Origin: an uncultured Planctomycetota bacterium
GTDB lineage: Bacteria > Planctomycetota > PLA2 > JAEUHO01
Direction: 5' to 3'
DNA: 64,000 nucleotides
NCBI GenBank assembly: GCA_963752285.1
Contig: CAVVXN010000005.1
Coordinates: forward strand, 288,001-352,000
Positions 1 to 64,000 of this stretch are shown here, piece after piece. Under the pieces are notes generated by a model. The model was not told the origin of the DNA. It searched no databases and worked only from the letters and a program-made list of their open reading frames with translations. How positions within the stretch are numbered: position 1 is the first letter of the stretch; every line of letters starts with the position of its first letter. A program made the position numbers and the translations under genes.

Positions 1-303
1 CGCGCGGGCCACGACGTCGATCGTCGCGGGGATCCGCTCGGGCCGGGCGGCGGCCTCCTCGCGCCGGCGGCGCCTCGCGGTGGTGCGCCAGAGCCCGCGC
101 GCGGCGTTTCGCGCGACGTGGGCGAGCCAGGCGGGCAGCGCCCGAGCGTCCCTCGGCGGGCGTTCGAGGGCGCGCCGCCACGTCTCCTGGACGACGTCGT
201 CGGCGTCGGCTTCGTCCTCGACGAGCCGGAGCGCGAGCCGGCGGAGCCAGCCCTCGTGCCGGAGGAGCGAGGCGGGATCGGGCGGGGTGGGGGAGGCGCC
301 CAT
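1..303 (-). CDS. ECF RNA polymerase sigma factor, N-terminal part (runs off window)
   Basis: Minus-strand translation from ATG at 303 gives MGASPTPPDPASLLRHEGWLRRLALRLVEDEADADDVVQETW...PAWLAHVARN, the sigma70 region 2 pattern. Confidence 0.8.
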   Translation of the reverse strand, partial: MGASPTPPDPASLLRHEGWLRRLALRLVEDEADADDVVQETWRRALERPPRDARALPAWLAHVARNAARGLWRTTARRRRREEAAARPERIPATIDVVARA

Positions 304-384
304 CGACCGCCTACAGGATGCCGCGAACCCGCATCCTGTTCCCAGGTCCCGCTCGGCGACCTCCCCAGAGCGCGGCGCGGCCGC

Positions 385-795
385 TCAGAAGGCGATGCCG
401 TCCTTCCAGAGGGCGACCTCGATCTCGTACCCCGAGGGGTCGGAGACGTACCAGGAGGTCGAGTGCGGCCAGCGGACCGGCCCGCCATACTGGACCTCCA
501 CGTTCTCGCGGTGGAGCGTGTCCTCCCACGCGGCCCGGTCGTCGATCCGGAGCCCGAAGTGGGCGACGCCGAGGAGCCCCTTCTCCGCGAGCCCGTCCCC
601 GCCGTCGGGGGAGGCCCGCTCGGGATGCTCGTAGAGGCAGAGCAGGGCGCCCTCGCTCCGGACGATCGCCCAGGGCGCGCCGTCGTAGACGCCGTCCTCC
701 ACCTTCTCGAACCCGAAGACGCGACCGTACCAGTCGAGGCTCTCCGCGAGATCTCGAACCGACATGTTCAGGTGGTCCAGGGCCACGGCCTTCAT
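385..795 (-). CDS. VOC/glyoxalase family protein
   Basis: LDHLNMSVRDL...WYGRVFGF, HFGLRI and YVSDPSGYEIEV motifs; GGAGG RBS. Confidence 0.9.
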   Translation of the reverse strand: MKAVALDHLNMSVRDLAESLDWYGRVFGFEKVEDGVYDGAPWAIVRSEGALLCLYEHPERASPDGGDGLAEKGLLGVAHFGLRIDDRAAWEDTLHRENVEVQYGGPVRWPHSTSWYVSDPSGYEIEVALWKDGIAF

Positions 796-903
796 GGGAC
801 CTCCAGATAAAGAAAGGATCTGCTTTCGATAGGAGAGCCCCGCGGCCTGGATTGGTCAAGCCCGGTATTTCGAAACCCCGGTGCCCGACGTACGATCCGG
901 GAC

Positions 904-1551
904 ATGCGTCCCGCCCCCGATGCGCCGCCGGCCGAGAAGATCCTCTTCGACCTGAAGATCCAGGGCCCGAAGACCACGGCGGCGCTGGCCCGCCGCCTCG
1001 GCGTGACGTCGGTGGCCGTCCGCCAGCAGCTCGCCCGCCTCGAGGCCGACGGGCTCGTCGTGCGCGAGACGGAGGCCGGCCGCGTCGGACGCCCGCGGCA
1101 CGTGTGGGACCTCTCTCCCGCCGCCTCGGCCCGCTTCCCGGACGCGCACGCGGAGCTCGCCGTCGGCTTCCTCGAGTCGGTGCGGCGCTCGTTCGGCGAG
1201 GACGGTCTTCAGAAGCTCGTCGAGGACCGCCGCCGGGCGCAGCAGGAGGCCTATCGCCGCCGTGTCCCCGGCCCCGAGGCGCCGCTCGAGCGGCGCGTCG
1301 CCGCGCTCGCGAAGCTCCGTCGGGACGAGGGTTACATGGCCGTCTGGTCGCGCTCGAAGGACGGCACGTTCCTCCTCGCGGAGAACCACTGCCCGATCTG
1401 CAGCGCGGCCCGCGTGTGCGTCGGTCTCTGCGCGGCGGAGCTCCGGCTCTTCCGGGCCCTCCTCGGTCCGGGCGTCGCGGTCGAGCGCGAGGAGTACGTG
1501 CTCGACGGCGACCGCCGGTGCCTCTACCGCATTCGGGCGGACGCCGGCTGA
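904..1551 (+). CDS. HTH transcriptional regulator, SufR/COG2345-like, probably metal or Fe-S binding
   Basis: N-terminal HTH (LARRLGVTSVAVRQQLARLEADGLV, GRP); C-terminal ENHCPI...C...E...C. Confidence 0.85.
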   Translation: MRPAPDAPPAEKILFDLKIQGPKTTAALARRLGVTSVAVRQQLARLEADGLVVRETEAGRVGRPRHVWDLSPAASARFPDAHAELAVGFLESVRRSFGEDGLQKLVEDRRRAQQEAYRRRVPGPEAPLERRVAALAKLRRDEGYMAVWSRSKDGTFLLAENHCPICSAARVCVGLCAAELRLFRALLGPGVAVEREEYVLDGDRRCLYRIRADAG

Positions 1552-1561
1552 GGCCGCCGCG

Positions 1562-2866
1562 TCAGAGTCGCTCGAGCCATCGGCGCAGGAGGTCGATCGC
1601 CTCGATCGTCGGCGCGGCGTGTTCCGTGACCCACGCGTCGTCGAGCTTCGTCCCGTTCGCGGCCGCGGCGAGCGCCGCGCCCCCGTCGAAGTCCACGTAC
1701 GCGAGGCGCGCGGTGAGCTCGGAGCCGGGGCGTCCGAAGACGACGCCGGGAAGGATCGCCACGCCGGTGTCCGTCAGCAGGCGCTCCGCGAGACGTTCCG
1801 CCGCGTCGAGACCGCGCGCGGCCAGGCGGTCGCGATGGGCCTCGAAGTCGGGGAAGAGGTAGAAACCGCCCGCCGGCGCCGGACAACGCACGTCCGCCGC
1901 GGAGAGCCGGTGGTGCGTCGCGCGCCCGATCGCCGACAGGACCCGGCGTGAGCGCGCGAGGTAGTCGTCGATCTCGGCGCTCCCCACGAAGGCGGTGACC
2001 GCGGCGTACTGGATGGGCGCGCTCGTCGAGGTGAACGTCTCGCTCGCGGCGGACGCCATCGCGTCGAGGAGCCACCGAAGCCCGCTCGGGAACACGAAGG
2101 TGCCGAGGCGCCACCCCCCGGCCCCGCACCACTTGCTGAGCCCCGACGAGATGATCGTCCCCTCGGGGTAGAAACGCGCGATCGACACGTGCTGCCCGCG
2201 GTGGTGGAGCTCGCCGTAGATCTCGTCCGAGAGGAGCACGACGCGGTGCCGGCGGGCCACACGCGCGATCTGCTTCAGCTCGTCGAGCGTGAACGTCGCG
2301 CCCGTCGGGTTGCTCGGGTAGTTGAGCACCACGATCCGCGGACGATCTTGATCGACCCCGCAGATGGCCTCGAGGCCTTCGGCCGTGAGCATCCAGTCGT
2401 CCTCGCGCCGGGTGGGGACGAGCTGGACGGTGCGTCCGAGGATCCGCGCCTGCGGCGCGTAGGACACCCATGCCGGCGTCGGCACGACGAGGTCGCCGTA
2501 GTACACCAGCTGGAGCAGGAACATCAGCTCCTTGCTCCCGGGGCCGATCAGCACGTCCGCCCCGGCGCGGGCGACGCCGACGGCCCGCTCGGTGTACGCC
2601 GCCACCGCCTCGCGGAGGGCCGGAAGGCCCTGGACCGGCAGGTAGTCCTTCTCGTGCGCGTGGCGCCGGAGCGACTCCACCACCTGGTCGGGCACGGGGA
2701 AGGGCGACTGGCCGAGTCCGAGCTTGTGGACGGGCTTCCCCGCGGCCCGGAGCGCGTTCGAACGCTCGTTGATCGCGATCGTCGCCGAGTGGCCCATCCC
2801 GCGGACGTTCAAGTTGAGGATCTTGTCCGGGGGGAGCGGACTCCGCCGCGGGGCGCGCATGGTCAT
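1562..2866 (-). CDS. PLP-dependent aminotransferase class I/II (aspartate aminotransferase-like)
   Basis: NYPSNPTG, SDEIY, SGLSKWCGAGGWRLG (PLP lysine) and GGFYLF motifs; start codon approximate. Confidence 0.9.
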   Translation of the reverse strand: MTMRAPRRSPLPPDKILNLNVRGMGHSATIAINERSNALRAAGKPVHKLGLGQSPFPVPDQVVESLRRHAHEKDYLPVQGLPALREAVAAYTERAVGVARAGADVLIGPGSKELMFLLQLVYYGDLVVPTPAWVSYAPQARILGRTVQLVPTRREDDWMLTAEGLEAICGVDQDRPRIVVLNYPSNPTGATFTLDELKQIARVARRHRVVLLSDEIYGELHHRGQHVSIARFYPEGTIISSGLSKWCGAGGWRLGTFVFPSGLRWLLDAMASAASETFTSTSAPIQYAAVTAFVGSAEIDDYLARSRRVLSAIGRATHHRLSAADVRCPAPAGGFYLFPDFEAHRDRLAARGLDAAERLAERLLTDTGVAILPGVVFGRPGSELTARLAYVDFDGGAALAAAANGTKLDDAWVTEHAAPTIEAIDLLRRWLERL

Positions 2867-2876
2867 GGGCCCGACC

Positions 2877-3815
2877 CTACACCCGTCCTGCCGATCGGGC
2901 CACGCCCCCGCCCGGCCCGTCGCTCCAGGCGTCCAGACGGACGCGGTCCGCAAGCCCGGCGCGCGCGCCCACCTGCGTGGCGACCCCCGCGGCGACCCAC
3001 GCCGCGAGCTCGAAGGTCCGCTCGACGTCCCACCCGCGGAGCCAGCCCTCGATCACCGCGGCGTGGAACGCGTCCCCGCAGCCGGTCGTGTCCACCACCT
3101 CGACGCGGCGCGCCGGGCGCTCGATCAGGCGTCCCCCCGCGAGCACGACGTAGCCGCGCTCGCCCAACGTGACCCCGGCCACCTCGGCGCCGTGCTCGGC
3201 GATCTTCCGGCACGCGCCCACCGGGTCGTCGCCGCCCACGAACGCGCGCGCGAAGGACGACGACGCGACGAACACGTGCGCGTGGTCGAGGAGCGCCCGG
3301 GTGCCGTCGCGGAGGGTCCCCGCGTCCACGACGACCCGCGGCGCGGCGCGCGCGAGGGAGAGGGAGGCGTCCTCGTAGAGCCCGTCCGACAGGAAGACCT
3401 TCGCACGGGGCCAGTGGACCTCGCGGGCGTTTGGCGGCGCGCCCGTCGGGCGCTGCCAGGCGATCTGCCGTCTCCCCGTCCGCTCGTCGATCGCGATCGA
3501 GGCCTCCTGCGAGCGCGTTCCCGGCCGGACGAGGAGCTGCGCGAGGTCCACGCCCTCCGCGCGAAGGTCCCGGGCGAGGATCCCACCCGCGTCGTCGTCG
3601 CCGACGACCCCCGCGAAGGCCGTCCGCCGTCCCCATCGGGCGAGGGCGACGAGCGCGCTCGCCACGGGGCCGCCGCTCGCCACCGCGAGCGACCTCCCCT
3701 CGAGCTTCTCGTCCTCGCCGAGGGCGTGGGGCACGAGGAGGAGCCGGTCGAGGGCGACCTGTCCGAGCCCGAACACCTCGGGCGCCGACGCGGGGGATCG
3801 TCCGGCCCGGCTCAC
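2877..3815 (-). CDS. PfkB family carbohydrate kinase
   Basis: GGPVASALVALARWG, GVVGDD, VTLGERG and VVDTTGCGDAF signatures; GTG start after GGAGG. Confidence 0.9.
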   Translation of the reverse strand: MSRAGRSPASAPEVFGLGQVALDRLLLVPHALGEDEKLEGRSLAVASGGPVASALVALARWGRRTAFAGVVGDDDAGGILARDLRAEGVDLAQLLVRPGTRSQEASIAIDERTGRRQIAWQRPTGAPPNAREVHWPRAKVFLSDGLYEDASLSLARAAPRVVVDAGTLRDGTRALLDHAHVFVASSSFARAFVGGDDPVGACRKIAEHGAEVAGVTLGERGYVVLAGGRLIERPARRVEVVDTTGCGDAFHAAVIEGWLRGWDVERTFELAAWVAAGVATQVGARAGLADRVRLDAWSDGPGGGVARSAGRV

Positions 3816-3861
3816 CCCTCCACCTTCGCACGCGCGGCCCCCGGGCGATACTCGTCCGGCC

Positions 3862-4626
3862 GTGCCCGACCGCCGACGCCACCGCGGACCGAGTCCCCTG
3901 GACGACGCGCTCTTCGCGCCGGACGCCCTCCCGCCGCTTCGCGCGGCGGCGCAAGACCTCGCGTGGCTCCTCACGCGGGGGTACGTCGTGCCGTCGGCCC
4001 TGAAGCTCGTGGGCGACCGGCACGGCCTCCGCGAACGGCAGCGCATGGCGGTGTACCGATCGACCTGCAGCGACCCGGAGCGCGCCGCGCGGCGCGCGCG
4101 CGAGGTCGATCCGCGCGACCTCGCCGGCGCCGACGTGTGGATCGACGGGCTGAACGTCCTGATCACCGTCGAGGCCGCGCTGGCCGGGGGCGCGCTCCTC
4201 CTCGGTCGCGACGGCTGTCTCCGCGACCTCGCGAGCCTCTCCGGGAGCTTCCACCGCGTCCTCGAGACCGACGCCGCGCTCGGCGCGATCGGCGCCTGGC
4301 TCGCGACCCGTGACGTGCGTCTCGCGCGATGGCTCCTCGACCGGCCCGTCTCGAACAGCGGACGGCTCGCGGCGCGCATGCGCGAGGTCGCGGCCGCGTC
4401 GGGGTTCCCCTGGGAGGTGGAGCTCGTTCCGAGCCCGGACGCGGCGCTCGCCGGCGCGCCGGTCGTCGTCGCGACGTCCGACCGCGCGGTGCTGGACCGC
4501 GCGGCCCGCTGGCTGAACCTCGCCCGACACGTCGTGGCGGCCACGGTCCCGGGCGCGAGGTGGATCTCGTTCGAGGACGGGCCGGCGAGTGGGGACGCAC
4601 GAGGACCGGCCGAGCAGGGCCAGTAG
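3862..4626 (+). CDS. DUF434 domain protein (PIN-like)
   Basis: MPDRRRHRGP...DLAWLLTRGY...IDGLNVLITVEAAL...DGCLRDLA...PVSNSGRL. Confidence 0.8.
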   Translation: MPDRRRHRGPSPLDDALFAPDALPPLRAAAQDLAWLLTRGYVVPSALKLVGDRHGLRERQRMAVYRSTCSDPERAARRAREVDPRDLAGADVWIDGLNVLITVEAALAGGALLLGRDGCLRDLASLSGSFHRVLETDAALGAIGAWLATRDVRLARWLLDRPVSNSGRLAARMREVAAASGFPWEVELVPSPDAALAGAPVVVATSDRAVLDRAARWLNLARHVVAATVPGARWISFEDGPASGDARGPAEQGQ

Positions 4627-4666
4627 CATGGGCGGCGACAAGCCCGCGCGCCGCGAGGAGCCCGCC

Positions 4667-5176
4667 GTGACCCACCCGACCGACGACGCCCACGCCCACG
4701 AGCTCGCCGGCGAGCTCGGGCACGAGGACGGGATCCGACGCCAGCGCGCGCGGCATCACCTCGTCTTCCTCGGGTCCGCCTCCGTCCCCGCGCTCGTCAG
4801 GGCGCTCAGGAGCCCCGACCGCACGGTCCGGTGGGAGGCGGCGAAGGCCCTCGTCGGGCTTCGGGACCCGCGCGCGCTCGAGGCCCTCGGTCACGCCCTG
4901 GCCGACGAGGACGACGGCGTGTCCTGGCTCGCCGCGATGGCGCTGATCGAGCTCGGCCGCCCCGGGCTCGAGGCCGCCCTCCGCGCCGTGACGCAGCACC
5001 CGTCGTCCTACAACGTCGGCGTCGGGGCGCACCACGTGATGCACGAGCTCGGCAAGAAGGGCTACGCCGAGATCCTGGCGCCGGCCATGCGCGCGCTCGA
5101 GAGCATGGAGCGCGAGTCCGCGGCCCCCGGCGCCTGCGAGCGCGCGCTCGAGGCGCTCGAAGCCCTCGACGCGTAG
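4667..5176 (+). CDS. HEAT-repeat protein
   Basis: VPALVRAL...VRWEAAKAL...ALADEDDGVSWLAAMAL; GAGGAG RBS before GTG. Confidence 0.8.
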   Translation: MTHPTDDAHAHELAGELGHEDGIRRQRARHHLVFLGSASVPALVRALRSPDRTVRWEAAKALVGLRDPRALEALGHALADEDDGVSWLAAMALIELGRPGLEAALRAVTQHPSSYNVGVGAHHVMHELGKKGYAEILAPAMRALESMERESAAPGACERALEALEALDA

Positions 5177-5210
5177 TCGAGCTCGGGCCGTTGGCCCGCG
5201 TGGCGGGCGT

Positions 5211-5792
5211 TCAGGGGCGCGCGGGGAGGGGGCGGATCCGCTTCGCGAGGGCGAGGCAGGTCGCGAAGGCGGGATGCTCCTTCGTCCCGAGGAGCTCGTA
5301 CATCGCCGAGAGGACGCCCGTCGGCACGGCGCCGGCTCTCTCCATGCGCCGCAGCGCCGGGGCGATCTGCCAGGTCTGCCCGGCCGTGACCGCGTCCGTC
5401 GCCACGAACGCCGTGCGTCCGGACGCGGTGAGGTCGAGAACGGTCTGGAGTACGCACACGTGCGCCTCGATCCCGCACACGAGGACCTCGGACCGCCGCC
5501 ACGCGCCGAGGGCGTCCTCCACCTCGGGGACGAGCGCGCTGAAGCGGCTCTTGGTCACGCGGCGCACCGAGGGCCCCAGGCGGCGCGCGATCGAGCCGAC
5601 CGTCGGCCCGAGACCGCGCGGGTACTGTTCGGTGACGATCGCCGGGAGGCCGAGCGCCTCCGCCATCTCCACCAGGACGAGGACGTTCTCCACGAGCGCC
5701 TCCGCCGACGCGAGGGTCGGCATCAGGCGCTCCTGCACGTCCACGACGAGGAGAGCGGTGTCGTGCTCGTCGAGTCGGGGGATCGCGGGCAT
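5211..5792 (-). CDS. Isochorismatase family hydrolase
   Basis: LLVVDVQERL, TEQYPRGLGPT, K-x-RFS and GIEAHVCVLQT. Confidence 0.9.
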   Translation of the reverse strand: MPAIPRLDEHDTALLVVDVQERLMPTLASAEALVENVLVLVEMAEALGLPAIVTEQYPRGLGPTVGSIARRLGPSVRRVTKSRFSALVPEVEDALGAWRRSEVLVCGIEAHVCVLQTVLDLTASGRTAFVATDAVTAGQTWQIAPALRRMERAGAVPTGVLSAMYELLGTKEHPAFATCLALAKRIRPLPARP

Positions 5793-5898
5793 CGCGGAAG
5801 CCTACCGGCGCGCCGGGGCGCCTGCCGCGCCCGCGCGCGTGGCGAGGAAGTCCGGCCTCGGTGGGGCGCATCGGCGGTCCCTCCCGTAGGATGGGCGG

Positions 5899-6606
5899 AT
5901 GCGCGTCGCGCTCTTCGTGCCGTGCTTCGTGAACCTGCTCTCGCCCGAGGTCGGGCTGCGCACCGCGCGGCTGCTCGAGCGTCTCGGGCACGAGGTGGTC
6001 GCGCCCGCGGGTCAGACCTGCTGCGGGCAACCGGCGCTCAACTCCGGGCGGCTCTCCGAGGCGCGGCTCGTCGCGTCGCGGCAGCTCGACGTCCTCGCCC
6101 GGGCCGAGGCCGAAGCGGTCGTGGCCCCCTCCGGTTCGTGCGTCGCGGCGATCACGAGGCTGGCGCGCCACCACCTGGGCCTCGACCACCCGTTGATGGC
6201 CCGGACGTACGAGCTCTCCTCGTTCCTCGTGGACGTCCTCGGGGTGGAGGACGTGGGGGCCCGCTTCGACGGGAAGGTCGCCTGGCACGACGGATGCCAC
6301 GCGCTCCGGCTCCTCGGGGTCCGCGAGGCGCCCCGCCGGCTCCTCGATCGTGTCCGGGGCCTCGAGCTCGTCGAGCTCGATCCCGCCGAGGAATGCTGTG
6401 GCTTCGGCGGCACGTTCTCCGTGAAGCTCCCCGAGGTCTCCGTTGGCATGGGCACCCGCAAGGCGCTCGCGATCGAGGCGACCGGGGCCGACGTGGTCGC
6501 CTCGGCGGAGCCGTCCTGCCTCCTCCAGATCGAGGGCGTGTTGAAGCGGCGGGGGAGCCGCGTGCGCGCGGTCCACCTCGTGGACCTCCTCGAGGGGTCC
6601 CGGTGA
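5899..6606 (+). CDS. lutA: L-lactate utilization Fe-S protein LutA/YkgE (CCG domains)
   Basis: QTCCGQP, PSGSC, HDGCH and EECCGFGGTFSVK. Confidence 0.9.
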   Translation: MRVALFVPCFVNLLSPEVGLRTARLLERLGHEVVAPAGQTCCGQPALNSGRLSEARLVASRQLDVLARAEAEAVVAPSGSCVAAITRLARHHLGLDHPLMARTYELSSFLVDVLGVEDVGARFDGKVAWHDGCHALRLLGVREAPRRLLDRVRGLELVELDPAEECCGFGGTFSVKLPEVSVGMGTRKALAIEATGADVVASAEPSCLLQIEGVLKRRGSRVRAVHLVDLLEGSR

Positions 6607-7985
6607 AGGGGCCGCTCGCCGACGCCTCGCGCCGCGCCGCCTCCGACGCCGTGCTCGGAAGGAACGTGCTCCGGGCCACGAACGCGTCGCTCGCGCACCG
6701 CGCCACGGCCGTCGCGGAGCGCCCCGACTGGGACCAGCTCCGGGACCGTGCGGCCCGCCTCAAGGACCATGCGCTCACGAACCTCGACGTGCTCCTCGAC
6801 CGCTTCGTCACGGAGGCGACGCGCCGCGGGGCGATCGTCCACTTGGAGACCGACGCCGAGGCCGCGCGTCGGCGGATCGTCGGGATCGTCCGCGACGCGG
6901 GCGGCCGGCACGTCTTGAAGTCCAAGTCGATGACGACGGAGGAGATCGACCTCAACCCCGCGCTCGAGGCCGCGGGTGCGGTGCCCCTCGAAACGGACCT
7001 CGGCGAGTTCATCGTCCAGCTCGCGGGGGAGCCGCCGTCGCACATCACCGCGCCGGCGCTCCACCGCTCGGCGGAGGAGATCCTCGACCTCTTCCGGAAG
7101 CACGGGGTTCTCGAGGGGGCGGGCGAACCGCCGGCCGAGCGAAAGGACCTGCCCACGTGGCTCAGCCTCGCGGCGCGCGCGCACCTTCGCGCGCGCCTCC
7201 TCGCGGCCGACGTCGGCGTCACCGGCGCGAACGCCCTGGTGGCCGACACGGGGACCGTCGTGCTGCTCGAGAACGAGGGCAACATCCGATACACCTTGCT
7301 CTCGCCGAGGGTGCAGATCGCCGTGGCCGGAATCGAGAAGCTCGTCCCGCGCCTCGAGGACCTCGCGACGATCCTCCCCCTCCTCACGCGGTCGGCGACG
7401 GGCCAGCGGATGACGACGTACGTCTCGATGCTCTCGGGGCCGGTGTCGGGCGCGCTCCACGTCGTGCTGATCGACAACGGGCGGACGCGCATGCTGGGGA
7501 ACGACGCCGAGCGCGAGATCCTGCGCTGCATCCGCTGCGGCGCGTGCATGAACGTGTGCCCCGTGTACCGGACGATCGGCGGACACGCGTACGGCGCGCC
7601 GTACCCGGGGCCGATCGGCGCGGTCCTCGTGCCGACCCTGCGCGGCCGGGACGACGACCAGGACCTTCCCTGGGCGTCCTCGCTCTGCGGCGCGTGCGCC
7701 GACGTGTGCCCCGTGAAGATCGACCTTCCCGCGCATCTCGTCCGCCTCCGGGCGCGCGCGGTCGCTCGGGGGCGGGCCGGCGGGCTCGAGTCCGCTGGCT
7801 GGCGGGTATGGCGGTACCTCGTCGGCGACCCGCGCCGACTCGAGGCCCTCGCGCGGCTCGCGCGACCGTTCCAGGGCCTCCTCTCCCGTGGCGGGCCGCT
7901 CGGGGTGTGGCGGCGCGGGCGCGCGGTCCCCCGCCTCGCCCGCCGCTCGTTCTTCGCGCGCTGGAGACGCGATGGACGTTCGTGA
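6603..7985 (+). CDS. lutB: L-lactate utilization protein LutB/YkgF (ferredoxin-type Fe-S)
   Basis: KSKSMTTEEI, ETDLGEFIVQL, CIRCGACMNVCPVY and SLCGACADVCPVKID; GTGA overlap with lutA. Confidence 0.92.
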   Translation: MKGPLADASRRAASDAVLGRNVLRATNASLAHRATAVAERPDWDQLRDRAARLKDHALTNLDVLLDRFVTEATRRGAIVHLETDAEAARRRIVGIVRDAGGRHVLKSKSMTTEEIDLNPALEAAGAVPLETDLGEFIVQLAGEPPSHITAPALHRSAEEILDLFRKHGVLEGAGEPPAERKDLPTWLSLAARAHLRARLLAADVGVTGANALVADTGTVVLLENEGNIRYTLLSPRVQIAVAGIEKLVPRLEDLATILPLLTRSATGQRMTTYVSMLSGPVSGALHVVLIDNGRTRMLGNDAEREILRCIRCGACMNVCPVYRTIGGHAYGAPYPGPIGAVLVPTLRGRDDDQDLPWASSLCGACADVCPVKIDLPAHLVRLRARAVARGRAGGLESAGWRVWRYLVGDPRRLEALARLARPFQGLLSRGGPLGVWRRGRAVPRLARRSFFARWRRDGRS

Positions 7986-8535
7986 CCGGATCGGCCGCGC
8001 GCTCCTCGGCGTCGAGCGTGTGCCTTGCCCGCCCGGCCCGCCCCCGAGCGGCGCCGACGTGGGCGAGGACCTCGGCGCGGCTTTCGACGCGGCGCTTGGC
8101 CGCGCCGGGGGCGAGGTGTTCGTGGTCCCCGACCTCGAGCACGCGCGGTCCCTCGTCCGGGAGCGCGCGCAGGGCCGCACGGTCGCGTGGGCGGACGACG
8201 CGCCCGGCGAGGACGTGCTCCGTCAGGCCGAGATCGGCGTGGACGTCGCGGACCTGCTCGTCGCGGAGACGGGTACCGTGGTGAGGACGTTCGCGTCGCC
8301 CGAGGCGGCGCGCGTCACGCTCGTCCCACCCGTCGCCGTCTTCCTCGCGAGCGACGACGCGCTCGTCCGCGACCTCCCGGAAGCCCTCCGGCGCGTCGCC
8401 GCGCGTCACGAGAGCGGACGGGCCGCGACCGTCTTCGTGACGGGGCCCAGCCGGACGGCCGACATCGAGAAGCAGCTCGTGATCCCCGCCCACGGACCGC
8501 GCGCGCTCCTCGTGATCCGCGTCGGCGCGCTCTGA
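7972..8535 (+). CDS. lutC: LUD-domain protein LutC/YkgG
   Basis: AETGTV and VTGPSRTADIEKQLVIPAHGP; third gene of the lut operon. Confidence 0.88.
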   Translation: MDVRDRIGRALLGVERVPCPPGPPPSGADVGEDLGAAFDAALGRAGGEVFVVPDLEHARSLVRERAQGRTVAWADDAPGEDVLRQAEIGVDVADLLVAETGTVVRTFASPEAARVTLVPPVAVFLASDDALVRDLPEALRRVAARHESGRAATVFVTGPSRTADIEKQLVIPAHGPRALLVIRVGAL

Positions 8536-9371
8536 TGCCCGAGCTCCCCGAGGTCGAGCACGGGCGCCGCCTCGCCCAGGCCGTCGCGGTGGGGCGGCGG
8601 ATCGTGGCGGTCCGCGCGGCGCGCGACCCGATCGTCTTCGAACGTGCGGCGCCGAGGCGCATCGAGGCCACCCTCGAGGGCCGAAGGGTTTGCGCCGCGC
8701 GGCGCCACGGGAAGCACCTGTGGCTCGAGCTCGACCGCCGGCCCTGGCCCGTCTTCCACTTCGGCATGACCGGTGCCCTTCGCGCGCCCGCGCGCCCTCG
8801 CCTCCGGCTCCGGAGTCACGGAGCGAGGCCCGACGACGGTTGGCCGCCGCGATTCGTGAAGCTCTCGCTCTCGTTCGACGACGGCGGCGAGCTCGCCTTC
8901 ACCAACGCGAGACGCCTCGGCCGCGTGCGACTCCGCGACGACCCGCCGCGCGAACCGCCGATCGTCGGTCTCGGCTTCGACCCGTTGACCGACCTCCCCA
9001 ACGGCGTGCGCTTCGCGTCGCTGCTCCTCCGCCGGCGCGGGTCGCTCAAGAGCGTCCTCCTCGACCAGTCGTTCGCGGCCGGCGTCGGAAACTGGATCGC
9101 GGACGAGACTTTGTACCAAGCGCGCCTCGACCCGCGACGCCGCGCGACGTCCCTCACGCGGGACGAGATCCTCCGATTGCGTCGCGCGCTCGGCCGGATC
9201 GTCGCGACCGCCGTGCGCGCAGACGCGGAGAAGGCGCGATTCCCCAGGACCTGGCTGTTTCATCGCCGCTGGGGCGGTCCCGAGGGCACGCATACCGTGC
9301 GCGGCGAGCCGATCGAACGATTGACCCTGGCCGGTCGCACGACGGCGTGGGTGCCGTCGGTACAGCGCTGA
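8535..9371 (+). CDS. mutM: Fpg/Nei family DNA glycosylase (zinc-finger-less type)
   Basis: [21 protein letters not shown] and [18 protein letters not shown]-terminal [11 protein letters not shown] has no cysteines. Confidence 0.88.
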
Positions 9372-9501
9372 TCGCGCGGAGCGTCGTCGCGACCGCATTG
9401 CGCGCTCGCTCCCGCCTACGTCCTCCAACTTGCGGCGGGTACGATCCGCTCGTCGTCGAGGATCGGCTCCCCTCGGACCCCGATCCGACGGAGGAGGGCC
9501 C

Positions 9502-10920
9502 ATGGCCGAGGACGTACAGGTCGAGTCCCGTCAGAGCATCGATCGCCAGTCGGCGCGCCAGCTCGCGACCACCACGAAGAGCGTGCCCCAGATGGTGGGG
9601 ATCACGCCGCGGCTCCTGCTGCGCCTCCTCCCCTGGGTGCAGGTCGAGTCGGGCACGTACCGCGTGAACCGCCGCCGCGCGGTCCCGCGCGACAGGGGTC
9701 GGCTGCGCGTCGACGTGACGAACGGGAGCGTCCGGCTCTCGGGCTCGGACCTCCAGAACGTCCCGCTGTTCAGGGACACCGACGGGAGGGTCCTCGACCA
9801 GCTCGCGAAGAAGTTCAAGACCGAGGTGTACAAACCCGGCCAGACGGTCGTCCAGGAGGGCGACGCCGCGGACCGGTTCTTCCTGGTCGCGCAGGGCAAG
9901 GTCGAGGCCTCCACGACGGGGCCGCACGGCGAGCGGCTGCGCCTCGGCGTCCTCGGCGACGGCGACTACTGCGGCGAGATGGCGCTCCTCTGCGACAGCC
10001 CGCGCATGGCCACGCTCACGTGTCTCACGCGCGGCGTGCTCCTCGCGCTGCCGAAGGACGAGTTCCAGGCGCTCCTCGGGAAGGCGCCGCGGCTCCAGGA
10101 CGAGCTCCAGGAGGCCGTCGACCGCCGGCTCCGTCTGCTCCGCGAGGTGAACGAGCACGGCGAGCGGCCGGTGCAGGTCGCGGCGAGCCACGACGGCGAG
10201 CCCGACGTGCCCGAGGTGATGCTCGACTACGAGACGGAGCCGCGCGAGTACCCGCTCTTCAGCGCGCAGACGATCGTCCGCGTCCACACGCGCGTCTCCG
10301 ACATCTTCAACCAGCCGATCAACCAGCTCCGCGAGCAGATCCGGCTCGCCATCGAGGGGCTGAAGGAACGGCAGGAGTGGGAGATGGTGAACAACGCGGA
10401 CTTCGGCCTGCTCCACCAGGCCGACCCGCTCATGCGGATCCCGACCCGCAAGGGGCCGCCCACGCCCGACGACCTCGACGAGCTGATCTCGCGCGTGTGG
10501 AAGAAGCCGGCGTACTTCCTGGCCCACCCGCGGGCCATCGCGGCGTTCGGGCGCGAGTGCACGCGGCGCGGCGTCCCGCCGGCGACCGTCAACGTGTTCG
10601 GGAGCCCCTTCCTCACGTGGCGCGGCATCCCGCTCTTTCCCTGCGACAAGGTCGAGGTGAAGAACGACGAGCGCGGCGCGGGCGAGACGAGCATGCTCCT
10701 GATGCGCGTCGGCGAGCAGGAGCAGGGCGTCGTCGGCCTCCACCAGACGGGCATCCCCGGCGAGCAGATGCCGAGCCTCTCCGTCCGCTTCATGGGCATC
10801 AACCAGCGGTCGGTCGCCTCGTACCTGGTCACGAACTACTACTCGGTCGCGGTGCTCACGCCGGACGCGCTGGGCGTGCTCGAAGGCGTCCAGGTGGGGC
10901 ACTACCATGAGTACGCGTAG
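9502..10920 (+). CDS. Family 2B encapsulin shell protein with inserted cyclic-nucleotide-binding domain
   Basis: SrpI/MMPI-type motifs [46 protein letters not shown] and LSVRFMGI; internal cNMP domain (VVQEGDAAD...[11 protein letters not shown]...PRMAT). Confidence 0.92.
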
Positions 10921-13198
10921 CGGCGCGAACGACCCCTCCGCCTGGGGGACGCTCGAGCCCCTCTTCCTGCCCGCTCCCTCGAGGAACGGCGCGGCGCCGA
11001 CGACCGGGCCCGCGGTGCCGTCCCCGCTCGGGAGCGCCGAGGGCGAGGCGAAGCCCGCGGTCCCGGCCGCGGGCGGCGGGGACCCGCGCGGACTGCCGCC
11101 GCAAGCTCTCGCCGTGGCGATCGGATCGGTTCCCGGCGGCACGGGCGCGCCCGGCTACTACTTCCTCCCGCTCCCCGGCGCGGCGTCGCTCCAGACGCCG
11201 GGCGACCTGTCCGCGGGCGTGCTCCCCTCGGCGCCGAGCGTCGTGCTCTGGCCCGAGACCGCGCCGCCCCCGACGCCGACGCCCACCGCCGAGGCGCCGG
11301 CGCCCGTGTCGCCCGCGACCGGCGCCGCCGATCCGTACGCGGACTCGGCCGTCTACTTCGGTGGACCGCGCGGGGCCCCGCCGGCGTCGGCACACCGGGC
11401 GCCGTCGGCCGAGGCTCCGGGCGGGCCGACCGCGCCCGTCGCGACGCCGTCGTCCCGGGGCACGACGTCCGTCGCGCCGCCCTCCGAGGTCTGGGGCGCG
11501 CCCGCGGCGCCGATCGCCGCGCCCTTCCTCCCGTCGCCCGACGCCGACCTCGACGTCTCCGGGGAGGACCACGACGGAGCGGGGGTCGATCCGCGCGGCG
11601 CCGCGCCGTCGGTCGCCCCGCCCGCACGCTCCGATGCCGGCGCCCTCGACGGACACGACCTCCCACCCGGCGTCCCGCCGCCCGCGAGCGCCGAGGACGC
11701 CGCGGCGCTCCGGCTCGCGCTCGACCTCCAGCGGCGGATCGACGGGCCGAGCGCGGCGCTCCAGGGCGAGCCGATCCGCCATGGCGAGCGCCTCGGCGCG
11801 GTACCGCACCTCCCGACGAGCGACGCGGGGATCCGCCGCCTCGTCTCGTCCGCATTCGGCCTCACGCCGCCGGAGGCGGCGACGGACGCGCCCGACGCGC
11901 CCGCCGTGCCCGGTCACGGGACGGCCCAAGACCTCTACTTCCTGCCCGCCGTGCCGCGCGTCGCCGCGCCGTCGGCGGACGGGTTCGACGTGAACGCCGT
12001 CCGCCGCGACTTCCCCGTGCTCCAGCAGAGGGTGCACGGGAAGCCGCTCGTCTGGTTCGACAACGCGGCCACCACGCAGAAGCCCCAGGCCGTCATCGAC
12101 GCGGTGTCCCGCTACTACGAGCAGGACAACTCGAACATCCACCGCGGGGCGCACGCGCTCGCGGCCCGCTCGACGGAGGCGTACGAGAATGCGCGGTCCA
12201 CGGTGCGCCGGTACCTCGGCGCGTCGCTGCCCGAGGAGATCGTGTTCGTCCGCGGTACGACGGAGGCGATCAACCTCGTCGCGAAGTCGTGGGGGCGGAA
12301 GAACGTCGGCCAGGGCGACGAGATCGTCCTGACGCAGCTCGAGCACCACGCGAACATCGTCCCGTGGCAGATGCTCGCGCAGCGCACGGGCGCGGTGCTC
12401 AAGGTCGTGCCCGTGACGGACCGCGGCGAGGTGATCCTCGAGGCGTACACGCGCCTCTTGGGCCCCCGCACGCGGCTGGTGGGGGTGACGCAGGTCTCGA
12501 ACGCACTCGGCACGGTGGTCCCCGTGAAGGAGATGGCGGTCCTCGCGCACCGGCACGGGGTGCCGATCCTCGTGGACGGCGCGCAGTCGATCCCGCACCT
12601 CCGGGTAAACGTCCAGGACCTCGACGCCGACTTCTTCGTGTTCTCGGGGCACAAGATCTTCGCGCCCATGGGCATCGGCGTGCTCTACGCGAAGAAGGAG
12701 CACCTCGAGACGATGCCGCCCTGGCAGGGCGGCGGCAGCATGATCCGGGACGTCACGTTCGAGCGGACGACCTACTCCGACCCGCCGGCGAAGTTCGAGG
12801 CGGGGACGCCGTCCGTCGCGGACGCGGTCGGCCTCGGCGCGGCGCTCGAGTACCTGGAGCGCCTCGGGATCGAGAACCTGGTCCGCTACGAGGACGAGCT
12901 GCTCCACTACGCGACGGAGTGCGTCGGCTCGATCCCCGGGATCCGCCTGATCGGGACGGCGGCGCACAAGGTGAGCGTGCTCTCGCTCCTGGTCGAGGGC
13001 GCGCGCGTGGAGGACGTCGGCCGGTACCTCGACGGCGAGGGGATCGCGGTCCGCGCGGGCCACCACTGCGCGCAGCCGACGATGCAGCGCTTCGGCATCT
13101 CGGGCACGGTCCGTCCGTCGCTCGCCTTCTACAACACGAAGGCCGAGGTCGACCGTCTGGCGACCGCGCTGCGCCGCTTCCGCCCCGGCCCCTCCTGA
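10907..13198 (+). CDS. sufS: SufS-type cysteine desulfurase with ~350-aa disordered N-terminal extension (encapsulin cargo)
   Basis: [30 protein letters not shown] and RAGHHCAQP; Pro/Ala-rich N-terminus; overlaps the encapsulin stop. Confidence 0.92.
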
Positions 13199-13229
13199 GG
13201 GGCACGTCGGGTCGCGGCCGCGCCAGGCG

Positions 13230-14926
13230 CGGTGAGGGGCGGCGGCCGAGCCGGGTCGGAAAGCCCCGGCCGTGACCGCCTCGTCGCTCGCCGCGGTCTC
13301 TCTCCGTGGGCGTCACGCGAGAGAGCGTCGGCCGGCCGGGGGCACGGGCGGCCCCGCCGCCGACGAGGGTCTACCGGCCGCGTCACCCGGAGCGCACCGC
13401 CCTCTACCAGGTGCTCGAGGCACGCTTCGAGGACTACCGGCGGGCGTACCCCGACCGCTTCGAGCCCGAGGCGGGCCCTTGGCGGAAGGAGATCGAGGAG
13501 GCGGTCTACGCGTACCTGGACTGCGGCCGCCTTCACGGGGGCTTTGCCCGCATTAGGTGCCCGAGGTGCGGCGCGGAGCACCTGCTCGCCTTCTCGTGCC
13601 GGACGAGGAACCTGTGTCCGTCGTGCCCGTCGAAGCGCTCGTGGGTCTTCGCGGAGTGGCTGGGGCGAGAGGTGCTGCTGGAGGTCGCGCACCGGCACGT
13701 GGTGTTCACGGTGCCCAAGCGGCTCCGGGGCCTGGTCGCGCGAGACCGGGCGCTCCACGGGGTGATGGCGCGGGCCGCCTGGGAGGTGCTCCGCGAGAGC
13801 CTCTCCGAAGCCGCCTCCGAACGAGAGGGCGCTCCGGGGGCGGTGATCTCGCTCCAGACGTTCGGGTCGTTCGGCGCGAACTTCCATCCCCACCTGCACG
13901 CGATCGTGACGGAGGGGGTGTTCACGAAGGACGGCCGGTTCCATCCCGTGATCTGGCCGACGCCGGCGCGCCTGGAGATGCGGTTTCGCCTACGTTTCCT
14001 GGGGGCGCTGGTGGAGGGGGGGCGGCTGCGGGCCGAGACGCGGTCGCGGTTCCTCGCCTGGTCGAGGTCGGGGTTCTCGGTGGACGCGACGCACCGGGTG
14101 GCGGCCGGCGAACGGGAGCGGGCCGAGCGGCTGGCGCGCTACGCGACGCGGGTGGTGCTGGCGACGGGGAAGGTGAGGCGGCTCGAGGGGGGCCGGGTGC
14201 GGGTCGAGACCCCCCCCGACCCGTGGACGGGTCGGACGTGGCTCGAGCTGGACGAGCTCGAGCTCGTCCACGCAGTGTGCCAGCAGGTGCCGTCCCGGGG
14301 GCGGCACCTCGTCCACTACTACGGGGTGTACGCGAACCGGCTTCGCCGGGCGTTCCGGGCGGCGCGAGCGGCGCGGGCGGGGGAGGAGGCGCCGACGGGT
14401 GGGGGGGCAAAGGGCCGGACGCCGGTCAAGCGGGGTCCGGAGGAGCGGGCCCCGGAGGCGTCGTCCGGGCCGACGTCGAGAGCCGCGTCCCTCAAGCGAC
14501 AGGCGTGGGCGCGGCTCCTGAGGAAGGTGTTCGAGGTGGACCCGCTGCTCTGTCCGCGTTGCCAGGAGACGATGGAGAAAGTGGCGTTGATCCTCGACCC
14601 GAAGACGGTGGAGCGAATCCTCAGCCATCGGCGCGAGCGAGGGCTCGAGTCGGCGTTCGAGGGGCCGCCCGCGAGGGCGCCGCCGGCGGCGCAGGGCGAA
14701 CGAAGAGACTTCGGGAGGAGGAGGGGGGCCGTCGTGTAGAGGCGGGCGGGAGCGGTACGTCCCCGTTGGCCGCCCCGGGCCTTGCGAGAGGGACCCAGAG
14801 TGCCGCGAATCCGGGCATGGGCCCGTACGGCGCAGATCCCGAGCGCGAGGAGGTGCGAAGCGGTCGACACAACCCTTGCGCGACCACGCGACGCCGCCCA
14901 CGACGAGGATTCAATGTCCTATGCGT
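13230..14926 (+). mobile_element. Full-length ISCR-like element (copy 1); ori end ...GAGGATTCAATGTCCTATGCGT; left end not defined
   Basis: Right end defined by where the repeated copies diverge; resembles the ISCR oriIS-type ending TCCTAT-purine-C. Confidence 0.8.
13306..14739 (+). CDS. ISCR/IS91-family rolling-circle (HUH) transposase, full length
   Basis: Zn domain C-x2-C...FSCRTRNLCPSC, HRHVVFTVPKRLR, HUH motif HPHLH, SGFSV, single-Tyr RLARYATR, and C-terminal WARLLRKVFEVDPLLCPRC...ARAPP. Confidence 0.92.
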   Translation: MGVTRESVGRPGARAAPPPTRVYRPRHPERTALYQVLEARFEDYRRAYPDRFEPEAGPWRKEIEEAVYAYLDCGRLHGGFARIRCPRCGAEHLLAFSCRTRNLCPSCPSKRSWVFAEWLGREVLLEVAHRHVVFTVPKRLRGLVARDRALHGVMARAAWEVLRESLSEAASEREGAPGAVISLQTFGSFGANFHPHLHAIVTEGVFTKDGRFHPVIWPTPARLEMRFRLRFLGALVEGGRLRAETRSRFLAWSRSGFSVDATHRVAAGERERAERLARYATRVVLATGKVRRLEGGRVRVETPPDPWTGRTWLELDELELVHAVCQQVPSRGRHLVHYYGVYANRLRRAFRAARAARAGEEAPTGGGAKGRTPVKRGPEERAPEASSGPTSRAASLKRQAWARLLRKVFEVDPLLCPRCQETMEKVALILDPKTVERILSHRRERGLESAFEGPPARAPPAAQGERRDFGRRRGAVV

Positions 14927-15348
14927 CTGGGCGCGTGGAAGCCACCCCCGCCGCGCCATCCCCCCGCGAGAGGTCCGCCTCCCCGGCCCAAGCCGGTCCG
15001 CGCCGCTGAGATTCGAACGCCATGGACCCCCCCCTCCGGGATCGGTCGCTTCGCGGGACCGCCCCCGGCCGCCTCATTTCGGGTGGATCGGCGCGTGGAC
15101 CGGGCGCCCGGTCGCCCCCATTTCGCGGGGGGAGAAAGGGGTCCGCTCGGACGGATAACGAGACGCAATGCACCTCATCAGCGGATTTGATACGGGATTC
15201 GGACCCCCAGCGGGAAATCCCCCCATGGAAGTACGGGTCGGCTCCCCACCGGGTGGTGCGGGAACGGGGCTCGGTACTGGAGTTGGGCCTGGGTCGTGGC
15301 CTCGCGCGGCCATGACCCGGGTCGCCATGAGAAGGAGAGGAGTACACC

Positions 15349-18300
15349 GTGGCCAAGGTCGTCCGTGTGGCGGGTCGGGCTCTCTGGATCGTTCTGCCGC
15401 TGCTGGCCGTGGGGATCTTCCTGGCGTTCCCCCCGGGCACCGCCCGGGCGAGTTACACGAATCCGTACTGGTCGAGCTCCTCTCCCTCCCCCGAGTGCGG
15501 GTGCAGCGGGTGCGGCTGCGCCCGGCCGCCCGAGTGGTCGCCCGAGGGCGTGTCGTACCGAACGGGAGAGGCACGAATCGGCTTCTTCCTCTTCGACACG
15601 CCCGGGATGGTGGGCCGGCACGACTTCGCGCTCACCTGGCGATCCATGACCAGCGGGGCCACACAGTTCGGAAACGGGATGCTGTTCAACCTCGAGCGCA
15701 CACTCGAGATCACACTCGGGGAGACCATCGTCTATGACCGCTGGCCGAGCGGACGGATCGTCACGTGGTACCTGGACGCCGGCACCTACGTGACGTCGGA
15801 CTGCAGCGTTCACGACACCCTCGAGAAGAACGGCAGCGGGTACTTCGAGATCCACGGCAAGTACAAGGACGTGTGGACGTTCGACGCGAACGGGATGCCG
15901 AGCACCTACGCGGATCGAAACGGGAACGCGCTCACCTTCACCTACAGCACGTATCAACTGACCGGCATCACGGACGACCGGGGGAAGTCCTACACCTTCC
16001 ATCACGACGGCAGCGGGTTCGTCGACTACATCACCGACCCCACGAGCCGGACCTGGAACTTCTCGTACTCGTCTGGGAACCTCGTGGGCATCACCACGCC
16101 GCACACGCCCGACCAGACGAGTGGGATCACGACGACGATCTCCTACGACGGCTCGGACCGCATCGACGCGATCGAAGACGGGAACGAGAACACCGTCTAC
16201 GAGTACGCCTACGTCACGGGGACCGAGAAGATCGACCACGTCACGATCGACGGGGACGACCCGAGCTACGCCTACTACACCGGACGTACCGACGTGACCG
16301 ACCGGCTCGGGAACCTCTGGCGCTACTACTACTCGGGCGCCAACATCACGAAGACCTGCATGTACGTGGACTCGGAAGAGCAGTACGTCACGAACTACAC
16401 CTACAACGGCGACGACCTGATCACCGTCGTCTACCCCCGCGGGAACCGCCTGGACCTCACCTACGACGGGGACTCGAACATCACCGAGCGCCGCCGGAAG
16501 ACGACCGACACCGCGAGCACGAGCGGTACGGACATCGTGGAGAGCTACGCGTACAGCCACAACTTCCTGACCTCGTACACGGACGCCCTCGGAAACGAGA
16601 CCACGTACACGCGAGACACCCCGGGGAACCTGACGCGGATCGACTTCCCGGACGTCACGGACCCGTCCTCCCAGTCCGCCTACAAGACTTGGACGTACAA
16701 CGGCTACGGGCAGGTCACCGCGGCGACCGACGAGGAGGGGACGGAGGTCGACTACTCCTACTTCTCCTCAGGTGACTACGTCGGACTGCTCCACACCGTG
16801 GAGGTGGACCCGAGCGGATTGGACCTGACCACCACCTACGCCTATGACTCGTATCGAAACGTCTCCTCGGTCACCGACCCCAACGGGAACGCCACGACGA
16901 CCACCTGGGACGCGCTACGTCGAAGGACCGAGGTCGACGCGCCCTACCCGCTCTCCTACCAGACGAAGTACAAGTACGACGGGATGGGGAACCTCGTCCA
17001 GGCGGACGTCCAGAACGTCGACAAGGACGGGAACGTCAGCGGGTCGAACCCCTGGTTCACGACGACCTACACGTACACGGCCACGAACCACGTCGCGACG
17101 ATCACCGAGGAGATCGACGCGAGTACGACCCGCACGACCACCGTCGAGTACGACGCGAACGAGAACCGGATCCGCGTGACCAAGCCCGAGGGGAACAAGG
17201 AGAAGTGGGTCTACGACGAGCGAGACCTCGTCTACCAGCACATCCGAGGCGAGACCGACGAAGAGGCCTCGACGGAGACGTTCGCATACGACGACAACGG
17301 GAACCTCGTCACGAGGACCGACGGCCGCTCGCACAGCACGACCTACACGTACGACCTCTTCGACCGGCGGACCCGGACCACGAACGCCCTCTCGCACTAC
17401 GAGACGACCGACTACGACAAGGCCGGGCACGTCACGAAGATCGAGCGGCGGGACTCGGGGGACACCCTGCTCGAGCGCCGCGAGTTCGCCTACGACGAGC
17501 GGGGGCGGCTCTTCGAGGTGACCGACCTCTACAAGGACCCCGGGACGACCTACGACGACGCCGTGACCACGATCGAGCGGCGGAAGACCGGCCAGGTCCT
17601 GGTCGTGACGAACGCGAGGGGGAAGGACACGACCTACGACTTCGACGACGCCGGGCGGATGGTGTCGGTGACGGACGCCATGGGGAACGAGACCGCCTGG
17701 ACCCTGGACGACGCTGGGAACCGGACGGACTGGTCGGTCACGGAGATCGACGGCGAGTCGAGCGTGACGCACCAGTACGAGGCGACGTACGATGTGCTGA
17801 ACCGCATGGCCACCCGGACCGAGATCGACCGCCTGGACGGGGAGCACGAGCTCGACGACGACCTACGGGCGCGACAGCCGGTCGAACCTCGTGTGGATGG
17901 TGAACGCCGAGGGGAACCCGACGCGCTTCACCTTCGACGGCCTGGGCCGGATGACCAAGAAGGAGGTCGCGCTCTCCTACGGCGACCCGATCGAGACGTT
18001 CACGAGCGCGATCGTCACGCAGTGGGGGTTCGACGACAATGACCGGCTCGTGTCCTTCAAGGACGACGCGAGCCACGAGACGACCTGGACGTACGACGCG
18101 CTCGACCGCGCCGCGACGATGACCTACCCGGACTCGACCTACATCACGTACACGCACGACGCGACAGACGACGTGGTCGAGACGGTCGACGCGGCCGGGA
18201 ACGACATCGAGGACACGTTCGACAACCTGAACCGGATGACGGCTCGGAACATCACGCGGGCGGGCTCGTTCATCGGGACGACCTCGGAGTCCTACTCCTA

Positions 18301-20331
18301 CGACGCGTTGAATCGCCTGACGGAGGCCGAGAACAACGACTACACGGTGGACTTCACGTACGGGGTCCGGGGGCTCGACTCGACCGTCTACACGGAGGCC
18401 CAGGAGTACGCATCGGGGACGGCGTACACGAAGACCGTGACGAGCACGTACGACGCGGTCGGGAATCTGAAGTCGCTCGACCTACCCCTCCGGCCTCGCG
18501 CTTGCCGAGAGCTACAACGACGTCGGCGCCCTCTCCTCGATCTCGGACGGGACGAACACGATCGCCTCGTTCACCTACATCGGGACGCGGCCGAAGGTGA
18601 CGACGTTCCAGAACGGCACGACCCAGACGAACACGCTACGGCGGGTTCCGGGAGGAGGTCACGAGCATCGACCACGAGACGTCGAGCCCCTCGACGATCG
18701 TCAGGCTCGACTACGCCTACAACGACGTCCACGACCGGATCTACGAGCGGTACGGCAGCTCGGGCTCGTCCGGGGACGCCTTCGAGTACGACAAGGCGCG
18801 GCGTCTCACGGTCGCCTGGATGGGCTCGGCCTCGCCGGACAGCCCGAGCGGGGCGGCCTACACCAAGAAGATCGAGTACAACTACGACGACGACGGGAAC
18901 AGGACTTCCGTCGTGGTGACCCCGTACGGGCAGTCTCCGGCGACGACCAGCTACAGCACCAACACGCTGAACCAGTACACCGCCGTGGGTGGGGTCAGCC
19001 ACAGCTGGGACGGCAACGGAAACCTCTCGGACGACGGGACCTTGACGTACGAGTACAACTACCGTAATGAGATCTGCCGGGTCAAGAACGGCGGCACGAC
19101 GGTGGCGACCTACAAGTACGACGCGCTGGGCCGACGGGTGGAGAAGGCCGTGACGGGCGGCGTCACCGAGCGCTACGTCTACGCGGGCGTCGAGACGATC
19201 GCGACCTACGACGGCTCGAACACCTGGAAGCAGGACTTCGTGTTCGGCCAGGGGATCGACAACGTCCTGATGCTCGAGCAGGCGGACGTGCTCGACTTCG
19301 ACGCGGACCAGAACACGAGCGAGACGACGCGGTCCTTCTACCACAAGAACGCGCTCGGCTCCGTGATGGCGATCACGGACATGAGCGAGGCGACGGCGGT
19401 GTCGTACCGCTACGATCCGTACGGGACCGTCACGATCACGCGGGGCGGGCAGACGCAGTCGACCGATCCACTCGGGCAGCACTGGGGCTATGCGGGTCGT
19501 TACTACGATGAAGAAACCGGCGGGGTCTATTCCCGGGCGCGAGAATATGGACCTAACCTAGGGCGCTTTGGGCAACGAGACCCGCTGAGGGCAGCAAGCC
19601 TCAAGAATTCGTATTGCTACGGAAGCAATTCGCCAGTATCTCGGTGCGACCCAACCGGGCTGGTCGACGGCCCTGACCACAGGCCAATGCCAGGAACGGA
19701 CCCCGGCAACCCGCCCAGCATACCTCCGTCCGATCCAACGATACCCAACGATCCCGCGGGTTTGCCCGATACCCATTTCCGCGCGCGAAACGATCCAAGA
19801 GTCAAGGTCGGAGGGGCCAAGATCACGGACTTGCTGGGTAACGAGGGCTTCTGTCTCGCGGCGCTTGGGCCGGCCGGTCGTCGCCTAGCATGGGTGCAAT
19901 ACTACAAGTGGGACCTTCTATGGGAGATCATTGGGGAGAACGCGACATCTGTTCCGACGGGCATGCCGGGGCCGCAGAATGATCCTCCGGGGAATTCGGG
20001 CCTCTACCCCAAGCAGAATGGAGCCGGCACACACGCAGTTGGTTTGGGTGACGCGCCGGGCTGGAACATCGGAGGCGAGCCGGCGGCTTGGGCTGCAATG
20101 GTGGCGCATCCGGACATCTTCCTCGAAACAGTGTTCCGGGAGGCAGGCATTTCCCCGGCTCCACCAAGCGGTGTGATTTATGCCGTTTCGACTCTGGACC
20201 TGCGATCCTTTCTGATCGACCTTCAGACCGGACGCGTCCTCGAGAGGGTGCGCACAGTAAAGACGTACATATACAATCTCTTCGGGGATCCTCAATTGAC
20301 CCAGCACGTCCAGGGTCCGGCGCAGTTCTAG
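15349..20331 (+). CDS. Rhs/YD-repeat polymorphic toxin with N-terminal signal peptide; about 3 frameshifts (~17855, ~18485, ~18635)
   Basis: YD repeats across several consecutive frames; Rhs core (HKNALGSV, YDPYG, GRYYDEETG, REYGPNLGRFGQRDP); SPVSRCDPTGL cleavage motif, then a lower-GC C-terminal domain. Confidence 0.9.
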
Positions 20332-20348
20332 TGCGTGAGGTGGCGGGC

Positions 20349-21497
20349 ATGAGCTGGCGAGCATCCGCTCTCCTTGTGCTACTGCTTTCGGTCGACAGTA
20401 CTCTACCCCAGTCGACTGCACGCGGAGCAGGCAACAACCGCCTGTCCGATATCGTCGAGATGGTTGACGACCACTTCTTCTTGATGAAGCCAGATAAGAC
20501 AAGATGGGCCCTGGTCTACTCGGAGCAACGATCGTGCAGAGATGGCTTCCTGGGGGGCCTGGGGATCAGGACACACGAAGCGCAGGGTCGGGATGAGGTC
20601 AGGACCTTCGATTGGCGAGAGTTGCGATTTGAGAAGTCCGATGGGTGGGTTGAGGTCGGAGTAGAGGGGATCTTGAGGCGCAGGGTGGTCGAATTGCGGG
20701 GGCAGACAGATGGCGGCAGTGTCGGCAAGATACTGCGGATCCAGCGCGCCAGGATGCCGGACAGGGCATCCCCCGAGCTGGAGGTGGTCCTGCTGCGTGG
20801 TTGCATCGCATGGTTCACTAGACACGCACACGACCAGCGCCGACGGCGCGCGGCCGTGCTTGGCGAAATCGCTGACAGTCTCGATGTCATCGCGGCAGCA
20901 TGCCCCGCGGAGAGGTCGACCCTCCTTGCGGGCCAGCTGGGTGATCTCTGGGCGACAAGCGCGGTGCTTGACTACGCGAGTGAATTGTCCGTGCGTGGAG
21001 GGGTTGGGCAGCGACTGCATTGGTACGTCACAAGTGGCCTTGTGGGTAGTTATGGTCCAGAGGTAAGGAGCCTGGTGGAGAACTGGCCCAGTGAGGTTGA
21101 GTTGGCCGACGCCGGGGGCAGCACGGAGGACCTGGTTAGGTCGCTTTGGAGCCAACATGGATGGTCGGCCGTTACACCAGGGTGGCCGGACGTGTTCCTG
21201 GACGAGCGTCCTGAGAGCCCTGCTATGCGGATCCTGAGGAGGGGGGAAGCAGTACTACCCACTCTGCTTGATTCTCTCAGCAACGCTACTCCGACGCGCA
21301 CCCTAGCACGAGACGCGTACCCTGGTGGGCTGCCAGCGCTCCTGCGAATCGGCGATGTTGTCGGGCAGGTGCTGGAGAAGTTGCTGGATCAACGGCTACC
21401 TCGCCGGAGCCTCGCGGATGAGGGTCTGGAAGCCTGGGCGCGTCGCGTGCGGCGCGCCATTGGATCTCGTGGTGCGCGGCCGAAGCCAGGCGGCTGA
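20349..21497 (+). CDS. Putative cognate immunity or secreted helical protein downstream of the Rhs tip
   Basis: Directly follows the toxin stop, same lower GC, signal-peptide-like start, HEAT-like C-terminus. Confidence 0.55.
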   Translation: MSWRASALLVLLLSVDSTLPQSTARGAGNNRLSDIVEMVDDHFFLMKPDKTRWALVYSEQRSCRDGFLGGLGIRTHEAQGRDEVRTFDWRELRFEKSDGWVEVGVEGILRRRVVELRGQTDGGSVGKILRIQRARMPDRASPELEVVLLRGCIAWFTRHAHDQRRRRAAVLGEIADSLDVIAAACPAERSTLLAGQLGDLWATSAVLDYASELSVRGGVGQRLHWYVTSGLVGSYGPEVRSLVENWPSEVELADAGGSTEDLVRSLWSQHGWSAVTPGWPDVFLDERPESPAMRILRRGEAVLPTLLDSLSNATPTRTLARDAYPGGLPALLRIGDVVGQVLEKLLDQRLPRRSLADEGLEAWARRVRRAIGSRGARPKPGG

Positions 21498-21508
21498 GCA
21501 AGTGTAAC

Positions 21509-21690
21509 GTATCCGTCCCGTCAACCCAGGTAGCGGCACATTGGCCCGCGCCGGACGTCAGCCCGTATCGGGTGCAGCCCGACCGCGGGCCTCCCGCCAT
21601 CCCCGCTGCGTGAGCTTGTGCATGCGCTCCGCGGGGTTGTCGCGGAGCCACCGGGCGGAGACGTGCGCCCTCACGTAGAGGCCCATGAAA
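21509..21690 (-). mobile_element. IS66 right-end remnant (TIR plus tnpC C-terminus)
   Basis: GTATCCGTCCCGTCAACCCAGGTAG matches the right TIR of the IS66 ending at 40422; encodes ...PAERMHKLTQRGWREARGRAAPDTG*. Confidence 0.85.
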
Positions 21691-22721
21691 TGACCTGGCC
21701 GACGCCGGCGCGCCTGGAGATGCGGTTTCGCCGACGTTTCCTGGGGGCGCTGGTGGAGGGGGGGCGGCTGCGGGCCGAGACGCGGGCGCGGTTCCTCGCC
21801 TGGTCGAGGTCGGGGTTCTCGGTGGACGCGACGCACCGGGTGGCGGCCGGCGAACGGGAGCGGGCCGAGCGGCTGGCGCGCTACGCGACGCGGGTGGTGC
21901 TGGCGACGGGGAAGGTGAGGCGGCTCGAGGGGGGCCGGGTGCGGGTCGAGACCCCCCCCGACCCGTGGACGGGTCGGACGTGGCTCGAGCTGGACGAGCT
22001 CGAGCTCGTCCACGCAGTGTGCCAGCAGGTGCCGTCCCGGGGGCGGCACCTCGTCCACTACTACGGGGTGTACGCGAACCGGCTTCGCCGGGCGTTCCGG
22101 GCGGCGCGAGCGGCGCGAGCGGCGCGGGCGGGGGAGGAGGCGCCGACGGGTGGGGGGGCAGAGGGCCGGACGCCGGTCAAGCGGGGTCCGGAGGAGCGGG
22201 CCCCGGAGGCGTCGTCCGGGCCGACGTCGAGAGCCGCGTCCCTCAAGCGACAGGCGTGGGCGCGGCTCCTGAGGAAGGTGTTCGAGGTGGACCCGCTGCT
22301 CTGTCCGCGTTGCCAGGAGACGATGGAGATCGTGGCGTGGATCCTCGACCCGAAGACGGTGGACCGAATCCTCAGCCATCGGCGCGAGCGAGGGCTCGAG
22401 TCGGCGTTCGAGGGGCCGCCCGCGAGGGCGCCGCCGGCGGCGTAGGGCGAACGAAGAGACTTCGGGAGGAGGAGGGGGGCCGTCGGGAGAGGCCGTCGTG
22501 AGAGGCGGGCGGGAGCGGTACGTCCCCGCTGGACGCCCCGGGCCTTGCGAGAGGGACGCAGAGTGCCGAGAATCCGGGCATGGGCCCGTACGGCGCAGAT
22601 CCCGAGCGCGAGGAGGTGCGAAGCGGTCGACACAACCCTTGCGCGACCACGCGACGCCGCCCACGACGAGGATTCAATGTCCTATGCGTCGCCCACGACG
22701 AGGATTCAATGTCCAATGCGT
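21691..22721 (+). mobile_element. 5'-truncated ISCR-like copy 2 with tandemly duplicated ori terminus
   Basis: Near-identical to ~13950-14926; terminal 32 bp repeated at 22690-22721. Confidence 0.92.
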
Positions 22722-22848
22722 AAGCCGACGTGCTTGCCGCCCATCTCGATCGAGTACCAGAGATCCTGGTCTCCGTGGCGCCGGCAGGCCGGGCGCCGAG
22801 GAACAGGACGAGGAGGGGGAGGGCGGCAGGGAGTAGACGGCGTCTCAT
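22722..22848 (-). pseudogene. N-terminus of a secreted protein, cut off at the ori junction
   Basis: GGAG RBS, then MRRRLLPAALPLLVLFLGARPAGA signal peptide running straight into the ori. Confidence 0.6.
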
Positions 22849-22998
22849 CGGGATCTCCGGTTCCCTCTCGGGGGCGGCGCGCACCCTATCAGGGAGCCGA
22901 CGGGCGGGGTGCGGCCTCGGCCGTCGCGGCGATTGACAGGCGAGCCGGAAACTGGCAAGGTGCTCCTATTCTCGGACGAGTGGAGGAGGTGGATCTGT

Positions 22999-23601
22999 GC
23001 GTGTCTTGTCGAAGCTCGTGGTCGGCGGCATCGGCGTCGCCGGCGTCGTTGGGGTGTCGGGGAGATGAGGCTCGCCGGGGCGGCGAAGGACGCGCCGACC
23101 CGCATGACCTGCAAGGACCTGGGCGAGAAGGGCGCGGCGGAGAACGCCCACGTCCTCCTCACCGACTTCGTCCTGACCTCGGACATCGTGTACAAGACCA
23201 AGCGCACGGCGAGCAGCACGGCGAAGTGGACGAAGGTGTGGGTGCCGGCCGTCCCCTCCGACAGCCCCTACGCGAAGGCGATCGCGGCGGCCGGGGCCGA
23301 CGTCTCGAGCGTTCCCTTCCCCCGCCCGGTGAGAGTGATCGTCGTCAGCGACGACACGATGAACGAGGCGCAGCTCGCAGCGCTCGGCGCCCGGTCGAGC
23401 TCGACGGCATGGTCACGAACCTGATCCATTCCCTCGGCAGCGAGGAGCGAAAGCTCCTCGAGGAAGGCTACGGCGACGTCTCGAACGCGCAGATCTTTCG
23501 AGGTCGGACGCAAACCCGCGAAGACCGTCCTCGCTCTGCTCGCGATCGCCGCGGGCGGCTTGGCCGCGCTCGGCATCCTCGTCTCGTTCTTCCGCAAGTA
23601 G
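22999..23601 (+). pseudogene. Hypothetical membrane protein, frameshifted
   Basis: Coding-like sequence over several frames (EMRLAGAAKDAP...KWTKVWVP...ELDGMVTNLIHSL...C-terminal TM helix). Confidence 0.5.
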
Positions 23602-24032
23602 CGTCCCGCCGCGTAGCGTGCTCGGTCGGTCCGGCCGGGGCGGACGCTAGCGCCTTCGGCCTGGGGTGTCCGCGCGCATCATCCACCTTGCGTCGCGGAC
23701 GACGGTCCGAAAGCCACGAAGACCACGACGAACTCGAGTCGTCCCAGGAACATCCCCAGCGTCTCTATGCGTATGCGTACTACCGGATCATCCACCGGGT
23801 GACACAGCAGAGGCCGGAGGGTTGGGAGTGCGTCGCCCCAGATCCCAAGACAGTGGAATGGATCGACTTAGTGACATGTCAGAGGATCAGTTCAAGGCCT
23901 GGAAGAGTGCCAAGGAACTGGTGATACTGGATCGTCGCCTGTAGGAGCTGCATAAGGATTTCATGCGATGCACAGAACGACTCGAGTCTGCCTCTCCGTT
24001 CGTTCCCGCCTTGTGCGGCATCGTCGTCGCTA

Positions 24033-25000
24033 TTGGCTCGCTCCCTGCGGCTTACACTTCCACTCATCTTGGCAGTGGGCGCAGTACAATTACCTGCCTG
24101 CGGTAACAGGGCCGACTCCGGAGAGTCCGGCATGAGTTCTGGCGAGCAGGTTAATGGATCTGCATGCGGCGATCCGTCCGCTGGCCCGGCGCAAGCCACG
24201 ACGGAAGCGATTGGGCAAATCGATCGGAGCCTGGAGCGCGCCGATTCCGATACTCTCATGAAGCCGAGGCGCGTCTGCGGGAACTGGGTGACACGGGATT
24301 CAAGATGGCATGCTCGCACCTGGTCGAGTTGTTCTCGCCTGGGAATCAACTCCGGCGTCAGTACTGGATCGGGTTCTGTGTCGACTGGAGACGGGCCCTG
24401 CCCCTTGAAGTGTATGGCATGCTCGACAAGGTGCAACTTACGTACTACGACTGGGTGAACATCGTGCACACGCTGCCTGGTCACACGAGACGTGGGCTGT
24501 GGACCTGGCACTCCGCCTCCGGCAGCACGAAGCGAGCAGCATTCGGCTTCAGGCGGTGGAAGCCTTGCTGGAGTGTTGCGAGGCGCGAGTGCGCAAGGCG
24601 CTGCTTGAGTCGATTCAGAGTGATCCGTCGCCATCCGTTCGCTGGGAGGCGGCGAAGATCGGACTCAGTCCGTGCTTCGCAGGGACGCCTGAGGATCTGC
24701 ACTTCCTGAGCGTGGCGCTGGATGATCCCGATCCACTTGGGGCCGCCGCGGGCGCCGTGGAGAGCCTCTATGCGGTCGTTCCCCTCTCCTCGGCGCCCCG
24801 GGTACCGCGGATCCAGTTGCGCCGCTCGACGATGATGGGGTGCGTAGGATCTGGGCGAAGTGGCTGCATCAGAACGCAGCCCTACTGAAGTGGGACCCCG
24901 ATCGAAGGAAACTTTACATGCCGTAGCCGACGTCTGTGACGGAGGACTGCAATCGAACTACGCGTCGCAACACCTGACTGGGACCAGTCAGGGCCAGGAC
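24033..25000 (+). pseudogene. Lipoprotein-like HEAT-repeat protein, frameshifted (possible orphan immunity)
   Basis: Lipobox-like LPAC; IRLQAVEAL, DPSPSVRWEAA and LDDPDP repeats spread over three frames; lower GC. Confidence 0.5.
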
Positions 25001-25069
25001 GTACGATCAAGCGGATCGCGTGCTTTCCGAGCGGGGGCGGGATCTCGAATCCGCCGAGGTGCTGCTTCT

Positions 25070-26287
25070 CAAGCGGCTCCGGGGCCTGGTCGCGCGAGAC
25101 CGGGCGCTCCACGGGGTGATGGCGCGGGCCGCCTGGGAGGTGCTCCGCGAGAGCCTGTCCGAAGCCGCCTCTGAACGAGAGGGCGCTCCGGGGGCGGTGA
25201 TCTCGCTCCAGACGTTCGGGTCGTTCGGCGCGAACTTCCATCCCCACCTGCACGCGATCGTGACGGAGGGGGTGTTCACGAAGGACGGCCGGTTCCATCC
25301 CGTGATCTGGCCGACGCCGGCGCGCCTGGAGATGCGGTTTCGCCGACGTTTCCTGGGGGCGCTGGTGGAGGCGGGGCGGCTGCGGGCCGAGACGCGGGCG
25401 CGGTTCCTCGCCTGGTCGAGGTCGGGGTTCTCGGTGGACGCGACGCACCGGGTGGCGGCCGGCGAACGGGAGCGGGCCGAGCGGCTGGCGCGCTACGCGA
25501 CGCGGGTGGTGCTGGCGACGGGGAAGGTGAGGCGGCTCGAGGGGGGCCGGGTGCGGGTCGAGACCCCCCCCGACCCGTGGACGGGTCGGACGTGGCTCGA
25601 GCTGGACGAGCTCGAGCTCGTCCACGCAGTGTGCCAGCAGGTGCCGTCCCGGGGGCGGCACCTCGTCCACTACTACGGGGTGTACGCGAACCGGCTTCGC
25701 CGGGCGTTCCGGGCGGCGCGAGCGGCGCGAGGGCGCGGGCGGGGGAGGAGGCGCCGACGGGTGGGGGGGCAGAGGGCCGGACGCCGGTCAAGCGGGGTCC
25801 GGAGGAGCGGGCCCCGGAGGCGTCGTCCGGGCCGACGTCGAGAGCCGCGTCCCTCAAGCGACAGGCGTGGGCGCGGCTCCTGAGGAAGGTGTTCGAGGTG
25901 GACCCGCTGCTCTGTCCGCGTTGCCAGGAGACGATGGAGATCGTGGCGTGGATCCTCGACCCGAAGACGGTGGACCGAATCCTCAGCCATCGGCGCGAGC
26001 GAGGGCTCGAGTCGGCGTTCGAGGGGCCGCCCGCGAGGGCGCCGCCGGCGGCGTAGGTCGAACGAAGAGACTTCGGGAGGAGGAGGGGGGCCGTCGTGAG
26101 AGGCGGGCGGGAGCGGTACGTCCCCGTTGGCCGCCCCGGGCCTTGCGAGAGGGACGCAGAGTGCCGAGAATCCGGGCATGGGCCCGTACGGCGCAGATCC
26201 CGAGCGCGAGGAGGTGCGAAGCGGTCGACACAACCCTTGCGCGACCACGCGACGCCGCCCACGACGAGGATTCAATGTCCTATGCGT
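25070..26287 (+). mobile_element. 5'-truncated ISCR-like copy 3
   Basis: Near-identical to ~13716-14926; ends TCCTATGCGT. Confidence 0.92.
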
Positions 26288-26399
26288 CCGCTCTAAGAGT
26301 CCTTTCGCGCTGCGAATGACTCGGTGGTTCGCCATGCCGCGACACTCTAGCGAATCCCGTCGAGTACTTGACACGCCTGTCCTGCTCGCCCCGACTCCC

Positions 26400-26682
26400 G
26401 CCGGGTCAGGGAAGCCTTCCGAAGAAGGACGCTGGGCAGTTGATGCTGAGTTTGCAGTGGTTCGCAGAAAACTACGGCAACAGAACTGATGCCATTCCGG
26501 TCATCTTCGCAAGGAAGGCCATTGCCGAGCGACGAGCAGACTTCCCGGAGGGGACTCGCGTGGTCACTGACGAGAAGGCCACACTTCTCATGAACGCGCT
26601 AGCGGGACTGTGGAAAGGCCTAGTGAACGAGCCCCTCCTTTACCGCAATGCAAAGCAACTCGGCGAGAGGATCCGCGCACTC
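26400..26682 (+). pseudogene. Internal gene fragment, possibly a helicase/nuclease C-terminus
   Basis: KKDAGQLMLSLQWFAENY...PVIF...FPEGTRVVT; no start or stop of its own. Confidence 0.35.
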
Positions 26683-26922
26683 ACCCGGGGCCACGCCGAG
26701 GGGGACGACGTGGTCCACCTGCGTAGCGGGCTCGGTCAGCCCCCGGCGCGCGCATTCCCGGCAGAGGGGCTCCTCGCGCAGAACCTGGGCCCGCACGGCC
26801 TGCCAGCCGGCGGACCCGTGGATGCGGGCCACGACGGGGTCGCGGCGGGTGCGGTTGTACTCCGCGTCCGCATGGCGGCGGCTGCGTAGGATCCCAGCGA
26901 GCGTGCGCGGCTTCGAAGGCAT
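26683..26922 (-). pseudogene. Phage-type small HNH endonuclease, 3'-truncated
   Basis: W-x3-RAQVLREEPLCREC...ATQVDHVVP; lacks the NL-x-x-LC-x2-CH tail. Confidence 0.8.
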
Positions 26923-27198
26923 CGGTGCCTCGGCTCGCGCCGGCTGGGATCAGCGCCCTGGGAGCCTACCACGCCAGAGCGACGTGCAAACCCAGATGCC
27001 CTGCGGGCCAACCCTCCGAGCCGACATGCGCAGCGCGAACCTCGGCTCCGTTCCATCCGCGGCGCTCCATCCGCAGTGCGGTCAGCGCGGGGCCCTGATC
27101 AGATTGGAGTCGTGCGTGTCGTCGACTCATGGGCCTAAAGCCCATGGCTGAACGGCCTGAGGAGCGTACAATCCCTCCTGTGAATTGGGAGGTACCAC

Positions 27199-27546
27199 AT
27201 GCCGTTGAGAGGAGCCAAGGTCGTCGCTGTCGCGTTCGTCATGGCCGCCGGGACGCTTGCATTCGGAGCGGCCCTCTCCGTGTTGGCGGACTGCCCCAAC
27301 ATGGAGCCCCAGAAGCATCCGACAATCTCTTGGGGGTCGAACGTCAAGTGCGGCGACCCGCCGGAGCAGTGTGGGCAGAACTACTCCATTACCAACAACT
27401 GGGCGTGCGACCTGCCTTCCGACGACCACCGGTGCGTCCCGGGCGAGGTCGTGTTGGTGGAAGTGCACCAGTTCCGCTGTCCCTGCGCCGAGACGGTGAC
27501 CGAGATCAAGGGAGCGGGGCCGACAGCGCAGGTTTGCCCTCCGTAG
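27199..27546 (+). CDS. Small secreted cysteine-rich protein
   Basis: GGAGG RBS; signal peptide; 8 Cys in the mature part. Confidence 0.7.
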   Translation: MPLRGAKVVAVAFVMAAGTLAFGAALSVLADCPNMEPQKHPTISWGSNVKCGDPPEQCGQNYSITNNWACDLPSDDHRCVPGEVVLVEVHQFRCPCAETVTEIKGAGPTAQVCPP

Positions 27547-27567
27547 CCGTTAGATTGAGGGGCACCG

Positions 27568-28959
27568 ATGCCGCCTCGACCGCTTGCAAGCAGGCGCTCC
27601 CTCCGCGCGGTGGTTCTTGTGGTGGCACTCTCAGCGCTATTGTTCGGTCTCCTGCAGCAGCCAAACCCGGAAGCTCCACCGCCTCCCAACTTGGGTCAGC
27701 GACTCGACGCGGGCACCGGAGAGTCCCCGCGGCTTAGTTCTCCTCCGCGGACGCATCCTCCGGACGTCACCGAGTGCACATGGTTCTCCCGATGGGCATC
27801 ACTGGCACCCGATCCTAGAGAGGTTCCGCGCCTCCTAGTTGCCCTCCGCGCAGATGTTGCGCGCCGCACGCGCTGCCTACCGGACCCTTGGCTTCTACTC
27901 CTGACACGGGCTCGCTGTGACGGCACAGTTGAGATGCCTGCGCGGGAGGTCGATGCGTTGGGCGGGGCGTGGACCGAGCGCGGCCCGCGGAGCGCCGCGT
28001 GGGCTCTCGGCGCGGACACTGAGGGGTGCGTGCTGTCGCTTCTGGCCGAAACAGCGGATGCTGGTTCGCTGGCCCACATTCTCTCTGCATTAGGGGAGGC
28101 ATACTCCGGTGACGGCCTGCTGTCCCCCAACGAACGATTGATCGACCAAGCCGCACGTCTCCTCGCGCTCCGATCGCTCCACGATAGTGGGTACTGGACG
28201 GACTTCTGGAGCGGGATAGAGGACGGCGCGGCCGGAATCCACCTACGCCGCGCGATTTACGAGGCGGCGATTCGAGACGCAGATGAGCCAGCAATCGTCG
28301 ACAGGCTGCACTTTCTTGCTGATCTTGAACAGAGTGTGGGTGGATCCGCCTCGGCGAGTACCGCGCTGGCCGCGATGGGGATGGCCATGCAAGGCAGGTT
28401 AGACGCAAGCGTGATCTCGTCGGGGTTAGCGTGGGATCGAAGCGTCAACTGGAAACGAGCCTTGCTCTGGAGCATCGGCCCCGGGAACGGGTGGCCGGAG
28501 AAGCCCCTCCCATGGGATGGTCGGTCCAGCGAGATGATAGTGCGGTTCGTGCTGTCTGCCCCAGAGTCGCCGGGCGCACGCTACTATCGGCTGGAACTCG
28601 TCGAGCGGTTGTTTGAGGTTCTTGGCCCCATAGACGCAGCTCGGGCATTCACGTCGTATCGAGCGGACCCCTATGCCTCGGTCCCAGAGACAATAGAGTG
28701 GTTGTCTAGTGGCCTGCGATTCACGGGCGCTGAGACGCAGGGCGGCGGTCCGGCGTGGCGGTCGGCGCGCGCAACGGTCGATTCGGCTATTGGGTACATC
28801 TTGGAGGCGAACCGGTGGCGACTTGATTCGGTCATCGTCGCGTTGCTCGACAAGCCAGACTTCAAGCCGGCCGCTGGTGCTCGGGAGGCGTTGGTGCGCC
28901 TGCTCGATCGCGACCTGGACCTATTGGAACCCGGCACGCGGGCGCGCCTCGCTCACTGA
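27568..28959 (+). CDS. Hypothetical membrane-anchored protein
   Basis: 463-aa ORF, GAGGGG RBS, N-terminal TM helix, follows the Cys-rich gene. Confidence 0.65.
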   Translation: MPPRPLASRRSLRAVVLVVALSALLFGLLQQPNPEAPPPPNLGQRLDAGTGESPRLSSPPRTHPPDVTECTWFSRWASLAPDPREVPRLLVALRADVARRTRCLPDPWLLLLTRARCDGTVEMPAREVDALGGAWTERGPRSAAWALGADTEGCVLSLLAETADAGSLAHILSALGEAYSGDGLLSPNERLIDQAARLLALRSLHDSGYWTDFWSGIEDGAAGIHLRRAIYEAAIRDADEPAIVDRLHFLADLEQSVGGSASASTALAAMGMAMQGRLDASVISSGLAWDRSVNWKRALLWSIGPGNGWPEKPLPWDGRSSEMIVRFVLSAPESPGARYYRLELVERLFEVLGPIDAARAFTSYRADPYASVPETIEWLSSGLRFTGAETQGGGPAWRSARATVDSAIGYILEANRWRLDSVIVALLDKPDFKPAAGAREALVRLLDRDLDLLEPGTRARLAH

Positions 28960-29479
28960 GAGCCCAGGTAGTGGTCATCGGCCTCGAGTCCAGAGTAGAC
29001 GCCGCGCGCGTAGAGCTCGCGGTTGCGGTGGACCCAGCGGTGCTGCTTCTCAGTTCGAACGGGACATTTCGTTCGAGTTCTCGGCAGCCGGTCGGTGCGG
29101 GATGCGGGCTGCGGCCCGCGTGAGCGGAGTACCCACGAAGGTGCCGGGGGTGTGGCGGCGCGACAGGGGGGCAAAGAGCGAGGCGGGTCAGGCGCAGACG
29201 ACGCATCGTCGCGCGCGGTTCCCGGCGAGGCGTCGAGCTCGGGCGTCGGCGCGGTGGGCGGCGAGGCGGTCGGGCACGCCTAACGTACACCGCCGCCCCC
29301 GAATGCGAGGTCGATACTTCGGTCGCTGGGGGAGTGAGGAGAGCAAGCCGGCAGGAGAACCCAGGCTCCTCCACGGTGCCGCGCAGATCGACCCGCTGAC
29401 GGCTCGTCTCGGCGACGGCGCGGCGTGCGCGGCGCGTCGCATCCCGGGAGACATCGTTGGGGGACTCACCAAGCGCAGC

Positions 29480-29622
29480 GGACACGGGGAGGCGCTCGAC
29501 GCCGTCTCCCGCGAGATCCAGGTCTCGACTGCCCGCCTGGCCCAGTGGCGGGACGATTTCCTCGCCGCGGGCCAGGTCGGCCTGAAGAGCCGTGAGCCCG
29601 ACGCTCGGGATGAGGAGATCGG
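29480..29622 (+). pseudogene. IS3-family OrfA-like HTH fragment
   Basis: GEALDAVSREIQVSTARLAQWRDDFLAAGQVGLKSREPDARDEEI. Confidence 0.6.
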
Positions 29623-29903
29623 CTCGGTTCTTCGCCACTCCAGGGGTGGTTTAGACCTCGTCTTCGACCCAAGGGCTGGCGCTGACTTGCCGAACGTCCA
29701 CCACCTCGATCCCTGCTCGAAGTGATGCGGTAGGCCTTCGGCACAACCGCACCGCCCCGCGCTCTATCCGCGAGGGAGCAGGCAGTGTCTGGTCCAGGTC
29801 GCATTCGAGCCGCCCGACTACCGCGCCAGCATCGCAATCGCTGCCGCCGCCGCCACCCCAACGACCCAGGCCCCGCCGGTCCCGGAGAGGCGGGGTTGTC
29901 ACT

Positions 29904-30503
29904 TGTACGCGAACCGGCTTCGCCGGGCGTTCCGGGCGGCGCGAGCGGCGCGGGCGGGGGAGGAGGCGCCGACGGGTGGGGGGGCAGAGGGCCGGACGCC
30001 GGTCAAGCGGGGTCCGGAGGAGCGGGCCCCGGAGGCGTCGTCCGGGCCGACGTCGAGAGCCGCGTCCCTCAAGCGACAGGCGTGGGCGCGGATCCTGAGG
30101 AAGGTGTTCGAGGTGGACCCGCTGCTCTGTCCGCGTTGCCAGGAGACGATGGAGATCGTGGCGTTGATCCTCGACCCGAAAACGGTGGACCGAATCCTCA
30201 GCCATCGGCGCGAGCGAGGGCTCGAGTCGGCGTTCGAGGGGCCGCCCGCGAGGGCGCCGCCGGCGGCGTAGGGCGAACGAAGAGACTTCGGGAGGAGGAG
30301 AGGGGCCGTCGTGTGGAGGCGGGCGGGAGCGGTACGTCCCCGTTGGCCGCCCCGGGCCTTGCGAGAGGGACCCAGAGTGCCGAGAATCCGGGCATGGGCC
30401 CGTACGGCGCAGATCCCGAGCGCGAGGAGGTGCGAAGCGGTCGACACAACCCTTGCGCGACCACGCGACGCCGCCCACGACGAGGATTCAATGTCCTATG
30501 CGT
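29904..30503 (+). mobile_element. 5'-truncated ISCR-like copy 4
   Basis: Near-identical to ~14328-14926; ends TCCTATGCGT. Confidence 0.92.
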
Positions 30504-30777
30504 CGTCCCCGGGGAGGACCTCGACGGGGCGGGGGCCGGTCCGCGCGGCGCCGCGCCGTCGGTCGCCTCGCCCGCGCGCCCCGAGGCGGGCCTCCTCGAC
30601 GGACACGACCTCCCGCCCGGCGTCCCGCCGCCCGCGAGCGCCGAGGACGCCGCCGCGCTCCGGCTCGCGTTCGACCTCCAGCGGCGGATCGAGGGGCCGA
30701 GCACGGCGCTCCAGGGCGAGCCGATCCACCAGGGCGAGCGCGTCGGCGCGGCGCCGCACCTCCCGACGAGCGACGCG
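30504..30777 (+). repeat. Diverged 274-bp copy of the cysteine desulfurase N-terminal region (11554-11827)
   Basis: Colinear and gap-free by eye, about 22 substitutions (~92% identity); starts exactly at the ori end. Confidence 0.92.
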
Positions 30778-30797
30778 TGGACCCGTGCGGAGCGCGG

Positions 30798-33488
30798 TTA
30801 CTTGCCCAACGAGCTGCTGAGCCTCACCCTGATCACGTCGGCGCCTCGTTCCGGCGAGAGGGCCGACGCGTACCAGGCTTCCTCTGCTCCTTGTGCCCGC
30901 CCGGCAACGGAAACCGGAAATCGATCAGGATGGATCCACACGGTCAGGACCCGTCCAAAGAGTAGTGCGCCTCCGCCACAGCCCGCTCCCTTGCGATCGC
31001 TGACTTGGACCAAGAGCCATGGAGACTCGGAGCCCATCTCTCGAGGCGGCGACACCTCCAATCGGATCGCCTGCTCGAAGCGAAGGGAGAGCTCGAGCTC
31101 GCGGCCCGCGACCGCCGGCACCGCCGGCGCATCGAGGTGCCCGAGGCGTGATGCGGTTTCGGGCGGGGGGCGCGCCGAGGCCATGAGGTCGCTGCCGGTC
31201 GGGATGCCGTCGAAACGACACGTGCCGGAGTCGTCCGTAACTCCATTCCAGGGGAAGGACCCCTCCCGTCCCCGGAGGATTACGAGGGCGCCGCTCGCCG
31301 GCTCGCCGGAGGGGCCGTAGACCCTGACGCGGATCGCGGCGCACCCGGGAGCGCGCCGGGCGACCACGCGCACCTGTCCCGCTCCATCGGAGGGCACTCT
31401 CGCTTCTCCCTGCCAAGGCGACGGCGAACGCAGGATCTCTCCCCATGCGACCTGCATTCGTTCGCTCCGGAGCACGAGCCGGCACGCACTGGGCGTCCCG
31501 GCCGGACAGCCGAGGTCGAAGACCCCGCTCCCAGTCGTCCACGTCGAGGCGATGCGTTCTCCGTCCGCCTGAACCAAGTCCACCCCGACCCCTGCGACTC
31601 GCCCCCCCCCCTCGGTCACGACCAGCCCGCGAATCGAACGCCGGGGACGTAACGTGACCTCGATCTCCTGCTTGCCGCGCGCCTGTGATGCAGCAAGCTC
31701 CTCTCGCATCCAGCGCCCGCCGTCCGTGGCGCCGGGATCGACGATGACTAGGCGCGAGTCGTCGGCGAGAAAGACTCGGGCCCGACCCAGAAGGTCTGTC
31801 GTGACGCCGTAGATGCCTGCGCTCGTCTGCACGGCCACCGTGCACTCCGGGAGTGGTTCCCCGATCGAGGTCAGTACGCGCACATCGATCGGCTTCCCTG
31901 GCGTGGTACAGGTTCGCAACTCGACTCTGGCGACTTGCCCCGAGCGGACGTGGACCTCCTGCGCCACGTAGGGCGCACCGGGAACACGCGCAACGACGCG
32001 GTAGGCCCCGACACCAAGTCCCTCGAAGCGGAAGGCACCCGTGCTGTCGGTGTAGCTGCTGGCGTCTCCGGACCGCGCCCGTGGCCCTTCGGAGACGTAG
32101 GGAGCATCGCAGACATCGGAGTTCCTCTGGACCAGCGCCACGACCGTATCGACGCACGGGGCGTCCCCCGCTCCTAGGACTGTCCCCTCGATCGTCCCCG
32201 CGGTCTCCATGCGTAGCACGGGTAGGACCCACTCCGGCGGCGCGTCGGGGGGCAGCGGCGCTTCCACGGAAAGCTGGCCGAGAAGTGGAGCGCCCACCTC
32301 TACCAGGCACCGGTCCCCGGGCGCCGCACCCTCCACGCGGAATGCACCGTCCCCCCCGGATTTCGCCCGCCCGGTGGGTACCCACGCTCGGTCGGATCGC
32401 GACCAGACCGAGGCCCGCACCTCGGCCGCGGCGACCGGCGCTCCATCCGTCCCGACCACTGATCCCACCAGCGCGACCGAGTGGCGAAGGCACACTTGTA
32501 CATTCTCCCCCTCGTCGGCGATCTGCACGCTTGCCGGAGCGTAGCCCACCGCTCGTACCAACAACCTTCTCTCGTCGTGGGTCTGCGGAGACCAGCCGGG
32601 TAGCGTGAAGCGGCCGCTGGCGTCACTGCTGACACCCGCGCCGAACTGCCCTGTGGCGCGTATGGATGCTCCACTGACACCCCGCCCGTCAGCGCAATCG
32701 AATACCGTGCCACGCAGTGTCAGCCCGCCAGGGAGCGTCAACTCGAGGCAGCGCTCTGGCTCGCTGCCGATCCAGGCGGTCGCCGCACTGGACCCGAATA
32801 CGTCATGCTGAGCGAAGACCGTGCACTTGCTTCCTCTGGGTGCATCGAGATGGCACAGACCCTCGGGGCCCGTGACGCCATCTGCGGACCCGAGTGGTTG
32901 GTCCCCCCGGTAGTAGGCTCGGACCGTTGCGTCTCCCGCTGGCCCGCCGTCCGGAGCAAGCACCCGCACGAGGAGGCTGGTTGTCGCACGGAGCACGACT
33001 CGAAGCACCTGTCCCGCGCAGACGCCACGACGACGAACGGCAACATACCCCGTGAATGTCGCGGAAAGCTCGTAGCGGAGTCCGGTGCGGGCAGGTAGAG
33101 CGAAACCGCCCGCCGTATCCGTCCGCTGCTCGGAGGAGGCCCCCATCTCGGGCCCGTCGAGCGAGGCCGATTCCTGCAGCTGGACGAGAACGCCGGTGAT
33201 GGGGGTTCCATCGGCATCGACTACTACTCCACGTACCTGCGCGCTGCCGATCGCCGCGTGTCGAGTCACCGCCTGCGGCGGATCCCCCGCGAGCGTCGCA
33301 TGCTGGTGATCCCCGTTGGGGCGCGGCTCGGCGCGGGAGCGGTGCTGGGTTCGGACAGAGCGCACGTCCATGCGTCCGTGTGCCAAGAGGATGCCGACCA
33401 TCGCCAAGGCAGCGGCTGCCACGGCCGTAAGCCCCAAGTTCCGGCCGGTGAACCGCGAAGCAACCAAGCGCGACACCTCCAACGACAA
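30798..33488 (-). CDS. Membrane-anchored protein with multiple carboxypeptidase-regulatory-like domains
   Basis: Repeated G-x-V-x-D-x-x-G-x-P-(I/V)-x-GA and TD-x-x-G-x-F motifs; N-terminal TM. Confidence 0.8.
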   Translation of the reverse strand: MSLEVSRLVASRFTGRNLGLTAVAAAALAMVGILLAHGRMDVRSVRTQHRSRAEPRPNGDHQHATLAGDPPQAVTRHAAIGSAQVRGVVVDADGTPITGVLVQLQESASLDGPEMGASSEQRTDTAGGFALPARTGLRYELSATFTGYVAVRRRGVCAGQVLRVVLRATTSLLVRVLAPDGGPAGDATVRAYYRGDQPLGSADGVTGPEGLCHLDAPRGSKCTVFAQHDVFGSSAATAWIGSEPERCLELTLPGGLTLRGTVFDCADGRGVSGASIRATGQFGAGVSSDASGRFTLPGWSPQTHDERRLLVRAVGYAPASVQIADEGENVQVCLRHSVALVGSVVGTDGAPVAAAEVRASVWSRSDRAWVPTGRAKSGGDGAFRVEGAAPGDRCLVEVGAPLLGQLSVEAPLPPDAPPEWVLPVLRMETAGTIEGTVLGAGDAPCVDTVVALVQRNSDVCDAPYVSEGPRARSGDASSYTDSTGAFRFEGLGVGAYRVVARVPGAPYVAQEVHVRSGQVARVELRTCTTPGKPIDVRVLTSIGEPLPECTVAVQTSAGIYGVTTDLLGRARVFLADDSRLVIVDPGATDGGRWMREELAASQARGKQEIEVTLRPRRSIRGLVVTEGGGRVAGVGVDLVQADGERIASTWTTGSGVFDLGCPAGTPSACRLVLRSERMQVAWGEILRSPSPWQGEARVPSDGAGQVRVVARRAPGCAAIRVRVYGPSGEPASGALVILRGREGSFPWNGVTDDSGTCRFDGIPTGSDLMASARPPPETASRLGHLDAPAVPAVAGRELELSLRFEQAIRLEVSPPREMGSESPWLLVQVSDRKGAGCGGGALLFGRVLTVWIHPDRFPVSVAGRAQGAEEAWYASALSPERGADVIRVRLSSSLGK

Positions 33489-33497
33489 CCCGACCTT

Positions 33498-34817
33498 CTA
33501 CGTACGCGGTTGCCTCGGGTCCAAAACTGGCCGTCGAACCAACAGCCAGATCATGCCTCCCAGCACCGCTCCAAGGAGGAGCCAGCGCAGCCGCTCCAGC
33601 AAGGGCCGGGTCAACCTCCCCGAGGGCGTCCCAGCCGGGAGCGCGGGCGCCGAACCTCCGTGGGGCTCGACGTCGTCGCTGAGGACACTTCGAGATCCAT
33701 CGGGGCCAAATCGGTACCTTACTCTCATCGGTTCGTCCAGGACATCGACGACCTCACCTCCGAGGTCCGGCGGCAACTCCGGCCACGCGCCCTCCCCCTC
33801 CGGCGCTGAACGGATGGACTGCAAGAAGTAGGCGGTCACCGAACGCCTTCCGCTTCCCCTCCCCTTGGGCACGTCGTACAGGGTGGTCCATACCACGCGC
33901 GGGACAAACACTCCGTCCGGGCCATTCATCCACTCAAGAACCCTGTGACAGGACCGAACCGCCTTCGCGATTCGCAGAGCTTCGGCACTCTGCGTCTTCG
34001 CTACAAGTGTCACGAGTTCCTTGGGGTCTCCGCGCGCGAAGAGCGTCTCTTCGGGAACGTCGGGCGAGGCGGCTCCGAAGAGCACGATCGCTGCCCCATC
34101 CCGTGCTCCGTTCGTCCAGAGCACGCGGACGGATTGCCCCCACGGCGTCGCCGCCGCGACGCTCTCTCGCGTGCGGAGGAATTCTGGCCACGGCCTGCCG
34201 GGAAGCGTCAAGTAGGAGCCGCGCAAGAGCGGGACGTCCAGCGGCCGGTCTCGGCCGTTCGAGGTGCGGATGCCGGTCCAGGCCGGGTTGCCGGGCGCCG
34301 CGCCAGCCTCTCGCGTGAAGTACGTCCTGCGACGCCCGTCGTCATAGACGATCCGTTCGAATGCGGAGGGTAGGCGTCTCGTCGCGAATGCGAGCCACCA
34401 GGCCTCCTCCCGGACGACGGCATCGTCCACGTGCTCCTCGGCACTGCCGCGGGACGCACGATAGATGGCGCTCTCGAGCTCGGCGCGGTCACGGTCGAGA
34501 ACGAGCCTGTGCCGCCCCCCACCCCAGACCACGCCATCATCCGGGTGCCAGTCCACCTCCAGATACTCGTAGGTGCAGGACTGCAGGATACGGAGAGCGG
34601 CGGTTACAGAGCTCTTGGCCGGGGGCGAGTCGTCCTCTGCACGGGCGACCGCCGTCCCTCCCGCTACAAGAATCGCGATCACGGCGATAGCGAAGGGATC
34701 CCGCCATCGGATCGGCCGCGGACCGAGCCGCGCCATCGACTGGACGTGGGAAAGGATCGCAGCCTTGGGTGCGCGGCTCACGGCGCGTCGGAGCCCGTAT
34801 GCGTATCGATGTCTCAT
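33498..34817 (-). CDS. Hypothetical exported protein with C-terminal TM helix
   Basis: Signal-like FAIAVIAILVAGGTAVARA and C-terminal WLLLGAVLGGMIWLLV; start uncertain. Confidence 0.6.
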   Translation of the reverse strand: MRHRYAYGLRRAVSRAPKAAILSHVQSMARLGPRPIRWRDPFAIAVIAILVAGGTAVARAEDDSPPAKSSVTAALRILQSCTYEYLEVDWHPDDGVVWGGGRHRLVLDRDRAELESAIYRASRGSAEEHVDDAVVREEAWWLAFATRRLPSAFERIVYDDGRRRTYFTREAGAAPGNPAWTGIRTSNGRDRPLDVPLLRGSYLTLPGRPWPEFLRTRESVAAATPWGQSVRVLWTNGARDGAAIVLFGAASPDVPEETLFARGDPKELVTLVAKTQSAEALRIAKAVRSCHRVLEWMNGPDGVFVPRVVWTTLYDVPKGRGSGRRSVTAYFLQSIRSAPEGEGAWPELPPDLGGEVVDVLDEPMRVRYRFGPDGSRSVLSDDVEPHGGSAPALPAGTPSGRLTRPLLERLRWLLLGAVLGGMIWLLVRRPVLDPRQPRT

Positions 34818-35595
34818 GGTCGTTTCCCGTTCGCTCACAATTCGCCCCGGACCACGCGGATGCGAAGCGGCTGGGAGGGACCGTCCCGCGCCCGGACCGA
34901 ACCTTCGAGTACGTTCCCATCCGAGAGTTTGGTCGAAGCTGTGAATTCCAGGATGGCCCACCGCAGTCATCGGACTTCCCGCGCCCCGATTCAGCGCGCG
35001 CTGCGCTTCCGCGTCGATGAGCGGGAGCGCTCTCCATCCCTGCGGAGTTCCGCAGGGGCGGTCGGCGTGCATGACTTTGATCAGCTCGCGCGCCGCCACC
35101 GCTGCGAGCCAACCACGCTCGCGCCGCACCGCGGCGCCTTGGCGTTCTGCAAGGAAGGCAGCCACAAGCACCCGGTGCGCGACTCTTTCTCCCAGCATAG
35201 CACTTCCGGCCCAGGAGGCCATCGCGCCCACCAGAGCCGGCCGGCCACGGGACCACCACTGATCGAGCAGGGATGCGTCACCCGATCTCGCCGCACCAAG
35301 CGCGATGAAGAGCCCCTCGACGGGGCAGGGGAGGCGTGGACCCTTGAAACGGGTTCGCAGCCCGGGTCCGGTGTTGCCACTCGGCCTCCGTCGCCGGAGA
35401 CGATCCACATCGCGACAATACCACACAGGCCCGTGTCGTCGTGCCCCCGAGTCCCTTCGAATGAGGGTTGTGGGCTCCTCGCTGTCCTGAATGGGTGGCG
35501 TGGCGGCCGGAGCCAACCTGGCCCCCGTCGGGAGGCTGCCGGATCAGCCCTTCCTACCTTCAAAACCACTACTCTGGCTCCGCGGGCCAATCTTC

Positions 35596-35745
35596 TGGGG
35601 CCCGCGGTCTGAAATGTCACCACTTTCCCCGGTCTGCGGGTGCGCAGCGGTCCGGAACGGGCGTGCGTCCGCCGGCCGCAATCGGAGGGGGTGCGGGCAG
35701 GGTGTGGCTGCGTGGGCCGCGGTGCGCCCGGGAGGAGGACGGCAT
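35596..35745 (-). mobile_element. IS21-family end remnant
   Basis: TG-N12-TGAAATGTCACCACTTT, homologous to the IS21 end at 40431-40575. Confidence 0.65.
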
Positions 35746-35769
35746 CCGGGGTCGGGCGGTGGAGCGCGG

Positions 35770-35989
35770 GTTCCAGCCGGGCTTCGACCAGCGGCGCCTG
35801 GAGACGCTGGCGACGCGCGGCTACATCCGCGAGCACGAGAGCGTCCTGATCCAGGGCCCGCCGGGGATCGGCAAGACGCACCTGGCGGTGGCCCTGGGCG
35901 TGAAGGCCGTCGAGTGCGGGTTCTCGGTGGCCTTCCACCGGCTCGACGACCTGCTCCACGTGCTCCGGCGCGACGCGGACGTCCCTTGA
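35770..35989 (+). pseudogene. istB: IstB AAA+ ATPase internal fragment
   Basis: HESVLIQGPPGIGKTHLAVALG Walker A. Confidence 0.85.
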
Positions 35990-35994
35990 CAGTC

Positions 35995-36115
35995 GGAGCC
36001 TCGGGTCGCGGAGGTCGATGCCCTCGAGCACGCGCAGGAGCTCGCGCGGCGAGGTCTCGACCTTGGCGCCGGACACGCTCGCCGGCCACGCGAAGGTCCC
36101 CGCGGTCGAGGACCC
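35995..36115 (-). pseudogene. IS66 TnpB C-terminal fragment
   Basis: GTFAWP...SPRELLRVLEGIDLRDPRL, homologous to TnpB at 38405-38758. Confidence 0.8.
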
Positions 36116-36143
36116 CCTTTGGGTCCCCCATCTGGTCGAGGAG

Positions 36144-36441
36144 CATCGGCGCGAGCGAGGGCTCGAGTCGGCGTTCGAGGGGCCGCCCGCGAGGGCGCCG
36201 CCGGCGGCGTAGGGCGAACGAAGAGACTTCGGGAGGAGGAGAGGGGCCGTCGTGTGGAGGCGGGCGGGAGCGGTACGTCCCCGTTGGCCGCCCCGGGCCT
36301 TGCGAGAGGGACCCAGAGTGCCGAGAATCCGGGCATGGGCCCGTACGGCGCAGATCCCGAGCGCGAGGAGGTGCGAAGCGGTCGACACAACCCTTGCGCG
36401 ACCACGCGACGCCGCCCACGACGAGGATTCAATGTCCTACG
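36144..36441 (+). mobile_element. 5'-truncated ISCR-like copy 5 (shortest; end variant TCCTACGC)
   Basis: Near-identical to ~14626-14921. Confidence 0.9.
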
Positions 36442-36949
36442 CCTAGCCGAAGCCGAATTCCACAGCGCAGCGCAGAACATGTGGGATCTCATGGGCGGCC
36501 AAGGCGCTGTGCCGCGGGGCGGACCGATCTCGGACGCAGACCTAGTCCGGCTGGCCCGCCTGGATGCAATGGCGTTCGGGAATTGGATTGCGAACGCTGC
36601 GTCTCTCCGGGAGAACGACCGGTACAAGGTCGTGCCCCAGCCAGATCCCTACGATCGGAGGGCGGTAGGTGGGTACGACCCGGAAACGGGCGATATTGGC
36701 TTCAAGACCTCCTACATGGACAATAACGCCGAGAGATTCAAGAACGGTGACTGGCTCGGGGAGGCTCGGACAGTGGCAACTCTTTTGCATGAAGTCCGAC
36801 ACGCTGAGCAGGGGCCGACCGAGTCACGTGACCATCCGCCCGATCCAGGTAGAGGAGACGTCCCTGCGGGAACGTCGGAATGACAACGTGTCGATCGGCA
36901 CGACGCCAAGGACATCGTGGACTTTGCGAAACGGGCATGGGGAAGGTGA
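36442..36949 (+). pseudogene. Orphan HExxH metallopeptidase toxin-tip fragment fused to the ori
   Basis: GGYDPETGDI...ATLLHEVRHAEQ; reading frame is open from the ori junction; lower GC. Confidence 0.6.
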
Positions 36950-36959
36950 GAGGCAGGTT

Positions 36960-37616
36960 ATGTGCCTTCACACGCGCAACGAACAGCGGCACTCAAGTCC
37001 GACACGAGCGGCTGGCGGCGGCGGGCGGCTGCATCGGCGTTGGAGCCGGTGCGTAGCAATTCTCGCGATCCTGCTCCTGTTCGCCCCAGCTGTATTGGCA
37101 CTTTCCAGTTGTGGCAGATGCCATGAGACATGTGAGGCGGATGGGCGCGGACGTGTGGAAATCGGCTCTGGAGTGATGCTCGTCCGTCTGCGCATACACC
37201 TGATCGACACGGCGGGGCAGCCGCTGGCGGGAGCGCGCGTCGTGGCATCCCCGTCGGCCCATGCAACTCAGGAGATTGTCGAGGGAATCCGGAAGTCCAT
37301 TGAGTTGTCCCGAGCCGAGGGGAGCATTGCCGGAGAAAGTTGTGCCATCGGAACGACGGATGCGGGTGGAACGGTCCGTCTGGAGTACACGCTCCCGGGG
37401 GCCCCGGATGGGGGGACGGAATGGGTCACTGAGGGCAGATTCCCCTTTGCGGACTATGTTCGGGTGGACTCGGTGCAGTGCGGGACGTTCTTTCGGGAGT
37501 TGAATTGCCCAAGAAACGTGCACTTTGACCTGAACCCGGGGCCGATCGGGCGTGGCGACCTTGGGGAGATCGAGCGGGTTGCCGAGGCCGACTTCGAGAT
37601 CCGGTGTGACAAGTAG
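36960..37616 (+). CDS. Exported or lipoprotein-like hypothetical protein (candidate immunity)
   Basis: Hydrophobic segment plus LSSC; directly follows the toxin fragment. Confidence 0.5.
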   Translation: MCLHTRNEQRHSSPTRAAGGGGRLHRRWSRCVAILAILLLFAPAVLALSSCGRCHETCEADGRGRVEIGSGVMLVRLRIHLIDTAGQPLAGARVVASPSAHATQEIVEGIRKSIELSRAEGSIAGESCAIGTTDAGGTVRLEYTLPGAPDGGTEWVTEGRFPFADYVRVDSVQCGTFFRELNCPRNVHFDLNPGPIGRGDLGEIERVAEADFEIRCDK

Positions 37617-37791
37617 AGGGGCTCCGCTGCGTGGCGGCCCCGTCCTGATGCTCTCCTTGAGTCTCGGGGCATCGGGGCTGCTAGCCCTCGGTCGCGGCGG
37701 ACGGGCTGCGTCGACGCCTGGTGCGGCCACACGGCCGCCGTCAGAATGGCCCGAAGCTGCGGCGGGGCCCGTGCGCCCAGGCCGCCTCAGC

Positions 37792-37924
37792 GTATGCGTC
37801 CTGTGAACGCAGGTCTCCTGGCCGGGCGGCTCAGCCGCCGGCCAGCGCCGCCGTCCGCTCGCGGGCCTCGCGCCATCCCCGGGGCGTGAGCTCGTGCATG
37901 CGGTCCGCGGGGTGGCCGCGGAGC
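37792..37924 (-). mobile_element. IS66 right-end remnant (second variant)
   Basis: GTATGCGTCCTGTGAACGCAGG TIR; encodes ...HPADRMHELTPRGWREARERTAALAGG*. Confidence 0.75.
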
Positions 37925-38057
37925 CCCCTCCGGCCACACCGGCATGACTGGCGACAGGAGCGGAGCATGCAGACCCACGACGAGACAGGGTATGCGTCCC
38001 GTCAACCCATGTTTCCCGATGGCTGCGTGCGTGCGAACCTCCCGGCGCTGAAGGGAG

Positions 38058-38411
38058 GTGCCGATGCGGGCGAGAGGCGGCGGCCAGGCCATCCGACGGT
38101 TGAGGGGAGCGGCTCGGGAGCGGGCCGTGCGGGAGGTGCTCTCGCGCTGGGCCGAGGCCGGTAGCACCAAAGTGGAGTTCTGCCGGCGTGAGGGGATCAC
38201 GAGGGTGACCCTGTCGCGCTGGCTGGCCGAGTTCCCGTCGGGCCGAACCGAGGTGGGTGACGCGCGCCCGCGGTTCGTCGAAGCGATGCTCGGCGCGGTC
38301 GTGCGGGAGTCGTACGAGGTCGTGCTGGCCACGGGGGCGCGCGTTCTCGTGCCGCAGGGGTTCGACGAGCAGGACCTCGCGCGGCTGCTCCGGGTGGTGT
38401 CGGCGTGCTGA
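38058..38411 (+). CDS. tnpA: IS66 accessory protein TnpA
   Basis: HTH (EFCRREGI...LSRW), PRFVE; first ORF of the element. Confidence 0.85.
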   Translation: MPMRARGGGQAIRRLRGAARERAVREVLSRWAEAGSTKVEFCRREGITRVTLSRWLAEFPSGRTEVGDARPRFVEAMLGAVVRESYEVVLATGARVLVPQGFDEQDLARLLRVVSAC

Positions 38412-38758
38412 GCTTCCCTCCGGCGGTGCGGATCTACCTGGCGGCCGGGGCGACCGACATGCGAAAGAGCTTCGACGGCCTGGCCGCGCTGACGGAACAA
38501 GCGCTGGAACTCGACCCCTTGTCGGGTCACCTCTTCGTGTTCTGCAACCGTCGCCGCGACCGGATCAAGATCTTGTACTGGGATCGAGCCGGCTTTTGGT
38601 GCCTGGCGAAGCGCCTCGAGGAGGGGACGTTCGCCTGGCCCGAGGACCCCGGCAGCTCGCGCATCGAGTCTTCGCCTCGGGAGCTCCTGTGCGTGCTCGA
38701 GGGCATCGACCTGCGGGACGCCCGCCTTCGGAAGCGGATGAACCGATTGCCGTCGTGA
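38405..38758 (+). CDS. tnpB: IS66 accessory protein TnpB
   Basis: TDMRKSFDGL, LFVFCNRRRDRIKILYWD and KRLEEGTF. Confidence 0.95.
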   Translation: MLSFPPAVRIYLAAGATDMRKSFDGLAALTEQALELDPLSGHLFVFCNRRRDRIKILYWDRAGFWCLAKRLEEGTFAWPEDPGSSRIESSPRELLCVLEGIDLRDARLRKRMNRLPS

Positions 38759-38777
38759 GGCGTCAATCGAAGAAGAA

Positions 38778-40373
38778 TTGCTTCGCATGCTCTCTCGCAT
38801 CGAGGACAATGCGCCCGTGACGCACGCGATCGATCTTCCCCCCGACCTCGAGAGCTCGCACGCGTTGATCCGTCAGCTCCATGCGCGCCTGCACGAGATG
38901 GAGGGGGAGATCGTGGACCTCCAGCACCGCCTGGACGTGATGGCCCGGCGGATGTTCGGCCGCCGGAGCGAACAGCTGGACCCGGCGCAGCTGGAGCTCG
39001 CGTTCGCCGCCCTCCAGGCCGAGGAGTCCACGACCGCCACCGAGGAGGTCGAGACGGACGCGGCCGACGAGGTCGAGCGCGAGCGGCCGCGGCGCAAGGG
39101 CCACGGCCGCCGGCCCCTGTCGAGGGATCTGCCGCGGGAGGTGCGGCGCGTCGAGCCCGAGAGCACGACGTGCCCCGGCTGCGGGAAGGCGATGGTCGAG
39201 ATCGGGGAGGAGCGAAGCGAGCAGCTCGACTACGTCCCGGCGGTGGTCCGCGTGATCGAGACCGTGCGGCCGACCTACGCCTGCCCGACCTGCAAGGACC
39301 ACGTGAGCGGGGCGCCACCGGCGACCTCGCCGATCGCCCGCGGGAAGGCCACGGCGGCCCTCTTGGCGCACGTGGCGGTGTCCAAGTACGCCGACCACCA
39401 GCCGCTCAACCGCCAGGTCGGGATCCTGGCGCGGGTGGGCGCGGATCTGACCAAGCAGACGCTCTGCGGCTGGATCCGGCAGACGAGCGAGATCCTGGCC
39501 CCGGTCGAGACGGCGCACTGGGAGTCGATCCTCTCCTCGCACGTGCTCCAGGCCGACGAGACGCCGGTGAAGATGCTCGACCCGCCGAAGAAGGAGTGCA
39601 GCCGGGCGTACTTCTGGGCGTATGTCGGCGACCGCGACGAGGTGGCGTTCGACTTCTCGACCGGACGCGGGAGCGAGGCGCCGCTTCGGGCGCTCGCGGG
39701 CTTCCGCGGGGCGTACCTGCAGTCCGACGGCTACTCGGGCTACGGCCCGGTGGAGCGTGCGAACCGTGCCATGAAACGCACGGGGTGCATGGCCCACATG
39801 CGGCGTGGCTTCTACGACGCCCGGGGCCTGGACCCCGCGCGTTGCCTCCTGGTGCTCGCGCTCGTGCGCCAGCTCTACGACGTAGAGGAGGACGCCTGGA
39901 GCGCGACGGAGAGCCGGGAGGAGCTCGTGGCGCTCCGCTACGTGCTCCGCCAGGATCGAAGCGTCGCGATCATGAAGACTCTGCACGCGCACCTGGAGCG
40001 ATGGAAGACCGAGGTCCTTCCCAAGAGCCCGGTCGGGAAGGCGACCGGCTATGCGCTCAACCAATGGACCGAGCTCACGCGCTTTCTCGACGATGGAGCG
40101 CTCGAGCTGGACAACAATTCCGCGGAGCGCGCGCTGCGGACCGTGGCGGTGGGCCGCTCGAACTCGACGTTTTGCGGGAGCGAGAGCGGCGGTGCCTGGG
40201 CGGCTACGTTCTACGGGTTGCTCGGCACCTGCCGACTGCAGAAGATCGACCCGGCGGCGTGGCTGACGGACGTTCTCAACCGTGTCGCCCAGCACCCCGC
40301 GGACCGGATGCACGAGCTCACGCCGCGGGGATGGCGGGAGATCCGGGACCGGGCTGCGCCCGACACGGGCTGA
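38778..40373 (+). CDS. tnpC: IS66 DDE transposase TnpC
   Basis: FGRRSEQ, SKYADHQPL, ADET, SDGYSGY, CMAHMRR and DNNSAERALR. Confidence 0.95.
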   Translation: MLRMLSRIEDNAPVTHAIDLPPDLESSHALIRQLHARLHEMEGEIVDLQHRLDVMARRMFGRRSEQLDPAQLELAFAALQAEESTTATEEVETDAADEVERERPRRKGHGRRPLSRDLPREVRRVEPESTTCPGCGKAMVEIGEERSEQLDYVPAVVRVIETVRPTYACPTCKDHVSGAPPATSPIARGKATAALLAHVAVSKYADHQPLNRQVGILARVGADLTKQTLCGWIRQTSEILAPVETAHWESILSSHVLQADETPVKMLDPPKKECSRAYFWAYVGDRDEVAFDFSTGRGSEAPLRALAGFRGAYLQSDGYSGYGPVERANRAMKRTGCMAHMRRGFYDARGLDPARCLLVLALVRQLYDVEEDAWSATESREELVALRYVLRQDRSVAIMKTLHAHLERWKTEVLPKSPVGKATGYALNQWTELTRFLDDGALELDNNSAERALRTVAVGRSNSTFCGSESGGAWAATFYGLLGTCRLQKIDPAAWLTDVLNRVAQHPADRMHELTPRGWREIRDRAAPDTG

Positions 40374-40430
40374 CGTCCGGCGCAGGCCAACATGCCGCTA
40401 CCTGGGTTGACCGGACGGATACGAGACAGG

Positions 40431-40984
40431 TGCGACCAGCGGTCTGAAATGTCACCACTTTCCTCGGTCTGGAGGTGCGCAGCGGTCCGCAGTGGGCGTG
40501 GGTCGACCGGCCGCGACCGGAAGAGGTGCGGGCAGGGAGTGGCTGCGTGGGCCGCGGTGCGCCCGGGAGGAGGTTCGCTACGCCGGCGGGGCGGCGGTCT
40601 CGGGAGGCAGTCGGTAGGAACTTCCCTCGATCGTGACGATCTCGCTGTGATGGGCGATGCGGTTGATCACTGCATCCGCGACCGTGGCGTCGTGAAACAC
40701 CGACGCCCATTCCTTGAAGGGGCGGTTCGTCGTCAGGATCACCGAGCCTCGCTCGTAGCGGCCGGAGATGACCTGGAAGAGGAGATCCGCTCCGTGACGG
40801 TCGATGGGCAGGTAGCCGAGCTCATCGAGGCAGAGAACGTCGGGGGGCAGGTAGGAACGTAGTCGTTTGAGGAACGTGCCGTCGCTCTGGGCGGCGTGCA
40901 GGTGGTTCACCACGTTGATCGCCGTGGTGAAGAGCACGCGGTGTCCCCTCTGGCAGGCGGCGTAGCAGAGCGCAGAGGCGAGGT
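40431..40984 (-). mobile_element. istB: IS21 right-end remnant with istB 3' half (stop at 40578)
   Basis: LCLDELGYLP, RYERGSVILTTN and RIAHHSEIVTIEGSSYR; TIR TGCGACCAGCGGTCTGAAATGTCACCACTTT. Confidence 0.88.
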
Positions 40985-41630
40985 GGGTCGAGACCCCCCC
41001 GACCCGTGGACGGGTCGGACGTGGCTCGAGCTGGACGAGGTCGAGCCCGTCGACGCAGTGTGCCAGCAGGTGCCGTCCCGGGGGCGGCACCTCGTCCACT
41101 ACTACGGGGTGTACGCGAACCGGCTTCGCCGGGCGTTCCGGGCGGCGCGAGGGCCCCGGAGGCGTCGTCCGGGCCGACGTCGAGAGCCGCGTCCCTCAAG
41201 CGACAGGCGTGGGCGCGGCTCCTGAGGAAGGTGTTCGAGGTGGACCCGCTGCTCTGTCCGCGTTGCCAGGAGACGATGGAGATCGTGGCGTTGATCCTCG
41301 ACCCGAAGACGGTGGACCGAATCCTCAGCCATCGGCGCGAGCGAGGGCTCGAGTCGGCGTTCGAGGGGCCGCCCGCGAGGGCGCCGCCGGCGGCGTAGGG
41401 CGAACGAAGAGACTTCGGGAGGAGGAGGGCGGCCGTCGTGTGGAGGCGGGCGGGAGCGGTACGTCCCCGTTGGCCGCCCCGGGCCTTGCAAGAGGGACCC
41501 AGAGTGCCGAGAATCCGGGCATGGGCCCGTACGGCGCAGATCCCGAGCGCGAGGAGGTGCGAAGCGGTCGACACAACCCTTGCGCGACCACGCGATGCCG
41601 CCCACGACGAGGATTCAATGTCCTATGCGT
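40985..41630 (+). mobile_element. 5'-truncated ISCR-like copy 6 (internal ~80-bp deletion near 41150)
   Basis: Matches ~14201-14926; ends TCCTATGCGT. Confidence 0.92.
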
Positions 41631-42067
41631 GTGCTGCCCTGGTACACGCTTCCCCACGCGCAGGAGCTCCTCGACGCGCTGCGGTCCGCGAACGAGCGGC
41701 TCGGCGTGGCGGCGAACGTCCCGAGCACGAGCATCAGCGGCACGCACGCGGGGTTCAACGGAACCGGCGTGCTCGTCCTGGGCCTGATCGGCGGCGCCGC
41801 GGGACTCGTCCTCTTCCTCGGCAAGGAGAAGCAGACCCCGCTCGACGGGCGCCAGTGGTTCTTCGTCGCGCTCGCCTCGTTCGGGGTCGGCGCCCTCCTG
41901 GTGTTCCTCGATCTCGTCAGCGACCCGGGGATCAACGCCTTCGGGGGCTGGATCGCCTTCCTCGCGACGCTCGCCGGAGCGGGCCTTGCCGTGTGGGGCG
42001 TGCGAGGCGCGCCGAAGGCGACGGCGACGGCGCCCCCGGAAGGGCCCGGCGACGCAGGGGGGACTGA
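41631..42067 (+). pseudogene. 5'-truncated multi-TM membrane protein fused to the ori
   Basis: Begins mid-gene (VLPWYT...) at the first base after the ori; three hydrophobic helices. Confidence 0.65.
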
Positions 42068-42101
42068 GCGTCGCGGCCGGCCCGGCACCGCGCGAGGCGA
42101 C

Positions 42102-45100
42102 TCACTTCTCGCGGGCGGCGAGGCGGGCACGCCACGTGTCGGCGTCGTCCTTCCGGTCGAGCGCGAAGTAGCAGTCCACGAGCGCCTGGATCGTCTCGGT
42201 GATCCTCGGCTTGGCCAGCGGGGGCATCGAGGACTCCTTGGCGAGCAGGCCTTCGGCCGCGGCGCGCAGGATCGGCTCCGCCTCCTTCGGCCGCTTCTCT
42301 TCGAGCAGCGCGCGACCGACGCACGCGCGTGCGGAGGGAAGGGCCCACGAGTCCGGCAGGAGCTTCTCGCGGATCGCGAGGGCGGCGCGGGCGGCGGCCT
42401 CCGCGTCTTCGGCTTCGCCGGTCCGGAGGAGGAACTGCGCGAGCATCAGCTGCAGCGAGGCGAAGCTCGATCTGCTCCTGCGGCGCGTCGCCCCGGGGGT
42501 GGCCGATCTCCTTTCGGACGATCTCGATCGCCTTCTTCTCGCGCCCTTCGTCGCGAGGACGGCGCCGAGGTACGCATCGAGCCAGTGGTGGACGACGGGG
42601 TCCTCGCCCCTGAGCGTCACGGCCGTCTCCAGGTGGGGGAGCGCCTCCTTCGGACGGTTCAGCCCGAGCAGCATGGTGCCGAGCTCCGCGCGGGCCCTGA
42701 GCATGAGGAGATCGTCGGGCGGGGCCACCTCGATCCAGGTCTCGACGTACTTCTCGAGGCGGGAGGCCGCCTCCTCGAGGTTTCCCTTCTGGGCGTAGTA
42801 CTCGGCGAGGATCTCCGCCATGTGGAGGGTGGTCGTGTCGCGCCAGCCGTGCTCCTTCACCTGGTCCTCGAGCCCCGCCGTCCGGAACCGGATCGCGTCG
42901 TCCCAGCGGTGGAGGTCCTGGAAGCAGCCCGCGAGGAGGTTGGCGGCCCTCGTGGTCCGGTACTCCGGCCGGTCGGGCGCGGCGTCGTAGCGCCGGGCGG
43001 CCTCGCGGTCGTGCCCGAGCGCATCGGTCATGAGGCCGGCGTTTCGCTCGTCGATGGCCAGGTTCAGGAGCGTGAACACGAGGGCCGGCGCGTTCTCGGT
43101 TCGCCGCTCGCGGTCCTTCAAAGCTCTCGAGGATCTCGGCCGCCCGGTCGTACTGCTTCCGCTCGAAGTACTTCACGCCGACCCCCTCGAATCGGTTCAG
43201 CGCGTCGCCGAACAGCTTCGCGTCCTCCTGCTGCTCGATTTCGATCCGGCGTGAAGCGGGCGGCCTCCTCGAGCCGGCCGAGATGGAGGAAGCAGATGGC
43301 CAGGCTGTCTCGCCGCCACGAGCGTCCCGTAGGCGGGGTCGTCGGACCGGGCCGCGTAGCCCTTGGCGGCCTGCTCGAAGAAGGGCGTGCGCCTCTTCCT
43401 TCTGACCGATGTGCTCGAGGCACATGGCCAGGCTGCTCGTCGTGAAGACGGTGTCCGGGGCCGTAGGGCCCTCGTGCGCCGTGTCCAGGGCGAGGAGCTG
43501 GCGCAGGACCTTCGCGGCCTCCGCGTGCTGGTCGCGGCGGATGAGCGCCGACGCGAGGAGGAACCCGGCCTCGTGGGCCCGCTCTGCAGTGGACTCGCCG
43601 GGGGTTGGCGGGAGGGCGTCGAGTACCCGGCGGAGGCACGGGATCGCCTCGTCGCCCTTGCCGAGGTTGAGGTAGCACAGGGCGAGCTGTGACTGGACGT
43701 CGGGCTCGTCGTATCCGGCGTGCTCGGCGTCGGCGTCGTACCGCTTCAGCGCCTCCTCTTACGAGCGCCGCGCGTCGTCGGGACGACCCGCCGCCCGACG
43801 GCAGGCGGCGATGTCGCAGAGCGCGCGGAACACCTGCACGCTGTTCTCGCCGCGCCGTTCCGTGGCCAGCTTGCGGTACTCCTCGAAGTACTGGACGGCC
43901 TGGTCGAAGCGGCCCGCGTCCTGGTACGCCGTGCCGGCGACGTCCAGCACGTCCATCACGTCGGAGCCCTTGCCGCCCGTCGCCTTCCGCAGGCGGTCGA
44001 GCACGGCGTCGACCGGGGAGAAGGCTCGCGACCTGTCCGCGCGGCATGAGGATCTGCGTCAGGGTGTGGACGGCCTGGCTCACGGCCGAGACGGGGGGCC
44101 GCGGGGTTCTCGAGCACTTCGGTGAGGAGAGGGAGCGCCTCGTTCGTGCGGCCGACGAAGAAGTAGTTCGTCCCGAGGTTGCAGCGCGCGGTCTCGGTCG
44201 TCGAGGCGTCGCTTCCGAGCGAGGCCTCGGCGAGCTTCACGGCCTCCTCGAGCACGCTGACCGCCTGGTCGTACTGGCCGTTCGACCAGAACGAGGCGCC
44301 CAGGTTGTTCATCGCCGAGATCGTGCGTGCGTCGCCCGGGCCGTACGTCGCCTTGAAGGGCGCTCTTACTCGGTCGTGACGAGCGCGTGCGCCCCGGCGG
44401 CGTCCCCCGTCTCCCGGCGCAGCAGGGCCAGGGTGTGCATGACCCGCTTCGTGATCGGGTGGCCCGGGTCGAAGAGGGCCAGCGCCTCGCGGAAGGCCTC
44501 TTCTGAGAGCTTTCGCGCGTCGTTCGGCCGATGGTCCACCCGGAGCACGTTCGCCAACACGTCGAGCGCGTGGAGCGTGGCCGGATTCCGGACCCCGTAG
44601 CGGGCGCGGAGGACCTTGGCGACCTGCTCCAGGAGCGGCAGGGCCTCGGGGCACGCGGTCGAGCGCGGCGTAGCACATCGCGAGAGCGCTCTGGACCCCG
44701 AGCGTCCCGTCGCCCTCCGGGCCCGGGTCCTTCCGGAACGCCGCGAGGGCCTCTTCCAGGTAGGGGAGGGCCTCGGCGGGGCGGCCCGCGCTTTGGAGCA
44801 CCGTGCCGAGGTGCGCGCGGCAGCGGACGCGGACCGGATCCGACGCCGAGCGCGCGTCGGTGCAGGTCCACCGCCTCGCGACACACCTCGAGCGCCCGCG
44901 GGAGCTGCTCGGCCGTGAGAAGCACGCCTCCGAGCTCGCTGAGGGCGTCGAGGGTCTCGTCCGCGTCGGGGCCGAAGTGCTTCCGGTAGCGGTCGACGGC
45001 GGCTTCGAGGAGGGGGACCCGCGCCCGGTCGCCCAAGCGAGGCGAGCGCACTCCCCAGGCGGATCTGCATGCCGCCCGCCACGACGGGGTCCTCGAACGC

Positions 45101-46750
45101 GTCGCCTTCGAGCTTCTTCGCCGTCGCCTCGAGCTTCGTCGCGAGGACCTGCTGCAGCGGGACCTCGTCCGACGCGATCTCCTCGGGCGTCACGGACTGG
45201 AAGATCGACCCCAGGAGGTCGTTCGCCTGCTGCACCTGCGCGAGGCGGCGGTTGGCCTTCTCCCCGTTCGCGAGCCGTTCCCCCTCGGCGCGCTTCGCCT
45301 CGGCGGCCCGCGCCTCGTCGGCGATCCGGCGCTGCTCGTTCGCCTGCACGAGGCTCCAGAGCGTCCCGACGACGCCCACGAGCAGGACGACGGCGATCGC
45401 CAGCGTCGCGCGTCGCCGGCGGCGCTCCGCGTCGGCGCGGAGACGCGCCTGCTCGGCCGCGGCCTCCTCGCGCTCGGCGCGGGCCTGCTCCTGCGCCGCG
45501 CGGGCGCGCGACTGCGCCTCGCGGGCCTGGGCCTCGGCGGCCTCCGTGCGCGCGTGCGCGGCGTCGAGCAGGGCGCGTCGGGCGCGCTCCTCGACGGCCG
45601 ACAGGTAGCTCGTCACCCGCTCGGCGACCTCGCGCGCGGAAGCGAGACGCGCATCGCGGTCCGCGCTCAGGCACGACGAGACGAGGGCGACGAGGTCCTC
45701 GTCGGCTTCCGCGCCGGCGAGACGGTCCTGCCAGTCGCCCGGGTCGGCCCGGAGCGCCTTCACGAGGCGTTCCATGGGCGTGCCCCCTGGGGCGGGCTGG
45801 CCCGTCAGGATCTCGAGGAGGATCGCGCCGAGCGCGAACACGTCGCTCCGCGTGTCGATCTCGCCGAGCGCCCCGCGCGCCTGTTCCGGCGGCATGTAGC
45901 CGGGCGTCCCCATCGCCGAGCCGAGCGTCGAGCGGAGGTCGGGACGGTCCACCTCCTCGGACGCGGGCTCCACGGGGACGTCGGCGGGGAGGGGCTCCTC
46001 GGGCGTGTCGTCGCCGCCGAGCACCTTGCCCATGCCCCAGTCCACGACCTGGACCTCGCCGAAGGCGCCGACCATCACGTTGGCGGGCTTCAGGTCGCGG
46101 TGGATCACGCCGCGGGCGTGTGCATAGGCGAGGGTCTGCGCGATCTGCTCGAAGATCCCGAGGAAGCGGCGTCGGTCGGCCTTGACGTCGTCGCGCGCCT
46201 CGAGGAGCTCGGCGAGGGACTTCCCCCGGATGAGCTTCATCGCGAAGAACGGCCGTCCCTCCTGGAGCCCGAGGTCGTAGACGGGCACCACGCCAGGGTG
46301 CTGGAGCTGGCCACCGATCTGCGCCTCTTCGACGAAGCGCCGCACGATCTCGGGTCGGCGCTGGTACTCGTCGCGGAGGACCTTGATCGCCACCTCGCGA
46401 CCGAGGTCCACGTCGCGCGCCTGGAGCACCAGGCCCACGCCCCCGCGGCCGAGCTCGCCGAGGAGCCGGTACTTCCCCTGGAACGGCGTCTCTTCGCCTG
46501 ACGGCGCGGCGGACGTCGCGCCTCCTCGTCGCTCGTCGGGCGGAGCGTCACCCGGACGCGGCTCCCGAGCTCGCGCTCGATCCTCGGAAGCGTCGTGTCG
46601 GCGCTCCCGGGTTCGCCGGCGCCCGGCGGGGGGGCCGGCGGCTCGCCCCCGCTCGCGCTCGGAGGCGGAGCGGACGGTCGGTCCGGACGCGTCTCTCGGT
46701 CGTCGTCGCTGACCCTGCCCCCCCGTGACGTCTGCCTCGCACCGACGGCG
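42102..46750 (-). pseudogene. Ser/Thr protein kinase with TM helix and TPR repeats; many frameshifts
   Basis: ELGRGGVG, VAIK, HRDLKPAN, DWG, GTPGYMPPEQ and SDVFALG; kinesin-light-chain-type TPRs broken over many frames. Confidence 0.88.
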
Positions 46751-47061
46751 GGCCGCCGGCGCGCCCCCCGGAGCCTCGCGACGCGCGAATTCCCGGAGGC
46801 GGCGCATTCTAGCCACCGCAGGGCGCGGCCCGGTCCCCACGGCGAGGTTTCCCCGCCAGGGGGATCGGTGCGGGCGCACACACGGACGGTCCTCGTGGCG
46901 GGACCTAAGCGCGTAGCAGGTCACGGGCGTTCGGATACCCTCCTCGCCCCGCGGATCGGCGGCTCCCCGTGGAGGCGAGCCGTGCGCCGGCGGGCTGGGC
47001 GGGGGATCTGGGCGTGTGTCGTGGGAGCGGCGGTCGACGCGCTTCCCGAGGAGGTCATTCG

Positions 47062-47569
47062 ATGCATGCTTCGAAGATCTGGATCGTGGTGGCGGTGGCG
47101 GTGGCCGCCGGGTTCTTCGGCGGTCGTGCGTGGACGGGAGAGGACGAGCAGCCCTCGGGCGGCATGGATCCGTCGCTCATGCAGCCGGGCGAGGAACACA
47201 AGGCGATGGCCGACGTCGTCGGCACCTGGGATCTCGTCAGCGAGATGACGGCGCCGGGCGGCCAGACGATGTCGACGAAGGGGACGGCGACGTTCGAGAT
47301 GATCCTCGGCGGTCGCTATCTCGTCCAGAAGGTGAAGGCCGATCCCATGATGCCCGGCGGCGGCCCGTTCGAGGGTCTGGGCATCGAGGGCTACGACCGC
47401 GTGGCCAAGCAGCACTTCTCGACGTGGTTCGACAACATGGGCACCGGACACATGGACAGCACCGGCCAGCGGTCGGAGGACGGCAAGGTCCTCCACGATG
47501 ACGGGCGAGGGCGACTTCGGCGAGGGACCGATGAAGTACCGCGAGGTCATGACGAAGACGGGCCCCGAC
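47062..47569 (+). pseudogene. DUF1579-like exported protein, 3'-truncated by ISCR copy 7
   Basis: PGEEHK...VGTW, ILGGRYL, FEGLGIEGYD and WFDNMGTG; GAGGAGG RBS. Confidence 0.75.
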
Positions 47570-47917
47570 TCGTGGCGTTGATCCTCGACCCGAAGACGGT
47601 GGACCGAATCCTCAGCCATCGGCGCGAGCGAGGGCTCGAGTCGGCGTTCGAGGGGCCGCCCGCGAGGGCGCCGCCGGCGGCGTAGGGCGAACGAAGAGAC
47701 TTCGGGAGGAGGAGGGGGGCCGTCGTGTGGAGGCGGGCGGGAGCGGTACGTCCCCGTTGGCCGCCCCGGGCCTTGCGAGAGGGACCCAGAGTGCCGAGAA
47801 TCCGGGCATGGGCCCGTACGGCGCAGATCCCGAGCGCGAGGAGGTGCGAAGCGGTCGACACAACCCTTGCGCGACCACGCGACGCCGCCCACGACGAGGA
47901 TTCAATGTCCTATGCGT
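47570..47917 (+). mobile_element. 5'-truncated ISCR-like copy 7
   Basis: Matches ~14579-14926; ends TCCTATGCGT. Confidence 0.92.
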
Positions 47918-48187
47918 GGGGCAGAGGTTCGACCGTACGAACGCGAGTTCGGGGGCCACGGCCAGGGGGACGATGTGGTCCACCTGCACGGCGAGGACGG
48001 TCAGCCCGAGGCGCGCGCACTCCCGGCAGAGCGGCTCGTCGCGCAGCACCTGGGCACGCACGGCCTGCCAGCGGGCGGACCCGTGGATGCGGGCCACGAC
48101 GGGGTCGCGGCGGGTGCGGTTGTACTCCCGGTCCGCGTGGCGGCGGGTGCCTAGGATCCCAGCATGCGTGCGCGGCTTCGAAGGCAT
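47918..48187 (-). pseudogene. Phage-type HNH endonuclease (second copy), truncated exactly at the ori
   Basis: PLCREC...VDHIVPLAVAPELAFVRSNLCP then ori; paralog of 26683-26922. Confidence 0.85.
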
Positions 48188-48242
48188 CGGTGCCTCGGGG
48201 CGCGCCGGCTGGGATCAGCGCGCAGGAATCCTACCATGGAGG

Positions 48243-48311
48243 CCCTCCGGCCACACCGGCATCACTGGCGACAGGAGCGGAGCATGCAGACCCACGACGA
48301 GACAGGTGCGA
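48243..48311 (+). repeat. ~68-bp repeat of 37925-37989; uninterrupted version of the IS66 target site
   Basis: GGCCACACCGGCAT...GCAGACCCACGACGAGACAGGTGCGA with a single GAGACAGG. Confidence 0.85.
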
Positions 48312-48558
48312 TTCGAACCGATCTAGTGGTCACCGTCGTGTTGACCGCTGTGGCGCTGGGCCTTGGTATGTTCCTCGGCACGACGCTCTTGGGGAAGCCA
48401 ACGACAGCGTCGTCCCCACGCGCTGGAGTCGCTCAAGTCAGAGATCGTCCGAGAAGCATCCTCCCCATGACAAGCGATCGCGCGGCCATTGACGAACCGT
48501 GGCAACCGGACACTCGTGCGAGACGGCATTCTTCCCCGGAGCCATCCACCTGCTTGGG

Positions 48559-49266
48559 TCAGTTCTCCTGCGCGGCGAGAATCGCGCGCGACAAGGGCTC
48601 TGGCACTTCGAAGTAGGACAGCGCCCACTCCACATACGCGCGATCTGGGTGCGGTCGGACTCGGGCAAGAAGCTCGGCGAACGGCGCCACGGCGCTGCCC
48701 CCCCTGCCCATACCTGACTCAACGATGCTCTTGGCCTCGGGCCAGCTCATCCGGTTGGTCCTTCTGAGATAGGGTATCAACGTTAATCCGACGTTCCACT
48801 GTGTGATGCGTCCTTCCGCCGCGCATGCGATCAACGTACTGTCAAGTAGTTCCTGCGTCTGCCCATCGACCGTCAAGGCGCTCATCTGCTTCTCGAAATC
48901 GAACCAACTCGAGGTCTCAATCGCCTTCACAAGCCGTCGCTCGTCCGCTGCCGTCGCCTCCACCTCGACAGGCGACTCGACCTGGGCGGCGTCGTCATCG
49001 ACAGAAGCCGGTTGATGCATGCTGCACACGTCGGACCTGCTTGTTTCGGGCAATGGCTCCTGCGATTGCTTCGCTCGGGCCTCGCTGCCGTGGACATGCT
49101 GGCGGCCAACCAGTACCGCCGGGGAGGTGGGCCTACAACGAGCCACCTCCCCCGTAGACGCATTGGTAGGTCGCACGCCGCATCTTGAGCGCTCAAGATG
49201 AGCGCTCAGGATCCAGACGCCGAGCAAACTAGCCAGCCAGCAAACAATCCACGGGATGCGGCGCAT
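48559..49266 (-). CDS. Hypothetical exported protein
   Basis: 235-aa ORF with N-terminal hydrophobic helix; lower GC. Confidence 0.55.
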   Translation of the reverse strand: MRRIPWIVCWLASLLGVWILSAHLERSRCGVRPTNASTGEVARCRPTSPAVLVGRQHVHGSEARAKQSQEPLPETSRSDVCSMHQPASVDDDAAQVESPVEVEATAADERRLVKAIETSSWFDFEKQMSALTVDGQTQELLDSTLIACAAEGRITQWNVGLTLIPYLRRTNRMSWPEAKSIVESGMGRGGSAVAPFAELLARVRPHPDRAYVEWALSYFEVPEPLSRAILAAQEN

Positions 49267-49277
49267 GGGTGTGCTCG

Positions 49278-50144
49278 TCAGGAATTCTGGCGCACGAAGG
49301 AAGGGGAAAAGGGGAGAGCAAGTCCGTCCCTCCGCGACATGGTGAGGTAGCCGAGCTGGAGGAGCGCGTCGCGCACGGCGCGCCGCTCCACGATCTCCTG
49401 TTCGCGTGCCGGGAGCGGGCCTTCGGGCGGCAGGTGACGCGCCTGCCGCACCCGGGCTCTCGCGCTCTCGCAGGTCGTTTCGAATGCGATTCGCTCCCGC
49501 TCTTCGAGCGGCCGCCGGGCCGCGAAGGCCTCCTCGGCCGTCGGCCGATGATACCCGGGGCGCGCCGTGTTGATCCAGCGCCGGGCTTCCTGGAGGTCCT
49601 CGCCGCTCCAGCGGCCCTCGCGCCCGGCGCGCCGCGCGAGGTGGTCGGCATGAACCGAGAGCCAGCCGATGGTGGACTTGACCGAGCCGTTGTAGCGGGG
49701 CGTTGCGCCCGGGCTCGTCAGCCAGCGCAGCCGATGGCGCCGGGCAAGCTCTTCCGGGATCGGTCCGCGGAAGGCCTGGTCGCCCTTGATGGCCAGCGGC
49801 GCTCCGTGCTCGGCGATGAGCCGATCGAGCGAGGCCGCCACCTCTTCGAGGCCCTTCGTCGTGAACGGGGCGGCCCCCAGCACCGCGCCCGAGGCGAGAT
49901 CCTTCACCACCAGCACGTAGCCGACCAGCCCGGCGACGACATGGCTGGCGGCCACCGAGAACCAGCGAAGAATCTGGTCTTCCCCCGTGAGGAAGGCCTC
50001 GGGGGAGCGTTCGGCGTCCAGGCGCTCGAGCCCTTGGACGACCTCCTCCAGGACCACCGCCAGGCCCTCCCGGACCCGCCGCGCGAACTGGTCTCGCCGC
50101 TCAGGCATGAACGCCGGGGCTCCGATCGGGTACGAATGGGCCAT
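49278..50144 (-). pseudogene. Chimeric transposase remnant (unrelated N-terminus joined to an rve/DDE core)
   Basis: VKDLASG...HGAPLAIKGD...SPGATPRYNGSV is rve-like; junction near 49915; GGAGGGA RBS. Confidence 0.65.
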
Positions 50145-50570
50145 TCCCGTGTCCCTCCGCTTCGGGTTGGGTTGCTACCCCCGAAATCGGTTGGAGGAGA
50201 GAATCTCATAGAGATCACCCGCGTTCTCCACCCCGACTGTCGCCGGTAGCTGCAGCGTCTGGCCTGGACTTACAGTCAACTGCTCAGCAGCACCGCCGAG
50301 CGAAAGCGTGTACCGCGGAAGCCTGGGGAGCTTCGTGCCGTCGTCGGTGTCATCCTGGCCGATCACGTCGGGACCCTGCACGCTTCGAGTGCCATCGTTA
50401 GTCGCCTTCCAGGCGATGGCGTCGAACGTCATACCATTCGCGTTCTCGAAGCAGATCGTGAACGTGTAGGTGCCGTTCCCGAAGCCCTCCGCGTCTGGGC
50501 CTGACGGATCATTCGTGTAGACGTTCAGGTTGCCGTTCGTGTCCTTGGCCGCCCGCCACGTCTGTCCCCG

Positions 50571-51104
50571 ATGACGACCTGGTCCGGGGGAGCGGGCGCG
50601 GCCTCGAGCAACTCGGCGGACAGCGAGACGCGGCATGTCGTGTCGGGCGGTGCGCAGAACTGCGGCGTGATCCTCCCGACCGAAGCGGATGCGAAGGCGG
50701 GAGGCGGGTCGAATCCTGCAGTCGTCGAGGCGAGCAAGACCGTCGCGGCGTACCGAGCCATGCTGCAGCTTGCGCTGTCCGATCCGTCGGTGATGCCGGA
50801 CCGGATCGCGATGCTGTCCACGAAGCTGGCCGAGTCGCAGGAAGCCCTGGCGGCCGCGCAGTCCGCTGCGAACGTGCAGCACGTCGTGAACTACAACTTC
50901 CAGTCGAGCCGGATCAACCAGATCCCGTTCAGCAGCTCGAGCAGCGACGGGCGACCGCGGCCGGAGACGGTGGCGCCGGTTGCGAAGGCGGCCGAGACGG
51001 TGGGCACGGCCGTGTTCTCCGACGAGATCTACGAGAGTGCCCCGGCGGCACCTGAAGCCCCTGCGACTGACGCGGCCCCGGTGGGGTCGCCCGATGGAGC
51101 CTGA
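50571..51104 (+). CDS. Hypothetical protein (probably 5'-truncated, phage-like context)
   Basis: Open frame with host-like codon use, followed closely by a small lipoprotein gene. Confidence 0.45.
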   Translation: MTTWSGGAGAASSNSADSETRHVVSGGAQNCGVILPTEADAKAGGGSNPAVVEASKTVAAYRAMLQLALSDPSVMPDRIAMLSTKLAESQEALAAAQSAANVQHVVNYNFQSSRINQIPFSSSSSDGRPRPETVAPVAKAAETVGTAVFSDEIYESAPAAPEAPATDAAPVGSPDGA

Positions 51105-51111
51105 TCCCGTC

Positions 51112-51303
51112 ATGCGCTACCTGAAGATCGCGACCGGCATCCTGGCGGTGATCCTGGGCCTGGCTGCGGGCGGGGTCCTCTGCGGCTGCAGCGGCCCACT
51201 GACGATCGGCAAGACGGCCAGCGGCGGGGACAAGGTCACGTTCCCGGCCCTCACCTACCCCCGCCAGCTCGCGCCCTGCCCCGCCCCGCCCGACGCGGAA
51301 TGA
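51112..51303 (+). CDS. Small lipoprotein
   Basis: MRYLKIATGILAVILGLAAGGVLCGC lipobox; ATGA overlap with the next gene. Confidence 0.6.
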   Translation: MRYLKIATGILAVILGLAAGGVLCGCSGPLTIGKTASGGDKVTFPALTYPRQLAPCPAPPDAE

Positions 51304-51783
51304 AGTACTCCGAGGCCCGTGGCAGCGTCGAGGACGGCGATGTCCTCCACTTCGAGTCCCGCGGCCTTGTCGCCCACGTCATCCGGTGGGCCACGCGCTC
51401 CCGCTTCTCCCACGTCGGCCTTGCGGTCTGGATCCACGGCCGCCTCATGGTCGCCGAGTCGCGCGAGCTCCGGGGCTGCCGCCTGATCCCCCTCAGCAGC
51501 GCCCTGGTGGCCTCTCGCGCGCACCTCCTCACGCCCGCCCTCTGGGCCAATCTCGACCGGGGCACCGTCGTGGACGCCGCCCTGCAGCGCCTGGGCCAGC
51601 CCTACGGCTACCTGCGCCTCGTGCGGATCGCCCTCTCGAAGCTGCCGACCTCCCTCCTGCGCAAGCTGCCGGTCGTCGGGCCGTTCACCGTCGCGAGCGG
51701 CGTGACCGTGCCGCCGGCGTTCGAGCCCAGCATCAGCGAGCCGCCGCCGACGACGTCCGGGTTGCGCCCGCGACCCACAGTGA
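51300..51783 (+). pseudogene. Permuted papain-like NlpC/P60 (YiiX-type) protein, probably 3'-truncated
   Basis: DGDVLHF...IRWATRSRFSHVGL...LGQPYGY; the expected downstream catalytic C-S motif is not visible. Confidence 0.6.
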
Positions 51784-51860
51784 GTAGGGTTCCCGCCGCG
51801 GTCGTCTGGGTCCGGGCCGCCGGGAGGGGGGAACGCATCGTGATTCGATTCCATTGGACG

Positions 51861-52814
51861 ATGGGAGTGGCCGTCCTGGCCGTCTGCGGCGCGGCCTGCG
51901 GGACGAGCGGGCGTGAGCAGCGGGCCGTGGAGTACTGGGTGAGCGCCTCGAGTGGCAGCGACTCGAACCCCGGCAGCTACACGTAGCCCTTCCGGACCAT
52001 CACCCACGCGCTCTCGGTCGTGAGCAACGGGCAGATCGTCACCGTCGCACCGGGGCTCTACGACGTGAAGAACGGCGAGACCTTCCCCCTGGTGGTGCCC
52101 CTCTACGTCACGTTGCAGGGCGACGTCGCCAACGCCGGCATGCCCGCCACCGGACAGCCGACCTTGATCCAGGGGTTCGGGCCGAGCGGGCTCTCGTCCC
52201 CGGACACCGCTACGCTGCGAGCGCTTGCCGGCGCGCGCATCGCGGGCTTCACCATCGTGAACCCCGAGGTGGTGAATGGTCCGGCCAATTCGATCGGGAT
52301 CCTGATCCGCGCTGCGTTCGTCGAGGTGGACTCGTGCACGATCACGAGGTGCACGGAGGGGATCCGCTTCTTCGGGAGCCCGAGCACCAGCGCCGTGCCC
52401 GTGGCATGCGTGGTGAAACGGAGCTACCTCGTGGGAGACCTGATCGGGATGAACGCGGACGTGTACAAGGCGACGGGCGTGCGCGTGGAGGAGAACCACT
52501 TCGAGGACTGCTACCGCGGGGCCCTGGCGGACGGCGCGGGCGTGGACTTCGGTGGCGGCCCGCAGGGCAGCAAGGGCCGGAACGTGTTCCGGTGCAACGA
52601 CGTGCACATCGTCGCGGCCGGAGCCCTGATCGGCGACGACCGAGTCGATCCGTACGTGCTCTGGGCCAGCAACAACCAGTGGGATCCCGCCCCTCCCCCC
52701 ATCGTTCCCGTCGTGTACGCGGGTCTCAGGCCGGAGACGGGCGAGGTCGGATACCTGGAGGGCGTGACCGTCGTCGTGTTCCCCGCCTTCTCGGCCGACC
52801 CTTGCCCGCCCTGA
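51861..52814 (+). pseudogene. DUF1565/beta-helix lipoprotein with an in-frame TAG at 51984-51986
   Basis: YWVSASSGSDSNPGSYT*PFRTITHAL...VAPGLYD...GETFPL, continuous in one frame. Confidence 0.75.
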
Positions 52815-53213
52815 TTCCGGTACCTGCCATCCGCGGGCGGACGGTGCCCGAGTCGACGGCCCGGGCGCCTACCCAGTCTCCATCGTCTCGTGCAGCACGG
52901 ACGCGGCAGCGGGTCCTCCGTGCGATCTCCTCTCGCTTCGACCGCTACGCTCGGCGCAGCTGGCCCGGTCCCTTCGTGACGGAGCGTGGCTTCCCGTCAC
53001 TTCGCGGTGGGAGCTGGCCCGCCTCCGTACTCCGAAGGACTCACCGAGGACCCACGCGGAGGGCGTCGTGCCGACAGCGCGAAGGTAGGGCCGACCGCAC
53101 GCGCTTCCAGGGTCTTGGTCCCGCTTTCCCGAACCGGGCCGTTCCGTTCGACCCGGGTTCGGGCAATACTCCCCGCGCTCGCTGGGGGAGGCCCGGCTGG
53201 GGGAGGTGCCCGG

Positions 53214-54473
53214 ATGTGGGGATTCCGAGGTCTTCGGGTCGGTGCCGTGGGGATCCTCTGGACCCTCGCGGCGGCTTGCGGGGGGGGCGGCGGCCACGCG
53301 AGTGCGACGCCCGCGAGCCGCATCACCGTGCTCGGCCACGTCGTCACGGAGCGTTCGAGGCCAGCGCCGTTCGTACCGGTGCTGATTGACGACCTCCCTC
53401 CCGTACTGACCGACGATCAGGGCGCATTCGCCATCTCCGGAGTGACGCCGCCCTACACCGCTACCGTCTTCGCGACGCTCGCCACCACGACCTACGTCGG
53501 TCTCACGCGATCGGATCCGACGCTCGTGCGCAGGACGTTCGAGAGGCCCAACCACGCCACCGTCGCGGGGACGATCGGCGGGGGTACGGGATACCCGGAG
53601 CCCAGCGACCACCGATCTTGGATGGCGGGCTGCATGGCCTACGGCGTCACGCTCCTGACGTCCATCAACCCCGCGACGGGGGCGTACTCGCTCCCGAGCA
53701 TGGACTGGGATGGTCCCGACGCGACCCAGGTGCGGATCCTCGCCTGCCAGTGCCAGACCGGCGTGGACATGCTGCCAGCCACCTTCACGGGCTTCGGCTC
53801 CTTGACCGTGGACCTGACCGATGGTGACAACCTGACGGGATACGACTTCGATCTGTCCCCGGTCGGCACGGCGGGGGTCAGCGGCACGTACACGCTGCCC
53901 GCCGGCTACTCGCTCGTGACCAAGAGCCCCGTAGTCATGGTCGATCAGCACGATCGCCTGTATCTCCAAGGCGACGTGAACGACGACGGGGCGATGGCCT
54001 TCAACGTCCCGGAGATTCCGGGCGCGACGTACGGGGCCGAGGTGGTGGGCGTGTCGCCGGAAGGCGGGACGACCACGGTGCGCACGCGCCGGTCGCCAGC
54101 AAACGTGGCGAACCTCACCTTCGCGCTCGACCTGGCGATCCAGCGCATCCTCCCGCAGGACCATGCGACGGGCGTCGACGAGAGCACCACGTTCTTCGTC
54201 GACGCACGGGATCAGGCGGTCTATCGATTCAGCTTCCAAGGAGGGAACGGCGAGCCCAGCATCTACGTGATCACCGACGACCCGGAGACCACGATCCCGG
54301 CGTTCGGGCCCTACGGGCTCCCGCTACCTCCGCTCGCGACCTACGACTGGTACGTCACCTCCTACGCGCCGTTTGCGGACATCGACGAGGCAGCCGGGCC
54401 GGACACCCTCGCCGCCCCGGACGTCGTGTCCGAAACCAGGACGGCACTCGCCGACTTCACGACCGCGCCCTGA
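53214..54473 (+). CDS. Lipoprotein, beta-rich (carboxypeptidase-regulatory/Ig-like domains)
   Basis: GGAGG RBS; LAAAC-GGGGG lipobox; TDDQGAFAI. Confidence 0.7.
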   Translation: MWGFRGLRVGAVGILWTLAAACGGGGGHASATPASRITVLGHVVTERSRPAPFVPVLIDDLPPVLTDDQGAFAISGVTPPYTATVFATLATTTYVGLTRSDPTLVRRTFERPNHATVAGTIGGGTGYPEPSDHRSWMAGCMAYGVTLLTSINPATGAYSLPSMDWDGPDATQVRILACQCQTGVDMLPATFTGFGSLTVDLTDGDNLTGYDFDLSPVGTAGVSGTYTLPAGYSLVTKSPVVMVDQHDRLYLQGDVNDDGAMAFNVPEIPGATYGAEVVGVSPEGGTTTVRTRRSPANVANLTFALDLAIQRILPQDHATGVDESTTFFVDARDQAVYRFSFQGGNGEPSIYVITDDPETTIPAFGPYGLPLPPLATYDWYVTSYAPFADIDEAAGPDTLAAPDVVSETRTALADFTTAP

Positions 54474-54567
54474 GCGGGACGTACGGAAGGTATAGGGGGA
54501 GCAGCCCGGATCCTGGTGAATACGAAACCCAGGGTTCCCGGCGGACGCCGGGGGAAGGGCTGCTCCC

Positions 54568-55617
54568 ATGACGAAGTACCACATCGGAGTCGACCTGCAC
54601 AAGACCGTGGTTCAGGTCTGCGTTCTGGACGCGGGAGGGAAGGTCGCGAAGGAGTTTCGAGCCTCCGTGGCGACCCGGGAGGAGGCGGACCGCTTCCTCG
54701 GCCGGCTGGAGTTGTGGGCGAAGAAGGGCCGATGCGCCGTCGAAGCGGTCGGGTGCAACCGCTGGTTCGTGAATGCCCTCACGGCGCGAGGATGCCCGTG
54801 GGTGGTGGTCCACCCGGGCGCGCTGGCCCTCAAGCGGGAGAAGCGCAAGACGGACCGACGGGATGCGGAGGAGATCGCCCGGCGGCTGTACCTGGGCGAC
54901 ATCGATCGCCACGGTCGGAGCTGCTTCGCCTCCGACAAGGAGTACGGCCGGCGCCAGCTGCTCCGCAGCCGCCAGGCGTTGATGCGGCGCCGGCAGGAGG
55001 TGATGAACCACATCCGCGCGATGCTCAACGCGGAGCTGATCCGGCCGCCGCAGCCCACCCTCACGAGCACGAAGACGTTGGCCTGGCTGCCCACCGTCGA
55101 GCTTTCCACCCCCGACCTGACCTTCACGCTCGGGATCTGGATCCAGGAGCTCGAGTCGGTGGTGGCGCGGATCGGCCAGCTCGATCGACACATCGCGACC
55201 CTGAAGGAGGAGCCCGACGTACGACCCCTGTGCGAGCTGCCGGAGGTGGCCGTGTACACGGCGAGCGTGATCCTCTACGAGTTGGGGGACCCGACGCGCT
55301 TTGGGCGCACGAGGGAGGTCGCGGCCTACGCCGGCGTGGCGCCCTCGATCAGCCAGTCCGGCGAGGGTCCGGGCCACACGGGCGCGATCACCAAGCGAGG
55401 AAGTCCCCACCTGCGCTGGATCCTGAGCCAGTGGGCGGTCCGCCTTCTGGCGCGCCACAAGACGGTGCAGCGCTGGGCGGCACGGCAGCGAGCGCGGAGC
55501 AAGAACAAGATTCGGCTGGCCTTGGCGCGGCGGCTGCTGGTGGGGACGTGGGTGATGCTGGCCCGAGGCGAGATCTTCGACCTCGAACGCTGCCTGGGGC
55601 TAAAGCCGGCAGCGTAG
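54568..55617 (+). CDS. IS110-family DEDD recombinase/transposase
   Basis: IGVDLHK, AVEA, KTDRRDA, AYAGVAPSISQSG and ITKRGSPHLRW. Confidence 0.95.
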   Translation: MTKYHIGVDLHKTVVQVCVLDAGGKVAKEFRASVATREEADRFLGRLELWAKKGRCAVEAVGCNRWFVNALTARGCPWVVVHPGALALKREKRKTDRRDAEEIARRLYLGDIDRHGRSCFASDKEYGRRQLLRSRQALMRRRQEVMNHIRAMLNAELIRPPQPTLTSTKTLAWLPTVELSTPDLTFTLGIWIQELESVVARIGQLDRHIATLKEEPDVRPLCELPEVAVYTASVILYELGDPTRFGRTREVAAYAGVAPSISQSGEGPGHTGAITKRGSPHLRWILSQWAVRLLARHKTVQRWAARQRARSKNKIRLALARRLLVGTWVMLARGEIFDLERCLGLKPAA

Positions 55618-55985
55618 GAGGGTGCAACGACGGGAGCGGAGGCGGTCTCCGTTCCGAGAGCAGGACTTCGGTTTCCAACGGGAGGCGTACTTCGACTGGC
55701 TCCGGGTCCACCAAGACCGAGTACCGAAGGAAGGCGTCCCCGACTACCCCCTCAGGAGGCCATCCCCGTGGGTGAGCTCGACGAAGCGACTGGACAGAAA
55801 CCGAAGCCCGTCTCGGGAGGAAAGAGCCCACGCTCCTGGGCGAAGGAAGGCGGCGGCCGCGGTGGCTCCGCCCAGGCCTACGCTCCACCGGGGGAGTGTT
55901 CCGCTCCGGCCTCGGCGGAGCCACCGGAGAGCGCCTCATGAGCTGAGCGCGAACGAGGACGACCATCACCCGGCTTCAGGCTTGA
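55618..55985 (+). ncRNA. Candidate bridge/seek RNA region
   Basis: Long 3' non-coding end containing CTGGCTCC (55696-55703) and GTACCGAAGG (55721-55730), which match the two flanks of the insertion site. Confidence 0.6.
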
Positions 55986-56112
55986 CTCCCCCAGAAGGGA
56001 GCCAGGCTCCTTGGCACCGTCCTACGATATGCGAGCCGTGCTGCGTACGCCCGTCGCGTGGCGCCGAGCGGAGGAGGGGCGCGCAGGGGGACCGCCTCCG
56101 CGGCTCCTCGGT

Positions 56113-56360
56113 TCACTCGGCGGTCGGCTGCTCGGACGCGCCAATCCGGAAGAACACGGCGTAGAGCGTGGGCACCACGACCAGCGTGAGGACGGTGGCG
56201 AGGGTGAGCCCCGCCATGATCGTCACGGCGAGGGAGACGAAGAACGCGCCCGGCCAGAGCGGGATCATCCCGAGCACCGTGGCCAGCGCGGCCGTGGCGA
56301 CCGGCCTGAGGCGGCTCAGCGAGGCCTCCACGAGAGCCTGGTAGCGCGGCTTGCCGCTGG
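56113..56360 (-). pseudogene. RND efflux permease (AcrB-type) C-terminal fragment
   Basis: EASLSRLRPVATAALATVLGMIPL...GLTLATVLTLVVVPTLY. Confidence 0.85.
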
Positions 56361-56568
56361 CGATTCGGCTACGGGTCCGCGCGCGGGAGCGGCGCTCGAC
56401 TACCGGCGCACCGCGGGATCGCTTCCACGCTCTTCCCGAGACCGACGTACGGGAGAGGGAGTCGGACGGACCGAGAGGTGACGATCGTCCCGACAGGGGA
56501 GCGGCGTGGATGTTGGCGTTGCGAGTCATTCTCCTCCCTGGTAGACGCTGGACGAGGGGGGTGCCACC

Positions 56569-58614
56569 ATGCCTTGTCGACGCGTCCTCGTGTCCGTCCT
56601 CGCCTGTGTCCTCACCGCGTGCGGGGGCTCCGGCCACAAGGAGACGCCCCGCTCCCCGCCGGGGGCGTTCCCCGTCCGCGGCCCCGTCGAAGTCACATCC
56701 GCTGCGCTCGATGCGCTCTTCGCGCAGCCGCCAGCCGACCCGGGAGGGCCAGACGAGAACGACGAGTGCGACGATGCGGTCGACTGCGACCCCGTCCCTG
56801 CACTGGTTGCACGTTCGAAGGGGAGCGGCGCCCTCGTTGCTCCCCTCGGGGGCGCGCAGGCCCTCGATCAGACGCCCCCCCTCACCGCGAACTGGGGGGG
56901 GCTCACCTCGGCCGCGTGGGCGGGGCTACCTCCGGATCCGCAGATCGCCGTCAGCACCACGCACGTGGTGATCACAATGACACGCTGGATCGCCTTCTAC
57001 ACGAAGGCGGGTTCGCTGCTCAAGAGCACTTCGTCCAGGACGTTCTTCGCTCCTCTCGGCCTGGACACGGGTGGCGCCGAAGGCATCGACATCTACAGCG
57101 ACATGCGTGTGGTGTTCGACGACTACCGGAAACGGTTCTGGGTCTGCTCGCTCGCCCGGAGCAACCTCACGAACGCGTCGCCACAACTCGATCCCGATCG
57201 CCGCCGCTCTCTCGTCACGGTGGCCGTCTCGAGGACGGAGGACCCGAACGACGGCTGGATCATGTACTGGTGGGACGCGGCGGTGGGATGGGGCGACTCG
57301 AGCAGCGACGTCTGGATTCCGGGAGACGTCGCCGACTACACGATGATCGGGATCGGTCCCGACGCCCTCCACGAGGTGCACAAGATCGGGAACCCGGAGG
57401 TCGACAACCTCACCCGCTACTGGCGTGTCACGATCGCAGACGCCGACGCGATGGCCGCGGGGAACCAGAGCATACAGGGTTCGTCCTACTGGGGGATGAA
57501 GAACCCCGACGGGAGCCGGGCCGGACTCGTCCAGCCGGTCGTGCACCACGGCCCGACCGGGCGGGCCTACTACGTCAGCAGGTCGGGATCCACCGACCTC
57601 GTCATCTGGGCGCTCACGGGCGCCCTGACGGCGAACCAGCGCCTGGAGAAGGCGTCCATTACGCTCAAGGAGTGGACCAACCCCTTGAACGCCCCGCAGC
57701 CGGGGTCCAGCCTCGGGATCGCCATGACGAACCTCGGCACGAGCCCGCTCAAGGCCGTCTTCCGCTGGCCGTACCTCTACCTTTGCACGATGGACGCCGC
57801 GGAGTCCGGGGGCGCGCTCACGACCGCGGTGCGCTACGTCCGGGTCCAGGTGGCCGACTTCCCGTCGCTCTCGACGGCCCCGTCCGACGGCTTCATCAGC
57901 CGCGTCTTCGGCGGCAGCGGTCCTGGGGACCCGCCGGGGAGCGAGGTCCACTGCGGATGGCCGGCGCTCGAGGTGAACCGCGATGGCGATACGGCCGTCG
58001 TCTACGCCCGATCCGGCACGGCGGTCTATCCGGAGGCCCGCTACAGCACGTACCTCGCCTCCGAGAGCGACATCCGCCCGAGCCGCATACTCCGAGCGGG
58101 CGAAGCAGCCTACGGCTACACCACGGACAAGGAGTCCTTGCGATGGGGCGATCTCGCGGGGGCCTCCGTGGACCCGAAGGATGCGACGAGCATCTGGATC
58201 GTCCACGAGTACGCGCGGGCCAGCGGCTCGTCGAACAACTGGGGCCTGTGGATCGGGAAGGTCTTCGGGCTGACCTATCTCGACTGGGGGCTCCCGGGAT
58301 TGACTCTCGACGGTGTGGACGGGACCGGCAAGACCTTCTCGTTCTCTGGCCGGCTCGCGAACGACGGCGACGGTGCCGGGCCTGCCGGTTTCGTGACCGT
58401 GGAGGTGCTGCACGACGGGATGACCTCGGAGGTCGGCACGATCAAGTTCCCGGCCCTCGATCCCGGTGGCAGCTGGCCGTTCCACGAGACGATGCCCCTG
58501 CCCGACGGAATCACGTCGGGCGCGCACCTCTTGCGACTCACCGTCACCTCGAGCGGTCCGGAGGAATACACGGACAAGAACAACTCGGCGGAAGTGACCC
58601 TGCCGGTCCCCTGA
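56569..58614 (+). CDS. Lipoprotein with beta-propeller-like body and C-terminal CARDB-like domain
   Basis: LTAC lipobox; PPDPQIAV, RWGDL...VDP and EEYTDKNN motifs. Confidence 0.75.
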   Translation: MPCRRVLVSVLACVLTACGGSGHKETPRSPPGAFPVRGPVEVTSAALDALFAQPPADPGGPDENDECDDAVDCDPVPALVARSKGSGALVAPLGGAQALDQTPPLTANWGGLTSAAWAGLPPDPQIAVSTTHVVITMTRWIAFYTKAGSLLKSTSSRTFFAPLGLDTGGAEGIDIYSDMRVVFDDYRKRFWVCSLARSNLTNASPQLDPDRRRSLVTVAVSRTEDPNDGWIMYWWDAAVGWGDSSSDVWIPGDVADYTMIGIGPDALHEVHKIGNPEVDNLTRYWRVTIADADAMAAGNQSIQGSSYWGMKNPDGSRAGLVQPVVHHGPTGRAYYVSRSGSTDLVIWALTGALTANQRLEKASITLKEWTNPLNAPQPGSSLGIAMTNLGTSPLKAVFRWPYLYLCTMDAAESGGALTTAVRYVRVQVADFPSLSTAPSDGFISRVFGGSGPGDPPGSEVHCGWPALEVNRDGDTAVVYARSGTAVYPEARYSTYLASESDIRPSRILRAGEAAYGYTTDKESLRWGDLAGASVDPKDATSIWIVHEYARASGSSNNWGLWIGKVFGLTYLDWGLPGLTLDGVDGTGKTFSFSGRLANDGDGAGPAGFVTVEVLHDGMTSEVGTIKFPALDPGGSWPFHETMPLPDGITSGAHLLRLTVTSSGPEEYTDKNNSAEVTLPVP

Positions 58615-58726
58615 GGGCGACGCGCCCCCAACCCCCTTCGCCCGTCACCTCTCCCTGGTCGGCGCGGGAGGTGCCGTGCGGAGCTTGGCTCCTTACGTCT
58701 CGCTGTAAGCGCCCAGGGGGTGGAGA

Positions 58727-59166
58727 GCCTGAAATCGGCGGCAGCTCGCCGAAACCGCCGCCGCGTGCTGATCTGATCGATCGCTTGAAGGCGTGGGCGC
58801 GTGATGCGACGCCCGCCGAGAGGGAAGCTGCACGGAAACTACGGACGCAGTACCACACCCGAGTCGAGAAGGAGGTTGGTGACCTACAGGACGCTCTGCG
58901 GAGACAGGGCGCTGGCCTCGATGAGTATGCCGAGAAGTCATTCAATGCGCGTCAGGGACTTCGCTCTGCCGAGCGCGAGTACGTTCCCAAGGATCTGAGA
59001 CCCGCCTTTGACGCCAGCGACGCTCGGACTCCGACGTCGTTCGAGGGAATGGTGTCAAGGTAATGCGTGACCAGGGTGGGACCCGGGAGCAGGCGCTGCG
59101 GACAATCGCCGAGAAGGCCCGCACCGGATTCAACAAAGACGTTGACGACGTGATCTTCGGGAGATG
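58727..59166 (+). pseudogene. Startless polymorphic-toxin C-terminal fragment (frameshift near 59060)
   Basis: Frame is open through the TIR; helical ...RKLRTQYH...LDEYAEKSFNARQ...PTSFEGM / ...EQALRTIAEKARTGFNKDVD; coupled to a small downstream gene. Confidence 0.55.
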
Positions 59167-59385
59167 ATGGACACCATGAGCAACTACGAGTGGCTGCTTC
59201 AGACACGGATCGCCTGGACCCGCACCGGGAACCAGAAGTTTCCGTTCCGCGCCCAACACGGGTCGATCAAGCTCGAGTTGTACAGCGGCGACTGGCCGAG
59301 CGAGAATCCGTATACGCTCTACGTCAACGGCGCACCGGCGTTCGGACTCGGGGATCTTCCGGCGAACTGGTCGATTCCTGAATAG
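59164..59385 (+). CDS. Small putative immunity protein
   Basis: W-x2-TG-x3-FPF-x-A...DWPSENPYTLYVNG...DLPANW pattern; overlaps the toxin stop. Confidence 0.6.
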   Translation: MMDTMSNYEWLLQTRIAWTRTGNQKFPFRAQHGSIKLELYSGDWPSENPYTLYVNGAPAFGLGDLPANWSIPE

Positions 59386-59390
59386 CGCGA

Positions 59391-59496
59391 TCAGAACGCA
59401 CCGCTAGTAGGAAGCAGAGACGGGGCACGCGCCCGGGCAAGTCGAGCGCGAATGGACTCCACCAGAAAGTCGAGGATCGACCGCCACTGTGCCCGA
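59391..59496 (-). pseudogene. C-terminal remnant of a related IS66 transposase
   Basis: RAQWRSILDFLVESIRARLARARAPSLLPTSGAF* aligns with RAQGRSILEFLVATVQARLVGGKRPSLLPAV* at 60275. Confidence 0.85.
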
Positions 59497-59539
59497 GTAA
59501 GCGCCCAGGGGGTTCCGGGGCGCGCCTCGGCCCGCGACT

Positions 59540-59954
59540 GGGTTCGATCACGCGAGCGGAAGTCAAGTCGCACTTAGAGTCGCGGTTCCCGAAGCGCATG
59601 GGTGAATCCGTCGCCGACTACGAGCAGAGGATCGGCAATCACATGCGTTCCATTGACTGGTCCAAGCCCGTGGAACGGGTAGAACTTCCAGCCGGGGAGC
59701 GCATTGACATTTGGGTTCGCGATGGCGGCGTCCCGGGTGCCTATGGGACAACTCCTGGTACGAAGAGTGGACTGTGGATGGACACGGCTGGTAGACACGT
59801 TGAGAGCTTCGAGCTTCGAGAGCCAACGGTCGTCCTACGCACCACGGCAGCAGACTTTCCCGCGGGGCTCTATCCGGGAGTTGGTGGCCCCGGCGGCGCG
59901 ACTCAGTATGTTCTCCCAGAGAACTTCCTGCAGGGCGCTCGGAGGATTCCATGA
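59540..59954 (+). CDS. Ntox46 (Tse6-like NAD(P)+ glycohydrolase) toxin domain, orphan tip; internal ATG at 59598
   Basis: HMRSIDWSKPVERVELPAG...PGAY...VLRTTAA...GGATQY matches the Ntox46 pattern as I recall it. Confidence 0.72.
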
Positions 59955-60265
59955 CACGGGATGAGATGCTGTCCGAGATCGCGGGTGCCTTCGACGTGAT
60001 CGCCGTGGCGAGCAAGCGCTTTCCGGCTGATCCGGCCCTCCGGGACTCCAGCCGCATGCTCGCGGATCTTCGCGATCGAGTGCGAGCCCAATGGCCGCTT
60101 CCGAGGGCCGAGGCTCAGGCGGTCAATATCGGTCTGTTCGCCGTGCGAAATCTAGAGCCGGACATGCCGAACGTCGTGACAGCCCTTGTACGGGTCGAGA
60201 GACTGCTTCAATCGGGCGGCGAGGGCCAGCCCGGCAGCAATCCGAGGTTTCCACCGCAATTCTGA
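59951..60265 (+). CDS. Tsi6-like immunity protein
   Basis: Small helical protein with VNIGLFAVRNLE motif; ATGA overlap with the Ntox46 gene. Confidence 0.7.
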   Translation: MTRDEMLSEIAGAFDVIAVASKRFPADPALRDSSRMLADLRDRVRAQWPLPRAEAQAVNIGLFAVRNLEPDMPNVVTALVRVERLLQSGGEGQPGSNPRFPPQF

Positions 60266-60274
60266 TGAATCAGA

Positions 60275-61745
60275 TCAAACTGCTGGCAGCAGCGAAGGAC
60301 GCTTCCCGCCGACAAGCCGCGCTTGTACTGTCGCCACCAGGAACTCAAGGATCGATCGACCCTGCGCCCGGAGGCTCTCGCAAACCGTGAGCATCCGCTC
60401 GACGAAGCGCGAGCCCCATCGGCTCGCCGACCCGAACGAGGTCTTCCGCCAGAGGACGGCCTTCCGGACGGCGCGCTCGGCGGCGTTGTTCGTCGGCTCG
60501 ACACCCTCGACGCGGGCGAACGTCCAGAGCGCCGCTCCGTACTCGCGGAGGTCCTTCGCGATCTTGCGCGCCGCCGGGACGGAGCTGTTGATGTGCCGTG
60601 CGAGCAGGTGCTTCAGCCGGAGCCGAAGCGGCGCGAGCCGTCGTCGGAGTCCTCGGCGGGTGAGTTGCCCGTCGCGGACGCGGTACCACTCCTTGAAGAC
60701 CGCCTTGACGATCTTCTGTCCGGCCCGTCCCAGGCTCCTCGCCTTGCCTCCGCGCTCTTCGAGTCCTCGGAAGTTCCGAAGCAGGTGCGCCCAGCACAAC
60801 TGGCGTTTTCGGATTGCGTGCGCCCGGTACACCGAGAAGCGGTCCGACCCGAGGATGCCGTCGAAGTTGAAGAGCAGTCGCCGGAACGCCTCGCGGTTTC
60901 TCCGCCGGTCGATCCGGAAGACCTTCAACTTCGGCGTCACCGCGGCCCAGAGCCACGCGAGCCTGTTCTACTGCCGCCAGGAGGTCTCGTCGCAGTTGAC
61001 GAAGTCGGCGTTCTGGATCGCGTCGAGAGCCTCGTCGTACGCGGGACGCAGCGCCTTGCTCGTTCGCCGCTCCAGCGTCGCCGACCGTTCCGAGCGACAC
61101 GTCGGCCTTCTTGCCGAAGAGCTCGGCCATGACCTCGCGGGCTTCGCGGCGCGTGATCCGGCAGCGGCCGGTCAGGAGCGCGATGATCGCCTGGAAGCGG
61201 ACGCCCGACGCAGCCGGTCGGGACGCCCTCGGGGAGGTCCGCCGTCGTCGTGTGCCCGCAACCCGGGCACTTGGACTCATGGAGCACGTAGTCGGTGACC
61301 TCGGCGACGACGGGCGGGATCTCGACGACCTGGTGATGGCGAGACCTCGCCCGTCGTATCCTTCTCTCCGAGATGCCGACCGCAGTTCCCGCAGCTCTGT
61401 TGGAAGCACCGGGACATTCGTGATCGACGTCCTCGGGCGGGAACGGCGTCGCGCGTCTTTCCCTTGTGCCCGGGCTGCGCTCCCGAGGGACGCCCGGACG
61501 GCTTCTGACTGCGCCGCTCCTCTCCACGGCTTGTCCGACGACGGCGGCTTCGACGAGTTCGTCGAGTCGGCATTCAGCCGGGCAGTCAGTTCGCGGACCT
61601 TCTCCTTGAGGAGGGCGTTGTCCTGACGGAGCCGCCGATTCTCACGGAACAACTTGAAGCGGGCTGCTTCGACGTGCCGGAGCCGGGTCTCGAGTTGCTC
61701 GATCCGAGCAAGGAGGGACGCGACGAGCTCCTCGGAGATTCGCAC
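60275..61745 (-). pseudogene. IS66-family single-ORF transposase, frameshifted
   Basis: LNADSTNSSKPPSSD, SDRFSVY, QLCWAHLLRNF and EPTNNAAERAVRKAVLWRK across several frames. Confidence 0.9.
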
Positions 61746-61884
61746 GCAGGCGATAGATCGGCTCGCTCGGGGTCAATCTCCACCCCCTGGGCGGTTACGT
61801 CTCGCTTTGTGCGCCCAGGTTGACACGGAGGCGATCCTCGGCGAGCCTACGGGTGCCCGTTCCCTGCCGTTCGAGGAGAGCACC

Positions 61885-64000
61885 ATGCGTCGCCTCATCA
61901 CGGCGGTTCTGGGCTCGGTACTCCTCGCCTGTGCGGGAGCCGGCTCAGATGCTTCCTCCGCCTTGACGGAGGAGGACCGGGCCGACATCGCCTTCTTTGC
62001 CGGTTTTGGGTTCCCGGACGTCGCGGGGAAGCCCTTTGGCGAGGTGCCGATGGACGACGGCATCCAGGCACTTGACGGCGAGGTCCATGCGTTCACACAG
62101 CGAGGCTTCCTGCTCGCGACGCGGCGCGACGGCGCGCTCGTCGTCCAGACCGGCGAGCCGCTTCCCCATCGGTTCGGGCCGTCCGAGCCGGACGCACCCG
62201 CGTGGCGGAGGGTCGCCTGGCATCCGCTGGACCTCGCGGAGGTCGTACGACGACGTCTGGCTGGAGAGGACCAACCGAAGGCAACCGATCTCGACCTCGA
62301 GTTCGACGCTGATTCACCGCGGAACCACCGCTTTGCCGAGCGTCTCTCCACGACGGGACGGGTCTTGGCCCTCGCGTGGGCCTGCGCGCGCCAGGGGCTC
62401 TGCCGAGAGGCCCACGCGTTGCTCGCGAGGGCGCGGGAGAGCAGGAAGGCCCCGCTTCGTGAGGTGGCGCGCCCCGAGCTCTCGGTCGACGTGATCTGGC
62501 GGCTGGTGGAAGGGTTCGAGGATCCCGACGTGTCGCGCGAGACGCTCCTCGCGGGTTTCCAGGGATACCTCTCCGCGTTTCCCCACGTGAAGGAGCACTC
62601 GGAGACAGCCCGCGAGGCGACCCGGATTCTCATGCAGATGGTCGAGGAGGACCGGCGGCACGCCCTCGCCGCTCGTCCGATGGCCGAGATGACGAAGGAA
62701 GACCGCATCCGGGAGTGGATCTTCCGCCTTCGGGACCAGAACGGGTGCCAGGCGGCGCAGCCCGGCGGTCCCTCGATCTTCGCGACCAGCGGTCCCGAGG
62801 GGGCCTCTCCCGCCGAGCGCCTCGTCGTCGCGGGATACGACGCCGTCCCGTTTCTGATCGACGCCGTCGGGGACCGACGATTCACCCGGACCGTGGGCTT
62901 CTGGCGCGACTTCACGTACTCGCACTACGTCGTGCGGGTGGGCGGCGCCGCGGAGACCGTCCTGGAGCGCATCACCGGCCGGTCGTTCCAAGGGGCCGAT
63001 CGGAAACGTGCCTGGCGGACGTGGTGGGAGGCATTCTCCACGTCCGGGATCATCGCGGGTCTCGTGCGTGAGGTCTGTGCGGGCGGCGACGGTGCGATCG
63101 AAGCGGCGCGCGCCCTCGCGGCAAGGAGCCCGGACGGGGCGGTCTCCGCGATCCTCCGGGGCATCGAGAACACTCGTCCCGATTGGGCCCGCGGCTACCT
63201 CGTGGAGATCCTCGCGGGCATCCCGGGTGACGCGCAGCTCCCCTTCATGCAGAAGGAGGTCCGCGAGGGCCCGACGCTCGGCGACCGACTCCTCGCTGGC
63301 CGCTGGCTCTCATCCCACGGTCGTTCCGAGGGGAAGGAGATGGCCGCCGCGCTCTGGACCCGGGTCCAGAGCGAACGCGACCCCGAGCCGGACGCCGTGA
63401 TTCCGCTCGTCGTCTCGTTCTCGATCGCCGGGACCGAGGAGGCGGCCCGCGCCCTGGTGACTGGACTTCCGAATCTCCCACCCATCCTTCGCGGCGAGGC
63501 GATCGACTGGCTCTACGTCGGGTCGCTCCGGCCGACGGTCTGGGCTCCGGCCGAGCCCGCGGCCGAGACCCTCCTGATGGGCTACCTCGTCTCCGCGCTG
63601 GACGACGGGGCCGAGTACGTCCCCCGCGGGCAGGAGCAGTCTCCGCCTCCGGATGGCGAAACCCTCCGCGTCTCGGAGTGTGCCGCGCGCCGGCTCGCGG
63701 CCATATGGCGAGGCGAGGGCGTTTCGTTCACGGAGGACGCGTTCCGCGCCGACCGAGACCGTCAGATCCGGGCCATCCGAAACCACGCGCGCGAGAAGCA
63801 GGGGTTCGCGCCCCTCCCCGAACCGCCGCGACCCGACGTCCCGCTGCTGGGGAACCGGGTTCGAGAGGTCCGCGTCCTTCCTTCCGGCACCGACCTCGAC
63901 GCGGCGACGAAGGACCGCGTCGAGAGCCTGCGGGGCGAGACGATCACCGCGCGGGCGTTCGCCGAACTCCTGGACGGCGTGGCGCGTGCCCGCCCGGCAG
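61885..64000 (+). CDS. Large exported hypothetical protein with HEAT-like repeats (runs off window)
   Basis: GAGGAG RBS; MRRLITAVLGSVLLACAG signal; GYDAVPFLIDAVGDRRFTRTV; appears open to the window end. Confidence 0.75.
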   Translation, partial: MRRLITAVLGSVLLACAGAGSDASSALTEEDRADIAFFAGFGFPDVAGKPFGEVPMDDGIQALDGEVHAFTQRGFLLATRRDGALVVQTGEPLPHRFGPSEPDAPAWRRVAWHPLDLAEVVRRRLAGEDQPKATDLDLEFDADSPRNHRFAERLSTTGRVLALAWACARQGLCREAHALLARARESRKAPLREVARPELSVDVIWRLVEGFEDPDVSRETLLAGFQGYLSAFPHVKEHSETAREATRILMQMVEEDRRHALAARPMAEMTKEDRIREWIFRLRDQNGCQAAQPGGPSIFATSGPEGASPAERLVVAGYDAVPFLIDAVGDRRFTRTVGFWRDFTYSHYVVRVGGAAETVLERITGRSFQGADRKRAWRTWWEAFSTSGIIAGLVREVCAGGDGAIEAARALAARSPDGAVSAILRGIENTRPDWARGYLVEILAGIPGDAQLPFMQKEVREGPTLGDRLLAGRWLSSHGRSEGKEMAAALWTRVQSERDPEPDAVIPLVVSFSIAGTEEAARALVTGLPNLPPILRGEAIDWLYVGSLRPTVWAPAEPAAETLLMGYLVSALDDGAEYVPRGQEQSPPPDGETLRVSECAARRLAAIWRGEGVSFTEDAFRADRDRQIRAIRNHAREKQGFAPLPEPPRPDVPLLGNRVREVRVLPSGTDLDAATKDRVESLRGETITARAFAELLDGVARARPA

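Follow-up and report, generated by a model that had tools for sequence, protein, structure and literature searches.

The locus described here is probably an ISCR-like cluster formed by a rolling-circle insertion sequence of the IS91 family, lying in a variable island of 68 kb between sufS and the next conserved block. It is a clear instance of a familiar type of mobile-DNA accumulation and not a new gene-capture machine. This reading draws on the anatomy of the array, the asymmetry of its retained ends, its recurrence in other genomes and the types of junction found in it, all of which can be observed in the window, by which we mean the whole stretch of 64,000 nucleotides analysed, and in related sequences. 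A preliminary description had proposed a capture platform that stockpiles genes. Its origin ends are indeed real, co-oriented and clustered, and several junctions cut genes, but no evidence was found of an organised store of working modules.

The array is headed by an intact IS91-family element of 1657 bp (13271..14927, + strand). Its left end was placed at 13271, where three other copies begin their homology, and not at 13230 as described before. The element carries a transposase gene (13306..14739, +) whose 477-aa product shows the transposase features of the family: a HUH motif (HPHLH, aa 194-198), a two-tyrosine motif (YYGVY, aa 339-343), Pfam matches to Y2_Tnp (73 bits) and Zn_Tnp_IS91 (66 bits), and 165 bits on the NCBIfam IS91 model NF033538, whose cut-off is 125. 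Profile matches and both catalytic motifs thus bear out the claim of a single intact transposase at the island head. The closest annotated relatives in the plasmid collection share about 30-34% protein identity with it. A tail of 188 bp separates the transposase stop codon from the origin end. The left end begins GTGACCGCC... and the origin end reads ...TCCTATGCGT(C); the two are different, unrelated ends that form no terminal inverted repeats. Each end can form small imperfect hairpins, whose fold energies lie in the range of shuffled sequences (z -0.2 to -1.2) and do not distinguish the ends from shuffles.

Self-BLAST with positions 13000-15400 as query against the whole window revealed this master and six further copies, all on the + strand and separated by 2.3-6.8 kb. 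Copy 2 (21691-22690) corresponds to master positions 13949-14927 with 96.6% identity, copy 3 (25070-26288) to 13716-14927 with 98.1%, copy 4 (29904-30504) to 14327-14927 with 98.3%, copy 5 (36144-36441, aligned to 36439) to 14626-14921 with 98.6%, copy 6 (40985-41630) to 14201-14372 plus 14447-14926, about 74 nt being missing in between, and copy 7 (47572-47917) to 14581-14926 with 98.8%. Six different 5' cut points are found among the six truncated copies, while the 3' end is one exact point, the common terminus ...CCTATGCGT / ...GGATTCAATGTCCTATGCGT; copy 5 ends in TCCTACGCCT, which we read as two substitutions in the same terminus. The number, strand, varying 5' cuts and shared downstream end of the copies, including the deviation of copy 5, agree with what had been described, as do five of the six starts; the last copy begins at 47572 in BLAST rather than at 47570. 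The blocks between copies, given earlier as 2-7 kb, measure 6763, 2348, 3615, 5639, 4545 and 5941 bp in order. These data support the identification of the seven repeats as oriIS-type origin ends that belong to a rolling-circle element of the IS91 family.

Compared with the head, the truncated copies have variant bases in common at positions 14579, 14580, 14613, 14692, 14806 and 14410, the last being covered by copies 2-4 only. Because of these shared differences, the present head did not make the six truncated copies, and a source copy with the shared bases is absent from the assembly. A search for a pseudo-terminus motif at the six cut points yielded no consistent rule or common motif: copy 2 starts with TGACC, copy 7 with GTGGC and copy 3 with CAAG, the true left end being GTGAC. 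Whole-genome BLAST with the element found only three further traces outside the array, namely an extra origin-bearing truncated copy on the - strand (C5:911488-912372), an internal fragment (C5:907638-907806) and a 5' fragment (81%) on C2.

The junctions behind the origin ends are diverse. The four nucleotides that follow the seven window ends are CTGG, AAGC, CCGC, CGTC, AGCC, GTGC and GGGG, and no conserved tetranucleotide (CTTG, GTTC or GTCC) abuts any of eight origin ends in this genome (G000) or five in G009, a genome of another genus. The flanks of all seven window copies share no target-site duplication, in line with the earlier remark. Directly behind origin end 2, self-BLAST detected a 35-nt repeat of the terminal segment (22687..22721, +), a 'stutter' overlooked when copy 2 was correctly listed. 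Such terminal repeats lie exactly behind the origin end in three unrelated sequences: the 35 nt of copy 2, 15 nt in the metagenome contig L024 and 14 nt in G011:C778. A count of the double-terminus pattern over 29 genomes gave two forward matches, both inspected individually, against three in a reversed control, so that the count itself is not above chance.

Other junctions cut genes. At origin end 4 a sufS-like fragment (30505..30786, +; aa 217-310) begins at the first base after the end, with 82% amino acid and 91% nucleotide identity to the resident sufS, the gene immediately upstream of the head copy. This junction is supported as the outcome expected from read-through into the upstream flank. 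Copy 7 has a DUF1579 gene (46909..47571, +) at its 5' edge, where the gene ends about 28 codons early, and on its other side an HNH endonuclease gene (47918..48214, -) whose 3' end is cut off precisely where origin end 7 lies; this gene belongs to a multi-copy family with about nine further matching places in the genome. The window contains neither the missing 28 codons of DUF1579 nor codons 1-216 of the sufS-like gene, which speaks against simple insertion, where both gene halves are kept. At origin end 3, a contig from sequencing run X1 is joined 30 nt further on, these 30 nt being absent directly after 26287. The proposal that most cargo starts mid-gene at the origin end is correct for three of the seven ends (the sufS-like fragment, a HExxH toxin tip and the HNH gene) and fails for block 1, whose Rhs gene starts about 400 nt after the end.

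The contents of the island are a patchwork. Its conserved left border (9430..13198, +) comprises a family 2B encapsulin shell gene (9430-10920, +; NCBIfam encap_f2b, 622 bits) and the long cysteine desulfurase gene sufS (10907-13198, +; Pfam Aminotran_5), and synteny with G001 C10 extends as far as the sufS end; no tRNA was found at the island border. Block 1 holds a Rhs/YD-repeat toxin gene (15349..20331, +; Pfam RHS_repeat, NCBIfam YD_repeat and Rhs_assc_core) that spans three overlapping frames and in which a C-terminal tip comes after a Rhs core domain; an X1 contig lacks one nucleotide in it, at 17856. A tblastn search with the three Rhs frames found no more Rhs fragments in the window. 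The frames of blocks 2 and 3 that have no assigned product gave no match in Pfam and NCBIfam. Downstream of the sufS-like fragment follow a large gene for a CarboxypepD_reg-repeat protein (30798-33488, -; Pfam) and a large gene to which the Pfam scan assigned no product (33498-35516, -).

Directly after origin end 5 lies an N-terminally cut HExxH toxin tip of the Rhs type (36442 to 36883, +), and an overlapping frame (36669-37616, +; 55% identical to C1:48846-47890) is a candidate immunity gene. In the paralogue of the tip (C1:49570-48568) the Rhs core motif lies about 125 aa upstream of the start of the window piece, which is thus cut within the toxin domain and not at the Rhs core. The window has one Rhs-type main gene and, on the same strand, one tip fragment with a possible immunity frame (36442-37616). 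The stretch 42102..47176 (-) encodes TPR proteins along with a Ser/Thr kinase that carries a TPR tail; paralogues occur farther on in the island. An IS66-family element of three genes (37988..40428, +; HTH_Tnp_1, TnpB_IS66, DDE_Tnp_IS66) has copies on C2 and C3, and the remaining debris between copies consists of IS21, IS66 and IS3 fragments. The notion of stockpiled toxin, immunity and surface modules finds no support in a Rhs gene in three frames, a cut toxin tip, IS fragments and 3'-cut DUF1579 and HNH genes; the DNA between the copies is probably a by-product and not an ordered store.

The array pattern is not a one-off. Genome G009 carries several such arrays, built from a relative 60% identical to the present element. 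On its contig C8 a full copy is followed by copies cut at positions 270, 452, 1146 and 1246 of that element, all on the + strand and with the common end ...CCTATGCAT. Similarly, the Trichlorobacter lovleyi plasmid pIAE1 (NZ_CP058410.1) resembles the window in its co-oriented full, 5'-cut and internally deleted copies: the 41 kb examined hold four full copies plus one cut at its 5' end and one with an internal deletion, all on a single strand, the cut copies finish at one 3' coordinate, and blocks of 2-9 kb contain the housekeeping-type genes shc, cbiB, nadD and gmk. In contrast to the array studied here, that of pIAE1 is plasmid-borne and adjoins qacEdelta1-sul1, and its transposase is 34% identical to that of the window. 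Scanning metagenome contigs with the 18-nt terminus returned ten loci, of which only L024 looks related, the other nine being chance matches in unrelated DNA; a protein search of genome contigs gave three loci (one of them the same-genus MAG) and no new arrays.

By analogy with IS91 and IS801, the transposase would nick at the origin end ...CCTATGCGT, and copying would run back through the element, so that the origin end is always precise and the other end is set wherever copying stops and rejoins. Early stops could produce copies that lack their 5' part but retain the origin, ranging in size from 1.2 kb to the stutters of 14-35 nt, and late stops would take the upstream flank along, as may have happened with the sufS-like piece at origin end 4. 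If the products rejoin on the same strand, close to resident origin ends or directly at them, a head-to-tail pile-up follows. Further origin-anchored rearrangements may have left genes that are cut where the first base behind an end lies, and the DNA between copies would represent an older island patchwork (the Rhs locus, the orphan toxin tip, kinases, other IS) together with co-mobilised scraps. The order of these events and the steps of the enzyme are modelled on the known elements. Several findings count against this account: origin ends without a conserved tetranucleotide, cut points without a shared motif, pieces of other IS to the left of most truncated copies, a head that lacks the variant bases of those copies, and end folds no stabler than those of shuffles.

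A true capture platform would work differently: circles of cargo, truncated copy and origin end, formed between two origin cleavage sites, would be re-inserted at the resident end through origin-by-origin strand exchange by the transposase or through homologous recombination, giving integron-like growth with exchangeable cassettes. We consider this unlikely, although part of the evidence fits it. The terminal repeats exactly behind the origin end demonstrate that DNA can be taken up at this point, the window and G009 C8 both have their intact copy in the leftmost place, and cargo begins in the first bases after the end not only at the three gene-cutting ends of the window but also at G009 end 2, where the 3' part of a group II intron starts. 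Truncation moreover increases along the array in permutations over the seven window copies (p = 0.035), on G009 C8 (p = 0.008) and on G009 C7 (p = 0.042), and on C8 the three proximal copies are 99% alike against about 93-94% for the two distal ones. The gradient is, however, not significant among the six truncated window copies alone (p = 0.14), and the copies on G009 C9 are not ordered by truncation. No block was found twice, whether the island was compared with its own genome, G009 block 1 with G009, or block 6 with 29 family genomes, in which only kinase paralogues matched; these searches and the metagenome scan with the 18-nt terminus also found neither a circle nor an empty site. Recombination into the head should have left incoming variant bases in its 3' part, yet the head keeps its own from 14410 to 14806. 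Most of the cargo is broken, and a repeat of 14 nt cannot have been a circle.

Also doubtful is the related idea that the origin end doubles as a preferred receiving site, with the HUH transposase acting like a site-specific recombinase, origin by origin. If it were true, units of DNA, truncated copy and origin end would be inserted, and perhaps excised, directly behind the resident end; the stutters, the 30-nt difference at origin end 3 and the truncation gradient would be footprints of that reaction, and age-ordered arrays would form an integrase-free counterpart of the integron in a lineage without described ISCR elements.

Ordinary decay, which needs no process specific to rolling-circle elements, would start from full copies inserted or duplicated in the island, whose 5' parts were then removed by unrelated deletions and by IS21, IS66 and IS3. 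Fragments of other IS are the left neighbours of four of the six truncated window copies and of the copy at C5:911 kb. They include an IS66-end-like fragment (21508..21637; 88% to 40294-40423 in reverse orientation) just left of copy 2, an IS21 istB fragment (35771..35975, +; profile positions 71-138 of 238) left of copy 5 and another (40607..40988, -; positions 105-232 of 238) that abuts copy 6. Some truncations may therefore stem from unrelated IS-driven deletions, and the part of a study of IS801 drawn on here attributes most IS801 fragments in Pseudomonas syringae genomes to reorganisation and not to one-ended transposition (PMC3189936). As an account of the whole array, decay is improbable. 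Random deletion predicts equal numbers of left-end and origin-end fragments, whereas this genome has seven truncated pieces with the origin end versus one with the left end and G009 about 14 versus 1 (one-sided binomial tails under 50:50 of 0.035 and 0.0005, the pieces being non-independent events). The IS21 junctions fall inside istB and not at IS21 termini, and decay leaves both the precise terminal repeats and the sufS-like junction at origin end 4 unexplained.

An assembly artefact, in which strain variants sharing the IS were chained through the repeat into a false array, is very improbable, even though the assembly is of metagenome type (five contigs, 89% completeness), its contigs end in Rhs and IS regions that are similar, and the independent sequence available for comparison consists of low-depth short contigs. 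Cargo-to-copy junctions and base differences are particular to each truncated copy, and therefore every junction must exist in some real molecule. Blocks 1 to 4 are covered, at a low and similar depth, by error-free short contigs from the soil runs X1 and X2, one of them spanning origin end 3 (these public runs consist of short Logan contigs, the best holding 0.13 of the sampled words, and the listed joints have sides of 21-24 nt), and the same architecture occurs in G009 as well as in the record of a closed plasmid.

ISCR elements are regarded as major vehicles for resistance genes, and their arrays are known mostly from clinical plasmids. The same architecture is now seen in the chromosome of an uncultured soil bacterium. 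Biologically the array is ordinary mobile-DNA debris and not a new system; its value lies in many independent cut points and in junction types that include stutters, upstream flank that was captured and, at one end, a difference between strains. Such natural junctions could reveal the rules by which copying starts and stops and the products rejoin, and one intact transposase with seven ends offers a harmless system for bench tests of those rules. A 2018 paper, in the portion consulted, states that no ISCR element had yet been shown to transpose (PMC6218425).

Among known systems, integrons share with the array the arrangement of units on one strand, and Helitrons the capture of flanking DNA by imprecise rolling-circle termination. 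Unlike integrons, the locus has no tyrosine-recombinase integrase in a Pfam scan of 88 frames (10.7-52.8 kb), and its units are not compact single-gene cassettes; unlike Helitrons, it has no helicase domain, the 477-aa protein consisting of Zn_Tnp_IS91 and Y2_Tnp only.

The likeness to IS91, IS801 and IS1294 is closer, with a HUH and two-tyrosine transposase that bears a zinc domain, distinct origin and terminus ends and no target duplication. IS91 transposes via a single-strand circle running from origin to terminus, and one-ended events make up 1-10% in the source as excerpted (PMC13181058). For IS801, right-end derivatives of 229, 360 and 679 nt amounted to 26% of the captured insertions in the section cited (PMC3189936); for this group, 5'-truncated right-end derivatives and co-mobilised upstream flank have been shown by experiment, and similar structures are found here. 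The three elements require CTTG, GTTC or a similar tetranucleotide according to the same excerpt (PMC13181058), and, unlike them, the window has no tetranucleotide of the CTTG/GTTC type at its origin ends or cut points.

The nearest architecture is that of the ISCR elements, found as ISCR1 in complex class 1 integrons and as ISCR2-bounded units and tandem structures. Differences from them are plain: the window transposase has an N-terminal zinc-binding domain and, on the one clade model run (NF052416, ISCR clade Ia), scores 150.8 bits, far under the cut-off of 925; the array has no integron or resistance gene, is chromosomal in an uncultured high-GC soil bacterium, and gathers seven ends with six different cut points at one locus. 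These elements are reportedly the subject of Toleman et al. 2006. ISCR elements and the window array alike have an IS91-related transposase gene with an origin-containing tail behind it, 188 bp long here and 232 bp in ISCR1 according to the parts used of two accounts of ISCR architecture (PMC6218425, PMC7722449). As in ISCR elements, highly variable DNA comes directly after the origin end, and blocks of foreign genes lie between co-oriented copies, some of them intact and others partial. The features by which an ISCR-type element is recognized, an origin end about 0.2 kb past the gene, variable DNA next to it and terminus-less copies bracketing foreign genes, are thus all found in this array.

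The island opens with a full-length element on the + strand (13271-14927; 1657 bp), whose left end was placed at 13271, reading GTGACCGCC..., by alignment with three other copies: one on contig C2 of the same genome (G000; 4.64 Mb, 5 contigs, 73% GC; the window is C5:288001-352000), one in the same-genus genome G001 and one in G009, from another genus of the family. Its transposase gene (13306-14739, +) encodes 477 aa with the Pfam domains Zn_Tnp_IS91 and Y2_Tnp and the motifs HPHLH and YYGVY, and leaves a tail of 188 bp between its stop codon and the end of the element. The protein scores 165 bits against the NCBIfam IS91 model (cut-off 125) and 150.8 bits on NCBIfam's one ISCR clade model, far under the cut-off of 925; its closest annotated relatives in a plasmid collection are only 30-34% identical. 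Because copies 2, 4, 5 and 7 carry a TAG stop at codon 463 (base 14692), where this head element reads CAG (Gln), and because the match to the relatives in G001 and G009 likewise ends at about residue 463, the head protein may bear a 15-aa read-through tail.

As the preliminary description had it, and as self-BLAST bears out, the intact transposase is accompanied by six co-oriented + strand copies with differing 5' cuts and a common 3' end. A BLAST search of 13000-15400 against the window returned these six at 96.6-98.8% identity beside the one full element. They start at 21691 (copy 2; master position 13949), 25070 (copy 3; 13716), 29904 (copy 4; 14327), 36144 (copy 5; 14626, with two substitutions in its final ten bases), 40985 (copy 6; 14201, lacking some 74 nt internally) and 47572 (copy 7; 14581), and all end, like the head, at master position 14921-14927, reading ...GGATTCAATGTCCTATGCGT. 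In copy 2 the terminal segment is repeated once more directly behind, over 35 nt. Identities this high (95-100% over 0.3-1.2 kb) rule out chance. The reported lack of target duplications holds, none being found flanking the window copies, and no motif common to the 5' cut points emerged from the six truncated copies.

The six blocks between copies measure 2.3-6.8 kb each. Most cargo had been said to begin mid-gene at the first base after the origin end; this is correct for three of the seven ends (4, 5 and 7) and wrong for block 1, where about 400 non-coding nucleotides precede an Rhs/YD toxin gene (core domain and tip) lying in three frames. Short contigs from a public soil sequencing run (X1) show single-base indels relative to the window at 17856 and 24804, one of them at an Rhs frame change, and are otherwise identical over the listed pieces. 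For this reason some of the window's frameshifts, including one in the Rhs gene, may be assembly errors. Blocks 2 and 3 gave no family matches in Pfam or NCBIfam; block 3 holds a 3'-cut HNH gene copy (26620-26949, -). Block 4 begins, at the first base after origin end 4, with a sufS-like fragment (aa 217-310; 82% amino acid and 91% nucleotide identity to the resident sufS), followed by a pair of genes on the - strand and by a fragment of istB. Block 5 starts within the HExxH C-terminal domain of an Rhs-type toxin, whose paralogue on contig C1 carries the Rhs core motif some 125 aa further upstream; then come a frame 55% identical to the downstream neighbour of that paralogue, an IS66 element and an istB fragment. 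Block 6 contains TPR and kinase genes and a DUF1579 gene without its last 28 codons, and the HNH gene after copy 7 (47918-48214, -) has its 3' end cut exactly at the junction. This small endonuclease family matches about nine further places in the genome, including C5 2.156-2.184 Mb (best five 85-90% identical); both window copies are 3'-cut. Other-IS fragments are the left neighbours of four of the six truncated copies. As most of the cargo is broken, the idea of a stockpile of modules finds no support; an orphan immunity gene might nonetheless benefit the cell. No repeated block was found when the whole island was compared with its own genome, block 1 of the G009 array with G009, and block 6 with 29 genomes of the family.

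Elsewhere in G000, a further origin-bearing truncated copy lies on the - strand at C5:911488-912372, again with an other-IS fragment on its left. The 677-bp insert that splits it (C5:911590-912268) is non-coding, has about 10 nt of the split copy duplicated on its two sides and has no second copy in G000 by BLAST. Genome BLAST otherwise returned an internal fragment and, on C2, a left-end fragment at 81%, so that seven truncated pieces keep the origin end versus one keeping the left end. Similarly, G009 (10 contigs) contains an array built from a 60%-identical relative: on its contig C8, behind a full copy, come + strand copies whose cut points are 270, 452, 1146 and 1246 (own coordinates), all terminating ...AATGCCTATGCAT, and its contigs C7, C9 and C5 hold additional co-oriented clusters. 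About 18 pieces in G009 have an origin end (3-4 of full length) versus one clear left-end-only piece. Origin end 2 of this genome is a further case of a mid-gene start: there the 3' portion of a group II intron begins at most 10 nt from the end. The segments C8:277759-282000 (15759-20000 of array segment L011) and C8:2142-6397 share three mobile pieces, namely a group II intron 3' part, an IS4-like DDE element and an IS21 element, in differing relative orientations.

In G001 the interval after sufS holds two degraded + strand fragments of the element. Because synteny between the two genomes breaks at sufS and returns at C5:369511, the variable island spans 68 kb in G000 versus 22 kb in G001 and reaches past the window. 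It stays IS-rich beyond copy 7, with an IS110-family transposase gene at 54568-55617; at 60186-61745 lies a gene without family match that has about 12 matches of at least 1 kb in G001. On the other side of the head, 9430-13198 encodes a family 2B encapsulin shell protein with a cNMP-binding-like insert, directly upstream of a 763-aa cysteine desulfurase with a proline/alanine-rich N-terminal region of about 420 aa, a pair conserved in G001. Cumulative GC skew of C5 peaks near 820 kb, and in both clusters, 301-336 kb (+) and 907-912 kb (-), the sense strand of the transposase coincides with the G-rich, leading strand; with just two loci, this gives at best a hint of a link between orientation and replication.

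IS91-family transposition is described as starting at oriIS, downstream of the gene, and proceeding to terIS, with termination failing in 1-14% of events so that upstream DNA is carried along (PMC13181058). For IS801, early termination is reported to give right-end derivatives of 229-679 nt, 26% of captured insertions (PMC3189936). Such polarity accounts for the precise common origin end, the variable 5' ends and the strong surplus of fragments that retain the origin. Activity anchored at the origin end itself is suggested by three kinds of junction. First, origin end 4 runs straight into the sufS-like piece; since sufS lies directly upstream of the head, this would be the product expected of read-through and rejoining, and its identity of 91% points to an event further back in time or to a source in a relative. 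Second, partial terminus repeats of 35, 15 and 14 nt stand exactly behind ...CCTATGCGT in three unrelated sequences. Third, one X1 contig, at a depth of 4 and hence weak evidence, joins origin end 3 to a point 30 nt deeper in the block. From these we infer that the transposase would nick at the origin end, that copying or strand exchange would then run on for varying lengths, and that the origin end would be rejoined to whichever 3' end is at hand, leaving copies head-to-tail and genes cut at the ends.

Site-specific insertion, origin by origin, would yield age-ordered arrays. Truncation extent tends to increase along the window's seven copies (p = 0.035) and on contigs C8 (p = 0.008) and C7 (p = 0.042) of G009; among the six truncated window copies alone the gradient is not significant (p = 0.14), and contig C9 of G009 has no such order. 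We consider this reading rather unlikely. Recent Campbell-type recombination into the head is also unlikely, because the truncated copies share non-head bases at 14579, 14580, 14613 and 14806, and because position 14692 separates every one of copies 2-7 from the head, as does 14410 in copies 2-4, the sole ones to cover it; by the same sites the present head is not their parent. An assembly artefact behind the array is highly improbable, since no two junctions are alike and other records show the same pattern.

Nicking, variable copying or strand exchange, and rejoining at the origin end are our preferred course of events, and they concern an element that is neither an integron nor a Helitron, the likenesses first proposed. 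By its protein sequence it is a member of the IS91 family; its architecture is ISCR-like, yet it falls outside the tested ISCR clade. Toleman, in 2006, reportedly described arrays in which intact and partial ISCR copies of one orientation surround foreign DNA. The deposited plasmid pIAE1 of Trichlorobacter lovleyi (NZ_CP058410.1) carries, within 41 kb (221316-262494), four full-length copies, one cut at its 5' side and one with an internal deletion, all on the same strand, the cut copies having a common end coordinate beside qacEdelta1-sul1. Two qacEdelta1-sul1 segments lie amid these co-oriented IS91-family copies, with housekeeping-type genes (shc, cbiB, nadD, gmk and the trigger factor gene) between the copies. 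The origin ends inspected in G000 and G009 adjoin no common tetranucleotide, in contrast to IS91, IS801 and IS1294 as characterized in PMC13181058; the variable DNA behind the end resembles that of ISCR1, whose downstream region is described as varying freely (PMC6218425). Co-oriented intact and partial copies bracketing foreign DNA are also depicted for ISCR1 and ISCR2 contexts (PMC6218425, PMC7722449). With these arrays and that of pIAE1 already on record, the window array belongs to the known type of ISCR-like arrays, and what sets it apart is the number of independent junctions and its recurrence in an uncultured lineage.

Follow-up and report, generated by a model that had tools for sequence, protein, structure and literature searches.

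A desulfurase gene fragment joined to the ori end of an IS91-family element may be a scar of one-ended rolling-circle transposition

Introduction

ISCR elements can take along a piece of the gene lying upstream of them or leave a duplicate of it downstream, as in the case of the truncated groEL and the 3′-CS. In eukaryotes, the Helitrons are rolling-circle transposons with a Y2 HUH enzyme, and a missed termination captures fragments of neighbouring genes, which leads to decaying pieces fused to the element end. They differ from the element described here in being eukaryotic, in encoding a Rep-helicase fusion protein and in the direction of read-through, which is opposite relative to the gene.

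For the IS91 family, one account (PMC13181058) describes transposition that begins at oriIS and finishes at terIS, with a failure of termination in 1–14% of events for IS91 and IS1294, whereby adjacent DNA is co-mobilised. The same account names single-stranded circles with joined ends as functional intermediates, the bottom-strand circle as the substrate for insertion and CTTG/GTTC as the target tetranucleotides (PMC13181058). The mechanism of ISCR transposition is without experimental proof, as stated in another source (PMC13393415), and because of this, natural footprints of read-through have some value.

Here, we describe such a candidate footprint in an uncultured Planctomycetota bacterium, in which a piece of a cysteine desulfurase gene is fused to an ori end. 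The analysis concerns one stretch of 64,000 nt, called the window throughout, and its coordinates are those of the window unless a contig is named (C1 to C5 for the contigs of the same assembly).

Results

An IS91-family element at the head of an array of truncated copies

The window contains one intact element (hereafter the master, Table 1), which starts about 70 bp past the desulfurase stop codon and whose transposase is the sole full-length copy in the genome by tblastn. The family of the transposase is read directly from profile matches (PF04986, 3.4e-20; PF14319, 3.1e-18; NF033538, 165.1 bits with a cut-off of 125), which identify it as an IS91-family Y2 HUH enzyme with a zinc-binding N-terminal domain. 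The left end of the master is approximate, at ~13271, the position from which a further 5′ fragment, located on contig C2, is homologous to it.

With IS91, IS801 and IS1294/IS1294b, the master shares this type of transposase, its zinc-binding N-terminal domain and a precise end downstream of the transposase gene. The locus would also recall the family in its read-through, which in IS91 members co-mobilises the DNA beyond the other side of the element, with circular intermediates whose ends are joined (PMC13181058). Unlike the known IS91 members, it heads an array of seven 5′-truncated copies, and its transposase does not exceed 34% identity with any match from 72,556 plasmid records; the CTTG/GTTC tetranucleotide does not stand beside its ori ends, and a terIS is not recognised within 13001–13500, where the ori terminus was found neither as a direct nor as an inverted copy (up to 6 mismatches in 20).

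The likeness extends to the ISCR elements (ISCR1 in complex class 1 integrons, and the ISCR3-group/ISCR27), which have an exact oriIS boundary with variable DNA beyond it and truncated copies that keep the oriIS side. The terminal ...TCCTATGC.. of the master presumably resembles the ISCR oriIS ends. The transposase scores 150.8 bits on the ISCR clade Ia model NF052416, compared to a cut-off of 925, and the element is not of clade Ia. Unlike the ISCR elements, it is found with Rhs, HNH, kinase and unknown genes rather than with resistance genes, and in an uncultured high-GC environmental bacterium.

Table 1. Main features of the window, in order of position.
Feature	Coordinates	Strand	Remarks
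Family 2B encapsulin shell gene (cNMP-binding domain and SrpI-like fold)	9430..10920	+	PF19307 1.2e-117, PF00027
Encapsulin-cargo cysteine desulfurase, 763 aa	10907..13198	+	Pfam PF00266 1.4e-140
Source segment of the duplicated piece	11554..11835	+	aa 217–309, desulfurase N-terminal region
Only intact IS91-family element (master)	13271..14926	+	transposase 13306–14739; ori-like end 14926
Ori copy 2	21691..22721	+	element positions 751–1728, then tandem repeat of the last 32 bp (22690–22721)
Ori copy 3	25070..26287	+	element positions 518–1728
Ori copy 4	29904..30503	+	5′-truncated transposase 3′ part, positions 1129–1728, plus ori end
Desulfurase fragment fused to ori copy 4	30504..30785	+	92% identical to 11554–11835, 82.6% GC
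CarboxypepD_reg-repeat protein, 896 aa	30798–33488	−	Pfam; within the cargo (30798..35516) of the fragment's block
672-aa protein without a family	33498–35516	−	unrelated cargo of the fragment's block
Ori copy 5	36144..36444	+	element positions 1428–1728; closes the block opened by the desulfurase fragment
Ori copy 6	40985..41630	+	element positions 1003–1178 joined to 1249–1728
Ori copy 7, truncated series	47572..47917	+	element positions 1383–1728

The ori end lies 187–232 bp past the stop codon. All eight window copies, and a further one at C5:911488, stop at the same base, with flanks that differ from the very next base onward (ends in Table 1; copy 2 proper ends at 22689 and its self-repeat at 22721). 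The eight ends in the window read ...GGATTCAATGTCCTATGCGT, with ...CTACGCCT in one of them. Hence, an oriIS-type end that is distinct, has an exact boundary and is located downstream of the transposase gene, as in the IS91 family, is present. The second mark of the family, a target tetranucleotide of the CTTG/GTTC type beside the ori ends, was not found, and the adjacent bases (CTGG, AAGC, with CGCC for the 32-bp repeat, CCGC, CGTC, AGCC, GTGC, GGGG and AGTC) show no consensus on either strand. The 32-bp repeat after ori copy 2 carries one substitution.

The truncated transposase remnants are all in one orientation, are 96–99.7% identical to one another and are spaced by 2.3–6.8 kb of unrelated DNA; a termination-like or target motif was found neither at the six truncation points nor at the ori flanks. 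Where they cover these positions, the six truncated copies share differences from the master (at 14579–80, 14613, 14692, 14738 and 14806), and they have a TAG stop codon where the master has CAG and continues for 15 codons. From these shared differences, the truncated copies therefore descend from a variant other than the master or were homogenised to it. Relics of the element are also present 620 kb away on the minus strand (C5:911488–912372 and 907638–907806), one of them being an ori end with 103 bp left that is interrupted by a 677-bp insert.

The blocks between the ori copies

The DNA between the ori copies carries an Rhs gene, HNH endonucleases, a Ser/Thr kinase, IS66, IS21 fragments and genes without a family. 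In the block that the desulfurase fragment opens, the 672-aa protein was left unmatched by 24 of 25 relatives at E ≤ 1e-10, and in the remaining one (G012) the matches were only partial. The truncated copy 7 is flanked by two different cut genes, a DUF1579 gene (+) and an HNH gene (−). Because of these two cut genes, and because the ori flanks have no common tetranucleotide, the blocks are mosaics whose ends are arbitrary, rather than simple insertions into continuous DNA.

Other observations concern single genes and repeats of the region. The DUF1579 gene (46969–47571, +) has an apparent frameshift near its end and is cut off by the truncated copy 7, and the HNH copy that opens the last block has its C-terminal end cut by the ori junction. 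The HNH genes belong to a family with at least six copies of 84–91% identity, found in the window (26687–26971 and 47918–48236, −) and at C5:2156117–2183924. A diverged repeat of ~285 bp (26687–26971 and 47952–48236) was considered as a second capture and rejected, as it is part of this multi-copy endonuclease family. The Rhs/YD-repeat gene behind the master (15349–21497, +) is split into four overlapping frames (15349–18042, 17891–18919, 18820–20331 and 20088–21497), either by frameshifts or by long-read indel errors, and pieces of it, 92–95% identical, are located on contigs C1 and C2. A 138-bp repeat of 89% identity (35601–35738 and 40436–40573), ~410 bp to the left of two truncated transposase copies, adjoins IstB (IS21) fragments and an IS66 and is probably the end of another insertion sequence.

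The encapsulin operon beside the master

The operon adjoining the element begins with the encapsulin shell gene, whose product scores 621.8 bits on NF041163 (cut-off 400). The desulfurase that follows reaches 557 bits on the SufS model TIGR01979 (cut-off 475) and 773 bits on NF041166, just below the cut-off of 800 and by its catalytic part only. Its PLP domain starts at about aa 360, far behind the duplicated residues, and is preceded by a long disordered N-terminal region, for whose 360 aa no family match was found in Pfam or NCBIfam. The locus thus shows the arrangement that marks a family 2 encapsulin system with desulfurase cargo, in which the shell gene adjoins a desulfurase whose N-terminal extension is long and disordered.

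The N-terminal coding region (10907–12000, +) is not DNA-alignable even within the genus, and a short motif, ALxxALDL...HLPTSD, is kept in it despite this divergence. When aa 190–330 were used as the query of a word-indexed search of 5.8 billion protein clusters, no relative other than the window's own protein was returned.

A desulfurase fragment fused to ori copy 4

The first-pass annotation had reported a gap-free 274-bp copy of 11554–11827, ~92% identical, that starts at the base after ori copy 4 and derives from the desulfurase gene ~1.7 kb upstream of the transposase in the same orientation, and each of these points was reproduced. The two segments (30504–30777 and 11554–11827) align without gaps and with 22 mismatches in 274 positions (92.0% identity), and a BLASTN search of the window against itself extends the match to 285 bp (11551–11835 and 30501–30785, 91.2%, E 5e-112). 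The left edge of the fragment is exact, as can be seen directly, since 30504 is the first base past the conserved end of ori copy 4 and all ori copies stop at the equivalent base; its right edge is fuzzy, between 30777 and 30785. At the joint, the ori end and the desulfurase gene have just 2–3 bases in common. The source segment is located inside the desulfurase ORF, 1752 bp upstream of the transposase start (13306), and its orientation, also observed directly, is that of the fragment. It includes a motif (11 residues followed by ...HLPTSD) that is also present in the ortholog of the same genus.

In the assembly (4.64 Mb in 5 contigs, 89% complete), the fragment and its source are the only two copies detected by BLASTN. 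Two more desulfurase paralogs (C5:1819181 and C3:311517) have no DNA match to the fragment. An unlinked paralog as the source, the case that the first-pass annotation had set against its own reading, was hence not encountered in the assembly, the unassembled 11% excepted.

The GC content of the fragment is 0.826, compared to 0.805 for the segment of the master gene and 0.689 for the remaining 5.4 kb of the block (30786–36143), and the fragment is host-lineage DNA joined to foreign-looking cargo. By eye, it has no in-frame start codon near the junction, with both ATGs of the ori end out of frame, and it has no stop codon in the desulfurase frame. The convergent 896-aa gene has its stop codon 13–20 nt away from the right edge. 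The fragment is probably a non-functional relic.

Divergence and the search for a donor

The fragment is more diverged from the master locus than the ori copy to which it is joined (22/274 compared to 10 substitutions in 600 bp, without gaps and with 98.3% identity, for ori copy 4; Fisher p 1.5e-5), a difference of about fivefold. The 22 differences affect 20 codons, 5 with a synonymous and 15 with a non-synonymous change; they are distributed 7/6/9 over the three codon positions and include no indels. By the Nei–Gojobori method, dS is 0.083, dN is 0.086 and dN/dS is 1.03; a value of 0.3 or less is unlikely (p 0.006) and one of 0.5 is compatible with the data (p 0.09). By eye, 12 differences are in the first 90 bp and 10 are in the other 184 bp, which contain the motif shared with the genome of the same genus (G001). 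When G001 was used as the outgroup, five sites were informative, of which three have the ancestral state in the master and two in the fragment, as read by eye from a poor alignment. The orthologs of two further relatives (G009 and G011) do not align over the duplicated region.

A bias towards synonymous changes, proposed as a check on the origin of the fragment, was therefore not seen, and there is no sign of purifying selection. Because dN/dS is 1.03, a functional allele from a related strain is not favoured over neutral decay, and the pattern fits a decaying old copy and an allele of a fast-evolving, weakly constrained region alike.

A closer donor, the second check proposed, was found neither among 40 relatives nor in two public contig collections nor in the search of 5.8 billion proteins. 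Outside this genome (G000), the DNA search of the 40 relatives gave short GC-rich chance matches alone, none of them longer than ~100 nt. In the collections of metagenome contigs and of species-representative genome contigs, the best 80 loci of each for desulfurase aa 1–398 covered aa 294–398 only, in scans (pattern and tblastn) that rest on six peptide patterns and may miss relatives. G001 has an orthologous encapsulin–desulfurase pair with 65% protein identity, whose N-terminal region is not DNA-alignable. The donor would therefore be a very close relative or the organism's own ancestor.

The ~8% divergence had been ascribed to an old capture or a foreign allele, which remains a fair reading as the excess divergence is real, and the sequence data fit either of the two. 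Three histories fit: a capture that preceded the divergence of the ori copies, a concerted evolution of the ori copies, or a block from a sister strain in which the gene is 8% different and the element is near-identical.

Arrays and relics in related genomes

In G001 (locus L020), two relics of an IS91 transposase (C10:228025–228369 and 232941–233045) share the strand of the orthologous desulfurase and follow it at 6.5 and 11.4 kb downstream, with 51–65% protein identity to the element described here. The island downstream of the desulfurase is wholly different in G001 and in this genome. The suggested long-lived association of the element with the encapsulin locus is at most hinted at by the positions of these relics, in a genome that has 12 IS91 matches in all.

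G009, from another genus of the same family, has an array at C8:272582–300552 (loci L197 and L198), 36 kb from the desulfurase and on the opposite strand, in a genome with 23 IS91 matches. A near-full copy (aa 10–463) is at the left, and four 5′-truncated copies follow to its right in the same orientation. All of the copies but one end in ...ATTCAAATGCCTATGCAT and then have different flanks. The G009 transposase is 60–64% identical to the one described here, the last ~35 nt of the ori end are conserved and the flanks diverge at the same position. Hence, this genome is not alone in having an intact copy at the left with truncated copies to its right.

Discussion

We consider the desulfurase fragment to be, with a probability of roughly 55%, the scar of one-ended (read-through) rolling-circle transposition by the IS91-family element, a reading drawn from sequence comparison. 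The rolling-circle mode of this element is itself suggested by the junction between an ori end and the upstream gene and by the structure of the array. The transposase would nick an ori end, and the displaced strand would run through the transposase gene, past a weak or missing termination end and into the desulfurase gene ~70 bp upstream. The strand would then be cut at the position equivalent to 11554, and its 3′ end would be joined to the 5′ end of its own ori, with a circle as the result, or of the ori of a resident copy; in either case, the exact junction of ori and 11554 would be created. The product may have entered the ori array by, for instance, homologous recombination in the shared transposase–ori sequence, and a later deletion or replacement would have removed everything past ~11835. 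Alternatively, the source locus may have been rearranged beforehand, in which case the entire 5.9-kb block would be one read-through product. With a divergence of 8%, the event would be old relative to the similar ori copies, or the source would be the ortholog in a closely related strain.

Read-through is supported, firstly, by the base of the junction, which is the same as in 7 other ori copies of the window and in one elsewhere in the genome, and by the location of the only other copy of the fragment, which lies, in the orientation that a read-through needs, within the immediate upstream neighbour of the one intact element. The IS91 family of the transposase, with its known failures of termination, points the same way. 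Under random insertion, a source next to the master would be a coincidence of the order of one gene in thousands. It is further supported by the lack of a terIS-like inverted ori end upstream of the transposase, by the GC content of the fragment, which fits the host gene segment and not the rest of the block, and by ori copy 2 with its own last 32 bp, which is another case of an ori joined to the sequence behind an ori. The ori flanks without a shared target tetranucleotide and the two cut genes around copy 7 also argue for it.

The simplest form of the model does not account for the whole block. The first-pass annotation had proposed a circle from ori through the transposase into the upstream DNA, closed at 11554, with which the exact junction, the orientation and the unique upstream source agree; the fragment, however, stops after ~282 bp and abuts unrelated DNA of 69% GC. 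Since the colinearity with the master ends there, while a simple circle predicts 11836–13198 followed by the transposase, at least one extra event is needed. Another route of integration is also needed, because the transposase-mediated insertion of a circle would destroy the junction between ori and the far end. As the fragment is 8% diverged and ori copy 4 is 1.7% diverged, one has to assume in addition that the ori copies evolved in concert, that the event is old or that the DNA came from a foreign donor, which was not found. A motif resembling a termination site was looked for at 11554, as was a target motif; neither was found, and the absence of the former counts against read-through.

The alternative that survives best, which we nevertheless consider unlikely, is an ordinary or local insertion of an ori-bearing copy into a desulfurase gene, the resident one or that of a relative, at 11553/11554, so that the fragment would be the target and not captured DNA. 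This is the commonest way in which insertion sequences gain a precise junction between end and flank, but the DNA to the left of ori copy 4 (to 29903) is unlike the desulfurase gene up to 11553, and the other half of the target is missing. Recombination or transfer would later have to set an intact desulfurase–element unit upstream and delete the rest of the interrupted gene, about three further events in all, although the 8% divergence is easily obtained if the gene and the fragment are two alleles united by recombination. The orientation and the position of the source beside the master would require local hopping or coincidence, and the CTTG/GTTC target is absent beside all of the ori copies, even if the region is an island rich in mobile elements (IS66, IS21 fragments, IS110 and Rhs).

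A deletion adjacent to the element is a still less probable origin of the junction. Here, a tandem duplicate of the desulfurase–element unit would have lain downstream of ori copy 4, and an intramolecular event would have removed the DNA from ori to 11554, which yields an exact ori junction in the right orientation. The direct arrays of ori copies show that duplication of the element sequence has happened at this locus, but the presupposed duplicate of the desulfurase unit has left nothing else, a second break at ~11835 is still required, and the duplication would arise most simply from read-through transposition itself.

It is very improbable that metagenome assembly wrongly attached a piece of the desulfurase allele from a second strain to one of the repeated ori copies. 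The genome looks like a metagenome-derived assembly, given its contig number and completeness, and the repeats of the array, at 0.3–1.2 kb and with the high identity given above, are hard to assemble. However, a misjoin driven by repeats is not expected from a homology of 2–3 bases at the joint, nor would it hit the exact base where every other ori copy ends, and DNA other than desulfurase is present on both sides of the fragment. Ten public sequencing runs were found, each holding at most 24% of the sampled words, and in the contigs of the four best runs the coverage is restricted to 29904–30504, the transposase–ori part. Among these, a soil contig (X1) runs past ori into the first 13 bases of the block behind the master and a wetland contig (X3) runs past ori into a flank absent from this genome.

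That the fragment has kept a function, as an expressed decoy with the cargo-loading motif or as a regulatory or terminator element for the convergent gene, is scarcely credible, as there is no in-frame start codon near the junction, dN/dS is 1.03 and phenylalanine replaces a conserved leucine of the motif in the fragment, even though the motif region shared with the ortholog of the same genus (ALRLA-DLQRR, HLPTSD) is kept with no stop codon in frame and ISCR1 ori ends bear outward promoters, according to PMC13393415.

One-ended transposition thus offers the better account of the junction, and the event itself is of a familiar type, found here in a new and distant member of the IS91 family. Read-through capture is the presumed route by which resistance and virulence genes are spread by the IS91 and ISCR elements, and an ori end joined to the element's own upstream neighbour is the footprint that the read-through model predicts. 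In this case, the footprint occurs far from clinical bacteria and in a distant family member. For the host locus, the finding that no relative of aa 190–330 of the desulfurase turned up among 5.8 billion clusters shows that the cargo-loading region of the encapsulin desulfurase evolves very fast.

For the array as a whole, we tentatively raise a further idea, to which we give little weight: the array, headed by an intact IS91-type element, may work as a cassette system in which the ori ends serve as recombination sites, with units of cargo, truncated transposase and ori excised from ori to ori and re-inserted behind any resident ori. If this were true, read-through into the flanking DNA would give rise to new cassettes, and the desulfurase fragment would be the scar left by the birth of one of them at the array's chromosomal anchor, either in this lineage or in a sister strain. 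G009, from another genus, shows this architecture as well. That arrays of truncated copies recur suggests that they grow in a systematic way.

Follow-up and report, generated by a model that had tools for sequence, protein, structure and literature searches.

How do two toxin-tip/immunity pairs come to lie between the ends of an insertion sequence, and what could they be doing there? This question is raised by positions 58697-61806 of a 64,000-nucleotide stretch of DNA from an uncultured Planctomycetota bacterium, here called the window. The interval is an IS66-family element with inverted repeats of 21/22 bp, flanked by an 8-bp target duplication without mismatch; besides the two pairs, it contains the right end a second time and a remnant of 34 transposase codons. 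Its parts, in two units, are as follows.

58697 to 58704, no strand: left copy of the target-site duplication, GTCTCGCT when read directly, identical to 61799-61806.
58705 to 58726, plus strand: IRR1, the right inverted repeat of unit 1, which also codes the first residues (K-R-P-G-G) of tip A; the frame is open throughout.
58707 to 59167, plus strand: toxin tip A, a pseudogene, with 58707-59060 in one frame and 59063-59164 in the next.
59164 to 59385, plus strand: immunity A, an intact 73-aa open reading frame (ORF) whose start overlaps the tip A stop.
59391 to 59496, minus strand: transposase remnant of unit 1, consisting of the last 34 codons and the stop, cut exactly at the first base of IRR2.
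59497 to 59513, plus strand: IRR2, the right inverted repeat of unit 2, with 17 bases identical to IRR1, coding K-R-P-G-G of tip 2.
59499 to 59954, plus strand: toxin tip 2, putatively Tse6/Ntox46-like (NAD-glycohydrolase type), with its first ATG at codon 34.
59951 to 60265, plus strand: immunity 2, an intact 104-aa Tsi6-like ORF whose ATG overlaps the tip 2 stop.
60275 to 61745, minus strand: IS66-family transposase pseudogene of the single-ORF type, in four frame segments with an in-frame TAG.
61777 to 61798, minus strand: IRL, the left inverted repeat, whose reverse complement was compared with the right end.
61799 to 61806, no strand: right copy of the target-site duplication, GTCTCGCT when read directly.

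Read as the reverse complement of 61777-61798, IRL matches IRR1 at 21 of 22 bases; the two start GTAAGC/GTAACC. Searching for the 17-mer of the right end with up to three mismatches returned three sites in the window, exactly the three element ends, against an expectation of about 0.28 (none of 100 shuffles reached three); across the whole 4.64-Mb genome, these are the only sites within one mismatch. Both tip frames pass the right end in one register, GT followed by AAG CGC CCA GGG, read as K-R-P-G. In each unit the immunity gene and the transposase gene converge, with stops at 59383-59385 and 59391-59393 in unit 1 and at 60263-60265 and 60275-60277 in unit 2. An earlier note on this DNA had described the duplication, the 21/22-bp ends, the order of the parts, toxin frames that begin just inside the terminal repeat in both units, and immunity stops close to those of the transposase (59385/59391 and 60265/60275), and direct reading bears out every one of these positions. 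A search of the element's own genome shows it to be single copy; the other IS66 transposases there are of canonical types, at about 29% identity.

The element sits between two unrelated genes, and no toxin locus was seen among its neighbors. The upstream gene (56569-58614) stops 90 bp short of the element. An 861-aa open frame at 56478-59063 was considered as a carrier fused to tip A and rejected; its GC contents by codon position (0.86/0.64/0.56) mark it as an off-frame shadow of the real gene at 56569-58614. A search with the 1-kb flanks for an empty site in five related genomes gave short chance matches only, with no orthologous locus. Within the element, a crude promoter scan found no promoter-like site, and a terminator scan found one weak terminator-like site, a smaller number than shuffled sequence gave.

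The transposase places the element in the IS66 family. Positions 60278-60940 match DDE_Tnp_IS66 (PF03050) with an E value of 4.8e-21 (75.8 bits, against a cut-off of 23.1), the N terminus matches DUF6444 (3e-9), and there is a zf-IS66 match below the cut-off (1.5e-4). Terminal repeats starting with GTAA and an 8-bp target duplication are IS66 traits in ISfinder descriptions; both occur in the window, and the relatives are alike. Classic members carry the accessory genes tnpA and tnpB, which these units lack. A unit of 2.2 to 2.3 kb comprises about 100 bp, a transposase gene of about 1.5 kb, and then about 0.7 kb of cargo; because this leaves no room for tnpA and tnpB, we place the element in a single-ORF branch of IS66, presumably the one for which ISBst12 group is the candidate name. 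The transposase gene of the window is a pseudogene, which the note had not recognized: its reading requires frames -3, -2, -3, and -1 and meets an in-frame TAG near 60969-60971. The unit 1 remnant is 46% identical to the C terminus of the unit 2 transposase over 54 aa (tblastn) and aligns with the 3′ end of the transposase of a related unit in G405 (labels of this kind are our own).

The second pair had been named Ntox46 and Tsi6-like. A profile built from tip 2 and three unit-borne relatives matches the Tse6 chains 4ZV0_A (E = 7e-4) and 4ZV4_C (E = 9e-4), which supports a toxin reading of tip 2; Pfam matches in the window stay below their cut-offs (TNT for tip 2, E = 0.012; Tsi6 for immunity 2, E = 0.049). 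The partner of the related L043 tip likewise matches Tsi6 below the cut-off (5.3e-4). Pfam Ntox46 does not match the window tip and matches two of the 13 family members scanned, below the cut-off; a profile of immunity 2 found nothing among PDB sequences. Among the 26 best matches examined, 21 have the tip 2 family domain at the C terminus of a longer protein, and PAAR-like N termini are present in 6 of 13 family proteins scanned.

Tip A carries a frameshift that the note had not recognized: compared with an intact 153-aa copy in the same slot of a G405 unit, it has a 1-base gap near 59053. The same tip is also fused behind a 255-aa protein in P0002, and its C-terminal position in that protein is the sole toxin evidence for tip A. 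It has no Pfam, NCBIfam, or fold match. Its structure model (pLDDT 86) is an all-helical domain for which Foldseek returned no match at E ≤ 0.001 and VIA-align returned generic helical bundles only (Z ≤ 6.4), with no recognizable toxin fold; the ESM Atlas held no informative cluster for tip A or immunity A. Immunity A is conserved beside tip A in G405, and a related gene lies beside a related tip in L041; it has no Pfam match, and pair A as a whole is without Pfam support. Because Pfam support in the window is weak, the toxin/immunity reading of its cargo draws mainly on the relatives.

Close relatives of the transposase (62 to 91% identity) occur in a few Planctomycetota genomes. The data are metagenome-assembled genomes of few lineages: 8 of the 40 genomes of the class, together with G297, G034, and some short contigs. 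A class-level search covered the same 40 genomes as the order-level search and added nothing, and a metagenome scan yielded only two close relatives, both on short contigs. At 20 of 26 transposase ends examined, the right end lies 549 to 864 bp past the transposase stop, and in the window and 18 units of relatives this interval holds two ORFs, enclosed by duplications; the genes thus lie inside the repeats and 3′ of the transposase, as passenger genes do. Among distant relatives (40 to 53% identity; n = 36 with a detectable repeat pair), by comparison, 27 end within 45 bp of the stop, the remaining 9 end at 109 to 446 bp, and none is longer; a 57%-identical planctomycete copy is likewise compact, with its own 8-bp duplication. 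The cargo slot is specific to the close clade.

The cargo in this slot is diverse, with 22 BLASTP clusters among 28 tips. Pfam cut-offs are passed by 10 of 24 tips of relatives (Colicin-DNase/WHH, Endonuclea_NS_2, HNH [twice], DUF6883, TNT, NTP_transf_2 [twice], Colicin_E5, and EndoU) and by 3 of 18 second ORFs (YezG-like, Imm26, and DUF7668), with Tsi6 and DUF4926 just below. The other 14 tips and most immunity ORFs have no family match, and none of 21 cargo proteins matched NCBIfam. Tips and second ORFs match as pairs in three cases: Endonuclea_NS_2 with a YezG-like protein, a Tse6-like tip with a Tsi6-like protein, and DUF6883 with DUF4926. As in polymorphic toxins, the first ORF is a domain that is C-terminal in larger proteins elsewhere (10 of the 24 tips, and the tip 2 family). 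The same cargo recurs across genomes: HNH in G391 and G201, tip A in G000 and G405, and the nucleotidyltransferase (NTase) tip in G297 and G108. A search of five genomes with a 12-bp right-end pattern found 38 sites in G201 against 2 in the control; of 20 sites inspected, most were the ends of different elements, either unrelated or short (about 225 bp), in which a stop follows six codons in, and only one further cargo unit came to light. The proposal that different toxin/immunity modules occupy the same slot is thus upheld, and the homologs are neither empty nor randomly loaded in the clade concerned: toxin/immunity pairs are carried at 62 to 91% identity, and the slot itself is missing at 40 to 53%.

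The tips keep a constant relation to the right end. The tip frame stays open for 88 codons or more at 27 of 28 right ends, compared with 4 and 0 of 28 for the other two frames. In the tip frame the right end codes a K/T-R-S/P-G-G linker with no stop, and the left end gives a stop six codons ahead of the next cassette. An ATG falls within the first 20 codons of 1 of 28 tips, and seven tips have none at all (ATG was counted; GTG or TTG starts are possible). In many units the tip stop overlaps the immunity start.

Three tips are fused in frame to long carrier proteins, in G297, G339, and P0002. The G297 fusion ORF spans 1320 codons with coding-type GC3 throughout, and NCBI annotates it as one 1266-aa protein; the G339 fusion ORF spans at least 1160 codons; and in P0002 the window's tip A follows a KRPGG junction. 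Where non-IS DNA lies upstream of the right end, 2 of 14 ends are in frame with a real gene, and random insertion would give about 15%; since this rate is close to random, the fusions alone do not show design. The three carriers share no BLASTP similarity with one another and have no Pfam family and no homologs: the G297 carrier domain occurs in 1 of 401 genomes of the phylum (its own) and finds only itself in a set of 5.8 billion proteins, and a search with the P0002 N terminus likewise returned only itself. No secretion genes were seen beside two of the three carriers, and a single-sequence model of the G297 carrier domain (pLDDT 42) was unusable. None of the three is demonstrable as a secreted toxin scaffold.

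Matching 8-mers flank 9 of the 13 units for which both ends are in hand (the window, L040, L041, L046, L062, L221, L039 unit b, and L044 units 1 and 2). Because these duplications bound whole units, the element takes its cargo along when it moves; past the transposase stop, no inner right end is left. Units also form head-to-tail arrays with identical 8-bp spacers, and both G297 and G391 hold arrays. In G297 the carrier ORF is followed by three units, each preceded by CAGTGGTA, whose tips (NTase, TNT, and a third) are all in the same register.

The window element is a composite of two such units, and that the nested unit had moved as one piece, as was first proposed, is one of three routes that would give an identical structure. 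Alternatively, unit 2 may have inserted in tandem at the same 8 bp, with a later end-mediated deletion that reached into transposase 1, or it may have been nested in unit 1 before recombination between the two transposase genes. The junction between remnant and IRR2 would reflect either an attack by the end of unit 2 on the neighboring unit 1 transposase or nested insertion with recombination.

Together, these observations suggest that the window element is probably a decayed, stray composite of two units from a clade of cargo-carrying, single-ORF IS66 elements that moves polymorphic-toxin tip/immunity cassettes in a few Planctomycetota. A unit would consist of the right end, a start-less C-terminal tip framed from it, the immunity gene, the convergent transposase gene, and the left end; because the whole unit transposes with 8-bp duplications, the clade moves these cassettes between sites and genomes. 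A tip by itself would be nonfunctional and would become part of a toxin only where its unit lies within the 3′ linker of a carrier gene and in frame with it, as in the three fusions; elsewhere the unit would be a silent store, supplying at most an orphan immunity gene. In the window, where both immunity ORFs are intact and the transposase and tip A are broken, the element is a relic that can no longer move, with immunity as its only plausible use today.

A more specific version, which we offer tentatively and consider rather less probable than not, is that the units are a transposition-based system for exchanging polymorphic-toxin tips. New units would insert into the very 8 bp that flank the end of a resident unit. 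Because the right end codes a stop-free linker, a unit landing in the 3′ linker of a carrier would give that gene a fresh tip together with the cognate immunity gene. Units arriving afterwards at these 8 bp would shift the old tip downstream while the cassettes stay in the register of the carrier, and the next tip would be loaded once the head unit had been lost precisely, between identical copies of spacer plus end.

In the view of the note, selection might instead act on the immunity genes alone, as protection against the toxins of neighbors, with the tips as inert remains of the toxin genes that supplied the pairs. The intact immunity ORFs of the window beside its broken tip A and transposase fit this account, as do the 12 of 14 units not fused to any gene, and protection by orphan immunity genes is on record (PMC12247911 and PMC10539506, in the excerpts available). 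Inert remains should, however, be truncated at random, and 27 of 28 tips are full length from the same base in the same frame; tip and immunity gene are still translationally coupled, and three units complete long ORFs. We therefore regard this explanation as unlikely. The same evidence divides the suggestion that the elements harvest and spread immunity genes in the manner of acquired interbacterial defense (AID) arrays, which suits the decayed copy in the window but not the in-register, start-less tips or the three fusions.

The pairs could also act as in-host toxin-antitoxin modules that penalize loss of the element, given that the tips are putative cytoplasm-acting nucleases and NADases carried with their partners inside a selfish element. 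This we consider highly improbable: start codons near the beginning of the tips are nearly absent (1 of 28), the crude scan of the window element gave no promoter-like site, and the same domains end secreted effectors elsewhere. Least tenable is that IS66 copies landed repeatedly in an orphan cassette array and the right ends are chance matches, for although polymorphic-toxin loci elsewhere are rich in transposases (10.1101/2025.10.01.679605, in its available part) and the conserved part of the right end is short (12 to 22 bp), this reading is already contradicted by matching 8-bp duplications that surround complete units, from right end through cargo and transposase to left end, at unrelated sites (9 of 13 units), by the lack of a remaining inner right end, and by a window unit that lies between two unrelated genes with no toxin locus nearby.

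The preferred reading, a clade of cassette-moving IS66 elements, has several known counterparts. Passenger-bearing IS66 elements (tIS66), such as ISPa75 with fosZ, share the IS66 transposase, the 8-bp duplications, the GTAA-type ends, and a passenger between the transposase gene and the right end that moves as one unit (available text of PMC12888890). As that text presents them, they have three ORFs (TnpA, TnpB, and the transposase) and a complete passenger gene with its own promoter; the units described here, in contrast, have a single transposase ORF and a start-less toxin domain with an immunity gene, framed from the inverted repeat, and form a whole clade with at least 22 different cargoes and head-to-tail arrays. 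Since tIS66 is already described (PMC12888890, as available), passenger-bearing IS66 elements in general are not new, and the novelty first claimed narrows to this type of cargo and its layout, which we did not find in print.

Orphan toxin-tip/immunity cassettes are known behind rhs and cdiA genes (PMC3967940, in the part available). Like the G297 cassettes, they are start-less C-terminal toxin domains with immunity genes, arrayed 3′ of a full-length toxin gene, and they can replace the active tip. They keep a conserved pretoxin stretch and are activated by homologous recombination. Here, only the 8-bp spacer and a 12- to 22-bp IS end are shared, every cassette brings a transposase and a duplication of its own, and cassettes also occur away from toxin genes. 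AID clusters are collections of orphan immunity genes in Bacteroidales (PMC12247911, as excerpted). They resemble the units as mobile sets of immunity genes that may protect against the toxins of neighbors. The immunity genes of such clusters stand without intact toxin tips, in association with recombinases or conjugative elements, whereas here the immunity gene is paired with a full-length tip in 27 of 28 units and lies inside an IS with a DDE transposase. Integron cassettes are promoterless and dependent on start context, stack in one orientation at one site, and are expressed according to position. The arrays resemble them as single-orientation stacks, at one site, of promoterless cassettes that depend on start context and position, but they lack an integrase and attC sites, and every cassette carries a DDE transposase and inverted repeats of its own.

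Tip exchange among polymorphic toxins is generally attributed to homologous recombination with orphan cassettes or to the transfer of entire loci. The units add a DDE transposon with a tip and immunity gene as fitted cargo, the tip frame running from its own inverted repeat, and their arrays, judged from sequence, would illustrate target choice close to an element end in IS66, a family that has received little study. Should the units indeed complete carrier genes, the transposition event itself would re-arm a toxin and bring in its immunity in one step, and the right end would be a rare case of an IS end that evolved into a coding linker. On a more modest reading, the clade is a compact natural vehicle in which at least 22 toxin/immunity types have gathered; over half of these types are without a family assignment, so it may be worth mining for new families of antibacterial toxins and immunity proteins.

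The element at 58697-61806 comprises two IS66-family units, each with two plus-strand ORFs behind its right end, namely a start-less C-terminal toxin domain (tip) and a second, predicted immunity ORF. Direct reading of the sequence bore out the anatomy described in the earlier note, from the target duplication, the 21/22-bp ends and the inner right end at 59497 to the two ORFs per unit and the nearly touching stops. The features are as follows.

58697-58704 and 61799-61806: 8-bp target duplication GTCTCGCT, read directly
58705-58726: right end GTAAGCGCCCAGGGGGTGGAGA, directly inside a duplication copy
61798-61777, other strand: left end GTAACCGCCCAGGGGGTGGAGA, directly inside a duplication copy
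59391-59496: transposase remnant of unit 1, the 34 3'-terminal codons of another, diverged transposase
60275-61745, minus strand: IS66-family transposase of unit 2 (DDE_Tnp_IS66, 4.8e-21; DUF6444, 3e-9; zf-IS66 below cut-off)

The right and left ends are identical at 21 of 22 bases, and the initial 17 bases of the right end occur a third time as the inner right end. Allowing three mismatches, this 17-mer occurs in the window at these three sites only (~0.28 expected; three reached in 0 of 100 shuffles), and all other sites in the 4.64-Mb genome lie at least three mismatches away. The unit 1 remnant is cut precisely where the inner right end begins, and the second ORFs stop 5 bp (pair A) and 9 bp (pair 2) from the convergent transposase stops. 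Compared with an intact relative, the unit 2 transposase runs through frames -3, -2, -3, and -1, with an in-frame TAG near 60969, and is dead. The element, present once in its genome, lies 90 bp downstream of a gene of the same orientation, and the codon-position GC of its cargo is atypical for the host (GC3 of 0.66-0.82 versus 0.85-0.88 in flanking genes). It is an immobile relic, whose two intact predicted immunity ORFs are its sole plausible asset.

Neither flanking gene (56569-58614 and 61885-63999) matches any Pfam family; their products are a 681-aa protein with, by eye, a lipoprotein-like N terminus and an ORF of at least 705 aa. An 861-aa frame seemingly joining the upstream protein to tip A was rejected as an off-frame shadow. 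The window also encodes an intact 531-aa IS66-family transposase at 38778-40373 (plus strand; PF03050, 274 bits), which is of the canonical type, shares only ~30% identity with the cargo-clade transposase, and has two copies of near-identical score elsewhere in the genome.

Tip 2 matches TNT (E = 0.012) and immunity 2 matches Tsi6 (E = 0.049), both under the Pfam cut-off, and pair A has no Pfam match; support inside the window is thin, and the toxin/immunity case therefore rests on relatives. Tip 2 clusters with three unit-borne tips, and the best two PDB matches of this four-tip profile are the Tse6 toxin domain (4ZV0_A, 7e-4; 4ZV4_C, 9e-4). Among 1.84 billion representative proteins, the profile has 173 matches at E ≤ 0.001; in 21 of the best 26 of these, the domain forms the C terminus of a protein 190 aa or more in length, and of 13 family members scanned, six have PAAR-like N termini and two match Ntox46 under cut-off. 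The label "Ntox46 / Tsi6-like" given earlier is therefore right in substance. For pair A, an intact 153-aa copy of the tip occupies the same slot in a unit of another genome (G405), with a 795-bp alignment at 78% identity running from right end through tip and immunity to the transposase 3' end and a 1-base gap in the window copy. The structure model of tip A is a confident helical bundle (pLDDT 86) with no meaningful fold match in structure comparison.

In searches with the C-terminal 221 residues of the transposase, close relatives (62-91% identity) had a narrow distribution, almost all in Planctomycetota: 8 of 40 genomes of the window's class, three other-class genomes in a 401-genome phylum sample, and a few short contigs. 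At 20 of 26 3' ends examined, a right end (GTA[A/C]GCG[T/C][T/C]CA) lies 549-864 bp past the transposase stop; one of the other six is cut by the contig start, one is a compact IS (57% identity), and four lack a pattern match, although in two of these a toxin-like ORF is visible by eye, as is a small Cys-rich one. At L050 (G058:C35) and L052 (G034:C49), the transposase stop is followed by a toxin-like ORF and then by a small ORF that opens C-P-C-C-G-Y; this cargo type is common to both genomes, with no right end by the search pattern. As a control, we took distant relatives (40-53% identity, many phyla), 36 of which have a repeat pair detectable by heuristic search. Their stop-to-terminus distance is ≤45 bp in 27, the stop often being a TGA inside the repeat, and 109-446 bp in nine, with none longer. 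In cargo units, no inner right end is left past the transposase stop, and cargo begins immediately. Together with the compact distant relatives, this shows the slot to be an innovation of one clade.

The scan of this slot in homologs, as proposed earlier, found toxin families above the Pfam cut-off in 10 of 24 first ORFs: Colicin-DNase/WHH, Endonuclea_NS_2, HNH (the same cargo in two genomes), DUF6883, TNT (5e-22), NTP_transf_2 (two), Colicin_E5, and EndoU_bacteria. Among 18 second ORFs, YezG-like, Imm26, and DUF7668 score above cut-off and Tsi6 (5e-4) and DUF4926 slightly below. Several of the pairs combine known partners: Endonuclea_NS_2 is followed by YezG-like, and DUF6883 by DUF4926. No NCBIfam family matched any of 21 cargo proteins, and 28 tips fall into 22 BLASTP clusters. 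On one 3-kb contig (L061, 146-1395), two right ends face each other around two cargo cassettes with no transposase, and the end of an rve-type integrase gene truncates one of the tips. Two cassettes may here form a composite that lacks a transposase.

The same 8-mer lies outside both ends in 9 of the 13 units for which both ends are available (the window, L040, L041, L046, L062, L221, L039 unit b, and L044 units 1 and 2), all at unrelated sites. The remaining four sit in arrays, where neighbors may have recombined. The same cargo recurs in different genomes. Cargo thus transposes together with the element. Arrays run head to tail (left end, 8 bp, right end), and in five of them one 8-mer is repeated from one junction to the next: CAGTGGTA three times in G297:C10, and twice each GCGCGCAG in G297:C101, AAGGGATG in G391:C9, and TTCGGACG and GTCGGTTC in G391:C8. 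The duplication CCGTTCAG of two units equals bases 5-12 of another copy's repeat. Both observations suggest that new units insert at or beside resident ends. In deletion derivatives, such as an 876-bp unit in G297, the cargo and a transposase stub remain between two preserved ends. One 5.3-kb array unit (L039, 3871-7399; G391:C9) has its transposase gene split by ~3 kb of other DNA. Genome G201 has 38 exact matches to the 12-base right-end pattern versus two for a control pattern; the 20 sites fetched (L226-L245) are mostly ~225-bp elements with IS66-type ends and no transposase (e.g., L234, 4001-4225; L227, 2285-2512), which resemble a MITE family with its origin in these IS.

The earlier proposal that the nested unit moved as one piece fits the outer duplication, but so do two other routes. 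It is equally compatible with a later unit having entered the 8 bp already used by the first, as seen in arrays, after which a deletion ran from the later unit's right end into the earlier transposase. Nested insertion and then recombination between the two transposase genes fits as well. Neither the same composite, among the relatives found, nor an empty site for the window element was found.

Tip frames share a single register that begins inside the right end (GT|AAG CGT TCA...). It is open for at least 88 codons at 27 of 28 right ends, as against 4 and 0 of 28 for the two remaining frames. An ATG occurs within the first 20 codons of one of 28 tips, and seven have none anywhere (GTG/TTG starts not counted). 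In three cases a tip completes a long ORF (carrier). In G297, a 1320-codon frame enters an NTase tip after crossing a Pro-rich linker, a spacer, and the right end (...DDSGS|KRSAYG...), with coding-like GC3 throughout (0.75-0.88) and NCBI annotation as one 1266-aa protein; G339 likewise has a frame, 1160 codons or longer, that reads into a tip. The third, P0002 (408 aa, another assembly), joins a 255-aa N-terminal part, a linker, and KRPGG to an intact tip A nearly identical to that of the window.

IS66 elements with passengers are already known as tIS66, such as ISPa75, with fosZ downstream of the transposase, and account for 7 of 25 Pseudomonas IS66 entries (PMC12888890). Passenger carriage as such is therefore not new; for toxin-tip/immunity cargo in IS66 or any IS, full-text literature searches gave no description. 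The nearest item places transposases, including IS66, only near WXG toxin genes (10.1101/2025.10.01.679605), and in a term search the 2012 polymorphic-toxin survey mentions transposase once, in another sense (PMC3482391).

The fusions fit arming of carrier genes with new tips: a unit inserted in a carrier gene would supply a new tip, and because the G297 array keeps all three tips in the carrier's register, losing the head unit would join the next tip to it. Of 14 right ends preceded by non-IS DNA, only two continue the frame of a real gene, about the random-insertion rate; the three carriers have no relation to one another, no annotation, and no homologs in searches, and no secretion genes were seen adjoining two of them. 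We therefore hold tip swapping by transposition only tentatively, as a rather doubtful possibility, and conclude with good confidence that these units are a vehicle for toxin-tip/immunity cargo.
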